NCBI GenBank assembly: GCA_021818475.1
Contig: JAKADZ010000004.1
Location: 1 to 60,310, forward strand
Length of the DNA: 60,310 nt
Direction of reading: 5' to 3'
Source of the DNA: Nanobdellota archaeon
GTDB taxonomy: Archaea; Nanobdellota; Nanobdellia; Pacearchaeales; GW2011-AR1
Part shown: in pieces, positions 1 to 60,310 of the stretch
How the letters are laid out: every line of letters begins with the position of its first letter
Numbering within the stretch: the first letter of the stretch is position 1
Translations under genes and position numbers: made by a program
Notes under the pieces: generated by a model
Told to the model about the DNA's origin: nothing
Database searches by the model: none
Seen by the model: the letters and a program-made list of their open reading frames with translations, nothing else

Positions 1-177
1 GACACCTTATCGGTTTCTTCCGCTCGAATTTCCCTTTACATTTCTGCTCAGGGCTGATATTTCAATTAATTGAAGGTATAAAAACTTTTATAAACCCTTT
101 TTCTCTTTGATTTTTATCTGCGAGCGCAAGCGAAGAGTAGAGAACAAATAATTCTCTATTACAGATAAGATATTAAA

Positions 178-555
178 ATGAAAACAAAAACAAAAATTGA
201 CGAACAGTTGAAAAGGAAAAATAATCCTGAATTAGTTAAAACTATATTGGACGCAAAGAAAAAAAATAAATGGCTAGATGTTGCGGGAATTCTTTCAAGC
301 CCAAAAATAAATAGAGTTAATGTTAATTTGAATAAAATAAATGAAAATGCAAAAGAAGGAGAAACTGTTGTTGTTCCCGGGAAAGTTTTGTCTCAGGGAG
401 AAATTGACAAAAAGATTAAAGTAGTTGCGTTCAGTTTTTCTGAAAAGGCTAAAGAGAAAATATTAAAAGCAAAAGGAGAGGTTTCAACTATATTGGAAGA
501 AATAAAGAAAAATCCAGATGCTAAAGGAATTAAAATTTTAGGTAAAGAAGAATGA
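178..555 (+). CDS. rpl18e: 50S ribosomal protein L18e
   Basis: VNLNKIN...VVVPGKVLSQG..KKIKVVAFSFSEKAKEKI motif; first gene of the L18e-L13-S9 cluster. Confidence 0.95.
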   Translation: MKTKTKIDEQLKRKNNPELVKTILDAKKKNKWLDVAGILSSPKINRVNVNLNKINENAKEGETVVVPGKVLSQGEIDKKIKVVAFSFSEKAKEKILKAKGEVSTILEEIKKNPDAKGIKILGKEE

Positions 556-956
556 AAGTTATAGACGGAAAAAATGCAGTTTTAGGAAGACTTGCGAGTT
601 ATGTAGCGAGAGAAGCATTGAAGGGGGAAGAATTTGCAGTTGTGAACTGTGAACAAATAATTATAACAGGAAATAAAGAAAATATCCAGGAAGGACTTGA
701 AGCTAAAAGAGGAAGAGTTGGAAGCACACAGAAAGGACCAAAAGTTTCAAGAACAAGCGAAAAAATAGTCAAGAGAACAATAAGAGGAATGCTTCCAAAT
801 TACAGAACAGGAAGAGGAAGAGACGCGTTGAAAAGAATAAAATGTTATGTCGGAGTTCCAAAAGAATTTGAAAGCGCTGAAAAAATTAATATGGAAAACA
901 AATCTCAGATAAGCAAGAGCAAAATAACTAAAGTTAAGGAAATAGCCAAATGGTAA
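552..956 (+). CDS. rpl13: 50S ribosomal protein uL13
   Basis: IDGKNAVLGRLAS and KRTIRGMLP motifs; ATGA overlap with L18e. Confidence 0.95.
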   Translation: MKVIDGKNAVLGRLASYVAREALKGEEFAVVNCEQIIITGNKENIQEGLEAKRGRVGSTQKGPKVSRTSEKIVKRTIRGMLPNYRTGRGRDALKRIKCYVGVPKEFESAEKINMENKSQISKSKITKVKEIAKW

Positions 957-1363
957 ATTTAAATACAAAAACAATAAATTCAGGAAAGAGAAAAAGAGCA
1001 GTTGCAAGAGCTGTGCTCACAGAAGGAAACGGAAATGTATGGATAAATCATAGAAATTACAAGACACTTAACTTTTTTGATAAATTGAATATCGAAGAAC
1101 CATTGAGAATTGCTGAAAGTGTTTTAGGAAAATTGAATTTTGATGTTTCAATTGATGTAAAAGGCGGAGGAGAAAAAGGACAGATTGAAGCTGCAAGAGT
1201 TGCATTATCAAAAACTATTTCAGATTTTGCAAAGTCAGAAGAATTAACAAAAGCGTTCTTAACTTATGACAGAAACTTGCTCGTTGCAGATGTAAGAAGA
1301 AAAGAAGCTTACAAACCAGGAGATTCTAAGGCCAGAAGTAGAAGACAGAAATCTTACAGATAA
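950..1363 (+). CDS. rps9: 30S ribosomal protein uS9
   Basis: GKRKRAVARA, GGGEKGQIEAAR, C-terminal RQKSYR. Confidence 0.96.
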   Translation: MVNLNTKTINSGKRKRAVARAVLTEGNGNVWINHRNYKTLNFFDKLNIEEPLRIAESVLGKLNFDVSIDVKGGGEKGQIEAARVALSKTISDFAKSEELTKAFLTYDRNLLVADVRRKEAYKPGDSKARSRRQKSYR

Positions 1364-1386
1364 GTTAAAACGTTATAAATATAAAA

Positions 1387-1584
1387 ATGTTAAATTTAAA
1401 AAAAATGTTTGAATCATTTAATCTAGGAAAATCTTTTGTTGAGGGGCTTTCAAAACAATATTCCTTTGAATCAGAAAAATCATTAGATGAGGGGATAAAT
1501 CAATACTTTTCAGAAGCGGGAAAGGATTTTTCTTTTTTGTCAGAACTAAAAAATTCTAAAAGGGATGAGAGCAAATCAGGTTAA
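1387..1584 (+). CDS. small hypothetical protein
   Basis: 65-aa ORF following rps9 with genome-like composition; no motif. Confidence 0.45.
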   Translation: MLNLKKMFESFNLGKSFVEGLSKQYSFESEKSLDEGINQYFSEAGKDFSFLSELKNSKRDESKSG

Positions 1585-1948
1585 AGGGATTGTCAACGAT
1601 TTAGTTCATGTCAGCGAAGATTTTAATCCGATGAATTGGGTTTGGTTAAAAGAGAAAAGAAATTTCGATTTATTGGGAAAAAGAAGTTTTGGAAAAGATA
1701 GTTTAGCTAAACTTTATGAGATGAAACGGAATTGGTTTCTTGAAAGAATTAAAAAATTAAAAGGAAATTTAAATGATTTTCAAAAAGCAAAAATTCATAT
1801 TTTTGGAAAAAAAGAAAAGATAGAAGTTGTTTATAAAAATCAAATTTTTTCAAATGAGCAAATTTATGGATGGGAAGAATCTGAATCAAATAAGGAATTT
1901 CTTAAAGAGATGAGAAAACAAAAAAGAGAAAATGCGGGATTAGATTGA
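1565..1948 (+). CDS. hypothetical protein
   Basis: 127-aa ORF, Lys-rich, no recognised motif. Confidence 0.6.
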   Translation: MRANQVKGIVNDLVHVSEDFNPMNWVWLKEKRNFDLLGKRSFGKDSLAKLYEMKRNWFLERIKKLKGNLNDFQKAKIHIFGKKEKIEVVYKNQIFSNEQIYGWEESESNKEFLKEMRKQKRENAGLD

Positions 1949-2422
1949 TTGGGGAGAAGTTTGATTATCTTTACTCCACGCAGCAACTCCCAATAAAATT
2001 AGATAGATTACTGTTCCAACTAAAGGAATTAATGATAATAATACCCACCAACCAGGTTTATTAACCGCTTCAAAAGTTTTCCATATCCAAATAAATGAGA
2101 AAATTAAAAAGGCGAGAGTAAAGGCATAACCTGCGATTGGAATCCATGTTCCCAATAAAAGTAAAATTGGCCACCAAGGCATTTTTGCAATCTGGCTCGT
2201 TACTAAAAGAGGACCTACTAAAGGAATCCATACCAATGCAGGATGAGGATGATTCGCTTTCTTTGCAATTGCCATCATCGCAATAGTCGAATAGATATAA
2301 ATTACAATTATTAAGATCAACAAAAATACTAGAAATGGGAGAATCCAATATAATAAAGAGCTATAAGAACTATCCATCACAGAAGAAACTTTTCCGGTTA
2401 AAGAAAGTAAACTTGAAAACAT
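1940..2422 (-). CDS. membrane protein (DUF5684-like)
   Basis: Several TM segments; IAKKANHP..W.P and KPGWWVLLSLIP patterns. Confidence 0.7.
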   Translation of the reverse strand: MFSSLLSLTGKVSSVMDSSYSSLLYWILPFLVFLLILIIVIYIYSTIAMMAIAKKANHPHPALVWIPLVGPLLVTSQIAKMPWWPILLLLGTWIPIAGYAFTLAFLIFSFIWIWKTFEAVNKPGWWVLLSLIPLVGTVIYLILLGVAAWSKDNQTSPQSI

Positions 2423-2546
2423 ATCATTAAAATATTTTTATTCTTTATAAATTTAATTAACCTAATTTATAAAAAAATTTTTCTAAAAAATTTAAGAGAA
2501 GATTCAAAATAAGATAATTTTTAAAATAATATTCATTATAATTTAA

Positions 2547-3428
2547 ATGAGTGATGAAGAACTAGAATATTCAATAGATAAAAAAAGTTCGTTGTTAAAA
2601 ACGATTCTTGTAACATTTCTGATATTAGGAGTAATTTTTATTATTTATGGAATTCCTTTAATTCAAGTGTTTAAAAATAAAACTTATACAAGCGAGGGAT
2701 TAATTTCTGGGGGGGTTACTTGGGGATTAATTTTTCTAAGTTGTTTTGTCATTGTTTACATTTTTGCTAAACCTTGGAAATTTCCATTCAGAACAAAATG
2801 GAATAAAATGGGGCTTGTTTTAGGATATCCCAATGGAAAAATAAAAGAAATTTTTTGGAAAGATGTTACAAAGATAGGGTTAGAAGCAGAAAACAGGTTA
2901 AAACTTTTAGTTCCGATTTATTCTGTAGGAAAATTCTCCTGGAATTCTGCATTTTGGTTTATTTATTCTGGAAGGTGGAATGGGACTACAAAAGATTTTA
3001 AATTTATTCATTTAACCTTAAAAAATAATAAAATAATTGTTATTCCTGTTCCGACTGAAAATTTTGATGAGGCAGTAAATTTTTTAGGATCAATTCCTGC
3101 ACTCGATTCAAAACCAAAATCCTTTTCTTTAAAATTTAGATGGATATTCCTTTTTGTTATTGCTACTTTTTTAATAACCTTTATTATATTCTTAATCTTC
3201 TCTTCTGCAATTAATAAATCCTCTTTAATCTTTCCGTTGTCTTTATTTGCAATTTTATTCATCTCTCTTTTTGGTTTAATAATCCGTTCAATGATAAAAC
3301 AAAGAGTTCTTATCGGGGGGTGGATTGCAGAAGGATCTGGGGCTTATGTAGCTGGAGGATTTTATTTAATTCTCTTATTAGTCATTAGTTATCTTGTGAT
3401 TAAAGGGATTATTGGATTAACTAGTTGA
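2547..3428 (+). CDS. multi-pass membrane protein
   Basis: About 5 hydrophobic helices around a soluble domain. Confidence 0.75.
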   Translation: MSDEELEYSIDKKSSLLKTILVTFLILGVIFIIYGIPLIQVFKNKTYTSEGLISGGVTWGLIFLSCFVIVYIFAKPWKFPFRTKWNKMGLVLGYPNGKIKEIFWKDVTKIGLEAENRLKLLVPIYSVGKFSWNSAFWFIYSGRWNGTTKDFKFIHLTLKNNKIIVIPVPTENFDEAVNFLGSIPALDSKPKSFSLKFRWIFLFVIATFLITFIIFLIFSSAINKSSLIFPLSLFAILFISLFGLIIRSMIKQRVLIGGWIAEGSGAYVAGGFYLILLLVISYLVIKGIIGLTS

Positions 3429-3437
3429 TTTGAGTAT

Positions 3438-3857
3438 TTATTTCACCCCTAAACTTTCTAATTTATTCTGAACATGATTGAACAAAGTTGATGAAATTAT
3501 CGGCTGATGATTTCCTTCGTGAATCTGATTATTGAATTTTATTTTCCCTATGTAAGTAAAATTTTTCAGAATTTTTTTAAGGCCGTTTACAGATAAAGCA
3601 TGTTTTTCGGCAAGTTTTCTTAAACTAATCTCCTGGTTGGTAAACTCTTCAAAAATATCCTCAACTTCTTTAGAATTTTCTGCAGGAGTTAGTTTTCCGT
3701 TTTCGATTTTATATCCAAAAGGCGGCCTCGCCATCAGATTTCCTTGTGATGCTTTACTCATCATCGAATTTTTTCTGTTTATTCCATAAGATTTTAATCG
3801 TTCAATTTCTGCTTTTAGTTCTTCATTCTCTTTTTTTAATCTTTCAAGATCATCCAT
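3438..3857 (-). CDS. stand-alone Recombinase (PF07508-like) DNA-binding domain with N-terminal coiled coil; no catalytic domain
   Basis: PFGYK..IFEEF..ISL..LA..G.KK.L.N.TYIGK.KF..G.HQ.I...LF..VQ.KL aligns with the C-terminus of 4260..5024. Confidence 0.85.
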   Translation of the reverse strand: MDDLERLKKENEELKAEIERLKSYGINRKNSMMSKASQGNLMARPPFGYKIENGKLTPAENSKEVEDIFEEFTNQEISLRKLAEKHALSVNGLKKILKNFTYIGKIKFNNQIHEGNHQPIISSTLFNHVQNKLESLGVK

Positions 3858-3915
3858 TATAAAATTATGAAAATTAAATATTTAAATTAGGTGTTTAAAC
3901 AGCTGTTTAAAACAG

Positions 3916-4263
3916 TTATCTAAGGCGAAAAAAATATTTTTTTAAGTCAATTTTGTTATTTGATATTTCAACTCCTTCAGATTTCAACAATTTTATCTTG
4001 TTTTTTAATCCTGAAGCGAAGCCCCCTAGTTCTCCGTTTGAATTGATAACTCTGTGGCACGGAACTAGGTCAGAAGACTTAAGAGAATCTCCTCCCGCCC
4101 GCCCCCGAGCAGCAGGGAAAGCATAAGGATTTTTGTTCATTGCAGTTCCAACAGCCCGATAAGCTTTGCTGTTTAGAGCTCTTGCAATTTCCTTGTAAGT
4201 TGTAACTTTTCCCTTTGGAACTTTTCTTAAAACAGCATAGCATTTTTCATAGAAAGATTTCAT
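3916..4263 (-). CDS. ogt: O6-methylguanine-DNA methyltransferase (MGMT, C-terminal domain)
   Basis: VPKGKVTTYKEIA, RAVGTA and active-site PCHRV; GC-rich insert of about 16-18 aa just before PCHRV. Confidence 0.92.
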   Translation of the reverse strand: MKSFYEKCYAVLRKVPKGKVTTYKEIARALNSKAYRAVGTAMNKNPYAFPAARGRAGGDSLKSSDLVPCHRVINSNGELGGFASGLKNKIKLLKSEGVEISNNKIDLKKYFFRLR

Positions 4264-5024
4264 TTTAATTTCTCCTGAACCTGTTCAAACAGCTGTTTAT
4301 CCAGAATTGCTTGGTGCTGACCATCTGTCTCTTTATTAGCAAATTTAACTTTTCCTATATAAGTAGTATTTAGAAGAAGCTTTTTTATCCCACTAGTTGT
4401 AAATCCATTTTTTTTGGCTAGTTGAGTTAAGGAAATGGGGGTGTTTAAGAATTCTTCAAATATGGATTTTATTTGAGCTGATTGCTCTTCATCAACCAAC
4501 AGCTGTTTGTTTACTAACTTATAACCGAAGGGTGCTTTTGTGATAAAACCGCCTTCCTTTGCCTTTCGTTCCATCCCAAAAGTAGTTCTGTCCCCAATTA
4601 TATTCCTTTCAAACTCGGCAAACGCGCCAATTATCTGGAACATCAGTTTTCCTGAAGCGCTTGCGGTTTCTATTTTATCCTGCAAGGAAACAAAGTCAAT
4701 TCCCCATTCTTTTAGCTTATCTATTGTAAGGATAAGATCCTTGAGACTTCTTGAAAAACGATCCAGTTTGTAGATAAATATAGCCTGGAATTTTCTGGCT
4801 TCTGCATCTTTCAGCATGTTCTGCATTTCCGGCCTGTTTAGGTTTTTAGCAGACTTTCCCTCATCTTTGTATAACCGAAAAATTTCATAACCTAATGCTT
4901 TAGCGTAATTTATCAAACTTTCTTCCTGAGCATCCAAACTAAAACCGTGTTGAGCTTGGTCTTGTGTTGAGACTCTTACATAAATTGCTGCAAGGGGCTT
5001 AGCTGTTTGAAAATTATTTTGCAT
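4260..5024 (-). CDS. serine recombinase (resolvase catalytic domain + Recombinase domain)
   Basis: YVRVSTQDQ catalytic Ser, KLDRFSRS, GKLMFQIIGAFAEFER, PFGY. Confidence 0.93.
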   Translation of the reverse strand: MQNNFQTAKPLAAIYVRVSTQDQAQHGFSLDAQEESLINYAKALGYEIFRLYKDEGKSAKNLNRPEMQNMLKDAEARKFQAIFIYKLDRFSRSLKDLILTIDKLKEWGIDFVSLQDKIETASASGKLMFQIIGAFAEFERNIIGDRTTFGMERKAKEGGFITKAPFGYKLVNKQLLVDEEQSAQIKSIFEEFLNTPISLTQLAKKNGFTTSGIKKLLLNTTYIGKVKFANKETDGQHQAILDKQLFEQVQEKLK

Positions 5025-5189
5025 ATCTGTTCACTAAGGTAATCTTAGTTCCTCTTTTTGTATACTTAGGTTTAATTCTAGCTAGTTAACTTGTTTACTT
5101 AGGGTATTTTTTAGCTAGTTTCTGTATATTTAGGGTGCCCTAAGTATATAAATATTGTGTATTTGAAGGAGAAAATAAAAAATTTAGAA

Positions 5190-5519
5190 TCAGCAAGCCC
5201 TCTCACGAAATTGTGGAGTTAACTTAGGTGAACTTAGTGAACGAAGCGCGGTTTCCAGGTTTTTAGTTTCGCTTGGAAATTGATCCAAAAAAAGACTTGC
5301 TATTTGTGAAAAGGCATAAGGGGGATTATAGGGCTGATTTGCAAAGAAATAATTTATTGCCTGAATCGATGTTTTGAAAGTTTCAACTTCTTTTGGAGCC
5401 CAGGAGAAAGTATCTGTTTCAAAGGAGGTTATCAAAATTTTGCCTTCTTCATTTTTTCCTGTAACTTTACCAAATCCAGAGGAGTAAACTGCCCATGGTT
5501 TTTCGATTTGTTCATCCAT
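5190..5519 (-). CDS. hypothetical protein
   Basis: 109-aa ORF with AT-rich promoter-like upstream region. Confidence 0.65.
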   Translation of the reverse strand: MDEQIEKPWAVYSSGFGKVTGKNEEGKILITSFETDTFSWAPKEVETFKTSIQAINYFFANQPYNPPYAFSQIASLFLDQFPSETKNLETALRSLSSPKLTPQFRERAC

Positions 5520-5655
5520 AATAAAAAATTTGTTTTAAAGTTTTTAATTGTTTTTATGATAGAAAATATATGTCAAAAATTTTAGCCTCTTAGCTATCTG
5601 CAGATTTTGTTCACTGCAGTACATTCACATTGTTCGTGCACTAAGGTTAACTTAG

Positions 5656-5943
5656 TTATTCTTCTTTTGGTATTTTACTTGCCCATCTATTTAAGATAAC
5701 TATTCCAAAAACAGCAAGGATTGTAACTAAAACTGCAGATATAATTGGGGCAATAAAGCTAGGAGCGTTTTGAAAAAGGTTATTTGTTATCTCCTGAAAG
5801 AAAGATTGAAAAACAGTATTCCACGCCAAAGCAAGAATTAACCCGAGAGAGGCAGTCCATGCAAGAACAACCTGTTTTTTAGCATCTTGGGCAAATTTTT
5901 TGGCTTCTAGTTTGGATGGTTTCTTTTCCTCTTTTTGTTCCAT
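5656..5943 (-). CDS. small 2-TM membrane protein (DUF5654-like)
   Basis: TASLGLILALAWNT..Q motif; second TM helix. Confidence 0.75.
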   Translation of the reverse strand: MEQKEEKKPSKLEAKKFAQDAKKQVVLAWTASLGLILALAWNTVFQSFFQEITNNLFQNAPSFIAPIISAVLVTILAVFGIVILNRWASKIPKEE

Positions 5944-5997
5944 AATATTTACTGGGAAGGGAGATTTAAAAATTTTAGCCTGTTCATTAAGGTTAAC

Positions 5998-6411
5998 TTA
6001 ATTATTCTTTGAATAAATTCCTTCTTCAGATCCTTTAACTAATCCTTTGGCATTTCTTAAATAAGAAAAATCTTGAGATTGCAGTAAAAGTCCGACTTCT
6101 CGGGCATGCTTTAATCTTGCTTCTAAATCTGCTTTTTTCTCTTCAAGTTCCCGAAGAGTCTCTTGATGTTTTTCCATTTTCCATTTGTACTTTTCATTAA
6201 GATTTTCCTGAGTTAATCCGCCATTAACATGAAATTCCTCCCCGCAATTTATACATCTCACATCATTAGACCAGTCATCATAAGTATGAATTAAAGGAGT
6301 TTTATCAAAAGGGCATATCAAATGAGAAAGGCTTCCTTTCCCGAATTTTATGGTGTATTCTTTTTCTTCTCCGGTTTCCCAATCTTTATATTTTAAAATT
6401 TCATCTTCCAT
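5998..6411 (-). CDS. hypothetical protein with possible Zn ribbon and coiled coil
   Basis: CPFD...CINC, followed by a heptad-rich helix. Confidence 0.7.
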   Translation of the reverse strand: MEDEILKYKDWETGEEKEYTIKFGKGSLSHLICPFDKTPLIHTYDDWSNDVRCINCGEEFHVNGGLTQENLNEKYKWKMEKHQETLRELEEKKADLEARLKHAREVGLLLQSQDFSYLRNAKGLVKGSEEGIYSKNN

Positions 6412-6707
6412 AAAGGATTAAAATTTTTGGTATTTTTAAGGATTTATATTCCTGAAGGAGATGCTTATTTTGCCTTGTTTTAAACAGCTGTTTGTTGAAC
6501 TACATCCGACGCTGTTTATCTGTTTAAACGGCTGTTTGTGGTTGTTTGTTGCTGTTTTAAACAGGTGTTTTCCAATTTTTTGAAGGTTAAACAGCTGTTT
6601 GTTGCTGTTTTAAACAGGTATTTTTCTTAGAAAATTTAATAGTGAAAGAAATAGATTTTAACGTCGAAAAACAAAACATTTTTAAATAAGATTTAATAGT
6701 AATTATT

Positions 6708-7307
6708 ATGTTTTGGTTATTTAATGGAAAAAAAGAGGTAGAAAAAGTTAAAGAGGATACAAAGAAAGGGTTTGAATCAGTAAAAAAAGATATTTTATCT
6801 GTAAGTGGGTGGATTAAACACCTTGATTCTGAAAAAAATTTGCAAAAAAAAGAGATTGAGGAGATAAAAGAAATTTTGTCGTCGATTAAAGAAGATGTTG
6901 ATGGATTAAAGGAAGTTATGTCAGTTATGAATGAATTAAAAACAAATAGGGTGTTTAAAACACCCAAACAGGCGTTTAACAAACAAACAGCTGTTTATGC
7001 TGTTCAAACAGGTGTTCAAACAGGTGTTCAAACACCGAATTTAAGTCAATTTTCAGTAACAGAACGAGCAATTTTATGGATTTTATTAAATAGTGATTTA
7101 AAATTGAGTTATGATGATCTGGCTGCAATGTTAGGAAAAGAAAGATCCACAATTAGGGGACAGATTAATGCGATAAGGCAGAAGAGTGAGGGGTTAATTG
7201 AAGAAGAAATTGAGAAGAATGGTAAAAAAAGAGTGTTTATACCAGAAGAAATACGTGAAAAAATGCTCAAAAAGACAAAAGTGAGAGTTAAAGGAGATAA
7301 AAAATGA
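6708..7307 (+). CDS. coiled-coil + winged-HTH DNA-binding protein
   Basis: N-terminal heptads; C-terminal LSYDDLAAMLGKERSTIRGQINAI HTH; linker encoded by DNA repeats (VQTGVQTGVQT). Confidence 0.85.
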   Translation: MFWLFNGKKEVEKVKEDTKKGFESVKKDILSVSGWIKHLDSEKNLQKKEIEEIKEILSSIKEDVDGLKEVMSVMNELKTNRVFKTPKQAFNKQTAVYAVQTGVQTGVQTPNLSQFSVTERAILWILLNSDLKLSYDDLAAMLGKERSTIRGQINAIRQKSEGLIEEEIEKNGKKRVFIPEEIREKMLKKTKVRVKGDKK

Positions 7308-7461
7308 ACAAAAAGAGGAAAAATACATTTAAAAGTGAGAATCTTTTTAGTGAAAATGGAAAGATATTTGTTAGAATCCCAAAAAGTGAGGATTGAGAAA
7401 TAAAATGCACCGCAAAAATTTGAGAAGATTGAAATAAATTAAAAAAAACTTGAAAAGTGAG
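7277..7461 (+). repeat. AAAAGTGAG direct repeats (4 copies)
   Basis: At 7277, 7331, 7382, 7453, mostly in the gap between the two convergent HTH genes. Confidence 0.55.
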
Positions 7462-7605
7462 GGTAATGTTAAAAAATAAATTTTATAGGGAAAAGAAAAA
7501 GGAGGGAAAATAATAACGATAGAAAAAGATCAAATAAAAAGAGAGGATTAAATAAAACAGGAGGAAAAAATTATTCGTTTAGCCGAAAAAGTTATTAAAA
7601 AATAA

Positions 7606-8307
7606 TTATAATTCCCTAAGGCGAAGGATAACAGGCAATGGAGCAATCTTCTTTAAATTTTTTGAGATAGAGAGTTGGATTAATTTATTGTTAATTTTAG
7701 TTTTCTCGACGGGAATCCCTTTTTTGATCAGTTTTCCGACATAATCTCTTATTGAACTTTCTGTGAGATTTAACTTCTGGGAAACCGCTTTATAATCAAC
7801 TTCCCCCTGTTCTTCCATTTGATAAATAGTTGAAAAGACCAAGAATTCCTGATCAGTTATCCTCTTAAATTTACTCCGGATTTCTTTTTTAAAAGAATCT
7901 AAAGAGTTTAAAACGTCTAAAGCATCGTCAAATGATACTTTTTGTGTCTGTTGGTTTGTCTGTTGGTTTGTCTGTCTGTCTGTTGGAACCCCTTGATTTC
8001 CAGTGGAAAAGGTTAAATTTTGAGGGTTTAAGACCTTAAAAAGCCCATTTTGTGTTGGAATATCTGTTGGAACTGTTGGATTTTTGGAAAGATCTGTTGG
8101 ATTGCAAGAGGAAGGAAAATAAGGGGGTTCTTGGGAAGTTTTATTAGATACCTCTTTAATTTGGGAAGATAGTTCTTCTATCCCTTTTTCCAATTTCAAG
8201 ATAAAATCATTATTTTGAGACAAAGATTGTTTTAAGGAAGAAATTTCTTCTTTCATCGCATCCATATCCTGTTTTACTTTTTGAAACGCTTCCTTGATTT
8301 GATCCAT
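7606..8307 (-). CDS. coiled-coil + winged-HTH DNA-binding protein
   Basis: N-terminal heptads; VDYKAVSQKLNLTESSIRDYVGKLIKKG HTH; linker PTDRQTNQQTNQQT from tandem DNA repeats. Confidence 0.85.
   Translation of the reverse strand: MDQIKEAFQKVKQDMDAMKEEISSLKQSLSQNNDFILKLEKGIEELSSQIKEVSNKTSQEPPYFPSSCNPTDLSKNPTVPTDIPTQNGLFKVLNPQNLTFSTGNQGVPTDRQTNQQTNQQTQKVSFDDALDVLNSLDSFKKEIRSKFKRITDQEFLVFSTIYQMEEQGEVDYKAVSQKLNLTESSIRDYVGKLIKKGIPVEKTKINNKLIQLSISKNLKKIAPLPVILRLREL
7989..8009 (-). promoter_or_regulatory. ORB-like site inside a coding sequence
   Basis: TTTCCACTGGAAATCAAGGGG on minus; 18/21 identical to the intergenic ORB at 9591-9611. Confidence 0.7.
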
Positions 8308-8337
8308 CAGATTAAAAGAAAAAAGACCTATAAAAGA

Positions 8338-8616
8338 TTATAGGTTACCTTGTTGATGTTTTTTATAAGTTTGATAAGCAATATCACTTAAAACCCATCT
8401 TGACCTTTTAAGATAAGATTTGCCCTCGGGATTTTTTTTAATTTCAGTCACTAACCCTTTTTTTTTGAGAGAAAGAAGAAGGAACTTCACAAACTCCTCA
8501 TCGCGGGCAATTTCCCGGGCAATGTTCATTGTAAAAAGAGGTTTTGGAGAAGAGGAATAAAGTGTTGCGAGAATTTGCTCTAAAATTTTCTCTTTTTTCT
8601 GTTCTGAAATTTTCAT
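8338..8616 (-). CDS. small winged-helix protein
   Basis: LFTMNIAREIARDEEFVKFLLLSLKKKGLV pattern. Confidence 0.75.
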   Translation of the reverse strand: MKISEQKKEKILEQILATLYSSSPKPLFTMNIAREIARDEEFVKFLLLSLKKKGLVTEIKKNPEGKSYLKRSRWVLSDIAYQTYKKHQQGNL

Positions 8617-8646
8617 TAATAAGAAAAAGAATTATTTTTTTTAAAT

Positions 8647-9072
8647 CTACTCTTTCTTTTCCTGGAGATTTTCTTTTGACAAAGAAGGCAAAGGAATGTG
8701 AGAAGGAAGACCCAATTCTTCTTCCATTTCAAGGGCTTTTATATTTGCTTTTCTTAAAATGACATTAAAAAGGAATATCCTAAAATCTTCAATAATTTGC
8801 TTATCTTTCCACCCTTTTAGAACTTCTCGTGCAATTCTTGGCTCAACAGAGAGAATAATTGTTCCTGCAAGCTCTAATTTAGCAAAATCAGGGTCATAAT
8901 TAACAGAATAAACAAAATTAATCTTCAAAGCTTCGTCTTTAACTTTAATAAAATCGGATTTTAAGGATTCTATAGAAGAAATGTCTATTTTAGTATTAAA
9001 TTTTAAGTTATCTACACTATCCTTTAGTCTTTCTATGTTTAATTTAGTAAAATTAAAAGCAATTAGTCTCAT
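8647..9072 (-). CDS. conserved hypothetical protein
   Basis: 141-aa alpha/beta ORF ending LGLPSHIPLP; co-oriented with neighbours. Confidence 0.75.
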   Translation of the reverse strand: MRLIAFNFTKLNIERLKDSVDNLKFNTKIDISSIESLKSDFIKVKDEALKINFVYSVNYDPDFAKLELAGTIILSVEPRIAREVLKGWKDKQIIEDFRIFLFNVILRKANIKALEMEEELGLPSHIPLPSLSKENLQEKKE

Positions 9073-9151
9073 TTAATTTAAATAAAAGAAGTGTTTTTAA
9101 ATATTTATATTTTTTATAATAGAATTTGATAATAATTGATAAAGATTAGAT

Positions 9152-9412
9152 TTAAATTAAATCTTCTTCAGAAACAATAACAAAGTCACCTATAGCAATT
9201 ATAGAGTTGTAGGGAATCAGAAGTTCGCTGGCATTTGTTCTTTCTAAATTAAGGTTTCTTGTATAAGGAGTAGCATCTTTAACCACTAAATTGATTAATT
9301 CGCCCGATTTTGTTTCAAATGAGATATCTTTAACAAAACCCAATCTTTTACCTTCTTTTGTCACAATCATCTTTCCTATAAGAGAAGTGTATGTGTTTTT
9401 ATTTCCTTGCAT
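9152..9412 (-). CDS. PRC-barrel domain protein
   Basis: SLIGKMIVTKEGKRLGFVKDI...IPYNSIIAIGDFVIV. Confidence 0.88.
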   Translation of the reverse strand: MQGNKNTYTSLIGKMIVTKEGKRLGFVKDISFETKSGELINLVVKDATPYTRNLNLERTNASELLIPYNSIIAIGDFVIVSEEDLI

Positions 9413-9582
9413 ATCAAAATGATATTGAAATAATTTATAAACTTTTCTGTAAAATTAAATAGATTTATTAGTATATAAATAAAAAAACTTTTTTGAAGAA
9501 ATTTTTATAATTTAAATGAAAATAACTGGTTTTATTGATCTTTTTATAAAATTAATAATAAAAAATTAAGTTATTATTAGTA

Positions 9583-9950
9583 CCCTCCCTCCCCATGATT
9601 TCGATTGGAAATATTTATAAAAGAATTTTATTGTTTTGTTTGTTTTTCTTTATATTATAAAATTATATATTATATATTATATATATTATAAATAAAAATT
9701 AATAAATAATAAAAATTAATTCAATAAATTAAGAAAAATAATATTTTAAGATATCTAATACAATAAAATAAATTAAAATAAAAATTTAAGTATAATTTGT
9801 CAGTTAATTGTTAAAATTGTTCTTTTCCACTTGAAATATAGGTGTTTTTCTTTTTTAGTAGTTATAATCCTTTATATAATTATAATTAATAATTCTCATC
9901 GGAGATAAACTCTACTACAATAGTTTCCATAGGAAATTGTAGTGTGGGGG
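9583..9950. other. replication origin oriC (ORBs flanking an AT-rich DUE)
   Basis: ORB 9591-9611 (minus, with G-string), ORB 9824-9844 and ORB-like 9924-9950 (plus); about 200 bp nearly pure A/T between; directly upstream of cdc6. Confidence 0.88.
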
Positions 9951-9954
9951 TGGA

Positions 9955-11166
9955 ATGGGAAATAATGAATTAGATAAAATATTTGAAGCTTTTGATAATA
10001 ATAGCATTTTTAATAATAAATCAATATTACAAAATAATTATCAACCAGAAGATATTCCTCATAGAAGCAAACAGATTAAACAAATCGCTTCAATTTTAGC
10101 TCCTGTTTTAAGAGGAGAAAGAACCAGTAATCTCTTCCTTTATGGCAAGACAGGAACAGGGAAGACTCTTTCTATTCAGTATGTTAAAGAAGAATTACTT
10201 AAAAGAGAAAAAAAAGATGCAGATTTTAAATTAAAAATAGAATACCTTAACTGCAAACTCAAAAAAGTTTCTGATACAGAATATAGAATCCTTGCCGAAT
10301 TAATCAAAAAGTTTGGAGGAGAAATTCCCTCAACAGGACTTCCGACTCAGGCAGTTTATGATAAATTTATTGATACTATAGATTCAGAAAAACAATTGAT
10401 TGTTCTTATTTTGGATGAGATAGATCAAACTACTAAAAAGATTTCCAATGATTTCCTTTATAATTTAACCAGACTTAATCCTGAACTTTCAAAATCTCAA
10501 ATTTGCATTGTTGGCATAAGCAATAATCTTACTTTTCTTGATGAACTCGATCCAAGAGTCAAAAGTTCTCTTTCAGAGGAAGAGATTGTTTTTCCTCCTT
10601 ATAATGCAATACAGCTTCAGGAAATTCTGACAAAAAGAGCAAAAGATGCATTTAAAGAAGAGGTTATTGAAGAAGGAGTCATAGCTAAATGTGCTGCTTT
10701 GGCTGCAAGAGAACATGGTGATGCAAGAAGAGCTTTGGATTTACTAAGAATTGCAGGTGAATTGGCAGAAAGAGATAATTCAAATAAAATTTATTTAAAA
10801 TATATAGATGAAGCTAATGAAAAAATAGAAAGAGATAAAATTTTGGATGTAATCCGTTCAGAACCAAAACAATTTCAGGTTGTTTTAAACTCTATCATTC
10901 AACTTTCAGAAAAAGAGCCCGAAGGGCATTTATTTACCGGGGAAGTTTACAGTTTTTACCGGGATTCATGTGTTAAAAATAAATTAGAAATTCTTACTCA
11001 AAGAAGAGTCAGTGATATCATTCAGGAATTTGATATGCTGGGGATTATAACTGTTAATGTTATTTCAAAAGGAAGAGGAGGAAGAATGAGAGAAATTAAA
11101 CTGGCTATTTCAAAAGATATCACCGAAAAGGCGAAAGAGATTATTTTAGATTCATTGTATAATTAA
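9955..11166 (+). CDS. cdc6: Orc1/Cdc6 replication initiator
   Basis: Walker A GKTGTGKT, Walker B LDEID, HGDARRALDLLR, wHTH SKGRGGR. Confidence 0.97.
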   Translation: MGNNELDKIFEAFDNNSIFNNKSILQNNYQPEDIPHRSKQIKQIASILAPVLRGERTSNLFLYGKTGTGKTLSIQYVKEELLKREKKDADFKLKIEYLNCKLKKVSDTEYRILAELIKKFGGEIPSTGLPTQAVYDKFIDTIDSEKQLIVLILDEIDQTTKKISNDFLYNLTRLNPELSKSQICIVGISNNLTFLDELDPRVKSSLSEEEIVFPPYNAIQLQEILTKRAKDAFKEEVIEEGVIAKCAALAAREHGDARRALDLLRIAGELAERDNSNKIYLKYIDEANEKIERDKILDVIRSEPKQFQVVLNSIIQLSEKEPEGHLFTGEVYSFYRDSCVKNKLEILTQRRVSDIIQEFDMLGIITVNVISKGRGGRMREIKLAISKDITEKAKEIILDSLYN

Positions 11167-11181
11167 TCATCAACTGTTAAA

Positions 11182-12741
11182 ATGAACAACGAAATTTTAC
11201 AATTTTGCATGCAAAAAGGATTTCTTTTGGATAAAGAAGTTTTGACAATGTTTAATGAATCTACTGATATAGAATTAATTAAACTTATTATAGAAAAAAT
11301 TAAAGATTCAACTAACCAGAGAATAATCACTAAAAGTTTATTCAGCCAGAATCGTGAGAAGGTCAGCCAAATCCTTTCTATGCTCCCAAAAGAAAATCAA
11401 CAAAATCTTGAGAAATTAAAAATAAAACTTGGATTAAGCATTGAAATTTCACAGGAGTTTTCCCAAAAGAAAGAAGAAGTTAATTCTGATAAAGAATATG
11501 AAAAAGTAAAAATTATTTCTTCCCCTGCCCCTATAGCAAGAAAAAAATTAGACGTAAGTGATTTTACAAAATATTTCAGAAATCGTTTTTTGGAAATCCG
11601 GAAAATTTTACAGGAAAATCCAACATTAAAAAATCTGGTTTCAATAAATAAAATTTCCGGCGGGAAAGAAGGTGTTTCGGTGATAGGGATAGTCTCTGAA
11701 AAAACTATTACTAAAAACAGAAATATGCTTTTGGAAGTGGAAGATTTAACAGGAAAGATAAGGATACTAATCAGTCAAAGTAACCAGAAACTTTATGAAA
11801 AAGCAGAAGAAATTTGTTTAGATTCTGTTTTGGGTTTTAGTGGATTTGGAAACAGGGAAATTATTTTTGTGAATGAAATTGTTTTTCCGGAATCTATCCT
11901 GCAGGAAAGAAAAAAATCTCCATTAGAAGAATATGCTTTATTTTTAGGAGACCTTCATTTTGGAAGTAAACTTTTCTTAAGGGAAAAATTTCTGAAATTT
12001 ATTGACTATCTAAACGGAAAAGTCCCAAATACCCCTGAAGTTGAAAAAATAAAATATCTTTTTCTTGTAGGAGATATAATCGCGGGAGTTGGAACTTATC
12101 CGACTCAGGAAAGAGATTTGGAAATAAAAGATATTGAAGAACAATTTATCGGTCTTTCACAATTACTTTCTAGGATAAGGCCGGATATTCAGATAATTAT
12201 TTCCCCGGGAAATCACGACGGAGTCAGATTAATGGAACCTCAGCCAATTTTAAGTGAAAGATATGCATGGAGCATTCACAATCTGAAAAATGTTTTACTT
12301 ACCGGAAATCCTGCTTATGTGAATATAGGGAGTACAAATAATTTTTCCGGATTTGATATTTTAACTTATCATGGATTTTCTTATCCTTATTACGCCAATA
12401 CTATTCCACGATTAATCCGGGAAGATGCATTAAACTCTCCTGATAAAATTATGGCTTATCTTTTAAAAAATCGGCATCTTGCACCTGCTCATTCTTCTGT
12501 TCAGTATTTCCCTTCTGAAGAAGATTTTATGGTAATAAAAAAAATCCCCGATATTTTTGTTTCAGGGCATATTCATAAAAATGCAGTTTCTTATTACAAT
12601 AATACTTTAATAGTATCCGTATCCTCCTGGGAAAGCAAGACTCCCTATCAGGAAAAAATGGGAAATGACCCTGACTTTTGCAAGGTTCCTATGTTTAACC
12701 TGAAAACGAGAGCGCTTAAAATTTTGGACTTTGAAGAATAA
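11182..12741 (+). CDS. polD1: DNA polymerase D small (proofreading) subunit DP1
   Basis: OB fold plus metallophosphoesterase motifs GDLH, GD, PGNHD, HG, GHIH; cdc6-DP1-DP2 context. Confidence 0.93.
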   Translation: MNNEILQFCMQKGFLLDKEVLTMFNESTDIELIKLIIEKIKDSTNQRIITKSLFSQNREKVSQILSMLPKENQQNLEKLKIKLGLSIEISQEFSQKKEEVNSDKEYEKVKIISSPAPIARKKLDVSDFTKYFRNRFLEIRKILQENPTLKNLVSINKISGGKEGVSVIGIVSEKTITKNRNMLLEVEDLTGKIRILISQSNQKLYEKAEEICLDSVLGFSGFGNREIIFVNEIVFPESILQERKKSPLEEYALFLGDLHFGSKLFLREKFLKFIDYLNGKVPNTPEVEKIKYLFLVGDIIAGVGTYPTQERDLEIKDIEEQFIGLSQLLSRIRPDIQIIISPGNHDGVRLMEPQPILSERYAWSIHNLKNVLLTGNPAYVNIGSTNNFSGFDILTYHGFSYPYYANTIPRLIREDALNSPDKIMAYLLKNRHLAPAHSSVQYFPSEEDFMVIKKIPDIFVSGHIHKNAVSYYNNTLIVSVSSWESKTPYQEKMGNDPDFCKVPMFNLKTRALKILDFEE

Positions 12742-12758
12742 AAGATTGGAGGAATAAG

Positions 12759-13367
12759 ATGAACAAAAAAATAGCAGTAGATCTTGATGACGTTTCATTT
12801 AATTTTATGGATCCTTTTTTGTCTTATTACAACTTTCTTTCAGGAACTTTTTTCAGAAGAAAAGATATGTTCTCTTACAGATTAGAAGATGTTTTTAAAG
12901 AGCCAACAGAATATGTGGAAGAAAAATTACGCCAATTTTATAATTCTCCTTTTTTTAGAAATCTTCCCCCTCTGCCAGGGGCTAGATCTGCATTTAAATT
13001 TCTAAAAGAAACAGGACATGAGATTATCATTGTTACTTCCCGTTTTGATGAATATCATCAGATAACTGATGCTTCATTGAAAGAAAATTTTTTTGGGAGA
13101 TATTCTAATATTTTCTATTCTTCCAGCCGTTATAACCCCCGAGGGAAATCGAAAGCACAAATCTGCAAAGAGCAGGGTGCTTCAGTCCTCGTAGAAGATT
13201 GCCTGAAATATGCCCTTGAATGTGATTCTAAGGGAATTCCTGTTTTTTTGATGGATAATCCATGGAATCAGGGAATTTTAAATGGAACTTTAATAACCCG
13301 GGTAAGAAGTTGGAAAGAGGTTTTAAAAAATCTTGAATCCAAAACAATAGAACCTGCTTGTAATTAA
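12759..13367 (+). CDS. HAD-family 5'(3')-deoxyribonucleotidase-like protein
   Basis: AVDLDDV motif I, IVTSR, K, VED, PWN; GGAGG upstream. Confidence 0.85.
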   Translation: MNKKIAVDLDDVSFNFMDPFLSYYNFLSGTFFRRKDMFSYRLEDVFKEPTEYVEEKLRQFYNSPFFRNLPPLPGARSAFKFLKETGHEIIIVTSRFDEYHQITDASLKENFFGRYSNIFYSSSRYNPRGKSKAQICKEQGASVLVEDCLKYALECDSKGIPVFLMDNPWNQGILNGTLITRVRSWKEVLKNLESKTIEPACN

Positions 13368-13387
13368 AACTTAAATTTTAATAGAGG

Positions 13388-16300
13388 ATGGAAACACAAA
13401 AATATTTTTCAGATTTAGAAAAAGATGTTAAAAAGATTTATTCCTGGGCAAATGAAGCGAGAGCTAAAAATTTAGATCCTGTTAATAAAGTTGAAATTCC
13501 TCTCGCAAGAAGTCTTGCTGAAAAAGTTGTTGGTTTGATTTCTACAATATATCCTCAGATGGAAGGGACAAATATTGCCCCAAGAATTATTGAATTAGAA
13601 AAAGAATATGGAAAATTAAGCATGGCAGTTTCTTTTAAAATTGCAGAAGAAGTTGCCAAACAGAAATTTTGCAAGTTTGCTTCTCTTCTTGAGGCAATTG
13701 ATGCCGGAATCAGGATTGGTTTTTCTTATACTACTTTAGGGGTTGTATCAAGCCCGATTGAAGGTTTTACCGGATTAAAGTTGGGGAAGACAAGAGATAA
13801 TAAAGAATACTTCATCGCATATTTCTCCGGACCGATAAGAAGTGCAGGAACCACTGCCAGTTGTGTTGTTTTAATGCTTATTGATTATTTAAGAGAATTG
13901 TTTGGTTATGCGAAATACGACCCAGACGAGAATGAGGTCAAAAGATATGTGACTGAAAATTTTGATTATCATGAATACGTTACAAATCTGCAATACCTTC
14001 CAACTGAACAGGAAGCAACTTTCCTTGCTCAAAATCTTCCTATTCAGGTAGCAGGGGAACCAACAGAAAAAATAGAAGTCTCAAATTACAAAAATCTGCC
14101 AAGGGTCGATACTAATTTAATAAGGGGAGGAATGTGCCTGATTTTTTCAGAGGGACTGGCACAAAAAGGAAAGAAAGGACTTAGACTTTTAAAAGAGACA
14201 CAGAATAAAGGTTTCCAGGCAACAGGATTTAATTTTTTAGAAGAATATGTCAAACTTCATGAAAAAAGGGATACCGGAAAAACTGTTGATTCTCCGACGT
14301 ATATTCAGGATTTAGTAGCAGGAAGACCTGTTTTTGGTCATCCTTCAAGATCTGGGGCCTTCAGATTCAGATATGGTAGAGGGAGGGTTTCAGGATTTAG
14401 TGCAACTTCTATGCATCCCGCAACAATGGGAATTTCGGATTCTTTTATCGCAATCGGCACCCAGTTAAAAATTGAAAAACCAACAAAAGGCTGCGTTGTG
14501 ACTTCCTGCGATAGTATCGACGGTCCTGTTGTAAAATTATTTAATGGGAGCGTAAGGAAATTAAAATCAAAAGAAGAAGCAAAAAAAATTTATCCCGACG
14601 TGGAAGAAATAATTTATTTTGGAGACATTCTTTTTCCATTTAGCGACGTTGCAAACAGAAATTCTGCTTTAATCAAACCCGGTTATGTTGAAGAATGGTG
14701 GAAGCTTGAGCTGAAAGAAAAATATCCTGATCTTGAAAAAGAAATAAACTGTTTTAATATCTCTTTTGACCGGGCAGTTGAACTCAGCAGGATTTTTAAG
14801 ATTCCTCTTCATCCTGCTTACATTTTTTACTGGACACAAATTTCAAAAGAACAATTTTTTGAATTAATAAAGTGGTTGAAAAATTCTAAATGGAACGAAA
14901 AAATTATTTTCCCTTATAATAAATCAGATCAGGAGAAATTTAAAAATGCAAAAAGAGCACTTGAACTTTTGGGAATTGAGCATGAGGTAACCATTGAAAA
15001 TGTTGTTCTAAACGAAATAAACAGCAGGGCTTTATTGATTAATCTGGGTGTTGATTTTTCTTCTATTAAAAACGATGAACTTTTAGTAAATTTTGTTGAT
15101 GAACCAAAATTTAATCCTGATTCTTTCTTAGAATCATTGGGAGAAGAAAAAGACCAGATAAAAGAGGGAGAGTTAATCCTAAAAATTATTAATTCTGTTT
15201 CTGAATTTACCATTAAAGATAAAGCGGGGGAATTTCTCGGGGCAAGAATGGGCAGACCTGAAAAAGCAAAATTAAGAAAATTGATTGGCAGCCCAAATGT
15301 TTTATTCCCCATTGGAAATGAAGGAGGGCGATTAAGAAGTGTCCAGGCGGCATATGAGGCCGGAAAAATAAGAAGCACTTTCCCTATAAATTATTGTGAA
15401 AACTGCAAAAAAGAAACTATTTACTCCACCTGTGAAGACTGCGGGGCAATATGTAAAAAACTTTTTTATTGCAGAGAATGTGATAAAACTTCTCATCAAC
15501 CATGTATGGAACATTCTAATGTTTCTTATTCCACTTTCAATCTGGATATAAAACATTATTTTGATAAAGCGGTCCAGATTTTGGGTATGGAGAAATCTGA
15601 AATTCCCCCTCTAATTAAAGGGATAAGGGGCACTTCTTCTGAAGGGCATAATCTTGAAAATTTAGCAAAAGGAATTGCACGAGCAAAATATAATTTGCAA
15701 GTTAACAAAGACGGGACAATACGATTTGATGCAACTGAACTTCCAATTATTTCATTTAAACCAAAAGAAATTTTTGTAAGCGTTGAGAAAATAAAATCCC
15801 TCGGTTATGACAAAGATATTTATGGAAAAGATTTGGTTGATGAAAATCAAATTGTTGAATTGATGCCTCATGATGTGATTTTACCCTGCTCCCCCGAATC
15901 CACCGATGAAAAAGCAGATGATGTTTTTGTCCGAGTTTCTCAGTTTGTGGATTTTCTTCTGGAAAAATTTTATCATCAAAAATCTTTTTACAATGTCAAA
16001 AAACGAGAAGATATTGTTGGGCAGATTGGAGTTTGCATGGCCCCTCACAATTGTGCGGGAGTAATATGCAGGTTTATAGGATTTTCAAATACTCTCGGAC
16101 TTTTAGCAAGTCCATACATGCATGCCGCAATAAGAAGGGATTGTGATGGTGATGAAGCGGCAGTTATGCTTTTGGGCGATGTTTTGCTTAATTTTTCCAG
16201 GAAATTTTTACCCGGACATCGTGGAGGAACTCAGGATGCTCCTCTGGTTTTAAACGGCAAAATTGATGCAGGGGAAGTTGATGACCAGATTTTGGATTTA

Positions 16301-16894
16301 GAATTAACCTATGAATACCCTCTTGAACTTTATCAATTTGCTGAACAGAAAAAACATTCTTCTGAAATAAAATCAATTCCTAATGTCAGATTATTTTTGA
16401 AAGAAGGCAGAGATCCCTTTGTTGGGATTGGGCACACTCATGACACTACTAATTTTAACGACGGAGTTTTATGTTCTTCTTATAAATCCCTAGAAACAAT
16501 GCAGGATAAAGTTGATCATCAGATGAATTTAGTTGAAAAAATCAGAGCGGTTGATACTGCTGATGCTGCAAAATTGATAATTGACAGACATTTCCTCAAA
16601 GATTTAAAAGGTAATCTGAGAAAATTTTCAATGCAGGGATTTAGATGTGTTTCCTGCAATGAAATTATGAGACGCCCTCCATTAACAGGAGTTTGCAACA
16701 AATGCGGAGGAAAAATTATTTTTACTGTTAACGAAGGGGGAATAAAGAAATATCTTGAACCTGCTTTAATTTTAGCTGAGAGATATAATCTTTCCACTTA
16801 CCTGAAACAAAACCTTCAAATTTTAAAAGATAATATTGACAGTATTTTTGGAAAAGAATTAGAGAAGCAAGAATCAATTAATAAATGGTTTTGA
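13388..16894 (+). CDS. polD2: DNA polymerase D large subunit DP2
   Basis: FSGPIRSAG, RFRYGRGR, RMGRPEKA, catalytic RRDCDGDE, Zn fingers; no intein. Confidence 0.97.
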   Translation: METQKYFSDLEKDVKKIYSWANEARAKNLDPVNKVEIPLARSLAEKVVGLISTIYPQMEGTNIAPRIIELEKEYGKLSMAVSFKIAEEVAKQKFCKFASLLEAIDAGIRIGFSYTTLGVVSSPIEGFTGLKLGKTRDNKEYFIAYFSGPIRSAGTTASCVVLMLIDYLRELFGYAKYDPDENEVKRYVTENFDYHEYVTNLQYLPTEQEATFLAQNLPIQVAGEPTEKIEVSNYKNLPRVDTNLIRGGMCLIFSEGLAQKGKKGLRLLKETQNKGFQATGFNFLEEYVKLHEKRDTGKTVDSPTYIQDLVAGRPVFGHPSRSGAFRFRYGRGRVSGFSATSMHPATMGISDSFIAIGTQLKIEKPTKGCVVTSCDSIDGPVVKLFNGSVRKLKSKEEAKKIYPDVEEIIYFGDILFPFSDVANRNSALIKPGYVEEWWKLELKEKYPDLEKEINCFNISFDRAVELSRIFKIPLHPAYIFYWTQISKEQFFELIKWLKNSKWNEKIIFPYNKSDQEKFKNAKRALELLGIEHEVTIENVVLNEINSRALLINLGVDFSSIKNDELLVNFVDEPKFNPDSFLESLGEEKDQIKEGELILKIINSVSEFTIKDKAGEFLGARMGRPEKAKLRKLIGSPNVLFPIGNEGGRLRSVQAAYEAGKIRSTFPINYCENCKKETIYSTCEDCGAICKKLFYCRECDKTSHQPCMEHSNVSYSTFNLDIKHYFDKAVQILGMEKSEIPPLIKGIRGTSSEGHNLENLAKGIARAKYNLQVNKDGTIRFDATELPIISFKPKEIFVSVEKIKSLGYDKDIYGKDLVDENQIVELMPHDVILPCSPESTDEKADDVFVRVSQFVDFLLEKFYHQKSFYNVKKREDIVGQIGVCMAPHNCAGVICRFIGFSNTLGLLASPYMHAAIRRDCDGDEAAVMLLGDVLLNFSRKFLPGHRGGTQDAPLVLNGKIDAGEVDDQILDLELTYEYPLELYQFAEQKKHSSEIKSIPNVRLFLKEGRDPFVGIGHTHDTTNFNDGVLCSSYKSLETMQDKVDHQMNLVEKIRAVDTADAAKLIIDRHFLKDLKGNLRKFSMQGFRCVSCNEIMRRPPLTGVCNKCGGKIIFTVNEGGIKKYLEPALILAERYNLSTYLKQNLQILKDNIDSIFGKELEKQESINKWF

Positions 16895-16994
16895 TTCTTG
16901 GATTATACTCGCTAACGCTCGCATAAAGCAAAACAGGAAATTTTGTATTATGTTCATTTCATTCACATAAAGCAAAAAGCTTTTAATGAATTTT

Positions 16995-17975
16995 CTAATA
17001 CTTAGTTAATTCCTCTTTTTTCATTTGTTTTTCTATCATTTCCGTAATTTTCCAGTTCTCAATTGCCTGTTTTATTTTTGGAAAATTTTTTTCCTTTCTT
17101 CTGAAAAAGTCCTTAAATACCTGTTCATAAGAATTTTCCTCTTTTAATTCTATTTTTTTACGGTCAATCTGAATATAACTTTCTTTATCCTCAAATTTTT
17201 TTCCTGTTTCAAATTCTATCTCTTTGTTTTCGATAATTAATCTTATCTTAACATAAGTTTCCGTGTTGCTTTTTTTACCCAACTCTTTTTCATAATCTTT
17301 ATACCTTTTTCTGATAATTTCTTTTAACTCTATTCTTTCTTTTTTTATTCCCGGAAATATTTTAAAAAGAATATTAAGAAAATGGCTTTGAACCATATCT
17401 TTGAGAGCCCCTATTTCATCATAATAACCTGCTCTTCCTTCCAGTCCTACTTTTTCCAAACTAACAATTTTTAATTTTTTGAATTTTTTTGGTTTTAATC
17501 GGATTATTCCTTTTTTGAAAAGATAGTGATCTGATAATAAAACCTCTTTTTTTAGATTATTTTTTATAATAAACTTCTCTAAATTTTTTGCATCTTCTAA
17601 ATTTTCCCCAAAAGGTTTTTCGATTAAGATTTTCACTTTGAATCCTTTTTCTTTTATTGCAATTATCTGAGTTAAGGCATTCCTTATCATTTTTGGAGGG
17701 AGAGAAATATAAAAAAAATTTGTCTTTTTCCTATCTAATAAATCATCACATGTTTCGCACTTTTGCCGTTCTAAACTGTTTTCATAATAATTTATTCTTT
17801 CCTTAAAATTGCTGCTGCATTTTCCTTCGCAAACAATCTCCTGATATTCTTTATTCTCCAGATTTTTTCTGCCTAATGCAAAAATTTGAACTTTGATATT
17901 TATTTTTTGCAATGCGGGAATTACTTTTCTCTTTACCAAATCTCCAGTTGATCCATAAATAAAAAGTGTTTTCAT
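16995..17975 (-). CDS. zwf: compact glucose-6-phosphate 1-dehydrogenase
   Basis: GSTGDLVKRK, IEKPFG, DHYLFK, GYYDEIGALKDMVQSH; only 326 aa. Confidence 0.85.
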   Translation of the reverse strand: MKTLFIYGSTGDLVKRKVIPALQKINIKVQIFALGRKNLENKEYQEIVCEGKCSSNFKERINYYENSLERQKCETCDDLLDRKKTNFFYISLPPKMIRNALTQIIAIKEKGFKVKILIEKPFGENLEDAKNLEKFIIKNNLKKEVLLSDHYLFKKGIIRLKPKKFKKLKIVSLEKVGLEGRAGYYDEIGALKDMVQSHFLNILFKIFPGIKKERIELKEIIRKRYKDYEKELGKKSNTETYVKIRLIIENKEIEFETGKKFEDKESYIQIDRKKIELKEENSYEQVFKDFFRRKEKNFPKIKQAIENWKITEMIEKQMKKEELTKY

Positions 17976-17992
17976 CTTAGATTAAAATATAT

Positions 17993-18340
17993 TTACCACT
18001 TATCAAATTCAGATTCTACTTTTTTTACCCAATTATCGACGATTTCCATCACCTTATTTTTTATTACTTTTTTGCTGTTTGTTCTATAAATGTAAACATA
18101 TCCTCCATTTTGCAAATTTCTCTGGCTTCTTGTGATTATCCCTTTTTCAAATAATTTTTTTAATGCCCTCTGAACTGTTGAAATTTCCAGGTTTATCTCT
18201 TTCGAGATTTTGTTACTGGAGAAAAATTCATTTTTCCTAATCAAGAAATTCATTACTTCAAAATCTGCTTTTGTCAAAGAGAGCCCGCATTTTATCACTT
18301 CCTGCAATTTGAATGCTTTGCATGCAAAATCTATGGACAT
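17993..18340 (-). CDS. HTH transcription regulator (TrmB/ArsR-like)
   Basis: ISKEINLEISTVQRALKKL...GGYVYIY; two N-terminal Cys. Confidence 0.85.
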   Translation of the reverse strand: MSIDFACKAFKLQEVIKCGLSLTKADFEVMNFLIRKNEFFSSNKISKEINLEISTVQRALKKLFEKGIITRSQRNLQNGGYVYIYRTNSKKVIKNKVMEIVDNWVKKVESEFDKW

Positions 18341-19242
18341 TAATCCCCTCCTTTAATCGATTTATATGAATTGTAAGCTGCAATGGCTCCTCCTGCACTT
18401 GCAGTAACTATCTGTTTTAATTCATTGTTTGTAATATCTCCTGCAGCATAAAATCCCTGAACATTTGTTTCCTGATTTTCATTTACAAGAATATATCCTC
18501 TGTTTTCAGTCCTTATTTTTAAAGAGTTTAACAAATCTAATTTTGGAACAGAACCTATTTCCACAAATACTCCGTCGACTTTTATTTTTTTTCCTGAACT
18601 TAATTTTATTTCTTCAACTTTTACTTCTCCCATTATCTCTTTTATTTCTTCTTCAAATAAAACTTTTATTTTTTTCTCTTTTCTGACTAAATCAACCCAG
18701 GCGGGTTCTGCTTTAGAAAATTCTTTTTGTCTGTAAATTATGAATACTTTTTCAGCATATTCTGAAAGCAACAATGCTGCAGTCAGAGCTGCGTCACTCC
18801 CCCCTACAACGGAAACAATTTTATTTTTGAAAAAAGCAGCATCACAGGTTGCACAGTAACTGACTCCTCTTCCCAATAATTTTTCTTCTCCAGGAACATT
18901 TAATTTTTTTCTTTCTGTTCCTCCCGCAAAAATTACCTTCTTCGATGAATACTCTTTTGAAGAAGTTTTGATTATGAACTCTTTATTTTTTGTTATTTCC
19001 AGGACAGTTTCATAATTTATTTTCACCCCTAATTTTAATGCCTGATTTGTCATTCTCTCCATCAACTGCATTCCTCCTATTTCTTCGTAAGAGGGAAAAT
19101 TGCAAATTCTATGGGCAGTCGCAGCCAGTCCTCCCATGTCTTTTGAAAGGATTATTACATTAAGCTTGTATCTTGCAGCATAAATTCCTGCAGTCAACCC
19201 TGCTGGTCCTGCCCCAATTATAACTAAATCATATTTTTCCAT
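18340..19242 (-). CDS. trxB: thioredoxin reductase
   Basis: GAGPAG, CATC active site, GGSDAA, AAGD. Confidence 0.95.
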   Translation of the reverse strand: MEKYDLVIIGAGPAGLTAGIYAARYKLNVIILSKDMGGLAATAHRICNFPSYEEIGGMQLMERMTNQALKLGVKINYETVLEITKNKEFIIKTSSKEYSSKKVIFAGGTERKKLNVPGEEKLLGRGVSYCATCDAAFFKNKIVSVVGGSDAALTAALLLSEYAEKVFIIYRQKEFSKAEPAWVDLVRKEKKIKVLFEEEIKEIMGEVKVEEIKLSSGKKIKVDGVFVEIGSVPKLDLLNSLKIRTENRGYILVNENQETNVQGFYAAGDITNNELKQIVTASAGGAIAAYNSYKSIKGGD

Positions 19243-19243
19243 C

Positions 19244-19573
19244 TTATATCTGTTTTAAGATTGAATCTATTTTTTGTTTCAAGACTGCTTCAGGAGCAAA
19301 TCCGACAATTCTGCTGACTTCTCTTCCTTTATGTATTACCACAAGTGAAGGGATTCCTTGAATTCCGAACTGCATTGCAATCTCAGGTTCCGACTCAGTA
19401 TCCACTTTTGCAAATTTCAACTTTCCCGTATACTCTTTGCTAAGCTTTTCAAATACTGGTCCCATCATCTGACAAGGTCCGCACCATTCTGCCCAAAAAT
19501 CAATTATTACGGGAATATCTGAATGCACAATTTCCTTATCAAAGTTTTTTTCCGTTATATGTATTAAACTCAT
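19244..19573 (-). CDS. trxA: thioredoxin
   Basis: DFWAEWCGPC. Confidence 0.97.
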   Translation of the reverse strand: MSLIHITEKNFDKEIVHSDIPVIIDFWAEWCGPCQMMGPVFEKLSKEYTGKLKFAKVDTESEPEIAMQFGIQGIPSLVVIHKGREVSRIVGFAPEAVLKQKIDSILKQI

Positions 19574-19746
19574 TTTTTTCCTCCTGTTATTTAATTACAA
19601 TACTGTGATAAAATAGCAGTAGTTTATAAATGTTTTTTTGTGCTGATAAATCCTTCTGAAAAACAGCAGTACTCTTCCTCTTCTAAAAGTTATTTAATTT
19701 TATAATAATCTTTTTATACTCCAATGGTTTACAAAAAGAACTTAAT

Positions 19747-21807
19747 ATGGTTCAAGCAGAAACTCTTGAAAACCATCTCACAGAGGTTAAGGAGGGGAGA
19801 CGGCATTTTGAAAACGTTTTTCAGTCATTATCCCGAATGATTCTTGGAGGTCCTGATTCTGTTCAGAAAATAACTGTTAACGGAAAACCCACTTTTGATT
19901 TTGAAATTTTTAGAAGAGGCCCAAAACATCTCATTGGTATGTTTGATGAAACTAATGAATTTGTTTCTTATGTAAAAGATGCTGCTGAAGGCGGCTCTTC
20001 AAAGGAAACTGCCTTTGTTCTAATTGGGGAACCAGGAAACGGAAAAACTTTTTTTGGAGATTATCTTTCTGATGCATACAGAAAATTTACCTCTATGCCA
20101 GAAAATCAAAGATTTACATTTAGGTTTACCGGATTGTCTGAATTGGGCCATTATGGAAATCTCCAAGAGATTGAGTCCCAAACTTTTGAGGATCCTATGA
20201 TTCTTGCATTGAACCTTTTTGAGTCCCAAAATGAGAGTTTGGAATTTCTTTCAAGATTTGGTTTTAATGATTCTCAAATTCAATTTTTTCTAAAAAATTA
20301 TCGTCCGTTAGGGGCGTGTAGTGATCGCATCTTAACTGAATTAAGAGAATTTTGTGGGGGAGATATTGAAAAAATAAAACAACATCTGCAAGTTGTAAAA
20401 GTTCCAATAAGCCAGAATAGTGGAATACTCACCGGAAAATATCCTGCAGGAGATAAAATAACTTCTTCTAAAATTGATTTGCTTGGAGATGGTTCATTAA
20501 CAAGATTATTACAATTAGAAGAAGGAGATCATCCTTACTATTACGATCTTCGTGAAGGTGCACTTGCAAGAGTTGCGGGAGGAGGGATTCATTTTGCCGA
20601 TGAACTTTTCAAGAACAAAGTTGATTTGATTAATGTTTATCTTGGAGTAATCCAAAACAGAACAATTGAACTGAAAGGATTTAGATGGCCCATTGATACC
20701 TTAATAATTGCAACAAGCAACAACAGTGAATATGAACGATTTAGAGAAGGCAAAGAGGAAGCTCCTATAATTGACAGATGTCAGAGATGCTTTATGTCTC
20801 ATAATACTGATTATCGTTTACAAAAAGAATTAACTTCTTATGCTCTCGGGGGAACAGAAAAGAAAACTACTTTTACCGGGCAACCCTTGCATGAAGATCC
20901 TAATCTTAATTATGCTCTTTCTGTGGCAATTACTCTTACAAGAATGCCGGAATCTGATAAACTTACCCCCGTGGAAATTTTAAAACTTGCTGCAGGAGAA
21001 ATTGCAGGAGAAAAAAGTTTGAAAACTCTGGCAGAAGTTGTTAGTGATTTAGCCCAAGATCCTGATATAACAAAAAGATTTGGTCAAAAGGGATTAGGGC
21101 ATAGATCCTTGGGGAGGGCAATTATGAATTTATTATCTGATGCAGAAACTCATCAGGGACAGTGCATGTATGCTGGAGATGCTTTCAAAGCTTTAGAAAA
21201 AGTTGTCCTTGACTATGTTCCTGAAACAAATGACCGCGCAAAATATCTTAAAGACCTTATTCTTGCAAAATCTCTTTACAGAGAACAAGTTATGAAAACG
21301 ATTTTTGATGCTTACATGGATGAACCCCGGGCAATTGAAAATGAAGTGATGAATTATGTCAATATGATTGTTGGAAAAGGAGCAAAAGATTTGAGTCCGG
21401 ATAAATTATGGACTTACAAAGATCCCCAATCACAAAAAATTAAAGCTATTAAAATTGATGAAAGATTTATTGAAAGTGTTGAAGACCGACTTGGTTTGAA
21501 AAGTAATGAACAAAGAGAAAATTTTAGAAATACCATCACTAAGATTTATGGTCAGAAAATAACTGCAGATTCTCACTACAATTTTATGGATAATAATGAG
21601 CTAGTTAAAGCAGTTACTGACGTTAGGTTAATGTCTGACATAAACAGCGCTGGAAGTTTGGTTGGTGCTCTTTCAAACAGGACTAATGATGAGAATGATA
21701 AGTTGTATCATAGAATGATAGGCACTATGGTTAACAAATTAGGTTATTGCAAAACCTGCGCAGAGAAAACAATAGAATACTTCTGTACTCATGATGATGA
21801 AGCTTAA
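19747..21807 (+). CDS. prkA: PrkA/YeaG family AAA+ serine protein kinase
   Basis: GEPGNGKT; IIATSNNSEY; IIDRC; C-terminal LGYC..CA; upstream of yeaH-spoVR. Confidence 0.9.
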   Translation: MVQAETLENHLTEVKEGRRHFENVFQSLSRMILGGPDSVQKITVNGKPTFDFEIFRRGPKHLIGMFDETNEFVSYVKDAAEGGSSKETAFVLIGEPGNGKTFFGDYLSDAYRKFTSMPENQRFTFRFTGLSELGHYGNLQEIESQTFEDPMILALNLFESQNESLEFLSRFGFNDSQIQFFLKNYRPLGACSDRILTELREFCGGDIEKIKQHLQVVKVPISQNSGILTGKYPAGDKITSSKIDLLGDGSLTRLLQLEEGDHPYYYDLREGALARVAGGGIHFADELFKNKVDLINVYLGVIQNRTIELKGFRWPIDTLIIATSNNSEYERFREGKEEAPIIDRCQRCFMSHNTDYRLQKELTSYALGGTEKKTTFTGQPLHEDPNLNYALSVAITLTRMPESDKLTPVEILKLAAGEIAGEKSLKTLAEVVSDLAQDPDITKRFGQKGLGHRSLGRAIMNLLSDAETHQGQCMYAGDAFKALEKVVLDYVPETNDRAKYLKDLILAKSLYREQVMKTIFDAYMDEPRAIENEVMNYVNMIVGKGAKDLSPDKLWTYKDPQSQKIKAIKIDERFIESVEDRLGLKSNEQRENFRNTITKIYGQKITADSHYNFMDNNELVKAVTDVRLMSDINSAGSLVGALSNRTNDENDKLYHRMIGTMVNKLGYCKTCAEKTIEYFCTHDDEA

Positions 21808-23104
21808 TTTAAACTGCAATACTAACCCATGGATGATAATAAAAAAAAATAATGAAGAGGTTCCAAGAAAAGAAATAATCCGTGATGTTTTTTCAGGTCT
21901 GCCTGATATTTATTCTATTAATGACTTTGAAATTTTTTATCAATACTTTCCCTCTTCTGCTGTTTCTTTAAGTTCTTTGGATGAATTGCTTGAAAGAGAC
22001 ATTCAGAGAGAAAATGACGGTTTTCCAAGAAAAATTAAAATTGGCCCTTTGGTTAAACCAACCCCCGGAAAAGGGACAAAAGTAATCGTTGTTCCTGCTA
22101 CAACCGAAGAAAAATTTTATCATGATCCAAGAATAATGAAAAAACAGACCGGTGAAGGAGGTTCTGGCAGTGAAGAAGAAGGAGAAGTTATCGGAGAAAT
22201 TCCTATCCGAGGAGAAAATGCTGGAACAGGAGCAGGTCAGGGAGGAGGAGAAGGTCACGATATGACTTCCAATGCCTATGAAATAGGAAAAATTTTAACA
22301 GAAAAATTTTTACTTCCTAATCTGAAGGAAAAGGGCAAGAAACGTTCTCTTACTAAATTTAAATATGATCTTACAGATAGAAATGAAAAAACGGGGCAGG
22401 TTCTTGACAAGAGAGAGACTCTGAAAAAAATTATTGAAACTAATATCATTCTTGGAAGAGTTTCAAAAAATAGTCCAATAAATTCCCGGGATCTTCTTAT
22501 TGATAGAAATGATATGATTTATCAGATCTTATCGAGAGAAAGAGATTTTGAATCTGAAGCGGTTGTTTTCTTTCTAAGAGATTATTCTGGTTCAATGAGT
22601 GGCATGCCTACAGAGATTGTGGTACAGCAACATCTCTTGATTTACAGTTGGCTTTTATATCAATATCAAAATCGAGTGGAGACCCGATTTATTTTGCATG
22701 ATGATGAGGCAAAAGAGGTTCCTGACTTTTATACCTACTATAATTCACAGATTGCAGGAGGAACTTTGGTTTCTTCAGCATATCACTTGGTAAATGAAAT
22801 TGTTCAAAAAGAAAATCTTGCAAGAAATTATAATATCTATATATTTCATGGAACTGACGGGGATGATTGGATGACTGATGATGAATATGAAAAAATTTCA
22901 AAAGAAACAGAAGGAATTTTATCTTATACAAATCGTTTTGGCATTACAATAATCTCCCACGGGGAAGAAACCTCATTAGAAACTTCAATAAAAAAAACTG
23001 GGCTTTTAGAAAAGAATCCAAGCTTGATTAGACTCGATAGCTTTTCTGAAGAAGAAGCAACCGATGATAGAATAATTGAAGGAATTAAAAAATTAATTTC
23101 ATAA
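21791..23104 (+). CDS. yeaH: YeaH/YhbH (DUF444) vWA-like protein; start uncertain
   Basis: Gly-rich linker GAGQGGGEGH, AVVFFLRDYSGSM, GGT.VSSAY, FHGTDGDDW. Confidence 0.9.
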   Translation: MMMKLNLNCNTNPWMIIKKNNEEVPRKEIIRDVFSGLPDIYSINDFEIFYQYFPSSAVSLSSLDELLERDIQRENDGFPRKIKIGPLVKPTPGKGTKVIVVPATTEEKFYHDPRIMKKQTGEGGSGSEEEGEVIGEIPIRGENAGTGAGQGGGEGHDMTSNAYEIGKILTEKFLLPNLKEKGKKRSLTKFKYDLTDRNEKTGQVLDKRETLKKIIETNIILGRVSKNSPINSRDLLIDRNDMIYQILSRERDFESEAVVFFLRDYSGSMSGMPTEIVVQQHLLIYSWLLYQYQNRVETRFILHDDEAKEVPDFYTYYNSQIAGGTLVSSAYHLVNEIVQKENLARNYNIYIFHGTDGDDWMTDDEYEKISKETEGILSYTNRFGITIISHGEETSLETSIKKTGLLEKNPSLIRLDSFSEEEATDDRIIEGIKKLIS

Positions 23105-24732
23105 TGGAACTAATCGATCAACACACAAAAAAAATAATGGAGAATTGCAAAGCGAGAGCAAGAGAAGCTGGCTTAAAATTTGAAGATGAAACTTTAGAAT
23201 ATATTGTTACAAACAGAGAGATGACAAGATTATCTCCAAAAACTTTCGTTCCTACATTGTATGATTATTGGGTTAATGATGTTGAAGTTTTGCATGGAGA
23301 AGGGGAGTATAAACTTTATCCAAATAATCCTTATGAATCAGTTATAAATTCCCGTCCTGCAATTTCATTTTACAATGATAATAACCCTGACTGGATGAAT
23401 GCTGCAATTTTTTATCATGTTTTAGCACATATAGACTTTTTTCAAAATAATAGATTATTTAAAAAAACATGGAATGATGATTTTGTAGGACAAGCTCTTG
23501 CAGATAAAAGATTGATTGCCAAATTAAGAGGAGAAAAAGGGAGATGGGTTGATTATACCATTGAATTCAGCAGAGGAATAGATAACATTCTTGGATTTTA
23601 TCGGGAGCTTGCTGAAGAAGAATTTCCGGAAGAGAAAGCTCTTTCTGAGAAACTTGATTTTTATTTTAATTCTTTTTTGCAGGGAGAATTAAAATTACTT
23701 CCTCATGAATTTTTAAAAGAACTTGAAAGATTTAATTCAATTCCTGACGAATCTTTAAGAGAATCTCTTTTCTTTTCCGAAGTTCAAACCAAACATCCGG
23801 AATTTGCAGAACGGTTCAAAAAAAATTTGGATAAGAAAAAAGAAAAATCAAAAGATCTACTTGAATTTTTAATCCTTAACTCTCCAAAATTAAAAAAGGA
23901 AGAAAATAAATGGATGATTCCCATTATGCATGTTGTAAGGAATACCGGCCTTTATTTTGCCCCTCAGATTAGAACTAAAATTTTGAATGAGGGTTGGGCT
24001 AGTTATTGGCATGATAAACTATTCAGGCAGGATGGACTTTTGAATACTCATGAAACAGATTACGCTATTTTTAATTCAAAGGCAACTACTATGCCCCGCA
24101 TGGGTCTGAATCCTTATGCCATTGGAAAAGCTTTATTTGAATATGTGGAAGATCTCGCTGAAAAAGGAAAAATGTCGTTAGACTTTCAAAGAGTTCAAAT
24201 AATTGATGCAAGGAAATATTATGATCAGAAAACCGGAAAAGGGCAGGAAGCAATTTTTAAATTAAGGGAATCTTTTTCTGATTTTACAGTAATAAACACT
24301 TTTGTGGATCAAGATTTTGTTGATACTAATCATTTGCTTATTCTTGGACAGAGATTTAATCCACAAAAAGGAGTGGTTGAGGTTTATGTAAAAAGCAAAA
24401 AAGCTAAAGATTATAAGAGTATGCTTTTGGAAAGTCTTTATCATCCTCCGGATATTAAAATTGATTCTGAGAAGACTGATGATTCTTTGATTTATCTTTC
24501 TCATCAATTTGAAGGTAAACCTTTGGTTAAAGATTATATTGCAAATACTATGCTGGGTATAGAATATCTTTGGGGGGGAAAAGTTCAGCTTGAAACCACC
24601 GAGTTAATTGAAAAAGAAGAATCCTTCCCTCCACATTTTTTTGCAGGGATTCCCGCAGATGAAGATGAGCCGGAATGGCAAAGAGTTAGATATACAATGG
24701 AAAATAGAAAAATTTCAAGGGAGGTTTTATGA
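23104..24732 (+). CDS. spoVR: SpoVR/YcgB family protein
   Basis: YESVINSRP, HVLAHIDFF, PQIRTKILNEGWASYWH, NPY. Confidence 0.93.
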   Translation: MELIDQHTKKIMENCKARAREAGLKFEDETLEYIVTNREMTRLSPKTFVPTLYDYWVNDVEVLHGEGEYKLYPNNPYESVINSRPAISFYNDNNPDWMNAAIFYHVLAHIDFFQNNRLFKKTWNDDFVGQALADKRLIAKLRGEKGRWVDYTIEFSRGIDNILGFYRELAEEEFPEEKALSEKLDFYFNSFLQGELKLLPHEFLKELERFNSIPDESLRESLFFSEVQTKHPEFAERFKKNLDKKKEKSKDLLEFLILNSPKLKKEENKWMIPIMHVVRNTGLYFAPQIRTKILNEGWASYWHDKLFRQDGLLNTHETDYAIFNSKATTMPRMGLNPYAIGKALFEYVEDLAEKGKMSLDFQRVQIIDARKYYDQKTGKGQEAIFKLRESFSDFTVINTFVDQDFVDTNHLLILGQRFNPQKGVVEVYVKSKKAKDYKSMLLESLYHPPDIKIDSEKTDDSLIYLSHQFEGKPLVKDYIANTMLGIEYLWGGKVQLETTELIEKEESFPPHFFAGIPADEDEPEWQRVRYTMENRKISREVL

Positions 24733-26969
24733 AAGAAATTTCTGCTTTAGAAAATTTAGGAGCCAATCTAAAATGGGAAAGGAGATATCTTCCTATTCCA
24801 TTTGAAGAATTCTTGGACATTGTTTCTAAAAATCCCAAAACTACCTTTCGTGATATCTTTCAACTTTTTTATGATATGATGCACTTTTATGTCCCGGAAG
24901 GAACTGAAGAATATCCTAATGATCCTGAAAATATTGGTTACCGCAAATATGATTTTTCAAAATTACTGGAAGAATCTGATAATCCTTTTTTTGCAGATCG
25001 GCTTTTGGCAAACCGATTAATGAATTTAGTTTCGGGATTTAGGGAAGGTTCTCCTAGTCATAAAATAATACTTTTTGAGGGACCCCCTGGAAGCGGAAAG
25101 AGTATTTTTTTAACCAACTTATTAAATCGTCTTGTAGATTACACCCATCTCCCCGAAGGAGAACTTTATGAAACCGTCTGGAGATTAGATGGAGAATCAG
25201 GATTTGGGGGAGGAAAACTTGGATTTGACACCGGTTGTACAGAAAAAGAAACAAACTCTCCTGATAACTCTGATGAATATTTTGATATCCCCTGCCCAAG
25301 CCATGATCATCCAATTCTGCAAATCCCTAAATCTCACAGACGAAAATTCCTTGAAGATTTAATTACTGACAAGCCTGCCAGAGAGAAATTATTTCATGAA
25401 AAAGAATTTGAATGGGTTTTTGAAAGAGAACCCTGTAGCATATGTTCTTCTATTTATCAAAGATTGTTTGCTAAATTAAAAAGCAGTTCAAAAGTGTTAA
25501 GGATGATTTATCCAAGAAGGTACTCTTTCAATAAAAATTTGGGGGAAGGGATCAGCATTTTTAATTCTGCAGATCCCATTGGCCGCGGGGAAAATACCAA
25601 TGAATTCCTGCAAAAAAGATTAGACACTTTTTTTAAAGACAGCAATGCAGTTCAATTTATTTTTTCAGATCTCGCAAGAACAAATAATGGAGTTTTTGCC
25701 TTAATGGATATCAAAGATGAAAACCGCAAAAGATTATTAGATCTTCATGGTATAGTCAGCGACGGAGTTCATAAAGTACAAAATGTAGAAGAATCAATCC
25801 GTTCTTTATTTATTGGTTCAATGAATCCGGAGGATGCAAAATTATACGAGGGAATTCCTTCTTTTAAAGACAGGGTTGTAAAAGTAAAGGTTCCTTATGT
25901 ACTGGACTATTCTACTGAAGTTAAAATTTATGAAAAACAATTTGCTTCAAATTTAAGGTCTTATTTCCTTCCTGGAGTTTTAGAAAATTTTGCCCGAATA
26001 ATTATTTCGACTAGGTTTAATAAAGACTCTGAGGCAATAGATAAATGGATAAGTCATAAAAAAGTTTATAAAAAATTTCTTGACGAAGGAGGTTTATTAT
26101 TAAAGATGGAAATTTACGGAGGAAATATTCCTCTTTGGCTTACTGAAGAAGATAGGAGAAATTTTGATAATAAAACCAGAAAGGAAATTATTGCAGAATC
26201 AGAATTAGACAAAGAAGGAGTTCCTGCTGAGGGGATGAAGGGTCTTTCCGGAAGAGAATCAATCAGGGTATTGAATTATTTTTTATCTTTACACCATAAA
26301 AAAGACCGATTGATAACTATGGAAGATGTTTACTCTTTCTTTAATGAAAAATCCGGTGAATTTGATATTCCCCTTTTCGAAGATTTTTTGGATTCAGTTA
26401 AATCTTTTTATGATTTTACAATTGCTCAAGAAATAAAAGATTCAATATACAATTATAATTCTGTTCAAATTACTAAAGATATTCAGAATTATCTTTATGC
26501 CATTAATTTTAATCCAGGGAATGAAGTTAAAGTTCATTGCCCCTTTACTCAAGAGGTGGTGGAAGTGACTGATGATTATCTTGGAAATATTGAAATAGTC
26601 TTAATTGGAAGTTGTTCTTCTGAAAATCGACTTGGGTTTCGTGAGTCCATGAGGAGAGATTATGTTTCTAAAACTTTGACTAAAGAAATGGGGATTCAGG
26701 GAAAATCAATTACTGAAACTGAACAATATTCTTTTTTATTCAAAAAATACACCCAAAATGGCAAAGAAAATGCTCTACTTCCTATGAAAGAAAATGAAAA
26801 TTTCAAAAAAGCAATTTTGGATTTTAAAGAAGAAGCTTTTAATAAGTATGACAGAAAATTAAGGACAGAAGTAACTTCTTTATTGGCTAATCTTCAGACT
26901 AAATTTGGCTATACTGAAGAAGGAGCAAGACAAATTTGTCTTTATGCCATTGAGAATAATCTTACTTAG
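24729..26969 (+). CDS. prkA: second PrkA-family AAA+ protein
   Basis: FEGPPGSGKS, CPSHDHP, DRVVKVKVPYVLDY, G.SGRES, FGYTEEGA. Confidence 0.85.
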   Translation: MKEISALENLGANLKWERRYLPIPFEEFLDIVSKNPKTTFRDIFQLFYDMMHFYVPEGTEEYPNDPENIGYRKYDFSKLLEESDNPFFADRLLANRLMNLVSGFREGSPSHKIILFEGPPGSGKSIFLTNLLNRLVDYTHLPEGELYETVWRLDGESGFGGGKLGFDTGCTEKETNSPDNSDEYFDIPCPSHDHPILQIPKSHRRKFLEDLITDKPAREKLFHEKEFEWVFEREPCSICSSIYQRLFAKLKSSSKVLRMIYPRRYSFNKNLGEGISIFNSADPIGRGENTNEFLQKRLDTFFKDSNAVQFIFSDLARTNNGVFALMDIKDENRKRLLDLHGIVSDGVHKVQNVEESIRSLFIGSMNPEDAKLYEGIPSFKDRVVKVKVPYVLDYSTEVKIYEKQFASNLRSYFLPGVLENFARIIISTRFNKDSEAIDKWISHKKVYKKFLDEGGLLLKMEIYGGNIPLWLTEEDRRNFDNKTRKEIIAESELDKEGVPAEGMKGLSGRESIRVLNYFLSLHHKKDRLITMEDVYSFFNEKSGEFDIPLFEDFLDSVKSFYDFTIAQEIKDSIYNYNSVQITKDIQNYLYAINFNPGNEVKVHCPFTQEVVEVTDDYLGNIEIVLIGSCSSENRLGFRESMRRDYVSKTLTKEMGIQGKSITETEQYSFLFKKYTQNGKENALLPMKENENFKKAILDFKEEAFNKYDRKLRTEVTSLLANLQTKFGYTEEGARQICLYAIENNLT

Positions 26970-28165
26970 CCAAAGGTTTGTGAAAAATAATAAATTAACG
27001 TCGGAATAAGCAAACACCCCATCATTTGAGTTTTTTTTACGGGGAATGAATTAGCATAAATTCCCACCAAAGTTGAAGAGATTAAAATAAGGATTCCGAT
27101 AAATCCGGAGAATAAAAAAACAATTGTAACCAGGAAGACTAAAGTGATTATTGATAATTTTGAGTAATTTATCCTGTGAATTTTCTGAGAAAATATTTTA
27201 GCTAATGTTTTTACCAGAAAAAAAGAAAGAATTCCGCTAAGCAATATTGCAAATAAAATTATTGTTAAATTTTTCCAGGATAAGCTTCCAATTATATCCT
27301 GTATCGCAGCCGCTGCTCCGGTTCTTACTTTTGAAATCGCATATAATGATACAAAAGAAAACCCCATCACTAAAATATTTGTTGCTCCAATCAAAACTAA
27401 AAATCCTTTTTTATCTGTTTTGAATATTGCACTTCCAAGAATTGCCGCCTGCCCGCTTCCAAGCCCCGGAAGAAATCCACAGAGAGGAGAAGAAATTACT
27501 GAACCTAAAACCGGTTTTAACTTTTTTTCTTTTGGTTCGGTTATTTCCTGAGGGGGAATTTGAATTTTATTTTTTATGCTTCCAATTAACATCGAACTTC
27601 CGAATAATCCTGTCAACATAGGAAGCAAGGGTTCATTAATTCCTAAATTTAAAACGCATAACCCCAAAATTCCAGAAATAATAAAAATAAATAATGCAGA
27701 AATTTTATTTTTTTCTGTCAAAATCAAGATTAAACAGGTTGAAATTAATATCCAGAACATTACTGCATGAATCGGATTGTAAATTTTTGATATAATGAAA
27801 GATAAGGGAAAAGAAATAACTATTAAGATAAAAATTGCAAGAATTCCCCCGATTGAAGTTAATCTTACTGCTTCATAGCCTCTTCCTTCTTTTAACATTT
27901 CATGTCCGGGTAAAACTGAAAGCTGAGTATCTGTGTCCGGGCAGCCTAAAAAAATAGACGGGATAAAATCAATGAAAGTGTGAGCTATCGCCATTGAAGC
28001 AATGAAGATAATCAAATAAATTGGGGGAATTCCAGAAAAAATTGTTACAGTCAATCCAACTAAAATTGCACCAACTAAATTAATATGGATTCCTGGAAGA
28101 ATGCCGGTAATTGTTCCTGCCAGAATTCCAATGAAAACCGCAAGCAGGATTTCAATAAGCATCAC
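26966..28165 (-). CDS. tripartite tricarboxylate transporter TctA / DUF112 membrane protein
   Basis: GILPGIHINL, FIPSIFLG.P, SVLPGH..LKEGRG. Confidence 0.85.
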   Translation of the reverse strand: MMLIEILLAVFIGILAGTITGILPGIHINLVGAILVGLTVTIFSGIPPIYLIIFIASMAIAHTFIDFIPSIFLGCPDTDTQLSVLPGHEMLKEGRGYEAVRLTSIGGILAIFILIVISFPLSFIISKIYNPIHAVMFWILISTCLILILTEKNKISALFIFIISGILGLCVLNLGINEPLLPMLTGLFGSSMLIGSIKNKIQIPPQEITEPKEKKLKPVLGSVISSPLCGFLPGLGSGQAAILGSAIFKTDKKGFLVLIGATNILVMGFSFVSLYAISKVRTGAAAAIQDIIGSLSWKNLTIILFAILLSGILSFFLVKTLAKIFSQKIHRINYSKLSIITLVFLVTIVFLFSGFIGILILISSTLVGIYANSFPVKKTQMMGCLLIPTLIYYFSQTFG

Positions 28166-28289
28166 TGGAAAAAATAAAAAAAGTTTTTTAATTTATGTAT
28201 AAATTTTAACTTGATTAATATAAAATTTCCCTTTAAAATTCTCTTTTTGATAAACTATATAAATTAGAGAATATAACTTATTTTATAAT

Positions 28290-28634
28290 ATGAAATCGGC
28301 ATATAAAGTTCTGTTTCATGTGGACTACCTCTCAAGAATTGATCTCGTATTGGAAAATGTTAATAATCTTCTTGCTGATCTCGGGGAGTCAAATGTAAAA
28401 ATAGAATTAGTCGCTAACTTTGAAGCAATAACTTTGTTAACAAATAATTCTAAATATAAATCTCAACTTAAAGAGCTTGCTGCACACGGGGTTATTTTTG
28501 CTGCCTGCGCCAATGCTATGCGTAATCATAACCTAACAAAAAAAGAAATGCTGGATTTAGCAATAATTGTCCCTTCTGCAGTCGGTGAATTAACCAAAAA
28601 ACAATCTAAAGGTTGGGGTTATATACGTCCGTGA
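28290..28634 (+). CDS. DsrE/DsrF-like protein
   Basis: KVLFHVD, IELVAN, FAACANAM, VPSAVGEL..KQ..GWGYIRP. Confidence 0.88.
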   Translation: MKSAYKVLFHVDYLSRIDLVLENVNNLLADLGESNVKIELVANFEAITLLTNNSKYKSQLKELAAHGVIFAACANAMRNHNLTKKEMLDLAIIVPSAVGELTKKQSKGWGYIRP

Positions 28635-28709
28635 GGTAATCTTGGGAAGACTAAATTCTGTTTTCAATTATACCTAAAAATTTAATAATCAAAAGTTTGT
28701 CTTATTTTA

Positions 28710-29843
28710 ATGAATAATGAAGAGAGATTTCAGCTGATAAAAAGAAATACTGAAGAGATAATTGGAGAAGAAGAACTGAAAAAAATGATTGAAGAAGGAG
28801 AGCCCTTGAAACATTATATTGGATTCGAAATCTCAGGAAAAATCCATTTAGGAACAGGATTAATGAGCATGTTAAAAGTTAAGGATTTTATCGATGCAGG
28901 GGTTAATTGCACTATTTTTTTGGCAGATTGGCATACCTGGATTAATGATAAACTTGGAGGAAATCCTAATAATATAAAAAAAATTGCTTTGGGGTATTTT
29001 AAAGAAGGAATGATTGCTAGTTTAAAATGTGTTGGAGGAAATCCTAAAAAATTAAATTTTGTTCTTGGAACGGATCTTTATCATAATAATGATACTTACT
29101 GGGAGACTGTCATAGATATAAGCAAACACACGACTCTTTCAAGAATTCAACGAAGTATAACTATCCTTGGAAGAAAAGAAGAGGGAAATGTTGATTTTGC
29201 AAAATTAATTTACCCTCCCATGCAAGTTGCAGATATTTTTATTCAAGGAGTTAACCTTGCTCATGCGGGGTTAGATCAGAGAAAAGCTCAAGTTATTGCT
29301 ATTGATGTTGCTCCTAAACTTTCTTTTTTTCCCCTTCTAAATAAAAAGGGAGAACAGATAAAACCTGTTGCAGTTCATCATAAATTAATTTTGGGTTTAG
29401 GAAAACCTCCTGAATGGCCAGTAAAGAAAGAAAATCTTCAAGAATTATGGAGTTCTTTGAAAATGTCAAAATCAAAACCTGATACCTGCATTTTTGTTCA
29501 TGATTCTCCTGATGAGATAAAAAGAAAAATATCCAAAGCATTTTGTCAAGAAAAAGAAGTTGAGTTTAATCCCATTTTAGATTGGGTGAAGAGTCTTATC
29601 TTCCCAATTAAAGAAAAACTTTTGATAAAAAGGGAAGAAAAATTTGGGGGAGATGTTTTGTACAAGGATTATAAACGATTAGAAGAAGATTTTGCTTCCG
29701 GGAAATTACATCCTACCGATTTAAAGAATTCGGTTGCAGATTCGTTAATTGAAATACTTGAACCCGCAAGAAATCATTTTTCAAAAGGAGCTCCAAAAAA
29801 AGCACTCGATGAATTAAATAACCTTTTAAATGAATTTAGTTAA
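28710..29843 (+). CDS. tyrS: tyrosine--tRNA ligase (archaeal type)
   Basis: YIGFEISGKIHLG, YPPMQVADI, GLDQRK, KMSKS. Confidence 0.95.
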   Translation: MNNEERFQLIKRNTEEIIGEEELKKMIEEGEPLKHYIGFEISGKIHLGTGLMSMLKVKDFIDAGVNCTIFLADWHTWINDKLGGNPNNIKKIALGYFKEGMIASLKCVGGNPKKLNFVLGTDLYHNNDTYWETVIDISKHTTLSRIQRSITILGRKEEGNVDFAKLIYPPMQVADIFIQGVNLAHAGLDQRKAQVIAIDVAPKLSFFPLLNKKGEQIKPVAVHHKLILGLGKPPEWPVKKENLQELWSSLKMSKSKPDTCIFVHDSPDEIKRKISKAFCQEKEVEFNPILDWVKSLIFPIKEKLLIKREEKFGGDVLYKDYKRLEEDFASGKLHPTDLKNSVADSLIEILEPARNHFSKGAPKKALDELNNLLNEFS

Positions 29844-29989
29844 ATCTTTTATTAATTTTTAAAATTGTTTATCTATATGTATTCTTAAAATAATTATCCT
29901 GGTTTGAACTCTTTTTCTTCTGTTGATTTGTCTCAGATCCTCCCGTCCTGGTGTTCACTCGTAAACTCGCTCACTAAATTAATTTCAAA

Positions 29990-30904
29990 TCAACGAGTTT
30001 TAAATTCCACTACATCCAAATCTTTTAACTTGTGATTTAACCCAACGACCTGCCCGGAATATTTTGAGCTTGGTCCCCAGATCCGTGTTTCCTTCACTTT
30101 TTCTGAAAGCCCCTTTAATATTTTTTCTGCCACATTTTTCACCGTGCTCTCCGGAGAGAGAATTATCGGTTTTTTTGCTTTTTCGCGTTCTCCCGGCTGT
30201 TTAGTGTAGACTCTTATTTTTCCAAAACTTTTGAATAATTTTTCTTTTAATTCGGATATTCCTTCTTTTGTCTTAGAAGAAATTAGAACGAAATTATATT
30301 TTTTACTCTGCAGAGTTGCAAAAATTTTCCTCTTTTCATTTTCTGAAAGCAAATCTACCTTATTGAATACTATTATTTTTTTTCCAGGAGCGCGTTCTAT
30401 AATCTTCTCAATTTCAGGAATCTGGCTTAATTCTGTTATCAAAATTAAGATTGTGTCTGCACTGTTTACAATTCCTCGGTCATAATATTCTGATTCAACT
30501 GCAGGGACTTCTATCACCTGAATTCCTACTCCGTCATAGTCCATCACTCCCACTATTGGAAATTTTGTAGTAAACTCATAATCTGCAATTTCCGGCTTTG
30601 CATTAGTAAGGAATGAAATTAAAGAGGATTTTCCAGATTTTGTTTTTCCCACGATAACCGCCTGCATGTCTTCTTTTTTTATCCCTGTTTTTGAACTTCC
30701 TTTTTTTGATTTTTTTTCTTTTGCTATTTTTTCTTTTAATCTTTTATAACGCAGCTTTATCTGTGCGCGCAAATTTTCTGCTCCTTTATGCCCCGGCAAA
30801 ACAGAAATCATCTTTTCCAAGGCAAGCAATCTGTCTTCATCATTCTGGGCAGAATAATATTCTTTCTCTGCTGCTATATACTCCGGATGCGCATTAACTG
30901 TCAT
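29990..30904 (-). CDS. DRG/OBG-family GTPase with TGS domain
   Basis: [39 protein letters not shown]. Confidence 0.88.
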
Positions 30905-30921
30905 GCTAAGGTTCTCCTCTC

Positions 30922-30979
30922 AAAATTTTGCTCAATAATTCCCGCCCAAGATGGAAATTTTTGTATTTCGCAAAATTTT
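30922..30979. repeat. element A, shortened copy
   Basis: AAAATTTTGC-TCAATAATTCCCGCCCAA...GCAAAATTTT; compensatory terminal IR. Confidence 0.65.
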
Positions 30980-31047
30980 TTATTGAAATTATATTCTGAA
31001 TTAATAAACATAGTAAAATCTTTAAGATAGATTAACTTAAAAAATTT

Positions 31048-31812
31048 ATGAATAAGTCAATTCTTGATGAAATAAGGAAAAAAAGAGAATTCTCCCAACT
31101 TCCCGAAATTGACATAAAAATGGCTTATGAACAATTTGAAAAAAAACAAATAACCGATGATGAAAAAATAAAACTTACAAAAGAGTTATTAAGAAAAATT
31201 TTCAGCGCTTTTGTCAGCAAGAAACTTTTATCCCCAAAAAATAAAGACCCTGAATGGATTCTTAGAAAACATATTTCCACGAAGGAAAGAATGCCATTTT
31301 ACAAAGAAATTTATAAAAGAATTTTCAGGGAAATTAAAAAAGCGAGTGTGATTGACTTAGGTGCAGGAATAAACGGATTTAGCTACAAGTTTTTCAAAGA
31401 GGAAGAACTTGAAATAGATTATACTGCGATTGAATCTGTCGGGCAATTAGTTGAACTTATGAATTTTTATTTTAAAAAAAATAAATTAAATGGAAAATCT
31501 TTTCATCTTAGCTTATTTGAATCCGAAAAAGTGAAAAAAATAATTTTAAAAGAGAAGAAACCAAGAATTATTTTTTTATTTAAGGTTATTGATGCGCTGG
31601 AATCGCTAAAGAGAGATTATTCAAAAGAATTAATTCAAAATCTTTCAAAAATTTCTGATAAAATTGTCGTGAGTTTTCCAACAAAAAGTTTGGGCAGCCG
31701 GCAAAAGTTTAAAGCAAACAGAAACTGGATAAGTGAATTTATTTATGAAAATTTCATAGTCTCTGATGATTTTGAACTTGGTGGTGAAAGATATTTGATT
31801 TTCAACAGGTAG
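31048..31812 (+). CDS. Arm/Rmt/FmrO-like SAM-dependent rRNA methyltransferase
   Basis: HISTKER, IDLGAGING, VVSFPTKSLG motifs. Confidence 0.75.
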   Translation: MNKSILDEIRKKREFSQLPEIDIKMAYEQFEKKQITDDEKIKLTKELLRKIFSAFVSKKLLSPKNKDPEWILRKHISTKERMPFYKEIYKRIFREIKKASVIDLGAGINGFSYKFFKEEELEIDYTAIESVGQLVELMNFYFKKNKLNGKSFHLSLFESEKVKKIILKEKKPRIIFLFKVIDALESLKRDYSKELIQNLSKISDKIVVSFPTKSLGSRQKFKANRNWISEFIYENFIVSDDFELGGERYLIFNR

Positions 31813-31894
31813 GTTTTTAGAAAAAAAGAAACTATAAGGGTAAAAAACTAAGATAATTCTAGGAAAAAAGTTTTATAAATTCCCTCTTCTTTTT

Positions 31895-33103
31895 TTGGTT
31901 ATGGTTAACAAATTCTACCGAAAAATATTATCAAACGGCATGACCGTTTTTTTTGAAAAAAGAGACCTCCCAATAGTCTCTGTTGTATTCGCGGTAAGGA
32001 ATGGGGGGATTAACGAATCTACCAAGGAAAAAGGCATTTCTCATCTTATTGAACACATGCTTTACAAAGGAACCCCAACAAGAAATTCAAGAAAAATTGC
32101 CGAAGAAATAGAAAAAAACGGAGGAGAACTTAATGGATTTACCGATGAGACAATTACCGCTTTTTGGTGCAAAATGCCAAGCGTTCATTTTAATCTTGCC
32201 CTTGATGTTTTAAGCGATATGATAAAAAATCCCCTCTTTGACGAGAAAGAATTAGAAAAAGAAAGGAAAGTAATTTTTGAAGAAATTAAAATGAGAAAAG
32301 ATAATCCTGCAATTTATTGCTTGGATACTATTCAGAAAGAATTATACACCGGGACTCTGGGGGAAAATTTAATCGGGACTTACGAAACGCTTAAGTCCAT
32401 AGACCGAAAAAAACTTTTTGAAAAATTTGAGCAGATATATCAGCCAAACAATATGATTTTTGGAGTTGTTGGAGATGCAAATTTTGAGGAAATTATTAAA
32501 TTTGCAGAAAAAAATTTTGGGAAAAAGAAAGGGGCGGTTCCTAAACAAAAATTCGGAATTAAAAATGAACATAAAACAGAAAAAAGAAACGGAATTGATC
32601 AAGCTAATCTTGTGTTTGCTTATCATGTTCCATTAGCAGGAGATAAAAAAAGTTATGCAGCAGAAGTTTTGGGGACTTTGATTGCAGGGGGAATGTCTTC
32701 AAGGCTGTTTGGAGAAATAAGAGATAAACGAAATTTAGCTTATTCAATCAGAGGAGATTCCAACATCACCAAATTTTTTGCATATAACACAATTTATGTC
32801 GGAACCACGAAAGAAAATGTCGAGCTAATAAAAAAAATAATTTTGAAAGAATTTGATGAAATTTCAAAAGATTTAACTGAAAAAGAACTGAATCAGATAA
32901 AAGAGCAGATTATCGGGAATTATCACATAGGAATGGAAGATTCACAGTCTCAACTTGTTAACCTGCTGATTAATGAAATAGACGGCAATGCACGGGATTT
33001 TTATGATTATGAGAAAAATATCCGCGCTGTAAAACTTGAAGATGTCAAGAAATTAGCAAGGATAAAAAAATACAGCTTTATTGCACTTGTTCCAAATGAT
33101 TAA
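31895..33103 (+). CDS. M16 family zinc peptidase
   Basis: HLIEH (HxxEH), GGMSSRLF.EIR..RNLAY. Confidence 0.93.
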   Translation: MVMVNKFYRKILSNGMTVFFEKRDLPIVSVVFAVRNGGINESTKEKGISHLIEHMLYKGTPTRNSRKIAEEIEKNGGELNGFTDETITAFWCKMPSVHFNLALDVLSDMIKNPLFDEKELEKERKVIFEEIKMRKDNPAIYCLDTIQKELYTGTLGENLIGTYETLKSIDRKKLFEKFEQIYQPNNMIFGVVGDANFEEIIKFAEKNFGKKKGAVPKQKFGIKNEHKTEKRNGIDQANLVFAYHVPLAGDKKSYAAEVLGTLIAGGMSSRLFGEIRDKRNLAYSIRGDSNITKFFAYNTIYVGTTKENVELIKKIILKEFDEISKDLTEKELNQIKEQIIGNYHIGMEDSQSQLVNLLINEIDGNARDFYDYEKNIRAVKLEDVKKLARIKKYSFIALVPND

Positions 33104-33133
33104 AGTTAAAAACTCTTTTTCTTAACAAATTAT

Positions 33134-33934
33134 ATGTTTATCGTCAAGGTTCCAGGAATTAACGGGCTTGGAAAAACAAAAGGATGTGAAAGAGCCGGAA
33201 ATGCTATTTTGGAATCTTTAAAAGAAATTTACAGCAGTGAAGAAGGGAAACCCCTTGATGTTAATTTACTGGATCTTGAAGAAATTCATCTTGATAATTC
33301 AAATCTTGAATTAAGCAATAAACTTATTTACGAAAATTCCCTGGAAATTTTTGAGAGTAAACCGCAAACTATTTTTCTTGGGGGAGATCACTCCATCTCT
33401 TATTCGACAACAAAAGCCTTTCTACACTACTGCAAAATAAAAAAGAAAAAACCTTGTTTAATTATTTTTGATGCTCATCCTGACTGTATGGAACCGATGG
33501 AAGAACCGACTCATGAGGAATGGGTCAGAAAAATAGTTGAAGAAGGATTTCCAAAAGAAAATATTTTAATTGTCGGGGCGAGAAATTCACATAAAGATGA
33601 GATTGCTTTTTTGAAAGAAAATAAAATAAGAACCGTATCCATGAACGCTCTTACTGAAGATTTGAGAGATATGTGCGATACAATTATGGAATTTTCCAAC
33701 GGCAAGGAACTTTATGTTTCAATTGATGCGGATGTTATTGACCCTGCTTTTGCTCCTTCTACCGGATACCCTGAAGCAGGAGGGCTCACAAGCAGACAAT
33801 TTATTTACCTTATTCAGAGAATTAAGAAAATAAAAAATCTCAGAGCAGTAGATCTTGTAGAAATTAATGAGAAAAATGATAAAGACCGGACAACAGTCAA
33901 ATTAGGTGCTAAAATTCTTGCTGAATTAATATGA
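33134..33934 (+). CDS. arginase/agmatinase family ureohydrolase
   Basis: GGDHS, DAHPD, SIDADVIDP, DLVEIN. Confidence 0.92.
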   Translation: MFIVKVPGINGLGKTKGCERAGNAILESLKEIYSSEEGKPLDVNLLDLEEIHLDNSNLELSNKLIYENSLEIFESKPQTIFLGGDHSISYSTTKAFLHYCKIKKKKPCLIIFDAHPDCMEPMEEPTHEEWVRKIVEEGFPKENILIVGARNSHKDEIAFLKENKIRTVSMNALTEDLRDMCDTIMEFSNGKELYVSIDADVIDPAFAPSTGYPEAGGLTSRQFIYLIQRIKKIKNLRAVDLVEINEKNDKDRTTVKLGAKILAELI

Positions 33935-34455
33935 AAAGAACTTTCATCGCAATTGATATCCCTGAAAACATAAAAAAAGAAATTGTCAAGATTCAGAAAC
34001 AAATCCCCTCATTTAATGGAAAATTAACTGAATATGAAAATCTGCATCTTACTTTAAAATTTCTCGGAGAAATTGATGAAAAGGTAATTGAAGAAATCAG
34101 AAAAAAATTGAGAGAATTAAAATTTACGAAATTTAATGTACAAATAGACAAGTTAGGTTTTTTTAGGAAAGAACATGGGGCAATTGTATGGCTTCATCTG
34201 GCAAATTGTGATGAATTGCAAAAAGAAATTGACAAAAAACTTGAAGGATTATTTGAATCTGAAAAAAGATTTATGAGCCATCTGACTATTGCCCGGGTAA
34301 AATCTGTCAATGTTAAAAATAACTTTTTTTCAGAAATTGAAAAAATAAAATTTATTCCCCTGAACTTTGAGGTAAATGAATTCGTCTTAAAAGAATCTAT
34401 TTTGGATCGTAAAGGACCAAGCTATAAAGATATTGAAAGGTATAAATTAGAATAA
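33931..34455 (+). CDS. thpR: RNA 2',3'-cyclic phosphodiesterase (2H family)
   Basis: RTFIAI, HLTLKFLG, HLTIAR. Confidence 0.93.
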   Translation: MKRTFIAIDIPENIKKEIVKIQKQIPSFNGKLTEYENLHLTLKFLGEIDEKVIEEIRKKLRELKFTKFNVQIDKLGFFRKEHGAIVWLHLANCDELQKEIDKKLEGLFESEKRFMSHLTIARVKSVNVKNNFFSEIEKIKFIPLNFEVNEFVLKESILDRKGPSYKDIERYKLE

Positions 34456-34483
34456 TTTTATTTGTGAAAACTTTTTTGTTATC

Positions 34484-34610
34484 GTTCCCGTCCACCCGCC
34501 CAAAGGGGAATTATTTATCACCCCTTTTTTAATTGAATCTTACATTAATTTTTTGCATCTTTCACTCTTTTTAGCGAAGCATCATGACAGAATCTGATGC
34601 ATAACAATTA
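34484..34610. repeat. degenerate A core plus element C in reverse orientation
   Basis: TTCCCGTCCACCCGCCCAAAGGGGAA; reverse complement reads GCATCAGATTCTGTCATGATGCTTCGCTAA...AAAAGGGGTGATAAAT. Confidence 0.65.
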
Positions 34611-34656
34611 AATTTGCGTTAGAAAGAATGTAAGCGAGGCGAAGCCGAGCGATAAT

Positions 34657-35346
34657 TTAATATTCTTCCCCAACAAGTTTGAAAATCTCTGCTTTTTTTC
34701 CAATCTCTTTTTCAAGTTCTTCAATAGGTGCATTAATCACATTTTTTAATGAGCCAAATTTTTCCAAAAGTTTTTTTGCAGTTTTCGGGCCGATGCCAGG
34801 GAATCCTTCAAGAATAAACTGCATTTGCTCTTTTTTGTCCAAACTTTTTTTAGTTACATTTAATGAAGATTCTGTCTGTTTTTTTACTGCAAGAAGATAA
34901 ATAAATTTTGCACTGTCTTCTGCATTTTTTGTGAATATAATAGGAACTTTCCATCTTAATGCAATTGAAAGAAGAAAACCTCTGATGGCATTTGAAGAAA
35001 CTCCCCTCTCTGAATCATCTGAATACAATTCATGCTCTTCGACCCCTTCAATTAAGAGTAATTTATTTTCATACTGCTGAAGTTCCTCAAGCTGTTTTAC
35101 TAACCTTCTGTTTATCATTGAAGAAATAAAATCTGAAACGGTTTTTCTCTCAATTGCAACATTATTTACAATATAATCCCCAACTTTTAATTCTATAAAC
35201 TCAATTTCCAATCCAAGATGAATCAGCTCGGAGGCAACAAAAGAATTTTTTTCACGATAATCAATAATAATTTTTTGAGCCTGAATTTTTTTAGGCTCTT
35301 CTTTTTTTGTTTTGGAAAAAATATCCAATAAGGGTTTTGACTGCAT
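34657..35346 (-). CDS. ERCC4/XPF nuclease with HhH (Hef nuclease half); likely start MQSKP at 35346
   Basis: IDYRE, GDY, ERKT..DF..S, FPGIGPKTA; the longer ORF start (35403) lies inside a repeat element. Confidence 0.9.
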   Translation of the reverse strand: MQSKPLLDIFSKTKKEEPKKIQAQKIIIDYREKNSFVASELIHLGLEIEFIELKVGDYIVNNVAIERKTVSDFISSMINRRLVKQLEELQQYENKLLLIEGVEEHELYSDDSERGVSSNAIRGFLLSIALRWKVPIIFTKNAEDSAKFIYLLAVKKQTESSLNVTKKSLDKKEQMQFILEGFPGIGPKTAKKLLEKFGSLKNVINAPIEELEKEIGKKAEIFKLVGEEY

Positions 35347-35347
35347 T

Positions 35348-37102
35348 TTACAACGTTTCCTGCTTTTCAGTTTTAATTTTTCCTTCTTCATAATTTCGCT
35401 CATTTATTCCCGCCCAACTCGAGCATTCACTCGTTATTCCCCCCCTCCCACCCATAGGGGAAAATTTTTGTCCTCGTGAAAACTCTCTGCTCGAGCCCCC
35501 ACTCGTTGCAGTTGAATTTTTTTCCTGCACTCGTGAAAACTCTCGCCCATCCTCAAGGGAATTTTTTCTATTCGCGAAATCATTTAACATTTCTTCTTTT
35601 ATGTCCTCAATTGTTTTTTGCATTTTCTTTTCTTTTGCATTTGCCACATAATAAAAAGTTTCATCTCTTGTTCCCTTTGTTATTAACATTATCAGTTTTC
35701 CTGAAATCAATCTGGCTGTTCTTCCACTTCTCTGAATTTTTCGTATTGCTGAAGGAACTGATTCATAAAAAATGACCATATTAACCTCCGGTATATCCAG
35801 CCCTTCTTCCCCTATTGAGGTTGCACAGAGAATATTTATTTCTCCGGAAGAAAATTCTTCTATTATTTTTTTTTGTTCTTTTTGGCTCAATCCTGTTTCT
35901 CCCTTCACCCCTGTTTTTTTTGCCTGACCTACAAAAACTTTAGAATTTACTCCTTTGATTTCATTTAATCTTTTAGAGATTATTGATGCAGTATTTCTAA
36001 ACTGAGTGAAAACAATAATTTTTATCTTTTCATTTTTTGAACTTTCTTCTTTTACCAAATTAACCAGCTCTTCTATTTTTGGATGCTCCAATCCTTTTGC
36101 AAGCACTTCATTTGAACGAATATAAACTGAATTAAATTCTGGACGGCCTACTAATTTTATCACCCCTCTGCTTTTTTTGTCAGCGGCCTGTTTAAACAGA
36201 TCTTTCATATATTCATTAAAACTTGAAAGAGTCTGGGTTTCCAGAAGTTCCAATGCATGCTGAATTTTTATTGCACTTGAACAGGCACTTACCGCAAGCA
36301 TATAATTAAAATTTTTTTCTCGGGAGATAATTGCCATCAATTTTTTCTGAATTTCAATCAATCCTCCCTTGGATGAATTCCCCCACATCATCCCCCTTGT
36401 TTTCAATTCCTGAATATAAGAATCAAAAAGTTTTTTCATATTTTCCCTCATAAAATCGAATTCTTCCGGAAGTTCAACAATTCTTTTTTCAAACTTTAAC
36501 TCCTGAATATATTTTTTTACATCATCGCTGTCGCGGGTTTTTAATTCAACTTCTTCTATGGAAAGATTTCGACAGATTTCATTTATTTTTGCTTTATCAC
36601 TTCCAGGGGAAGCAGTAAGCCCCATTATTCTCTGATGTTTCGCATTTGAAGAATAATTTCTTGCAACAAAGTTATAATCATAATTTTTAATACAACGGTG
36701 AGCTTCATCTTCTATAAGAAGACAGACATCTGTCAGGTCATACAATTTTTTTTTCAGATCATTTGCAATGCACTGCGGAGTCGAAAAAATTATGTCGGAG
36801 TTCTGCCAGATTTTTTTCCTGTTTGCTGCATTTATTTCCCCTGTAAATAAACTCATCTCTGCAAATAATTCTGGAAGATGTTCGCTAAAAAATTTTATAT
36901 GCTGTTCAACCAATGGACGCGTTGGCGCAAGAAAAACAACTTTTTCCCCCGGAAATTTTTTCATTCTTTCTATTGCTACCATCAGGGCAATCAAAGTTTT
37001 TCCCAGCCCTGTCGGGAGAACTACTAAACAGTTTTTATCGATACATTTCTCAAAAATTTTTATCTGATATTCTCTTGGAGATATTTCTTTTAAAAAATCC
37101 AT
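35348..37102 (-). CDS. hef: Hef/FANCM-like DEAH helicase
   Basis: PTGLGKT, DEAH, TASPG, EEGLD, QRSGRTAR; repeat-derived insert in the C-terminal tail. Confidence 0.93.
   Translation of the reverse strand: MDFLKEISPREYQIKIFEKCIDKNCLVVLPTGLGKTLIALMVAIERMKKFPGEKVVFLAPTRPLVEQHIKFFSEHLPELFAEMSLFTGEINAANRKKIWQNSDIIFSTPQCIANDLKKKLYDLTDVCLLIEDEAHRCIKNYDYNFVARNYSSNAKHQRIMGLTASPGSDKAKINEICRNLSIEEVELKTRDSDDVKKYIQELKFEKRIVELPEEFDFMRENMKKLFDSYIQELKTRGMMWGNSSKGGLIEIQKKLMAIISREKNFNYMLAVSACSSAIKIQHALELLETQTLSSFNEYMKDLFKQAADKKSRGVIKLVGRPEFNSVYIRSNEVLAKGLEHPKIEELVNLVKEESSKNEKIKIIVFTQFRNTASIISKRLNEIKGVNSKVFVGQAKKTGVKGETGLSQKEQKKIIEEFSSGEINILCATSIGEEGLDIPEVNMVIFYESVPSAIRKIQRSGRTARLISGKLIMLITKGTRDETFYYVANAKEKKMQKTIEDIKEEMLNDFANRKNSLEDGREFSRVQEKNSTATSGGSSREFSRGQKFSPMGGRGGITSECSSWAGINERNYEEGKIKTEKQETL
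35390..35583. repeat. composite structured element (A containing D modules and a G4 core), in frame in hef
   Basis: ATAATTTCGC...GCGAAATCAT terminal IR; two D units; C7TC3AC3 at 35439-35453. Confidence 0.8.
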
Positions 37103-37118
37103 TTTATGATTCCACCCT

Positions 37119-37745
37119 TTAGACTATAAATATTGCAAATAACATTCCTACTAAAACAAGAGATGCCAGGAAGCTCCACATTATCTTGCTTCCAAAAAAG
37201 ATTTTATTCCCGTCTAAATCTGAAATCGGAAGGATGCTGAAAAAAGCATAATACATATTTAGTCTTGCAAATAATTCAAATCCAAGAAAATAACTTACCA
37301 CTGAAAGAATTAAATTGATTATAACTCCTGACGCAGCGATTAATCCTATATGATACTCGGTTACATCTGAAAAAGTATATAATCCAAATCTTTTGGCCGC
37401 CCTATAAGTTTTAGCTTTTACGTCAAATACAAGACTTGCCATCCAGACAAAACTGTTAAAGGGGAATAAAACTATCTTAGAGATTAAAGGCAGAAATGCT
37501 CCGATTAAGAACGGCTTTTTGTTTGAAGAGTATTTTCCTACTTCCCAGAATCTCATTTCAATTTCGGAATCAAGATTATATGCGATGAACTTTTTTGTCA
37601 CCACATTAAAAAAAACCACAAGCGCCATTCCAAGGACTATTGCAAAAATTAAACTCGTTCCCCTGATAATTTCAAAAAAACCTGCAGATACGCTTAATAT
37701 AATAATTGCAAGAACTATTGCAGATATCTCTTTTTTATTCACCAT
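37119..37745 (-). CDS. membrane protein, M50 peptidase-like fold lacking HExxH
   Basis: IAASGVIINL, FFSILPISDLDGNKI. Confidence 0.7.
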   Translation of the reverse strand: MVNKKEISAIVLAIIILSVSAGFFEIIRGTSLIFAIVLGMALVVFFNVVTKKFIAYNLDSEIEMRFWEVGKYSSNKKPFLIGAFLPLISKIVLFPFNSFVWMASLVFDVKAKTYRAAKRFGLYTFSDVTEYHIGLIAASGVIINLILSVVSYFLGFELFARLNMYYAFFSILPISDLDGNKIFFGSKIMWSFLASLVLVGMLFAIFIV

Positions 37746-37875
37746 CTAACTTTGAACACTGTTTTTTTTATAAATATTACTCTACAAGGAAATAATCTTA
37801 ATGGGTTAATCTATCTTTTCATTTTATATTTTTTATCATGGAAAACTATTTAAATAGGACATAAATAATTTCATT

Positions 37876-38151
37876 ATGAGAATAAAAAAGATTAGTGAAG
37901 TTATCGGAAACAAAGTTTATACTGATGGAGGAGACTTTTTTGGAGAGATTGAGGAAGTAAACCTTTCTGACAACCGAATTGACGGCTGGAGAATCAGAGT
38001 CGGAGGGAATGTCATTTCTATGGTAGGGGGGGCAAAAGGAGTCATAATTCCTCACCAATTTGTTAAGGCTGTTGGTGATGTATTCTTAATTAACAAAGCT
38101 GCTTTGCCAAATCCTGACTCTTCTTTGGAAGAGATACCTGAAGACTTATAA
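37876..38151 (+). CDS. PRC-barrel domain protein
   Basis: ISEVIGNKVYTDGGDFFGEIEE...IIPHQFVKAVGDVFLI. Confidence 0.88.
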   Translation: MRIKKISEVIGNKVYTDGGDFFGEIEEVNLSDNRIDGWRIRVGGNVISMVGGAKGVIIPHQFVKAVGDVFLINKAALPNPDSSLEEIPEDL

Positions 38152-38173
38152 ATACTAAAGATTTATTTTTTAT

Positions 38174-38680
38174 ATGGCAGATGTAATCTTTTTACAAAAT
38201 GATTTATTCACTAAATTTTTATTCCCTTTCTTACTAGCATTTTTTATAGTTTTTGCAATTCTTGAACGAACAAAACTTTTCGGAGAAGGAAAAAAACAAC
38301 TTAATGCTTTAACTGCATTTGTGATTGGTCTGATTTTTGTTACTGCAGTTTATCCTGTTCTTGTTGTAAATAATTTAATTTTATTCATGACTGTCGCACT
38401 TGTTGCGATTTTTGTAATTTTGATGATTTGGGGATTTATCATGGGGGATTACACTAAATTTCAGAGCAATAAAATCTTATCATGGATTTTAATTGTTATT
38501 GCAGGAGTTGCTTTTATTGCTGCAGTAATATGGGCAACAGGATGGTATAGTAATTTGGCTAACTTTTTTTCTAACACCGGATTAAGCCAGACTATCGCAA
38601 CGAATGCAGTTTTTGTAATTGTAATCGCAGTTGCACTTGCGTTAGTTCTTAAAGGTGCTAAAGAAGTGAAAAAAGGTTAA
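38174..38680 (+). CDS. membrane protein
   Basis: PFLLAFFIVFAILERTKLFG; paralog of the next gene. Confidence 0.8.
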   Translation: MADVIFLQNDLFTKFLFPFLLAFFIVFAILERTKLFGEGKKQLNALTAFVIGLIFVTAVYPVLVVNNLILFMTVALVAIFVILMIWGFIMGDYTKFQSNKILSWILIVIAGVAFIAAVIWATGWYSNLANFFSNTGLSQTIATNAVFVIVIAVALALVLKGAKEVKKG

Positions 38681-38707
38681 ATAGAAAATTAGAGGGAGAT
38701 ATCTTAT

Positions 38708-38864
38708 CAAAATTTTTTGATTAAAATTTATTTGTTAATGCAAATTAATTGCTCCGCGCCAGACTTCGTCAAGGCGTTTCGCTAAGGAAAAAGTTGTTAA
38801 TGCGCGAAATTTTTTTGACAGGGTTTAACGGGTTTTCTTTGAATATTTTAAAAAGAGGTGATAA
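38708..38864 (+). repeat. element C
   Basis: CTCCGCGCCAGACTTCGTCAAGGCGTT...AAAAGAGGTGATAA, also at 39735. Confidence 0.75.
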
Positions 38865-38902
38865 AAATTTATAATTTAATCCTGAACAAATCTTTACCTT
38901 GC

Positions 38903-38977
38903 AATTTTGTTTTTAATTCCCAACCCTCCCGCCCTCAAACGCCTTCGGCGTTTGCAAACATTTGTAAAAACAAAATT
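38903..38977. repeat. element B (G4 core + hairpin, 13-bp terminal IR)
   Basis: AATTTTGTTTTTA...CCCAACCCTCCCGCCC-T-CAAACGCCTTCGGCGTTTG...TAAAAACAAAATT. Confidence 0.8.
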
Positions 38978-39037
38978 AATCTTTTTAACAGACCGTTTTT
39001 ACGAAACATATTTAAATATTCTCTAATTAATTTACTC

Positions 39038-39607
39038 ATGAGTTTAGGGGTGATTTTTTTGCAGACTGCAAGTGCTTTCCCAAGTGGGGTTATCGGGGAG
39101 ATGCTTAACAAATGGGAACAGGCTGGATTTTTTAGTTATCTTCTTCCATTTCTTTTAATTTTTGCACTTGTGTTTGGAATTATGACTAAACTTGATATTT
39201 TTAAAGATAATAAAATGGTTAACGGAATTATTGCTTTATCCGTTGCTTTTATGTCCCTGCAATTTGATTTCGTTCCTACTTTTTTCTCTCAGATATTTCC
39301 AAGAATTGGTGTTGGCTTGGCAATAATTTTAGGAATTTTAATTATCGTCGGTCTTTTTGCAGATCCACAAAGCAGCGCAGTAAATTATGTCCTTTTGGGA
39401 ATAGGGGTTATAACTGTGGGAGCAATTATAATTCAATCTGCTGGAGCATTGGGGTGGCAGTCAGGACAATGGTGGGAAGATAATTGGCAGATGGTAGTCG
39501 GAGCAGTTTTCTTATTAATTTTAGTTATTGTAATTATTGGAAGCGGCAGCGGAGATAAAAACAAACAACAGACTCCTTCCTTTATTGGTCCTTGGGGACA
39601 GCATTAA
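39038..39607 (+). CDS. membrane protein; likely start ATG 39038
   Basis: LPFLLIFALVFGI; the upstream 60 codons of the listed ORF are elements C/B. Confidence 0.8.
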   Translation: MSLGVIFLQTASAFPSGVIGEMLNKWEQAGFFSYLLPFLLIFALVFGIMTKLDIFKDNKMVNGIIALSVAFMSLQFDFVPTFFSQIFPRIGVGLAIILGILIIVGLFADPQSSAVNYVLLGIGVITVGAIIIQSAGALGWQSGQWWEDNWQMVVGAVFLLILVIVIIGSGSGDKNKQQTPSFIGPWGQH

Positions 39608-39661
39608 TTTTTAATTAATTTTTTAAAATTAAATTATTTTTCTGACTTTAACTTTCACTAT

Positions 39662-39850
39662 TTCCCTCCCCCCCCCCCCCCCCCCGGAAAGAATATTGTA
39701 AAAATTTCTTTCAGAAATTTTTTGATTGATTTTACTCCGCGCCAGACTTCGTCAAGGCGTTCGCTTAAGAAAAATTATTAATTATAAAGAATTTTAACGC
39801 GGGGTTCAATTATTCAAAAATCTTGTTCAACTCAAAAAGAGGTGATAAAT
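39662..39850 (+). repeat. poly-C G4 core plus element C
   Basis: CCCT-C18-GGAAA, AAAAATTTCT-TTC-AGAAATTTTT, C hairpin, AAAAAGAGGTGATAA. Confidence 0.75.
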
Positions 39851-39919
39851 ATTTAAGAATTTATTTTCTTTCTTGGATACTGCTCATAATTTATCCATTT
39901 AGTTGTTTTTTCAGCAAAC

Positions 39920-40699
39920 CTATTTTTTAGAAATATTTCTCAGAGCTGAAAAATCATCCTGTTCTCCGCTTTGAGGATTTTGCGGAATCTGTTTTTTCAT
40001 TTCAGTTTGTTTTTGCGGAGAAATCATTTTTGAAAAAGAATCCTGCATCATGGACATTTCTTTTTTTATGCTATCAAGATTTTGCCCATAACTGCCGACT
40101 TTTTCAAGAATCGCAATCTGCAATTTATCCATTATAGATTCAATCTTTTTTAACCGTTCTGAAACATTGTCGACTTTATTCTGAACAAGAGAACTTGTTT
40201 CTGAATATGAATCAATCTGCTTTTGTATTTTTTTAATTTTCTCAGAAAATAACTGATCTGCAATTTCTATTATCGTATCTGTATCTGCTCCTGCTGACGG
40301 AGCGTATCCCTCCTGAGGATAATATTGTTCCTGCTGCGGCTGCTGCTGATAAGTTTGCTGCTGATAAGCCTGGGGTTGATATTGCTCCTGCTCTGCTGGT
40401 TGTTCCTCATATGTACTTGGCTGATAAGCCTGAGTTTGTGCAGAATATGTTGGGGCAGGTCTTGGAGTATACTGTTCTTCCTGCTCAATTGGTGCGGGGG
40501 TTTCATTTCCTTCCATTATTGAAGGCTGCATCTCTTCCCCCATTTCATTTCCTTCGGAAATTGCTTCTTTAATCTGGGCCTGTTTCATCGCATCATTGAT
40601 CTCACGTGGAGAAACTCCCTGTTCTGTAAGACTGTTAATTATTTCCTCATCAGAAACTCCCTGTCTCCTCATTTTTGTTATTTGATCTAATGTTCCCAT
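39920..40699 (-). CDS. hypothetical protein with Gln/Pro-rich linker and coiled coil
   Basis: 259-aa ORF with low-complexity YQQQ region. Confidence 0.8.
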   Translation of the reverse strand: MGTLDQITKMRRQGVSDEEIINSLTEQGVSPREINDAMKQAQIKEAISEGNEMGEEMQPSIMEGNETPAPIEQEEQYTPRPAPTYSAQTQAYQPSTYEEQPAEQEQYQPQAYQQQTYQQQPQQEQYYPQEGYAPSAGADTDTIIEIADQLFSEKIKKIQKQIDSYSETSSLVQNKVDNVSERLKKIESIMDKLQIAILEKVGSYGQNLDSIKKEMSMMQDSFSKMISPQKQTEMKKQIPQNPQSGEQDDFSALRNISKK

Positions 40700-40707
40700 G
40701 CGACTTA

Positions 40708-40763
40708 CTCGAGCCCCCGCTCATTGCATTTAAAATTTTCTTTGCATTCGCGAAAACTCTCGC
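40708..40763. repeat. element D, single copy
   Basis: CTCGAGCCCCCGCTCATTGCA...TGCATTCGCGAAAACTCTCGC. Confidence 0.75.
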
Positions 40764-40920
40764 CTCCGGTTTCTTGTGCATCAATTTTCCTCTGGGATAC
40801 TTGTTCAAAATTGATTTTCATGCTAAGGCACCTTTTTTATTTTTCATTATAATTTTAATGTTTAAATCTTTTTTAACTTTGTGATTATATTAACTTTGTT
40901 GAAAATCTTCTTATTCTTGC

Positions 40921-40994
40921 AATTTTGTTTTAATTCCCGACCCTCCCGCCCTCGGATGGCTTCGCCGTCCGCAAATATTTGTAAAAACAAAATT
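40921..40994. repeat. element B
   Basis: CCCGACCCTCCCGCCC-T-CGGATGGCTTCGCCGTCCG; stem covaries with the 38936 copy. Confidence 0.8.
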
Positions 40995-41014
40995 AGGTTT
41001 TTCAACAAAGCGGA

Positions 41015-41365
41015 TTATCCTCTTAAATTTTTCAAATCTTCTTTTCTCACAAAATCAAGCGGCTGGAACATTTTTGCCTGTTTTGTCAGAATTTCCAAAT
41101 CATCTTTTTTTGCAAATTTGGAAAATTCTCCTGAAATACTATCCAAAAAATCAGACATTCTTTCTATTTTATCTTTCATATTCTCAATATCTTTTTTCAT
41201 TTCCAAAATTTTTTCGTTTGTTTTTTCTTTTAAATCAATAAGATTCTGCCCTATCAAAAGAAGCCGGTCTTTGTTTATCCTTTGCTTGTCTTCGATGTCG
41301 CGAATTTTAGAATTTAAGTCATTAAATAATTGCCCTGTATAATCTGCTTCCTGATTGTCAGCCAT
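41015..41365 (-). CDS. coiled-coil hypothetical protein
   Basis: Heptad-rich 116-aa ORF. Confidence 0.8.
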   Translation of the reverse strand: MADNQEADYTGQLFNDLNSKIRDIEDKQRINKDRLLLIGQNLIDLKEKTNEKILEMKKDIENMKDKIERMSDFLDSISGEFSKFAKKDDLEILTKQAKMFQPLDFVRKEDLKNLRG

Positions 41366-41413
41366 TGGAAATTAACGGGAAAGACATTTAAAATTGTTTT
41401 TATTTTTCCTCTC

Positions 41414-41478
41414 ACGGTTTCGCTCATTTATTCCCGCCCACCCGCCCAAACGGAAAGGTTTTCTATTCGCGAAATCGT
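41414..41478. repeat. element A (unfilled)
   Basis: ACGGTTTCGCTCATTTATT-CCCGCCCACCCGCCC-AAACGGAAAGGTTTTCTATTCGCGAAATCGT. Confidence 0.8.
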
Positions 41479-41531
41479 TTTCATTTTTTGGACATACAAA
41501 ATAATTTAAACTTTAATCTCATTTTTCTTAT

Positions 41532-43811
41532 ATGGAAGAAGAGGAGAAATTATATTCTTATGAAATCAGAAGAGAAGGGGGGGAAGATGTTCTTTATATC
41601 AATTACCTTGGGGCACCATTTGTTCCAAGCATTGCGGATTATGCAGACGTTATGGGGAGAGTCATCGATGCTTTAATAGAAAATCCAAATGCATCAAGAA
41701 TTATTTTAAGCCAGCAAAAAAATTACAATTATGACTTTAATGAGACTGCAACTTTGCTTGAAATTGCCCAACTTTATGTTTATCTTTTTAGGCAGGAAAA
41801 AGTTTTGTCCCAGGAAAAATTAACTACTTCTAACAGCCAATTTTTCAGCCAAAGGTATAATGAAGTTTTTTCTTTTATGTTCCTCCTTAGAAACGATCCT
41901 GTTTCTGCTTATTTCGAACTGAAAAAAATTATCCTTCAGTCTAAAATACTTTCTGAAAAAATTGAGCCTTCTTTTAAAAATGATCAGGAGAATTATACTC
42001 ATTTTCTGGAAAAAATTTTGATTCTTTTGGAAAATACGAAACTTATACAGGGCGTTTTTCCATATCTTGAAAATTACCGAAAAGGAGACCGAGAAATTTA
42101 TAACAAAATTTTCAAACCGGATATAATTCCTAATTTTACCTTTACCCGATTAATTTATGATCTTCCTGATGATGCTGAAATAATCGACCAATATGATATC
42201 GGAGAGGATTATGATACTTCCACAATAACTATTCTGAAAAAGAAAGGAGAATCAAAATTAATTTATCATCTTAATCCCCCTGAGAATTCTTTAGACGAGG
42301 ATTATAACATGCTTCTGAATCTTGCGAGAGGAGTTTTAATTGAGCATCAGCCAAAAGCAGAAGAATTTACTGACGTTGAAAGAGTCAGGCAGGTTTTTTT
42401 TAATATTTCTAGAGATCTTCTTCAGGATTTGGCACAGACGAAAGGGATAAAATTAAATTTTTCGGATTTGAATAAATTATCTACAATTTTAGTAAGACAA
42501 ACAATCGGCTTCGGACTCGTTGAAGTTTTATTGCAGGATAATAAACTGCAGGATATTATGCTTAATGCTCCAATTCCAATGACAAATATTTTTGTCAGAC
42601 ATCAGGATTATGATGAGTGTTCAACAAATATCCTCCCGAGCCAGGCCGATATAGATTCGTGGGCAGCTAAATTCAGAGTTATTTCAGGAAGACCTTTGGA
42701 TGAGGCAAATCCGATTCTTGATACTCAGTTAGAAATTGGGAAAATCAGCGCGAGAATTGCAATTATTCAGAATCCTCTTTCTCCTGATGGACTTGCTTAT
42801 GCAATAAGAAGACACAGAGAAGAACCCTGGACTTTGCCTTTGTATATTCAGAATAAAATGCTGAATTCTTTTACTGCCGGTTTAATGAGTTTTCTAATCG
42901 ACGGAGGAAGAACTCTTTTAATTGCAGGAACAAGAGGTTCAGGAAAGACTTCTCTGCTGGGAAGTTTAATGCTGGAAATAATTCCTAAAAACAGGATTAT
43001 TGTCATTGAAGATTCTCTAGAATTGCCGGTTGAATCCCTGAGAAAACTTGGATGGGATATTTTGAGAATGAAAGTCCGTTCTGCACTTTTAAAAACTACA
43101 ACAGAAGTTTCTGCTGACGACGGAATAAGAACAAGCTTGAGACTTGGAGATTCCTGCCTGATTATCGGGGAAGTAAGAAGCGTTGAAGCAAAAGCATTAT
43201 ATGAAGCGATGCGTGTCGGAGCATTAGCAAATGTCGTCGCAGGAACAATTCACGGGGCTTCACCTTACGGAGTTTTTGACAGAGTTGTGCATGATTTGGA
43301 AGTTCCGGCTACAAGTTTTAAAGCAACAGATATTATTGCAGTTTGTAATCCGGTGAAGACTCCTGACGGACTTCACTCAAGAAGAAGGGTTGTTCAGCTT
43401 TCTGAAATAAGAAAACAATGGAAAGAAGATCCTCTCCTGGAGAAGGGATTTGTTGATTTGTTAAATTATGATATTGAAAAAGATGAATTAAAACCTAGCG
43501 ATGATTTAATCAACGGAGACAGCGAGGTTCTGAAAGATATTGCGTCAAATGTAAAAGGATGGGCAGGAAATTGGGATGCTATTTATGATAACATTTTATT
43601 AAGAGCAAAAATAAAACAAGAATTGGTAAATACCGCGAATAAAACGGGGAATAGCAGAATCCTTGAAGCAGATTTCAACAGACTTTCTAACAATTCTTTT
43701 CATGAAATTTCTGATAATGTTCGGGAAGAGATTGGTCTTCCAATGAGCGACAGAGTTTTCCCCCAGTGGCAGAAATGGTTAAATGAGGAAATAAAAAAGA
43801 AAATAATATAA
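41532..43811 (+). CDS. type II/IV secretion (TadA/VirB11/FlaI-like) pilus assembly ATPase
   Basis: AGTRGSGKT, IEDSLEL, SLRLG, IIGEVRS.EA, GTIHG. Confidence 0.93.
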   Translation: MEEEEKLYSYEIRREGGEDVLYINYLGAPFVPSIADYADVMGRVIDALIENPNASRIILSQQKNYNYDFNETATLLEIAQLYVYLFRQEKVLSQEKLTTSNSQFFSQRYNEVFSFMFLLRNDPVSAYFELKKIILQSKILSEKIEPSFKNDQENYTHFLEKILILLENTKLIQGVFPYLENYRKGDREIYNKIFKPDIIPNFTFTRLIYDLPDDAEIIDQYDIGEDYDTSTITILKKKGESKLIYHLNPPENSLDEDYNMLLNLARGVLIEHQPKAEEFTDVERVRQVFFNISRDLLQDLAQTKGIKLNFSDLNKLSTILVRQTIGFGLVEVLLQDNKLQDIMLNAPIPMTNIFVRHQDYDECSTNILPSQADIDSWAAKFRVISGRPLDEANPILDTQLEIGKISARIAIIQNPLSPDGLAYAIRRHREEPWTLPLYIQNKMLNSFTAGLMSFLIDGGRTLLIAGTRGSGKTSLLGSLMLEIIPKNRIIVIEDSLELPVESLRKLGWDILRMKVRSALLKTTTEVSADDGIRTSLRLGDSCLIIGEVRSVEAKALYEAMRVGALANVVAGTIHGASPYGVFDRVVHDLEVPATSFKATDIIAVCNPVKTPDGLHSRRRVVQLSEIRKQWKEDPLLEKGFVDLLNYDIEKDELKPSDDLINGDSEVLKDIASNVKGWAGNWDAIYDNILLRAKIKQELVNTANKTGNSRILEADFNRLSNNSFHEISDNVREEIGLPMSDRVFPQWQKWLNEEIKKKII

Positions 43812-43989
43812 CTGCCGCTGATATCCGGTAATTGACAAAGTCAATTAGGTCGAAGGCAGAAGTGGTTAGATGAACAAGTAAAAAAGAAAATAAAAAAGAA
43901 AATAATATAACTGTCACTGATATCCGGTAATTGACAAAGTCAATTAGGTCGAAGGCAGAAATGGTTAAATGAGGAAATAAAAAAGAAAA
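43768..43989 (+). repeat. tandem triplication of the ATPase 3' end separated by a 43-bp palindromic unit
   Basis: R1 43768-43811, S 43812-43854, R2 43855-43910, S' 43911-43953, R3 43954-43989. Confidence 0.85.
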
Positions 43990-44073
43990 AATCTATTTAC
44001 CGTCCTTATTCTAAAATTTAAAAGGGAAAAATAATCTAGGAAATTATTTAAAGTTTCATGCGTATTGTTAACT

Positions 44074-44622
44074 ATGGTTGAAAAGGAACGTCATTACAAA
44101 GAGTATGAAGAATCTTCTTCAAGGGAAGAGGAAGCTTATTCCAGGGAAAAAGATATCCGGGAATCTAAGAGGGGAGACCTTTCTGCAGCAGATAAACAGG
44201 TTTTGTCAAGATTATTCGAACGGGCAGGAAAATCTTTTTTGGAATCAAAAGAAGTTACTCCTTATCAAATTTCAAAAGCTATTGGTCTTTATATCAAAGC
44301 AGAACAATATGCTCCTTATGAGAATGTAAAGAAAAGAATTTCTAAGGTTGTCCGGGGATTAGATGAAATCAGAAAGCGCAGAAGCGGAGGTCTTGAACAA
44401 AAGGTTATCGTAGAAGGAAAGCTGAAAAATATGGCAATTCTTTCTGTCAGCACTCTTTTATTGGCATTATTTTTTGTCTCATCAAATCTAACAGGTTTTG
44501 CGGTGCTTGGAATTAATCATGACAATTTAAACATCCTGAGTTCCTGTATTTTTTTGTGCGGATTAATATTCACTTTCATTTATCTCAAAAACAAAGATAA
44601 AAAAATAAAGAAAAAGAAATAA
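44074..44622 (+). CDS. hypothetical protein with two C-terminal TM helices
   Basis: SSNLTGFAV between TM segments, basic tail; ATG 44074 preferred over TTG 44065. Confidence 0.7.
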   Translation: MVEKERHYKEYEESSSREEEAYSREKDIRESKRGDLSAADKQVLSRLFERAGKSFLESKEVTPYQISKAIGLYIKAEQYAPYENVKKRISKVVRGLDEIRKRRSGGLEQKVIVEGKLKNMAILSVSTLLLALFFVSSNLTGFAVLGINHDNLNILSSCIFLCGLIFTFIYLKNKDKKIKKKK

Positions 44623-44688
44623 TTCTTGAACTCTTCAAGCGGATATATTTATAAGTTAAAAATTCCTTCATTTTCCCGAGGATAAAAG

Positions 44689-46866
44689 ATGGTGCCGGAT
44701 AAAAAACCCGATATAAATGAGATTCTGAAAAAACATGCTGCAAAAATTGAAGAAAGCATCAAAACGTTTAATGAAGATAAAATAAATTACAGCCAGAGTT
44801 ACACTACTTTTAAAGAGGAATTATCCCCTGAACTTTCAAGATATGAAAGATTATGCAAAAGTCTTGGGAACTTGGTGAAATTAAAAGTTTCCCAAAAAGA
44901 TGCAGATAAAATAAAAAAATCATTGGAAATTGCACATCTTGATTTGGAGCCATGGCAGCCGATTACTCTCGGGGTTGTGGTTTTTGTCGGAGTTTTTATT
45001 CTTGGACTTTTGATTTCAACAATCTTCGCACTCTTCAGCGGAGGTTTTGAAAACTTTCCTGTTTTTTTCTTAATCTTGGTTATGGTCTTTGCAGTTTTTC
45101 TTTTTTATTTTGTCAACGGGTATCCTGCAAGGCTTGCAAGCCAGTGGAGGCTTAAGGCATCTTCCCAGATGGTCCCTGCAATTTTGTACATAGTTGTTTA
45201 TATGAGACATACCCCCAATCTTGAAAAGGCAATAGAATTTGCATCACAGCACCTGCAATATCCTCTTGCACTCGATTTCAAAAAAATTTTCTATGACGTT
45301 GAAGTTGGGAAATTTTCCACTATTAAAGAGAGTTTAGATAATTATCTTAATAATTGGAAAGATTATTCTGTTGAATTTATAGAATCTTTTCATCTGATTG
45401 AAAGCAGTCTGTTTGAACCTGATGATGCGAAAAGAATTGCAACCCTTGAAAAAGCTCTGCAGGTAATTCTCGACGGAGTTTATGATAAGATGCTTAAATT
45501 TACTCACGAAGTCAGAAGCCCTTTAACAAATGTATATATGCTTGGAGTAGTTCTTCCAACATTAGGGCTCGCTTTGCTTCCACTTGCTTCTGCAATGGTT
45601 GGGGATTTTTTGAAATGGTATCATGTTTTTATTTTATTCGATTTGATAATTCCTTTTTTTGTTTTTTATCTGACAGACAGAGTTATTTCATTGAGACCCG
45701 GAGGGTATGGAGAAACTGAACTTTTGGAAAGAAACCCCCTTTATTCTCAATATACAAACAAAAAGGTTTATCTCAAGGCTTTCCTGATCTGCCTTCCTTT
45801 TTTTATCATCGGACTCCTTCCATTAATTTTCCAGTATACTCCTATACCCCAAATATTCGGGTTAAAACCAGATTATACTTTTTCAGAGTTAGGGATAGGA
45901 TTATTCGGAGATGAGCAAGTTTTTGGTTTTATTAATTCCAACGGAAACATTGTCGGTCCATTTGGAATTGGCTCTTTAATCTGCGGAGTATTTTTCACTC
46001 TTGGGCTTGCATTATTCTTTTCTATTTCATTTAAAAAAAGAACTGTCGGGCTGATTAAAGAAAGAGACAAAACCAAACAACTTGAAGTAGAATTTAATAA
46101 TTCTTTATTCCAGCTTGGAAACAGAATAGGAAACGGAACTCCTCCTGAACTTGCATTCAGCAAAGTTGCAGAAGCAACCAAAGGACTGAAGACCGAGGAT
46201 TTTTTCAAAAGAGTTAATTACAATATTATGCAGATGGGAATGAGCATTGAACAGGCTGTGTTTGACAAGAAAAGGGGAGTTTTGATATATTATCCTTCTG
46301 ATCTGATTGCCACCAGTATGAAAATTCTCGTTGAATCTGCTAAGAAAGGTCTGAATGTTGCAGCAATGAGCCTGATCAGTTTGTCTGAATATGTAAAGAA
46401 TATCAATAAAATAACTGACAGACTCAGGGATATGCTTGCAGAAATAATCTCTGACATGAAAAGTAATATGACTTTCCTTGCTCCCCTGCTTTCAGGAATT
46501 GTCGTCGGACTTGCAGCTATGATAACTTCAATTTTAAGCAGGCTGAATCTTGCAAAACTCAGCGGTGATACGACTGCAATTTCCGGATTTGGAAATATTT
46601 CCTCTATCTTAAATATATTCGACATGACTAAAATGATTTCTCCTTACATTCTGCAGATTATAGTAGGAATTTACCTAATTGAAGTAATTTTCATTTTGAC
46701 CGGGACTCTTGTTACAATTGATTCCGGAGAAGATAAACTTGAAAAAACTAACAAGACTGGGATTAATCTTCAAAAAGGAATCGGACTTTATGTTCTTACT
46801 GCACTTGTGGCAATAATTTCATTATTCTTCCTTACAGTAATTGTATTGGGAAATTTAACTTCTTAA
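44689..46866 (+). CDS. TadC/FlaJ-like pilus platform membrane protein
   Basis: Two T2SS-F-like halves with multiple TMs; follows the ATPase. Confidence 0.82.
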   Translation: MVPDKKPDINEILKKHAAKIEESIKTFNEDKINYSQSYTTFKEELSPELSRYERLCKSLGNLVKLKVSQKDADKIKKSLEIAHLDLEPWQPITLGVVVFVGVFILGLLISTIFALFSGGFENFPVFFLILVMVFAVFLFYFVNGYPARLASQWRLKASSQMVPAILYIVVYMRHTPNLEKAIEFASQHLQYPLALDFKKIFYDVEVGKFSTIKESLDNYLNNWKDYSVEFIESFHLIESSLFEPDDAKRIATLEKALQVILDGVYDKMLKFTHEVRSPLTNVYMLGVVLPTLGLALLPLASAMVGDFLKWYHVFILFDLIIPFFVFYLTDRVISLRPGGYGETELLERNPLYSQYTNKKVYLKAFLICLPFFIIGLLPLIFQYTPIPQIFGLKPDYTFSELGIGLFGDEQVFGFINSNGNIVGPFGIGSLICGVFFTLGLALFFSISFKKRTVGLIKERDKTKQLEVEFNNSLFQLGNRIGNGTPPELAFSKVAEATKGLKTEDFFKRVNYNIMQMGMSIEQAVFDKKRGVLIYYPSDLIATSMKILVESAKKGLNVAAMSLISLSEYVKNINKITDRLRDMLAEIISDMKSNMTFLAPLLSGIVVGLAAMITSILSRLNLAKLSGDTTAISGFGNISSILNIFDMTKMISPYILQIIVGIYLIEVIFILTGTLVTIDSGEDKLEKTNKTGINLQKGIGLYVLTALVAIISLFFLTVIVLGNLTS

Positions 46867-46907
46867 TCTACTGATATTTTTATAAATAAGAAAGGATTAT
46901 ATGGATA

Positions 46908-47054
46908 ATGGAAAAAAGAGGAATAATTTCAGAATATCTGCCCTGGCTTTTGATTGGTCTGGCAGTTCTTGCAATTTTGATGATAAGCATTTTTTTAATG
47001 AAAGGGAAAGGATTAGACTTCATTCAGCAAATTAAAAATATTTTTCACGGATAA
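46908..47054 (+). CDS. small pilin-like protein (48 aa, not in ORF track)
   Basis: MEKRG|IISEYLPWLLIGLAVLAILMISIF class III signal-like. Confidence 0.7.
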   Translation: MEKRGIISEYLPWLLIGLAVLAILMISIFLMKGKGLDFIQQIKNIFHG

Positions 47055-47059
47055 TTATT

Positions 47060-47227
47060 ATGTCAGAACTAACCACTGAACAACTTATAAAAATAATCCT
47101 AGGAATTTTAGTCGTTGCTGCAGTAGTTGTCGGACTTTACCTTTTTTTCAAGGATAAGATTCTTGATTTTTTTAAAGGACTTTCCGTTGGCGACACCCCT
47201 AAATTTTTTTTACCTTTCATAAAATGA
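47060..47227 (+). CDS. small pilin-like protein (55 aa, not in ORF track)
   Basis: MSELTTEQLIKIILGILVVAAVVVGL resembles the mature N-terminus of 48080; ATGA overlap with the next gene. Confidence 0.7.
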   Translation: MSELTTEQLIKIILGILVVAAVVVGLYLFFKDKILDFFKGLSVGDTPKFFLPFIK

Positions 47228-47808
47228 AAAATAAGAATAAAAATTTTTTTGATTTCGCTCAATCATTCCCGCCCACCCACCCAAGGGGAAAATTTTTCTA
47301 TTCGCGAAATCAAAAATCATTCAATCTTTTTCCAAAAAATGAGAAAGGAAATCTGCTTCCAGAAGAAACTCTGAAGATAATAATCGCAGTAATAGGAATT
47401 ATTTTTTTGGTTTTTCTCCTCACTTCCGTCTATTTCGCACTGACCGGAGCACAGGATTCAAAAAAAGCTGAAGCCAGCAAGGATATAATTGTTAATGAAA
47501 TCCAACGACTGAATTCCGGTGGAAATTATTCTTCAGACGGAATTTTTATTCCCAATCCTTCCGGGTGGAATTTAATAAGTTACACTTCACAAAAGAAACC
47601 AAATTCCTGCGCAGGACAAAATTGCTTCTGCATATGCAAAAATATTTTAATAGATATATTTGACAGACAGCTCACAGAATGTGATAAAAACGGAGTCTGC
47701 GCAGAAGTTCCTTCAATGAATGATTTTGGGAAAATAAAAATAGAAAATGACGGAACATGGATTTTAATTCAAAAAATAAATGATGAAATTCAGATAACTA
47801 AAAAATGA
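47224..47808 (+). CDS. pilin-like protein with element A in its leader
   Basis: EKG|NLLPEETLKIIIAVIGIIFL; Cys-rich C-terminal domain. Confidence 0.8.
   Translation: MKNKNKNFFDFAQSFPPTHPRGKFFYSRNQKSFNLFPKNEKGNLLPEETLKIIIAVIGIIFLVFLLTSVYFALTGAQDSKKAEASKDIIVNEIQRLNSGGNYSSDGIFIPNPSGWNLISYTSQKKPNSCAGQNCFCICKNILIDIFDRQLTECDKNGVCAEVPSMNDFGKIKIENDGTWILIQKINDEIQITKK
47246..47316. repeat. element A, in frame in a prepilin leader
   Basis: TTTTTGATTTCGC...CCCGCCCACCCACCC...GCGAAATCAAAAA. Confidence 0.8.
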
Positions 47809-47906
47809 GTTTTGACGAACTGGTAAAATATTTAATTTGGATTGTTTTTTTTATTCTGGCATTTACCGGATTATATTTCATGCTTAAAAAAATAGGAATT
47901 ATATAG
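47805..47906 (+). CDS. tiny single-TM pilin-like peptide (33 aa, not in ORF track)
   Basis: MSFDELVKYLIWIVFFILAFTGLYFMLKKIGII; ATGA overlap with the previous gene. Confidence 0.55.
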   Translation: MSFDELVKYLIWIVFFILAFTGLYFMLKKIGII

Positions 47907-47946
47907 CTGTCTTCTTTGGTCTTCCATTTTATACATAATAAAATTT

Positions 47947-48023
47947 GCAAAAATTTCTTAAAGAAATTTTTGGATTGATTGAAATTTTTTAACAAGCAGA
48001 TTCAACTAAAAAAGAGGTGATAA
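47947..48023 (+). repeat. element C, internally deleted
   Basis: AAAAATTTCT-TAA-AGAAATTTTTGGATT...TTCAACTAAAAAAGAGGTGATAA. Confidence 0.65.
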
Positions 48024-48079
48024 TTTTTTTATGGTTATAATAAAGATAATTTTATTAATTACCGAATCGATTTATTTTA

Positions 48080-48952
48080 ATGGATAAAAAAGGTGAGATG
48101 ACCACTGAACAGATAGTTTTGCTGATAATTTTAATTGTGAGTTTTATCGTCATACTTTTTTTTATATTCGGATTAAATCTCGGAAAAACAACTGAATCTG
48201 AAACCTGCCATAATTCTGTTGTTGAGAGAGGTTCCGGGGTTCTGCCGAAAGAATCAATTCCATTAAACTGCAAGACTCAGTATATTTGCATATCAGGAGA
48301 TGGCAGCTGTGAAAGTATGACTTCCCCTCAGGTTGAGACTGCAAAAACCAAAGATGATGTTTACAACATTTTAGCAAATCAAATGGCTGACTGCTGGTGG
48401 ATGTTTGGTGAAGGAAAAGTTAATTATGTCGGAGAGGGTTTTACTTCCAACCTTTACTGTTCAATCTGCTCGCAAATTGCATTTGATAACAGCGTTAATT
48501 TTTTTCCAAATAATCAGATTGATAAAAAAGAGTTTTACAGCTATCTTGCAACGCATAATGCAAGCGGGCAGGATATAAGTTACCTTGAATATTTAACGGG
48601 AATAAAAGATCCTAGTGCAATTTCACAAAGTATTTCTTTCGGACAGATTGATTTAACTAAACAATATTTTGTCGTTACCGGAATGTTCAATCAGATTGGT
48701 GTTTTAACCTGGATTGGCGGAGGGGTTGCAGCAGGAGCAGCAATTGCTTTAGCAGTGGTAACTGCAGGAGCTTCAATACCGGTTACAGTTGCAATAATAG
48801 GAGGAACTGCCTTAGGCGGGACAGCCGGATATTTCATAGGGACAACAATCAAAGGAGAATCCGGTCAAAATTATCTTACCCCGACAATAATCCAAGCAAA
48901 TTCTGATGATTTTAATTCTCTGAAATGTGCATCAATTAAAACTCTCGGTTAA
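48080..48952 (+). CDS. pilin-like protein
   Basis: KKG|EMTTEQIVLLIILIV; Cys-rich (MADCWWMFGEG); Gly/Ala-rich hydrophobic C-terminal segment. Confidence 0.82.
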   Translation: MDKKGEMTTEQIVLLIILIVSFIVILFFIFGLNLGKTTESETCHNSVVERGSGVLPKESIPLNCKTQYICISGDGSCESMTSPQVETAKTKDDVYNILANQMADCWWMFGEGKVNYVGEGFTSNLYCSICSQIAFDNSVNFFPNNQIDKKEFYSYLATHNASGQDISYLEYLTGIKDPSAISQSISFGQIDLTKQYFVVTGMFNQIGVLTWIGGGVAAGAAIALAVVTAGASIPVTVAIIGGTALGGTAGYFIGTTIKGESGQNYLTPTIIQANSDDFNSLKCASIKTLG

Positions 48953-48990
48953 TTGTAAAAATTTATAATTAAGAAAAGATTTATCTTTGT

Positions 48991-49512
48991 ATGAAAAGAG
49001 GAGATAAAGAATTTTGCGAGTTTGCTCAATCATTCCAGCCCAACTCGCGACTTCGCTTGCATAACACTGACCTTAACTCCGCGAAATCGCTCGCCCACCC
49101 AAACGGAAAATTTTTCTATTTGCGAAATCGCAGAGGAACGATTCTTGTTGAGAATGTTATTTTCATTGTTTTGAATCTTCTTTTTCTGGCAATTTTGCTG
49201 CTTTTTATTTACAGGCAGGGAAACGGGGCAGTTGTTCTTGAGCAAAGTTATGCAAAAAATATTGCCTTGCTTATAGATTCCTCAAGACCAGTTATGGAAA
49301 TGAAACTAAACATGGAAGATGCATTTAATCTCGCTGAAAAAAACGGGATTAAACCAGAAGATATTGTTAAAATAAACGGAAATATTATTACGGTAAAATT
49401 AAGCAACAGCGGGGGATATCAATATTCTTTTTTTACAAATTATGACGTAACTGCTTATCCTGATGTTTCTCCGAATAAAAATTATATAATTAAAATAAAC
49501 GGGTACAAATAA
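48991..49512 (+). CDS. pilin-like protein with a 135-bp element in its leader
   Basis: RRG|TILVENVIFIVLNLLFL; insert flanked by AGAGGA at 48997 and 49132. Confidence 0.8.
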   Translation: MKRGDKEFCEFAQSFQPNSRLRLHNTDLNSAKSLAHPNGKFFYLRNRRGTILVENVIFIVLNLLFLAILLLFIYRQGNGAVVLEQSYAKNIALLIDSSRPVMEMKLNMEDAFNLAEKNGIKPEDIVKINGNIITVKLSNSGGYQYSFFTNYDVTAYPDVSPNKNYIIKINGYK

Positions 49513-49513
49513 A

Positions 49514-50062
49514 ATGATGAAAAATAAAATTTTTGATTTTTTTCCCAAAAACAGCAGGGGGGATAAAATTCTTTCAATTTACTGGTTTGCAATTTTATTA
49601 ATTGTTGCAGGAGGAATTTTTGCAATGGTTTATGTTTTTTATGGCGCTCCTTACGATGTAAGGCAGATAGAAGCACGAGAGTTAACAAACCAGATTGCAA
49701 ACTGCATCTCTTATACGGGAAAAATAAATACAAATTTAATTTCCGGTGGAGTTCCATCCTTATCAAGTCAAAATTTTTTAGAGCAATGCCATTTAATTTT
49801 TAATTCAAGCGAGTGGTCTGATGAACAGTTTTACACGGAAGTTTATATTTACAAACTCGATAATCCCGACAATCCGGTTTTGGATATTAAAAAAGGAAAC
49901 AATAATTGGCTGGCAGGCTGTTCGATTCAGGAGAATCAAACACAGGAAAATCTTCCTTTCTGTCTGACAAAAAGTTTCTATTCTGTTGACAATACTGATA
50001 ACCCGTACATAATTAAAATTTTGTCTGTTGTGAGGAAATCTGAAAAAAATGTTAAAATGTAA
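49514..50062 (+). CDS. pilin-like protein
   Basis: SRG|DKILSIYWFAILLIVAGGI. Confidence 0.8.
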   Translation: MMKNKIFDFFPKNSRGDKILSIYWFAILLIVAGGIFAMVYVFYGAPYDVRQIEARELTNQIANCISYTGKINTNLISGGVPSLSSQNFLEQCHLIFNSSEWSDEQFYTEVYIYKLDNPDNPVLDIKKGNNNWLAGCSIQENQTQENLPFCLTKSFYSVDNTDNPYIIKILSVVRKSEKNVKM

Positions 50063-50342
50063 AAATTGCAATTCCTCTAATTTTTTAAAAAATAAAAAAG
50101 CACAAACTGCAGAGACAATGACGTGGATAATTGCAACTTTGGTGATAATCGGAATTTTGATTATATTTGTTTATTTGTCTGTCCTTGTTTCAAAAACAAA
50201 AGTAATCGGAGTCGGAGATGTTCAGGCGGGACTTCAAAAGGAATCTCCTGTTTTGTTGGAAAAAACTTCTTTGGGAAAAATAATCAATGATAAGAATGAA
50301 AATATTATTGAATCTATTTTGAATCAGGGGAATTCAGGATGA
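50049..50342 (+). CDS. pilin-like protein
   Basis: KKA|QTAETMTWIIATLVIIGIL. Confidence 0.78.
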   Translation: MLKCKNCNSSNFLKNKKAQTAETMTWIIATLVIIGILIIFVYLSVLVSKTKVIGVGDVQAGLQKESPVLLEKTSLGKIINDKNENIIESILNQGNSG

Positions 50343-51178
50343 GAAACACTTTTTATTTAACAGGCAATAAGCGCGGAGATATTCCAATAACAATTCTTGT
50401 AATCGGAGTTATACTGGTGTGCGGGGTGGCTTTATTCAGTTTTTTTTTCTCGACAATACAGATGAGAAATAATTTTTCAGGAATAGGGATGGTTGAACAA
50501 TTAGATTCACAAATAGAAGAAAATGCATTTTACGGAACTTCCCCCGGAGTTCTTTCCGGGAATATAAATACTGCAATTAATTTTGCAAAAAATAACCGCG
50601 TTGGCAATCGGATATGCGACTGTGGAAACAGCTGTAATGATTATGCAACTTGGCTTTCTCAAGCTGCCTCTGAAAACGGAATTCCTGATCCAATATTACT
50701 ACTTTCCTTGATGATGCAGGAATCAGACTGCACTTTAAATGCCTTCAGCGGGAGTTCTGTTGGATTAATGCAGATAAATCTTGCCAATTGCGGAAATTAC
50801 GGGCTTCCTTCAAATCAGGATGACTGCAAAAAACAACTTCTGGAAAATCCACAATTAAATATTGAAGTCGGGGCAAAAATACTGAAAGAAAAATATGACG
50901 CTTACAAAAATGGAAAAGTTTTCAATGGCTGCTCTAATCGTGGAATTACCTATACAGAATGGGATGCTGCTTTGCGAGGATATAACGGATGGGGATGCGG
51001 ATATGATTCGAGCGGAAATCCAATTACTTCGCAGGATAGTTATGTTGAAGAGGTAGATCAAAGGTATGATGCATTGAAAAATGTCGGCAGTTATCTTGAA
51101 TCTGACAGGACGGTTGGAATCTTATGGTGGGCAAAAAAAAGTCTTTCATTCTCGGTGGAATATAAAGGCAGTCCATAA
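50339..51178 (+). CDS. pilin-like protein fused to a lytic transglycosylase (SLT/GH23) domain
   Basis: KRG|DIPITILVI; LMMQES, GLMQI, NPQLNIEVGAKIL, ALRGYNG. Confidence 0.85.
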   Translation: MRNTFYLTGNKRGDIPITILVIGVILVCGVALFSFFFSTIQMRNNFSGIGMVEQLDSQIEENAFYGTSPGVLSGNINTAINFAKNNRVGNRICDCGNSCNDYATWLSQAASENGIPDPILLLSLMMQESDCTLNAFSGSSVGLMQINLANCGNYGLPSNQDDCKKQLLENPQLNIEVGAKILKEKYDAYKNGKVFNGCSNRGITYTEWDAALRGYNGWGCGYDSSGNPITSQDSYVEEVDQRYDALKNVGSYLESDRTVGILWWAKKSLSFSVEYKGSP

Positions 51179-51212
51179 AAACATTTTTAAATAAAATAAT
51201 CCTGTTTATAAT

Positions 51213-51641
51213 ATGATGAATAAGAAAGGTGAAAATGGGAAATTTTCCCATTGCAGTTTTTTTCCAAAAAACAGCAGAGGTCAGGAATTAAGTACTAATA
51301 CAATTATTTTGATAATTCTTGGTGTTGCAGTATTAGTGATTTTAGTCATAGGATTTAGCATCGGCTGGACTAAGGTTCTTCCATTCCTTTCAAATAATAA
51401 TGTTGATACTGTTGTAAACCAATGCGCAGCTGCATGCACCACCAGTGATACCTACGGATATTGTACTATGATGAGAACTTTAAATGCAGAAGATTTACCT
51501 AATGATGCAAGTGGAAAGGTCCAGAAATCTGTGTCAAACACCTGCAACTTTTTTTCAACCGATTCAAATTATTTAAAGTATAATGTTGGAAAATGTCCGG
51601 GTTTATGCCCAACTCAAACCGGAACAACTACAACTCCTTAA
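51213..51641 (+). CDS. pilin-like protein
   Basis: SRG|QELSTNTIILIILGVAVLVIL; Cys-rich. Confidence 0.82.
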   Translation: MMNKKGENGKFSHCSFFPKNSRGQELSTNTIILIILGVAVLVILVIGFSIGWTKVLPFLSNNNVDTVVNQCAAACTTSDTYGYCTMMRTLNAEDLPNDASGKVQKSVSNTCNFFSTDSNYLKYNVGKCPGLCPTQTGTTTTP

Positions 51642-51665
51642 ATAAATTTTTCTTTATTATAAATA

Positions 51666-51779
51666 ATGGATTACGGATTTTCTGATAAAAGAAATAAGAA
51701 AAAAAATAAGAAGCACGAGAAGAAAAAACATCCTTATCAGACCGGCGGAAAATTCAGAAGCACTAAAGTTAAGGGATAA
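51666..51779 (+). CDS. small basic protein (37 aa, not in ORF track)
   Basis: MDYGFSDKRNKKKNKKHEKKKHPYQTGGKFRSTKVKG; fills the intergenic gap. Confidence 0.45.
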   Translation: MDYGFSDKRNKKKNKKHEKKKHPYQTGGKFRSTKVKG

Positions 51780-51810
51780 CTTTTATTAACCTAAAGTAAT
51801 ATTTTTAATA

Positions 51811-54036
51811 ATGAAAAAAGAGGTTATATTATTTTTATTTGCTTTTGTTTTAATCTCGTCTATATTATTTATTTCCAGTCAAAATTCTGATTCCTCTTCG
51901 ACAAGTGAGTGGCTTATGTTTGGAAGAACTTTAGGTCATAGCGGATGGGATGGGAATAATTTTTCAACAATTCTCGGAAAAAATAATATAAATTTTACCA
52001 CCTCTAACACAGTTACCTCTTCTATTATTATAAATGGCAATCTTTATGTTAGTGCAGGAGGGGATTTGTACCAGTTAAATGCTTCAGATATCTCCCAGCA
52101 AATTGCAACTTATAATTTAAGCGGATATACTTTTACTTCTCCTGTAGTTATAGATAATTATCTTTATGTTGGGGCTACCAGCGGAGGAGTTGGAGGAATT
52201 TTATTACAGTTAAATGCTTCAGATATCTCCCAGCAAATTGCTAACTATAGCACTCCAAATAATATCCCTTATCCTCCTGTAATAATAAATAATTCTCTTT
52301 TTGTTGGTGATTCTAATAATGTCGTTGGGAATTTATACCAGTTAAATGCTTCAAATATCTCTCAGCAGATTAATAATTATTCTATCGGTCCAATTAGAAG
52401 TTCTCCGGCAATTGCCGATGGATACATTTATGTTTCCGGAGGAATATATTCGGGAAAAGGCGGAGGAATAAATTATCTTTATCAGTTAAATGCTTCAAAT
52501 ATCTCCCAGCAGATTAACTATTACAATTCCCTTTCTGCAAATATCGCTTCTTCTCCTGCAGTTGCAAACGGTTATGTTTATGTCGGAGATGATGTGAATC
52601 ATTTTTATCAGTTAAATGCTTCAAACATTTCACAACAGATTTCTACTTTTGTAAGTTCAAAAACAACTTCTACTTCTCCTGCAGTTGCAAACGGTTATGT
52701 TTATGTCTCTATTTATACTTCTGCTGACGGAACCTTGGAGATTGACCAATTAAACGCTTCAAATATCTCTCAACAAATTGCAAATTTTGTTCCTTTGGGA
52801 GGAGGAAGTGATGCTCAAGTCTCTGCGACAAATAATAATATTTATTTCGGAACTACAATTGGAGGAGGATTGGGAGGAGTTATTTATCAGTTGAATGCTT
52901 CAAATATCTCTCAACAAATTAGCAATCTTTCTACTCCTGTCGGGACTTTTGTTTCTTCTTCACCTGCAATTACAAAAGATTATGTTTATATGGGGATGGG
53001 AGATATAGTGTACCAATTAAATGCAACTGACCTCGGTCTGCAAAATGTTTGTTTTGAATCCTGGAGTTGTTCTGCCTGGTCAGATTGTTCCGGGGGAATC
53101 CAGACGAGAAGTTGCAGCGACGCAAATGCATGCGGAACAACTGCAAGCAAACCTACAGAAACTCAAACCTGTTCTACCGGGGGACATTTGGCTCCGCAAC
53201 CACAACCACAGCCCTCCGGAGGAGGCGGAGGAAGTGTTACAATTTACAGACCAATTGTTAATGTAAGTTCTGCCGCACCTGTTCAGATTACTATCAACAG
53301 CACAAAAATGGATTTGACAGGAATAACTTTAAGCCTGAAAAAATCTGTTGAAAATGCATCAATGAATATCACAAAAGTTGACCAGACTGAATTTTTGTTA
53401 TTCGGGCTTCCGATTGGAAAATTATATCAGTTATTTCAGATTGAACCGACAGGAATTGTATCAAGCGATATTTTGAATGCAACTTTGGATTTCAGAATAA
53501 ACAAAACTTTTTTAGCAGAAAATAATATTACTTTCCATCACAGAGACAACAGATACTGGCTTGTTCAAAATGATATCGTCGGAAATATTGCAGTTTACAG
53601 AATGCCGACAGGAAGCAATGGCTGGATGCAATTAGCAACAAATTATACAGGCGAAGATAATGAGTCATATTTATTCAAAGCGTATACTCCCGGATTTTCC
53701 ACCTTCGCAATTTTTTTCAACAAATATGACTGCCTTCCAAATTCAGCAAGATGCTCTGAAGATGAAGTTCAGTTATGCCTTGGAAATGCAACGTGGCTTG
53801 TAACTGACCATTGCGCAGACACATGCGACAACGGAAAATGCACAGTTTCTTTCTACAAATCAGGACAGTTCAAATTTTTAATAGGAACAATTCTTACAGG
53901 AATTTTTGCAATTGTTTTAATCAGAGTTATTCATAATCGAAGAAAGAAGATTAAGAAGGAATTGACAAGAAAAGAAAGAAGAGAGATAAGGAAAAATAAA
54001 AGGAAAATCAGAAGGGAGATCAGGAAGAAAAAATAA
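51811..54036 (+). CDS. cell-surface protein: PQQ-like beta-propeller, TSP1-like Cys domain, PGF-pre-PGF-like domain, TM anchor
   Basis: Signal peptide; 8 YQLNASxISQQI-type repeats; WSCSAWSDC..QTRSC; TPGFSTFAI; TM plus basic tail. Confidence 0.85.
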   Translation: MKKEVILFLFAFVLISSILFISSQNSDSSSTSEWLMFGRTLGHSGWDGNNFSTILGKNNINFTTSNTVTSSIIINGNLYVSAGGDLYQLNASDISQQIATYNLSGYTFTSPVVIDNYLYVGATSGGVGGILLQLNASDISQQIANYSTPNNIPYPPVIINNSLFVGDSNNVVGNLYQLNASNISQQINNYSIGPIRSSPAIADGYIYVSGGIYSGKGGGINYLYQLNASNISQQINYYNSLSANIASSPAVANGYVYVGDDVNHFYQLNASNISQQISTFVSSKTTSTSPAVANGYVYVSIYTSADGTLEIDQLNASNISQQIANFVPLGGGSDAQVSATNNNIYFGTTIGGGLGGVIYQLNASNISQQISNLSTPVGTFVSSSPAITKDYVYMGMGDIVYQLNATDLGLQNVCFESWSCSAWSDCSGGIQTRSCSDANACGTTASKPTETQTCSTGGHLAPQPQPQPSGGGGGSVTIYRPIVNVSSAAPVQITINSTKMDLTGITLSLKKSVENASMNITKVDQTEFLLFGLPIGKLYQLFQIEPTGIVSSDILNATLDFRINKTFLAENNITFHHRDNRYWLVQNDIVGNIAVYRMPTGSNGWMQLATNYTGEDNESYLFKAYTPGFSTFAIFFNKYDCLPNSARCSEDEVQLCLGNATWLVTDHCADTCDNGKCTVSFYKSGQFKFLIGTILTGIFAIVLIRVIHNRRKKIKKELTRKERREIRKNKRKIRREIRKKK

Positions 54037-54090
54037 TTCAGAAAATTTTCTTAACCTATAATTTATAAAAGATAATTTCTTTTTTTTAAG

Positions 54091-54942
54091 ATGTATGAGG
54101 TGATTTTTTTGTGGGCACTTGCTTTAGTCTGGATTCTCTTCGCTGTTTTTCAGGACCTTAAAACAAGGGAGATTGCAAATTGGATTAGCTTTTCAATGAT
54201 AATTTTTGCGTTGGGTTTTAGATTTTTTTATTCCCTTTTCAATAATCTTAATTTTTCATTTTTTTATCAGGGGCTTATAGGGTTGGGAATTTTTTTTGTA
54301 TTGGGAAATCTTTTTTATTACAGTAAAATTTTTGCAGGGGGGGATGCCAAATTAATGATTGCTTTAGGGACTATTCTTCCAATTTATTCCACATTCCTCG
54401 CTAATGTTTCGCTTTTCTTTAACTTTCTTCTGATCTTTTTGATTGCAGGTTTTATTTACATCTTGATTTCAAGCATTATATTAAGCGTGAAAAATTTTAA
54501 ATCATTTAAGAAAGAATTTGCACGACAGCTTAAGAAGAATAAGAATCTTATGGTGATTATCTTTTTTACAGGTTTAATCTTTTTATTCTTAAGTTTCTTC
54601 TCAGATGTTTTCCTTCTTTTTGGGGCATTGATAATTTTTTCATATTTTCTTTATCTTTATTCAAAGACAGTTGACGAGTCCTGCATGATAAGGCAAATCC
54701 ACACTGAACATCTTAGAGAAGGAGACTGGCTTTATTCTGATCTGAAGGCAGGAAAAAAATTGATAAAAGCCAATTGGGATGGGCTTACGTTGACTGACAT
54801 TAAACTGATAAGAAAGAAATTCAAGAAGATAAAAATCAGGCAGGGAATTCCTTTTTCCCCCAATTTTTTAATAAGCCTGATAATTTTAATTATTTTTACC
54901 CTGTTAAATTTTCATTTAGGGAATTCTCTTTGGCAGCCATAA
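54091..54942 (+). CDS. prepilin peptidase (A24 family)
   Basis: QDLKTREI and GGDAKL aspartates; LREGD; IPFSP. Confidence 0.9.
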   Translation: MYEVIFLWALALVWILFAVFQDLKTREIANWISFSMIIFALGFRFFYSLFNNLNFSFFYQGLIGLGIFFVLGNLFYYSKIFAGGDAKLMIALGTILPIYSTFLANVSLFFNFLLIFLIAGFIYILISSIILSVKNFKSFKKEFARQLKKNKNLMVIIFFTGLIFLFLSFFSDVFLLFGALIIFSYFLYLYSKTVDESCMIRQIHTEHLREGDWLYSDLKAGKKLIKANWDGLTLTDIKLIRKKFKKIKIRQGIPFSPNFLISLIILIIFTLLNFHLGNSLWQP

Positions 54943-55521
54943 CTTTTCCTTAATTTCTTCAATCTCCGGTTTTTTCTCTTCCTGAACGGGTTTTTTTTCA
55001 AGTTCTTCCCTAACCATTTCTAACTCTTCGATTGTCGCTTTTCTCCTTTCGGAATCCAAACTTTCATCAGAATACACGGGGAGCAAGGTTATTGAGCCGT
55101 GCCCGAATAATTTTGATTCTGACATTTTGATTTTTTTTGGTTTTAATCTTTCCTGCAGAATTGCTGAAATTTTTTTTACAAGGCCTGATGCTTTATCTAA
55201 ATCATCCCCATGATTTTTCAGAACAATTAAAGTCTGCCCCTTTGAGATAGGGTTTATATCCAAAACTGCAACTGCATTTTCATCTTCCCCAATTTTTACT
55301 GACTTTATACTTTCAGATATAATTGAGCAGAAAACACAATTGCTTTCCTGCTGCATATCTTCCTGAACTATGTTATTCCTTTCCAGAAATTTTTCAAGTT
55401 CTTCGGAATTCATGGATTCAATCTGCTGTCTGGCAGCGGCAATTTTTTCTGCAGGGAAAGTTGATTCAATCTGTGCAATAATCTTTTCTTTAATCTCTTT
55501 AGCTTCTTCTTCTGAAAACAT
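54916..55521 (-). CDS. HIT-fold protein with degenerate histidine triad
   Basis: CVFCSI, AVLDINPISKGQTLI; triad region reads GHGSITLLPV. Confidence 0.75.
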   Translation of the reverse strand: MFSEEEAKEIKEKIIAQIESTFPAEKIAAARQQIESMNSEELEKFLERNNIVQEDMQQESNCVFCSIISESIKSVKIGEDENAVAVLDINPISKGQTLIVLKNHGDDLDKASGLVKKISAILQERLKPKKIKMSESKLFGHGSITLLPVYSDESLDSERRKATIEELEMVREELEKKPVQEEKKPEIEEIKEKLWLPKRIP

Positions 55522-55551
55522 GTTAAATAAAAAGAATCAGATTTTTTATAT

Positions 55552-55830
55552 TTATATCTTATAATTTGCCTTTAAATAATCAGCAAGTTCCCTTATTGTT
55601 TTTACCCGGTGCATTTTTGGGTCATCTTCCGGAATGTTTAAATCAAACCGGCTTTCAATTCCGAAAATTAATTCATACTGGTCAAGACTGTCCATCCCCA
55701 AATCTTCCCTAAGATCCGTCTCGGGAGTTATCTCTTTGTCTGGAGTAAGTTCTAAAGATTCTCTTACTATTTTTTCAAGATTCCAAAAAATTTCTTTATC
55801 GTCCATTTTATCCAAATGCTCTGCTCCCAC
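55552..55830 (-). CDS. acpP: acyl carrier protein; start uncertain
   Basis: ITPETDLREDLGMDSLD..EL...IE..F...I; acidic, about 85 aa. Confidence 0.85.
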   Translation of the reverse strand: MGAEHLDKMDDKEIFWNLEKIVRESLELTPDKEITPETDLREDLGMDSLDQYELIFGIESRFDLNIPEDDPKMHRVKTIRELADYLKANYKI

Positions 55831-55862
55831 TCGCTGATAAAATATTATCCCATTTCTGTTTA

Positions 55863-56135
55863 TCAGCCGAATGCCCTTCGCATATCAATAACCTGAACAG
55901 AACTGATTTCTTCTAATTTGCCCATAGATTCTTCAAGGTTTTCTAATTCTTTTTCTTCAGGCCAGGCGAAGAATACTATTAATGCTTCAAGTCCGAATGC
56001 AATCGGTTCTGTTTCAATAGTACAATTTTTTCCGCCCTGCTCTTCAACCATATTTTTAATGGTTTCTTTGAGCCTTTCCAAATCTATTTCCGGTGAGGTA
56101 GGCAAAACCTTTATTTTTACTGCTGCTATTCCCAT
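55863..56135 (-). CDS. ef1b: translation elongation factor 1-beta
   Basis: KIKVLPTSPEIDL, EPIAFGL. Confidence 0.92.
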   Translation of the reverse strand: MGIAAVKIKVLPTSPEIDLERLKETIKNMVEEQGGKNCTIETEPIAFGLEALIVFFAWPEEKELENLEESMGKLEEISSVQVIDMRRAFG

Positions 56136-56175
56136 AAAGTATGAAGCAAGAAAGGTTTTATAAGGCTTACGATTA

Positions 56176-56488
56176 GGTTTCTTTTAACAAAAGCTCACTT
56201 CGTTCACTTTAATTCGTCATAATCAAATTAAAGAAACTATAATGGTAGAAAATGGGGTTCTTTGAAAAAAGAACCTACAGTGGTAGAAACAGGGAAAAGA
56301 AAGATTGAAGTTGTGTTCTTTGAACAGCTGGTTTCTTTTAACAAAAGCTCACTTTCCTCGAGCCTTCACTTGTTGCTGTTAAATTTCTTTCCGGCACTCG
56401 TGAAAACTCTCTGCTCGAGCCTTCACTTGTTGCTGTTAAATTTCTTTCCGGCACTCGTGAAAACTCTCGCGTTCCCTTTAATTCGTCA
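56176..56488. repeat. duplicated 44-bp site, second copy filled by two tandem 57-bp D units
   Basis: Empty 56176-56219; filled 56330-56488; D units start at 56357 and 56414. Confidence 0.85.
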
Positions 56489-56558
56489 GAGCCAAATAAG
56501 ACCTGAAACAAAAATATCCTTTTTTTATGAAAATACTTAAAAACATATCTGAATTTTT

Positions 56559-57512
56559 TTGAAGATGGTGATAGATAATTATATGAGAATAATAGAAAAG
56601 ATTTCTAAAATTTCGGGAATTGATAAAGAGGAAATTGAAAGGAAAATTGAGGCAAAAAGAGCTAAACTCTCCGGGCTTATAAGCAAAGAAGGCGCAGCGC
56701 AGGTTGTTGCTGCAGAACTTGGGATTTCTTTTGATAATGAAAAATTGAAAATTGAGGAACTTCTTCCAGGAATGAGAAAAGTAAATGTGGTAGGAAAAGT
56801 GACAAAAATTTTTCCAACAAGAACATTCAAAACTAAAACAGGGGAAGACGGGAAAGTTGCGAATATGTTCATTGCGGATGAAACTTCAAATATAAAAGTT
56901 GTTTTATGGGACACCAATGCAATTGCCCTTCTTGACACAGGGAAAGTTGCTGAAGGAAGCACTATAGAAATTTTAAACGGGAGCATGAGGGATAATGAGA
57001 TTCATCTCGGGAGTTTTTCAGAGATAAAACCAACAGAACAAATCCTTGGAGAAGTCAAGACAGGAAAGACTTTCAGAGAGAAGCCAATTTCTGAACTTAA
57101 AAATTCTGATAATGCAATTGTACGGGCATTTATTGTTCAGTCCTTTGAACCCAGATTTTTTTATGTCTGCCCTAACTGCAGGAAAAAAGCAAATCAGGAA
57201 GACGGAGGATTTTTCTGTCCTGATCATGGGAAAGTTGCTGCTGAAAAAAGAGCTTTGATGAATATAATAATTGATGACGGAACTGAAACTATAAGAACTG
57301 TCGCTTTCCACGATACTCTTCGTGATCTTGGTTTTGTTAACTTAGAAGATTTTACTGAAATTTCAAAACAAAGAGAAAATATCATGGGAAAAGAAATGAT
57401 TTTTCAGGGGAATGTCAGAAGCAACAAATTATTCAATACTCCCGAATTCATTGTAGAAAAAATTGAAGAGGTTAATCCTGATTTGCTGATTGCACAGCTT
57501 GAAAATAACTGA
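56559..57512 (+). CDS. rpa: replication protein A / OB-fold ssDNA-binding protein with Zn finger
   Basis: IADETSNIKVVLWD, CPNC...CPDH, IIDDGTETIR. Confidence 0.85.
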   Translation: MKMVIDNYMRIIEKISKISGIDKEEIERKIEAKRAKLSGLISKEGAAQVVAAELGISFDNEKLKIEELLPGMRKVNVVGKVTKIFPTRTFKTKTGEDGKVANMFIADETSNIKVVLWDTNAIALLDTGKVAEGSTIEILNGSMRDNEIHLGSFSEIKPTEQILGEVKTGKTFREKPISELKNSDNAIVRAFIVQSFEPRFFYVCPNCRKKANQEDGGFFCPDHGKVAAEKRALMNIIIDDGTETIRTVAFHDTLRDLGFVNLEDFTEISKQRENIMGKEMIFQGNVRSNKLFNTPEFIVEKIEEVNPDLLIAQLENN

Positions 57513-57560
57513 TTTTATTTTAATCTAACTTTAAACTTGCAGAATGATAAATGGGGAAGA

Positions 57561-57742
57561 GAATTTTGTTCCCGCCCTCCCGCCCTCAAACGCCTTCGGC
57601 GTTTGCAAATAGCAAAAATTTCTTTCAGAAATTTTTGGATATGAATTGCTCCACCTCGGACTCTGTCACGATGCTTCGCTAAAAATCTGTTATGGAGAAA
57701 AATTTAACGCAAAGTTCAACAGTTCAGAAAAGAGGTGATAAA
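57561..57742. repeat. fused elements B + C
   Basis: CCCGCCCTCCCGCCC-T-CAAACGCCTTCGGCGTTTG, then AAAAATTTCTTTCAGAAATTTTT...AAAAGAGGTGATAA. Confidence 0.8.
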
Positions 57743-57916
57743 TAGGTTTCTTTGAGGAAGAAAGTAAATTGGAAAAATTTCCATTCATTCGTCAAGAAAC
57801 AAATGAAAGAAACTATAATGATAGAAAGGGGAAAGAGAAATGAGAAAGAAAATAATATAATTTTATACTAATCTTTAAAAATTCTTTTTTCCTTTAATCA
57901 TAAAGGGTTAAAGAGG

Positions 57917-60310
57917 ATGAATAACAGAGGGAAAATAATTTCAGTTTCTTTTTTTGGAATTTTAATTTTATTTGGAATTTTATTGATATTTTTTATGCCT
58001 CAAACAAAAAGTTATGACGGTTCAGGGGCAGGACCTTTTAACTGTTCAAGCTGCGACGATTGCAGCGCGGCAATAGGAAATGCAAGCGCAGGCGCGACAA
58101 TTTATCTTAATACTTCTCTTGCAGATATCAATGAAACAACCTGCATAAATTTTGGAAGCAAAAACAATGTAATTTTTGACTGCATGAATTATTCAAATTA
58201 TATTCAAGGGAATGGCAGCGCAGCACTTTCAACTTATTATGGAATTTCTCTTTCATCTATTCAAAATAATACTATTAGAAATTGTAACGTTTCCGGATTT
58301 AATTCAGGAATTTATTTATATTCTTCAAATAACAATTCTTTAAACAATAATATCGTGTCTAATATTTCTCAAGGTATTTATTTATTTTATTCTTCATACA
58401 ATAATCTAACTTCAAACATTGGAACAAGTAATCTAGGTTATGGAATTTATCTTTCTTCCTCTTCAAATAATGCTCTTATTTCTAATAATGGTACGAGCAA
58501 TTCCAATTATGGAATTTTTCTTCAAGCCTCTTCAAATAATACTCTAACTTCAAATATTGGGACAAGCAATTCAGGTTATGGAGAGGTATTATTTTCTTCT
58601 TCAAACAATAATACTTTAATATCAAATACGGCAATAAGTAACAGTAGCACTGCATTTTATTTAGCTCAGTCTTCAAATAATACTTTAATATCAAATACGG
58701 CAATAAGCAATTCTAGCTATGCATTTTCGTTAAGTTATTCAGACCATAACCTTCTAACTTCAAATATTGGAACAGGCAACTATGCATTTTCTTTGTATTT
58801 TTCAAATAATAATACTCTAACTTCAAATATTGGAACAAGCAACTCCAGTTCTGCATTTCTTGTACAATCATCTTCAAATAATACTCTAACTTCAAATATT
58901 GGAACAACTAATTCGGGGAATGCATTTTACGTACAAGCTCTTTGTAACCATAATCTCTTAATTTTAAATAATGGAACAAGCAACTCAGGGAGTGCATTTG
59001 CTTTAACTGACTCTTCTGTTTCCATTTCAAATATTGGAACAAGCAACGGCAATGCATTTATTATATTAGGTTCAAATAATACTCTAACTTCAAATATTGG
59101 AACAAGCAACTCCAGTTACGCATTTTATTTACTTTCTGGCTCAAATAATACTCTAACTTCAAATATTGGAACAAGCAACTCCAGTTACGCATTTTATTTA
59201 CTTTCTTCTTCAAATAATATTCTAACTTCTAATATCGGAATAAGCAATTCAAGCACTGGATTTTTTTTAAGTTCTTCTTCAAATAATACATTAACTTCAA
59301 ACAATGGAACAAGTAATTCCTATATTGGATTTTTTTTAAGTTCTTCTTCAAATAATACTTTAATTTCAAATACTGGAGCAAGTAATTCAAGTTATGGAAT
59401 TTATCTTACTGCAAGCTCCAATAACACTTTAAACTCCAATATCGGAATAAGCAACTCAAGTGCAGGATTTTATCTGTCTTATTCATCAAATAATACCCTA
59501 AATAATTCTATTTCTAACAATGGAAAATACGGATTATATATTTCTAATTCAAATGGAACAATTGTTTCTAATTTAACTGCAAAAAATAATTCTTTATATG
59601 GGATATTTTTAGAAAGAGCTTCATATAACAATATTATCAAAAATTCTTTCATCCAATTAAACAATGGTTCTGCATTTGTACTAAACAGCACAGGAATTGC
59701 TCCTTCAAACAATTATATTTACAATAATTATTTTAACAATTCAGCTCAATATTCAAATATCTCAACGCCTGCAGTTAATTTCTTTAATACAACTAAAACT
59801 CTTTTGAGTCCAGGAACAAATATTGTCGGGGGAAATTATTTAGGAGGAAATTATTGGGCAGCGCCGAATGGAACAGGATTTTCACAGACCTGCATTGATG
59901 AGGGGGATGGAATTTGCAATACTGCTTATAGTTTTGATGGTATTAATTTTGATTATCTTCCTTTAGTTTGTCATGAAAACTGGAGCTGCGGCGATTGGGG
60001 GGCTTGCAGCTGCACTACTCAAACTCAAACCAGAACCTGTATTGATGCTCACTTATGCCAGACCTATGTTTTTAGACCCTCAGAAACTCAGTCATGCATT
60101 CCAATAAATTGTCAAACCGGAGGACATGTAGCTCCGCAACAAGCTCCGAGCGGCGGGGGAGGAGGAAGTTTTACAATTTCCAAACCGATAGTAAATGCAA
60201 CTTCGCTTGCTCCGATTCAGATTACTATCAACAGCACAAAAATGGATTTGACAGGAATAACTTTAAGCCTGAAAAAATCTGTTGAAAATGCATCAATGAA
60301 TATCACAAAA
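57917..60310 (+). CDS. cell-surface protein with parallel beta-helix (NosD/CASH-like) repeats; runs off the window
   Basis: ATG 57917 (MNNRGKIISVSFFGILIL); about 23-aa SSNNTLTSNIGTSNS repeats; GGNYW; same frame at window end as the C-terminal module shared with 51811. Confidence 0.85.
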   Translation, partial: MNNRGKIISVSFFGILILFGILLIFFMPQTKSYDGSGAGPFNCSSCDDCSAAIGNASAGATIYLNTSLADINETTCINFGSKNNVIFDCMNYSNYIQGNGSAALSTYYGISLSSIQNNTIRNCNVSGFNSGIYLYSSNNNSLNNNIVSNISQGIYLFYSSYNNLTSNIGTSNLGYGIYLSSSSNNALISNNGTSNSNYGIFLQASSNNTLTSNIGTSNSGYGEVLFSSSNNNTLISNTAISNSSTAFYLAQSSNNTLISNTAISNSSYAFSLSYSDHNLLTSNIGTGNYAFSLYFSNNNTLTSNIGTSNSSSAFLVQSSSNNTLTSNIGTTNSGNAFYVQALCNHNLLILNNGTSNSGSAFALTDSSVSISNIGTSNGNAFIILGSNNTLTSNIGTSNSSYAFYLLSGSNNTLTSNIGTSNSSYAFYLLSSSNNILTSNIGISNSSTGFFLSSSSNNTLTSNNGTSNSYIGFFLSSSSNNTLISNTGASNSSYGIYLTASSNNTLNSNIGISNSSAGFYLSYSSNNTLNNSISNNGKYGLYISNSNGTIVSNLTAKNNSLYGIFLERASYNNIIKNSFIQLNNGSAFVLNSTGIAPSNNYIYNNYFNNSAQYSNISTPAVNFFNTTKTLLSPGTNIVGGNYLGGNYWAAPNGTGFSQTCIDEGDGICNTAYSFDGINFDYLPLVCHENWSCGDWGACSCTTQTQTRTCIDAHLCQTYVFRPSETQSCIPINCQTGGHVAPQQAPSGGGGGSFTISKPIVNATSLAPIQITINSTKMDLTGITLSLKKSVENASMNITK

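What the first reader, a model, noticed from the sequence alone, without database searches (positions are those of the whole stretch)
30922..57742. Strand-polarised G-quadruplex cores inside a modular repeat family
Seen: seven canonical four-run C3 tracts with 1-2 nt loops at 35439, 38919, 39664, 40936, 41433, 47268 and 57571 (e.g. minus strand GGGCGGGTGGGCGGG). Degenerate or split copies lie at 4091, 30941, 34486 and 49035. All are G-rich on the minus strand whatever the direction of the host gene, in a very AT-rich genome. Loop bases vary while the runs are kept. Most cores are enclosed by terminal inverted repeats whose sequence covaries between copies (TTTCGC/GCGAAA vs TTTTGC/GCAAAA; AATTTTGTTTT/AAAACAAAATT). 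Established: G3N1G3N1G3N1G3 forms very stable parallel G4s, and a G4 next to pilE drives pilin antigenic variation in Neisseria. Inference: this is an undescribed structured DNA element family selected for folding, concentrated around the pilus locus. It could be a mobile element, a recombination initiator or a polar replication signal.
Basis: partly seen in the sequence, partly recalled or inferred. Interest (0 to 1): 0.82.

Follow-up and report, generated by a model that had tools for sequence, protein, structure and literature searches.

The report
Replication-oriented G-tract hairpin repeats, archaeon
A tiny-genome archaeon carries dozens of small nested hairpin repeats capped by runs of G, and nearly every copy points the same way relative to the direction of chromosome replication, which is unusual for a repeat family and hints at a single-stranded-DNA step at the replication fork.

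Summary
All seven four-run C3 tracts are at the stated coordinates on the + strand and none on the other strand; 100 shuffles gave 0. The four degenerate copies are also real.

The genome is a small archaeon of 0.70 Mb, with orc1/cdc6, Hef, XPF and RPA. It holds 27 such cores, and each contig has one polarity.

The cores are the apex of 60-75-nt hairpin units. Arm pairing is kept through compensatory changes: 10 of 12 pairs, 0 of 500 shuffles. Units nest inside the G-core of older units, and some lie in frame inside genes.

The family occurs in 4 of 17 genomes of the genus. It sits at different positions in orthologous spacers, with genome-specific consensus. It therefore proliferates.

Orientation follows the chromosome, not the genes: 41 of 73 flanking genes are co-oriented. 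An ORB-type origin lies in the window at about 9.6-9.9 kb. Given that origin, the G-rich strand is the leading-strand template in 27 of 27 cores, with a flip on the other replichore (few copies) and two exceptions among looser copies.

G4 folding is untested, and only 16 of 24 aligned units have four runs. There is no pilus link. No transposase was found. No description was found in print.

The parts
30917..30984 (-). Simple hairpin unit with only two G-runs (GGGCGGG) at its apex
   Evidence: Covariance model R1, E = 1e-10; row w30941 of alignment A1
34473..34529 (-). Core-only degenerate copy (TTCCCCTTT-GGGCGGGTGGACGGG-AAC), preceded by a GGGGTGATAA box
   Evidence: (E = 2.4e-3)
35393..35581 (-). 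Composite 'Russian-doll' element. The outer unit has its 5' arm at 35565-35579 and its 3' arm at 35393-35401, and its core is split (GGATGGGC ... TTGGGCGGG). It holds two inner units: 35490-35544 (no G core) and 35418-35487 (G4 motif at 35439-35453). It lies between the Hef helicase and XPF nuclease genes. The Hef ORF reads through it, and the XPF ATG lies in or just after the 3' arm.
   Evidence: (inner unit E = 2.4e-15). The orthologous spacer in G013 is 48 nt with no element.
38901..38979 (-). Type-B unit: arms AATTTTGTTTTTAC / AAAAACAAAATT, an inner hairpin CAAACGCC-GAA-GGCGTTTG (38936-38954), and a G4 motif at 38919-38934
39644..39722 (-). AT hairpin AAAAATTTCTGAAAGAAATTTTT (39700-39722) followed by G18AGGG (39664-39685), which is a homopolymer variant of the core
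   Evidence: E = 8.7e-3. Logan contigs break here.
40705..40770 (-). Hairpin unit without a G core (GGCGAGAGTTTTCGCGAATGC...GCAATGAGCGGGGGCTCGAG), 8 nt upstream of the ATG of gene 39920-40699
   Evidence: A near-identical copy lies at G000:C4:14477.
40894..41010 (-). Type-B unit inside two further layers of palindrome (CTTTGTTGAAAA / TTTTCAACAAAG). Inner hairpin GGACGGC-GAA-GCCATCC. G4 motif at 40936-40951.
   Evidence: DNA fold z = -3.0 and -3.3 on the two strands
41409..41483 (-). Simple unit with G4 motif at 41433-41447, upstream of gene 41015-41365 (-)
   Evidence: E = 1.8e-15
47244..47318 (-). Simple unit with G4 motif at 47268-47282 and a 12-bp copy-specific outer stem (TTTTGATTTCGC / GCGAAATCAAAA)
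   Evidence: E = 4.2e-16; z = -2.3 and -3.5
49016..49131 (-). Composite unit. The core is split as GGGTGGGC-[GAGCGATTTCGCGG...GTCGCGAG]-TTGGGCTGG.
   Evidence: (E = 1.8e-6). The spacer is absent in G013 (21 nt) and unoccupied in G003.
57562..57638 (-). AT hairpin (57614-57636), then GAA hairpin CAAACGCC-GAA-GGCGTTTG (57587-57605), then G4 motif at 57571-57585
4091..4119 (-). Degenerate core (TTCCCTGCTGCTC-GGGGGCGGGCGGGAGG) lying in frame in an MGMT-like ORF (3916-4284). It is 5.5 kb to the LEFT of the origin, so it is an exception to the polarity rule.
   Evidence: Serine-recombinase ORFs lie on both sides.
9584..9950 (.). Context: the replication origin. Two inverted ORB boxes (dyad plus G-string) at 9584-9611 and 9924-9950 flank a very AT-rich stretch, immediately upstream of orc1/cdc6 (9955-11166).
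   Evidence: The same arrangement is found in G013. Corrected skew extremes lie at the orc1 site.

Best explanation
This is a lineage-specific family of small, nested palindromic repeat elements in a DPANN-type archaeon.

Anatomy. A unit is a 60-75-nt hairpin. Its arms are (GAGCGA)TTTCGC-GA...GA-GCGAAA(TCGCGAG), with a conserved tandem G.A next to the helix. Its apex is TTCC-pyrimidines, then (GGGN)2-4, then AAT.

Behaviour (shown). Units have multiplied separately in a few species of one genus. They land in spacers, in the apex or G-core of older units, and occasionally in frame inside genes. Their orientation is set by the direction of replication and not by neighbouring genes.

Orientation (inferred from the origin call). 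With the origin at the ORB site beside orc1, the G-rich strand is almost always the template of the leading strand. The C-rich strand then lies on the lagging-strand template.

Mechanism (inferred). The element passes through a single-stranded, hairpin-folded stage at the replication fork. Either insertion is strand-specific, as in peel-and-paste transposition of IS200/IS605-type elements, whose active strand sits on the lagging-strand template. Or only one orientation survives. The G-tract is a G4-capable apex, and its folding is not shown. It may equally serve as the preferred landing site for new units.
For: Family and structure:
- 27 four-run cores genome-wide against none expected in the window shuffles.
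- Covariance model hits: 35 in G000, 22 in G003, 12 in G013.
- Arm helix: 10 of 12 pairs with compensatory changes, 0 of 500 shuffles as high, collapse on sliding.

Proliferation:
- Present in 4 of 17 genomes of the genus at E <= 1e-4.
- Three species hold different units at different positions, or none, in the same spacers.
- The Hef-XPF spacer holds a 189-nt composite element (35393-35581) in G000 against a 48-nt spacer in G013.
- Identity within a genome is 0.74-0.76 against 0.69 between genomes, with genome-diagnostic columns that include two compensatory pair switches.
- Nesting is always between GGGC and (TT)GGG of an older core.
- In-frame copies lie in a Bud32-like kinase (at different sites in G000 and G013), a Sun-family methyltransferase, an MGMT-like gene and one further ORF.

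Polarity:
- Each contig has one polarity (5, 11, 2, 7, 2). By my arithmetic the chance is (1/2)^22.
- A uniform motif gives 24 of 24 in G000 and 9 of 9 in G013 on one strand per contig.
- Flanking genes are co-oriented in only 41 of 73 cases.
- Origin: exactly two ORB boxes per genome, flanking an 80% AT spacer beside the only orc1, and corrected skew extremes at that site.
- Synteny places 25 G000 cores on the right replichore with G on the '-' strand of the G013 frame. The 2 on the left replichore have G on '+'.
- One G012 core on the left replichore is also '+'.
- 16 of 17 mapped cores of G003, G014 and G008 on the right replichore, outside the inverted segment, are '-'.
- In a 44-kb segment inverted between G000 and G013, seen within one contig, each genome's copies follow its own chromosome direction.
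Against: - No Y1/HUH transposase, RT or IS110 transposase was found in G000, and TnpB zinc-ribbon matches are below threshold.
- Y1_Tnp is in 4 of 31 relatives but in none of the element-rich genomes G000, G003, G013 and G014. The flanks of those tnpA genes show no family motifs. The genomes are only 86-89% complete.
- No target-site duplication or fixed target word could be defined. Outer-stem sequences are copy-specific.
- G.U-type cells (17) barely exceed A.C-type cells (13) in the arms (my count), and both strands fold equally well. The folding strand is therefore not identified.
- The flip between replichores rests on 3 four-run cores plus a few degenerate ones on C6.
- Exceptions to the polarity: window 4091-4119, left of the origin and not flipped; G003:C7:15890, at a local inversion boundary; and one weak model hit on C2.
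- Gene orientation (about 70% '+' on the left arc), the rRNA orientation and the sign of the GC3 skew would fit an origin at the opposite skew extreme. If so, the G strand would be the lagging-strand template.
- Copies are very unequal between replichores (25 against 2), which a pure fork-mechanics model does not explain.
- The same spacer at about 306 kb is occupied in three species, which hints at retention.
Confidence: 0.5

Rival explanations
1. Host-selected polar chromosome signal. On this view the G-tract-capped hairpins on the leading-strand template are kept because they act on the replisome or on chromosome handling. They might pause or pace MCM, which tracks that strand. They might mark direction as Chi or KOPS do in bacteria. 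Or they might bind Orc1 through a G-string like that of the ORB boxes.
For: - Near-complete polarity that is re-established in an inverted segment.
- Arm pairing is maintained by compensatory change.
- The TTCC-Y-(GGGN)n core is conserved across species while the arms diverge.
- The spacer at about 306 kb is occupied in G013, G014 and G008.
- The origin's own ORB boxes carry G-strings of the same kind, GGGGAGGGAGGG and GGGGGTGG.
Against: - The family was not found in 13 of 17 genomes of the genus at E <= 1e-4.
- Positions are mostly not orthologous between species.
- Copies are strongly unequal between replichores, 25 against 2.
- The number of G-runs varies from 2 to 4 or more.
- The units lack the ORB dyad.
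- The G strand is opposite to the strand used by Chi and KOPS. That comparison rests on recalled knowledge.
- In-frame insertions next to an active-site loop look accidental.
Confidence: 0.2
2. Structured RNA. On this view the G-rich strand is transcribed, and the hairpin, with or without an RNA G4, acts as a leader, terminator, stabiliser or protein-binding motif.
For: - Covarying helix with a conserved tandem G.A next to it, and U-A to U.G changes such as GAGCGAAA versus GAGCGGGG opposite TTTCGC.
- Several units lie in sense orientation just upstream of start codons: 40705-40770, 41409-41483, the XPF start, and G013 at about 122.9 kb.
Against: - 10 of 37 copies are antisense to both neighbours, and only 41 of 73 flanking genes are co-oriented.
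- Polarity follows the chromosome even where the genes are inverted.
- No Rfam family matches at gathering score, and the best E-value matches are chance-level.
- Some copies lie inside coding sequence.
Confidence: 0.12
3. The uniform orientation is historical rather than replication-linked. On this view copies spread locally in one chromosomal domain by duplication or gene conversion and never inverted.
For: - In G013 all copies lie in one arc (133-306 kb) on one strand, so no flip can be seen there.
- The left-replichore evidence is thin.
- The copy at window 4091-4119, left of the origin, is not flipped.
Against: - The segment inverted between G000 and G013 carries copies that follow each genome's own direction.
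- C6 and G012 copies on the other replichore are flipped, 3 of 3 four-run cores.
- Copies are interspersed with genes of both orientations over about 260 kb.
Confidence: 0.1
4. A pilus-linked recombination initiator, like the G4 next to pilE in Neisseria.
For: One copy (41409-41483) lies in the divergent spacer next to a T2SSE-type ATPase gene, 41532-43811.
Against: - The organism is an archaeon.
- There are 27 cores spread over 5 contigs, next to DNA-repair, kinase, methyltransferase and other genes.
- No silent pilin cassettes were examined or seen.
Confidence: 0.02

Closest known systems
Rickettsia palindromic elements (RPE)
   Same: Both are small palindromic repeats with no transposase of their own. 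Both sit in spacers and also in frame inside protein-coding genes, which are then read through. Here that is seen in a Bud32-like kinase, a Sun-family methyltransferase, an MGMT-like gene and the Hef C-terminus. For RPEs I saw passages of review PMC10969869.
   Different: The host here is an archaeon. Units are shorter (60-75 nt against about 100-150 bp). They have a G-tract apex and Russian-doll nesting. They show near-absolute orientation relative to replication. The review passages I saw report no orientation rule for RPEs: the terms 'orientation' and 'lagging' occur 0 times.
IS200/IS605-type single-strand transposons and their miniature derivatives (PATE)
   Same: Both have hairpin-forming ends instead of classical terminal repeats, and no target duplication was seen here. 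An orientation bias tied to the replication fork is the hallmark I recall for that family, with the active strand on the lagging-strand template. That point is recalled and was not checked in a paper here.
   Different: No Y1 TnpA or TnpB was found in G000, and no Y1 TnpA in any element-rich genome; TnpB was searched in G000 only. No fixed 4-5-nt target word could be defined. Here one long hairpin spans the whole unit, rather than separate left-end and right-end hairpins.
REP/BIME elements with RAYT transposases (REPINs)
   Same: Both are short, mostly extragenic imperfect palindromes in many copies, with pairing kept by compensatory change. A conserved TAG/TAC word follows the 5' arm here; the GTAG of REPs is recalled. 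A REP-associated tyrosine transposase is reported in one Pacearchaeales genome (passages of preprint 10.64898/2026.05.13.725050).
   Different: No RAYT/Y1_Tnp was found in G000, G003, G013 or G014. Some copies here are intragenic. Copies have a strict single orientation rather than inverted doublets. The apex is a G-tract.
Strand-polar bacterial motifs (Chi, KOPS/AIMS)
   Same: Both are G-rich, and in both the orientation is tied to the direction of replication.
   Different: The bacterial motifs are octamers on the leading strand, spread evenly over both replichores and read by RecBCD or FtsK (recalled). Here the features are 60-190-nt structured repeats. Their G strand is on the opposite strand. 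Counts are 25 against 2 between replichores. The family was not found in most of the congeners searched.
Archaeal origin recognition boxes (ORB)
   Same: The ORB boxes of this genome carry a G-string of the same flavour (GGGGAGGGAGGG, GGGGGTGG) 3' of a short dyad.
   Different: The ORB dyad (TTTCCAnnGGAA-like) with a G-string occurs only twice per genome, at the origin. The repeat units have a different dyad (TTCGCGAA), about 19 nt from the G-tract, and they point the other way relative to the origin.
pilE G4 of Neisseria
   Same: A G3N1-type motif on one strand near a pilus-related gene.
   Different: In Neisseria it is a single-copy initiator of pilin gene conversion in a bacterium (recalled). 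Here it is a multi-copy family across an archaeal chromosome with no pilus specificity.

Membership tests
Canonical G4 motif (G3+ N1-7 x4) | Four runs of at least 3 G with short loops on one strand | tested here: met
   7 in the window and 27 in the genome. However, only 16 of 24 aligned family units have four runs.
Canonical G4 motif (G3+ N1-7 x4) | Actual quadruplex folding (K+-dependent; CD, melting or polymerase stop) | not testable with these tools
   No physical assay was available. The last G-run can alternatively pair with the conserved TTCCC. That helix is invariant, with no covariation.
REP/RAYT (REPIN) | A cognate Y1 HUH transposase (PF01797) in the genome | tested here: not met
   0 matches in G000. 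0 in G003, G013 and G014, while 4 of 31 relatives have one. The genomes are 86-89% complete.
REP/RAYT (REPIN) | Short imperfect palindromes, extragenic, often as inverted doublets | tested here: inconclusive
   Palindromes: yes. But orientation is single, never in doublets, and several copies are intragenic.
IS200/IS605-derived miniature elements | Orientation bias relative to replication direction | tested here: met
   27 of 27 four-run cores share one orientation relative to the ORB origin. Two exceptions were found: a looser degenerate copy at window 4091-4119 and a four-run core in relative G003.
IS200/IS605-derived miniature elements | TnpA (Y1) and/or TnpB encoded by full-length relatives in the genome | tested here: not met
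   only sub-threshold zinc-ribbon hits, best 20.1 bits against a cut-off of 26.3.
IS200/IS605-derived miniature elements | Insertion 3' of a fixed tetra- or pentanucleotide, without target duplication | tested here: inconclusive
   Nested copies always sit between GGGC and (TT)GGG. Top-level copies show no common flank, and no duplication was seen.
Classical MITE (DDE transposon derivative) | Conserved terminal inverted repeats plus direct target-site duplication | tested here: not met
   Outer-stem sequence is copy-specific, and no direct repeats flank the units.
Rickettsia palindromic elements | In-frame insertion into protein-coding genes with read-through | tested here: met
   Bud32-like kinase, at different sites in G000 and G013; Sun-family methyltransferase; MGMT-like ORF; Hef 3' end.
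Rickettsia palindromic elements | Sequence relatedness to the RPE families, and a Rickettsia host | not tested
   No RPE sequence was compared. The host is an archaeon. I treat it as an analogue, not a member.
Known RNA families (Rfam 15) | Match at the family's gathering score | tested here: not met
   0 matches in the whole window. Only chance-level hits over 34300-41600.
Archaeal ORB | ORB dyad followed by a G-string | tested here: not met
   The motif occurs only twice per genome, at the orc1 spacer.
KOPS/Chi-type polar motif | Skewed motif on the leading strand of both replichores, switching at the origin and terminus | tested here: not met
   Orientation is skewed, but the G strand is the leading-strand template, and copies number 25 against 2 between replichores.

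The most novel reading that the evidence does not exclude
The G-tract-capped hairpins may be a direction-reading component of an archaeal chromosome. On this reading they are installed, and after inversions re-installed, so that the G4-capable strand is the one threaded by the MCM helicase. The C-rich strand, which is i-motif-capable and belongs to an organism from mine drainage, lies on the exposed lagging-strand template. The elements would then act as polar pacing or pausing, priming or repair-direction signals. They could be an archaeal counterpart of Chi, KOPS or Ter built from DNA structure rather than from a protein-read word. They may be evolutionarily related to the G-string of the origin's ORB boxes.
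Probability: 0.15. Interest if true: 0.88.

Novelty: new variant of a known kind. Interest (0 to 1): 0.7.

Why it matters
Small DPANN archaea have streamlined genomes and are thought to carry little repeated DNA. Here one subclade carries dozens of structured repeats. The repeats nest in each other, enter genes in frame, and obey a replication-direction rule almost without exception.

That rule is a rare, sequence-readable trace of a single-stranded DNA step at an archaeal replication fork. The archaeal fork has a eukaryote-like MCM replisome. The family therefore offers:
- a natural system for asking how G4 and hairpin DNA on the leading- versus lagging-strand template is tolerated;
- a marker for replication direction and for past inversions in uncultured archaea;
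- a case of repeat spread with no recognisable transposase.

If the elements turn out to be functional polar signals, they would be the first of that kind in archaea, as far as my searches show.

Tried and rejected
- RNA evidence: the look-up of sequencing runs listed 4 DNA holders from one study and no RNA holder.
- Reads: read laying on 30900-50899 showed that contigs break at the repeats. Joints had sides of 20-39 letters, nearly all under 30, and are best explained by other copies. There was no usable evidence for excision or for empty alleles.
- Rfam: nothing at gathering score, and only chance-level hits in E-value mode. No tRNA in the window.
- Trans-acting genes in G000: PF01797, PF00078 and PF01548 gave nothing, and PF07282 only sub-threshold hits. 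The flanks of Y1_Tnp genes in relatives carry no family motifs. The 17-27 kb island of the window encodes PrkA/DUF444/SpoVR, thioredoxin reductase, thioredoxin and a G6PD-like protein, and no mobility gene.
- Raw GC skew is dominated by the coding strand. It became usable only after the coding and strand effects were separated. Even then GC3 and TA3 do not both follow the usual leading-strand convention.
- Strand of folding: the G.U versus A.C count (17 against 13) and DNA folds of both strands do not discriminate.
- An inner TTCCC/GGGAA helix shows no covariation.
- K-turn and C/D-box readings of the GA motifs were considered and dropped. There is no 3-nt bulge and no C or D box in the sequence (reading).
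- A peptide (RiPP-like) reading of the small ORF at 40822-40709 was considered and dropped in favour of the nucleic-acid hairpin, because the arms covary.
- A promoter/TATA reading at the XPF start was rejected on spacing (reading).
- Supplementary files of papers were not consulted. The orc1-rotated complete genomes of preprint 10.64898/2026.05.13.725050 could bear on the polarity test.

Full report
**1. The observation.** A regular-expression scan of the window finds four-run C3+ tracts on the + strand at 35439, 38919, 39664, 40936, 41433, 47268 and 57571, and none of the G type on that strand. The strict one-base-loop pattern matches 9 times at 5 loci, while 100 dinucleotide-preserving shuffles gave none. 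The tract at 39664 is CCCT followed by C18, so it is a homopolymer rather than a canonical motif. The window is AT-rich, at 32.8% G+C.

**2. What organism this is.**
- The window is one whole contig (C7) of a 697,733-base, 9-contig genome.
- Pfam hits next to the repeats are a Hef-type helicase, an ERCC4/XPF nuclease, an RPA-like OB-fold protein and a T2SSE-type ATPase. The DNA polymerase D large subunit also lies in the window.
- There is an archaeal SSU rRNA and a single orc1/cdc6 gene, which lies in the window at 9955-11166.
- It is therefore a small-genome archaeon. Public records that carry several copies of the core motif are titled Candidatus Woesearchaeota or Pacearchaeota archaeon.
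- The sequencing runs that hold the window are labelled mine drainage metagenome.

**3. Genome-wide census.**
- There are 27 four-run cores with loops of 1-3: 5 on C3 and 11 on C5, all G on +; and 2 on C6, 7 on C7 and 2 on C8, all C on +. There are none on C1, C2, C4 or C9.
- Uniform polarity within each contig has a chance of (1/2)^22 by my arithmetic.
- A uniform looser motif (TTCC, 2-9 bases, then three G-runs) gives 24 hits in G000 and 9 in the relative G013, again never on both strands of one contig.

**4. Anatomy.**
- In G orientation the common 'simple' unit reads, for example, TTTTGATTTCGC-GA-ATAGAAAAATT-TTCCCCTT-GGGTGGGTGGGCGGG-AAT-GATT-GA-GCGAAATCAAAA.
- I aligned 24 simple units, 15 from G000 and 9 from G013 (alignment A1). 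RNAalifold predicts the arm helix.
- A pair count with controls gives 12 arm pairs, 10 with changes on both sides, 88% of cells paired, 0 of 500 shuffles as high, and a collapse when partners are slid by 1-3 columns.
- A tandem G.A/A.G next to the helix is conserved.
- The possible inner helix TTCCC/GGGAA never varies, so it is neither supported nor refuted.
- Only 16 of the 24 units have four G-runs. The rest have two or three.
- 'Type B' units carry an extra hairpin with a C-GAA-G loop. Its stem differs between copies but stays complementary: CAAACGCC, GGACGGC and GGACAGC.
- A third module is an A/T hairpin, AAAAATTTCTGAAAGAAATTTTT.
- Both strands of the units fold equally well as DNA, with z from -2.3 to -3.5. 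G.U-type cells (17) hardly exceed A.C-type cells (13) in the arms (my count). The strand that folds is therefore not identified.

**5. Nesting and coding copies.**
- In composite copies a complete unit sits between GGGC and (TT)GGG of an older unit's core. The older core is then 'split'. Examples are 35393-35581 with two inner units, 49016-49131, and several on C3, C4, C5 and C8.
- Type-B units lie inside further, copy-specific palindromes.
- Several copies lie in frame in genes:
  - a Bud32-like kinase carries a core in G000 and a full unit at a different site in G013;
  - a Sun-family methyltransferase and another ORF carry cores or units;
  - an MGMT-like ORF at 3916-4284 carries a degenerate core just before its PCHR motif;
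  - the Hef ORF reads through the whole composite element, and the XPF start codon lies in or just after its 3' arm.
- This is the behaviour described for Rickettsia palindromic elements (passages of PMC10969869).

**6. Evidence that the family proliferates.**
- A covariance model built from A1 finds 35 copies in G000, 22 in G003, 12 in G013, 3 each in G014 and G007, and one or two weak hits in four others. It finds nothing in 22 of 31 relatives.
- At E <= 1e-4 the family is in 4 of the 17 genomes of the genus.
- The window is colinear with G013:C3 90.5-139 kb at about 70% amino-acid identity. Yet G013 has no unit there apart from one at 133.5 kb.
- The Hef-XPF spacer is 48 nt in G013 and holds the 189-nt composite element in G000.
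- In five orthologous spacers compared among G000, G003 and G013, the three species hold different units at different positions, or none.
- Units are more alike within a genome (0.74 and 0.76) than between genomes (0.69). Genome-diagnostic columns include two compensatory pair switches.
- One spacer, at about 306 kb in G013, is occupied in G013, G014 and G008. Some copies are therefore retained.

**7. Polarity is not set by genes.** For 37 copies (27 in G000 and 10 in G013), 41 of 73 flanking genes are co-oriented with the G strand, and 10 copies are antisense to both neighbours. Gene calls were crude longest-ORF calls.

**8. Polarity and replication.**
- *The origin.* G013:C3 is a 623,136-base contig.
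  - Just upstream of its only orc1 lies a 974-base spacer of 80% A+T, the most AT-rich long spacer of the contig.
  - In both genomes that spacer holds exactly two ORB-like boxes (a TTTCCAnnGGAA-like dyad plus a G-string) in inverted orientation. There are none elsewhere.
  - I separated the coding-strand effect from the strand effect at third codon positions. The cumulative curves then have one extreme at 98.5-101 kb, the orc1 site, and the other at 408-444 kb.
  - I therefore place the origin at window position ~9.6-9.9 kb.
- *Mapping the cores.* By synteny, C7, C3, C5 and C8 tile the arc to the right of the origin, and C6 lies on the other arc.
  - In that frame, the 25 G000 cores on the right arc have G on the '-' strand.
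  - The 2 on C6 have G on '+'.
  - All 12 G013 copies are on '-' and lie at 133-306 kb.
- *Other relatives.* 25 cores were fetched and 23 could be mapped.
  - 16 of 17 on the right arc, outside one rearranged segment, are '-'.
  - The exception, G003:C7:15890, sits at the edge of a local inversion.
  - The single left-arc core, in G012, is '+'.
- *A natural experiment.* The 212-256 kb segment is inverted between G000 and G013, and both breakpoints lie inside contig C5.
  - G000's three cores there and G013's two each follow their own chromosome's direction, at non-orthologous sites.
  - G003's three copies resemble G000's and G014's two resemble G013's. The arrangement of that segment in G003 and G014 is not established, because their contigs are short.
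- *Reading.* With the origin at the ORB site, the G strand is the template of the leading strand and the C strand lies on the lagging-strand template.

**9. Caveats on polarity.**
- (a) The flip rests on few copies. These are three four-run cores plus degenerate cores on C6, all on its '-' strand.
- (b) The degenerate in-frame core at window 4091-4119 is 5.5 kb left of the origin and is not flipped. It lies in a cassette flanked by two serine-recombinase ORFs. One weak model hit on C2 is also on the 'wrong' strand.
- (c) Several features would fit an origin at the other skew extreme:
  - about 70% of genes on the left arc point towards the ORB site;
  - the rRNA gene does too;
  - the sign of the GC3 component agrees.

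  In that case the G strand would be the lagging-strand template. I give the ORB-site origin about 0.85.
- (d) Copies are very unequal between arcs, which fork mechanics alone does not explain.

**10. Trans-acting genes.**
- G000 has no match to Y1_Tnp, RVT_1 or the IS110 DEDD transposase. It has only sub-threshold matches to the TnpB zinc ribbon.
- Y1_Tnp occurs in 4 of 31 relatives (G007, G009, G023, G026) but in none of the element-rich genomes. Its flanks show no family motifs.
- A preprint reports a REP-associated tyrosine transposase in one Pacearchaeales genome (passages), so such enzymes exist in the group.
- All these genomes are 86-89% complete, so absence is not proven.

**11. Interpretation.**
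- The best-supported reading is a proliferating, non-autonomous family of nested palindromic repeats. Its orientation is fixed by replication, which implies a single-stranded, hairpin-folded stage at the fork.
- The known mechanism that gives such a bias is single-strand transposition of the IS200/IS605 type (recalled). Membership in that family fails on the enzyme test, so I claim only 'works like'.
- An alternative without a dedicated enzyme is possible. A structured single strand could anneal at the fork to the C-tract of a resident core and be incorporated like an Okazaki fragment. That would explain both the nesting between G-runs and the strand rule. This is my inference and is untested.
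- The G-tract is G4-capable. GGGCGGGTGGGCGGG scores about 2.3 on a G4Hunter-style count by my arithmetic. Folding is not shown and four runs are not universal.
- The rivals are weighed in their own sections: a host-selected polar signal, a structured RNA, historical single-domain spread, and a pilus-linked initiator.

**12. Novelty.**
- Six full-text searches found no description of this family.
- The survey of G4 motifs in archaea (PMC7565180) treats frequencies only. In the passages I saw, the term 'leading' occurs 0 times.
- An abstract reports that human G4 motifs in transposable elements prefer leading-strand templates (PMC12038398, search listing). That is a distant parallel.
- I file the finding as a new variant of a known kind: palindromic repeat elements of the REP, RPE or PATE sort. 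Its new features are the G-tract apex, the Russian-doll nesting, the archaeal DPANN host and the near-absolute replication polarity.

Noticed in passing
window 9412-9955: A textbook archaeal replication origin. Two inverted ORB boxes lie at 9584-9611 (reverse complement) and 9924-9950. Each is a dyad plus a G-string, and they flank an extremely AT-rich stretch just upstream of orc1/cdc6 (9955-11166). The PolD large subunit follows at 13388-16894.
   Followed up: yes
window 38854, 39838, 48013, 57731 (+ strand), and about 30 sites on all contigs of G000: A sharply conserved 15-mer, AAAAAGAGGTGATAA, which is Shine-Dalgarno-like. It occurs about 30 times on both strands. No start codon follows at the usual distance. 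Its complement ends in T5. In several copies it lies 8-12 nt 5' of a G-core. Its function is unknown; it could be a terminator or processing box.
   Followed up: partly
window 3438-5030: An MGMT-like gene (3916-4284) lies between two serine-recombinase ORFs: a fragment at 3438-3881 and Resolvase plus Recombinase domains at 4260-5030. This looks like a small recombinase-bounded cassette 5 kb from the origin.
   Followed up: partly
window ~16995-26969: A block of about 10 kb with no syntenic counterpart in G013. It encodes G6PD-like, wHTH, thioredoxin reductase and thioredoxin proteins, and a PrkA / DUF444 / SpoVR / PrkA operon. This is unexpected cargo for a small-genome archaeon.
   Followed up: partly
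window 34657-37102: The Hef helicase and the XPF/ERCC4 nuclease are separate adjacent genes, whereas they are fused in many euryarchaea (recalled). In G000 the composite repeat fills the gap, and the Hef reading frame runs about 75 codons through it.
   Followed up: partly
window 39664-39685: A C18 (G18) homopolymer within the family context. G013 has a G16 at an equivalent kind of unit (306426-306441). Logan contigs are cut here. It may be length-variable.
   Followed up: no
window 40709-40822 (-), and G000:C4 ~14477: A 37-codon ORF (MKINFEQV...GGESFRECKENFKCNERGLE) overlaps a hairpin unit directly upstream of gene 39920-40699. A near-identical unit lies upstream of a gene on C4. It is probably a by-product of the hairpin, but it could be a leader peptide.
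   Followed up: no
G013:C3 (L021-L052) whole contig: After the coding-strand effect is removed, third-position skews pair G with A, and C with T, on opposite strands instead of the usual G with T. About 70% of genes on one replichore, including the rRNA gene, point towards the ORB origin, which makes them head-on to replication.
   Followed up: partly
G000:C5 38.9-91.9 kb versus G013:C3 212-256 kb: A 44-kb chromosomal inversion between two species of the genus, with both breakpoints inside one contig.
   Followed up: partly
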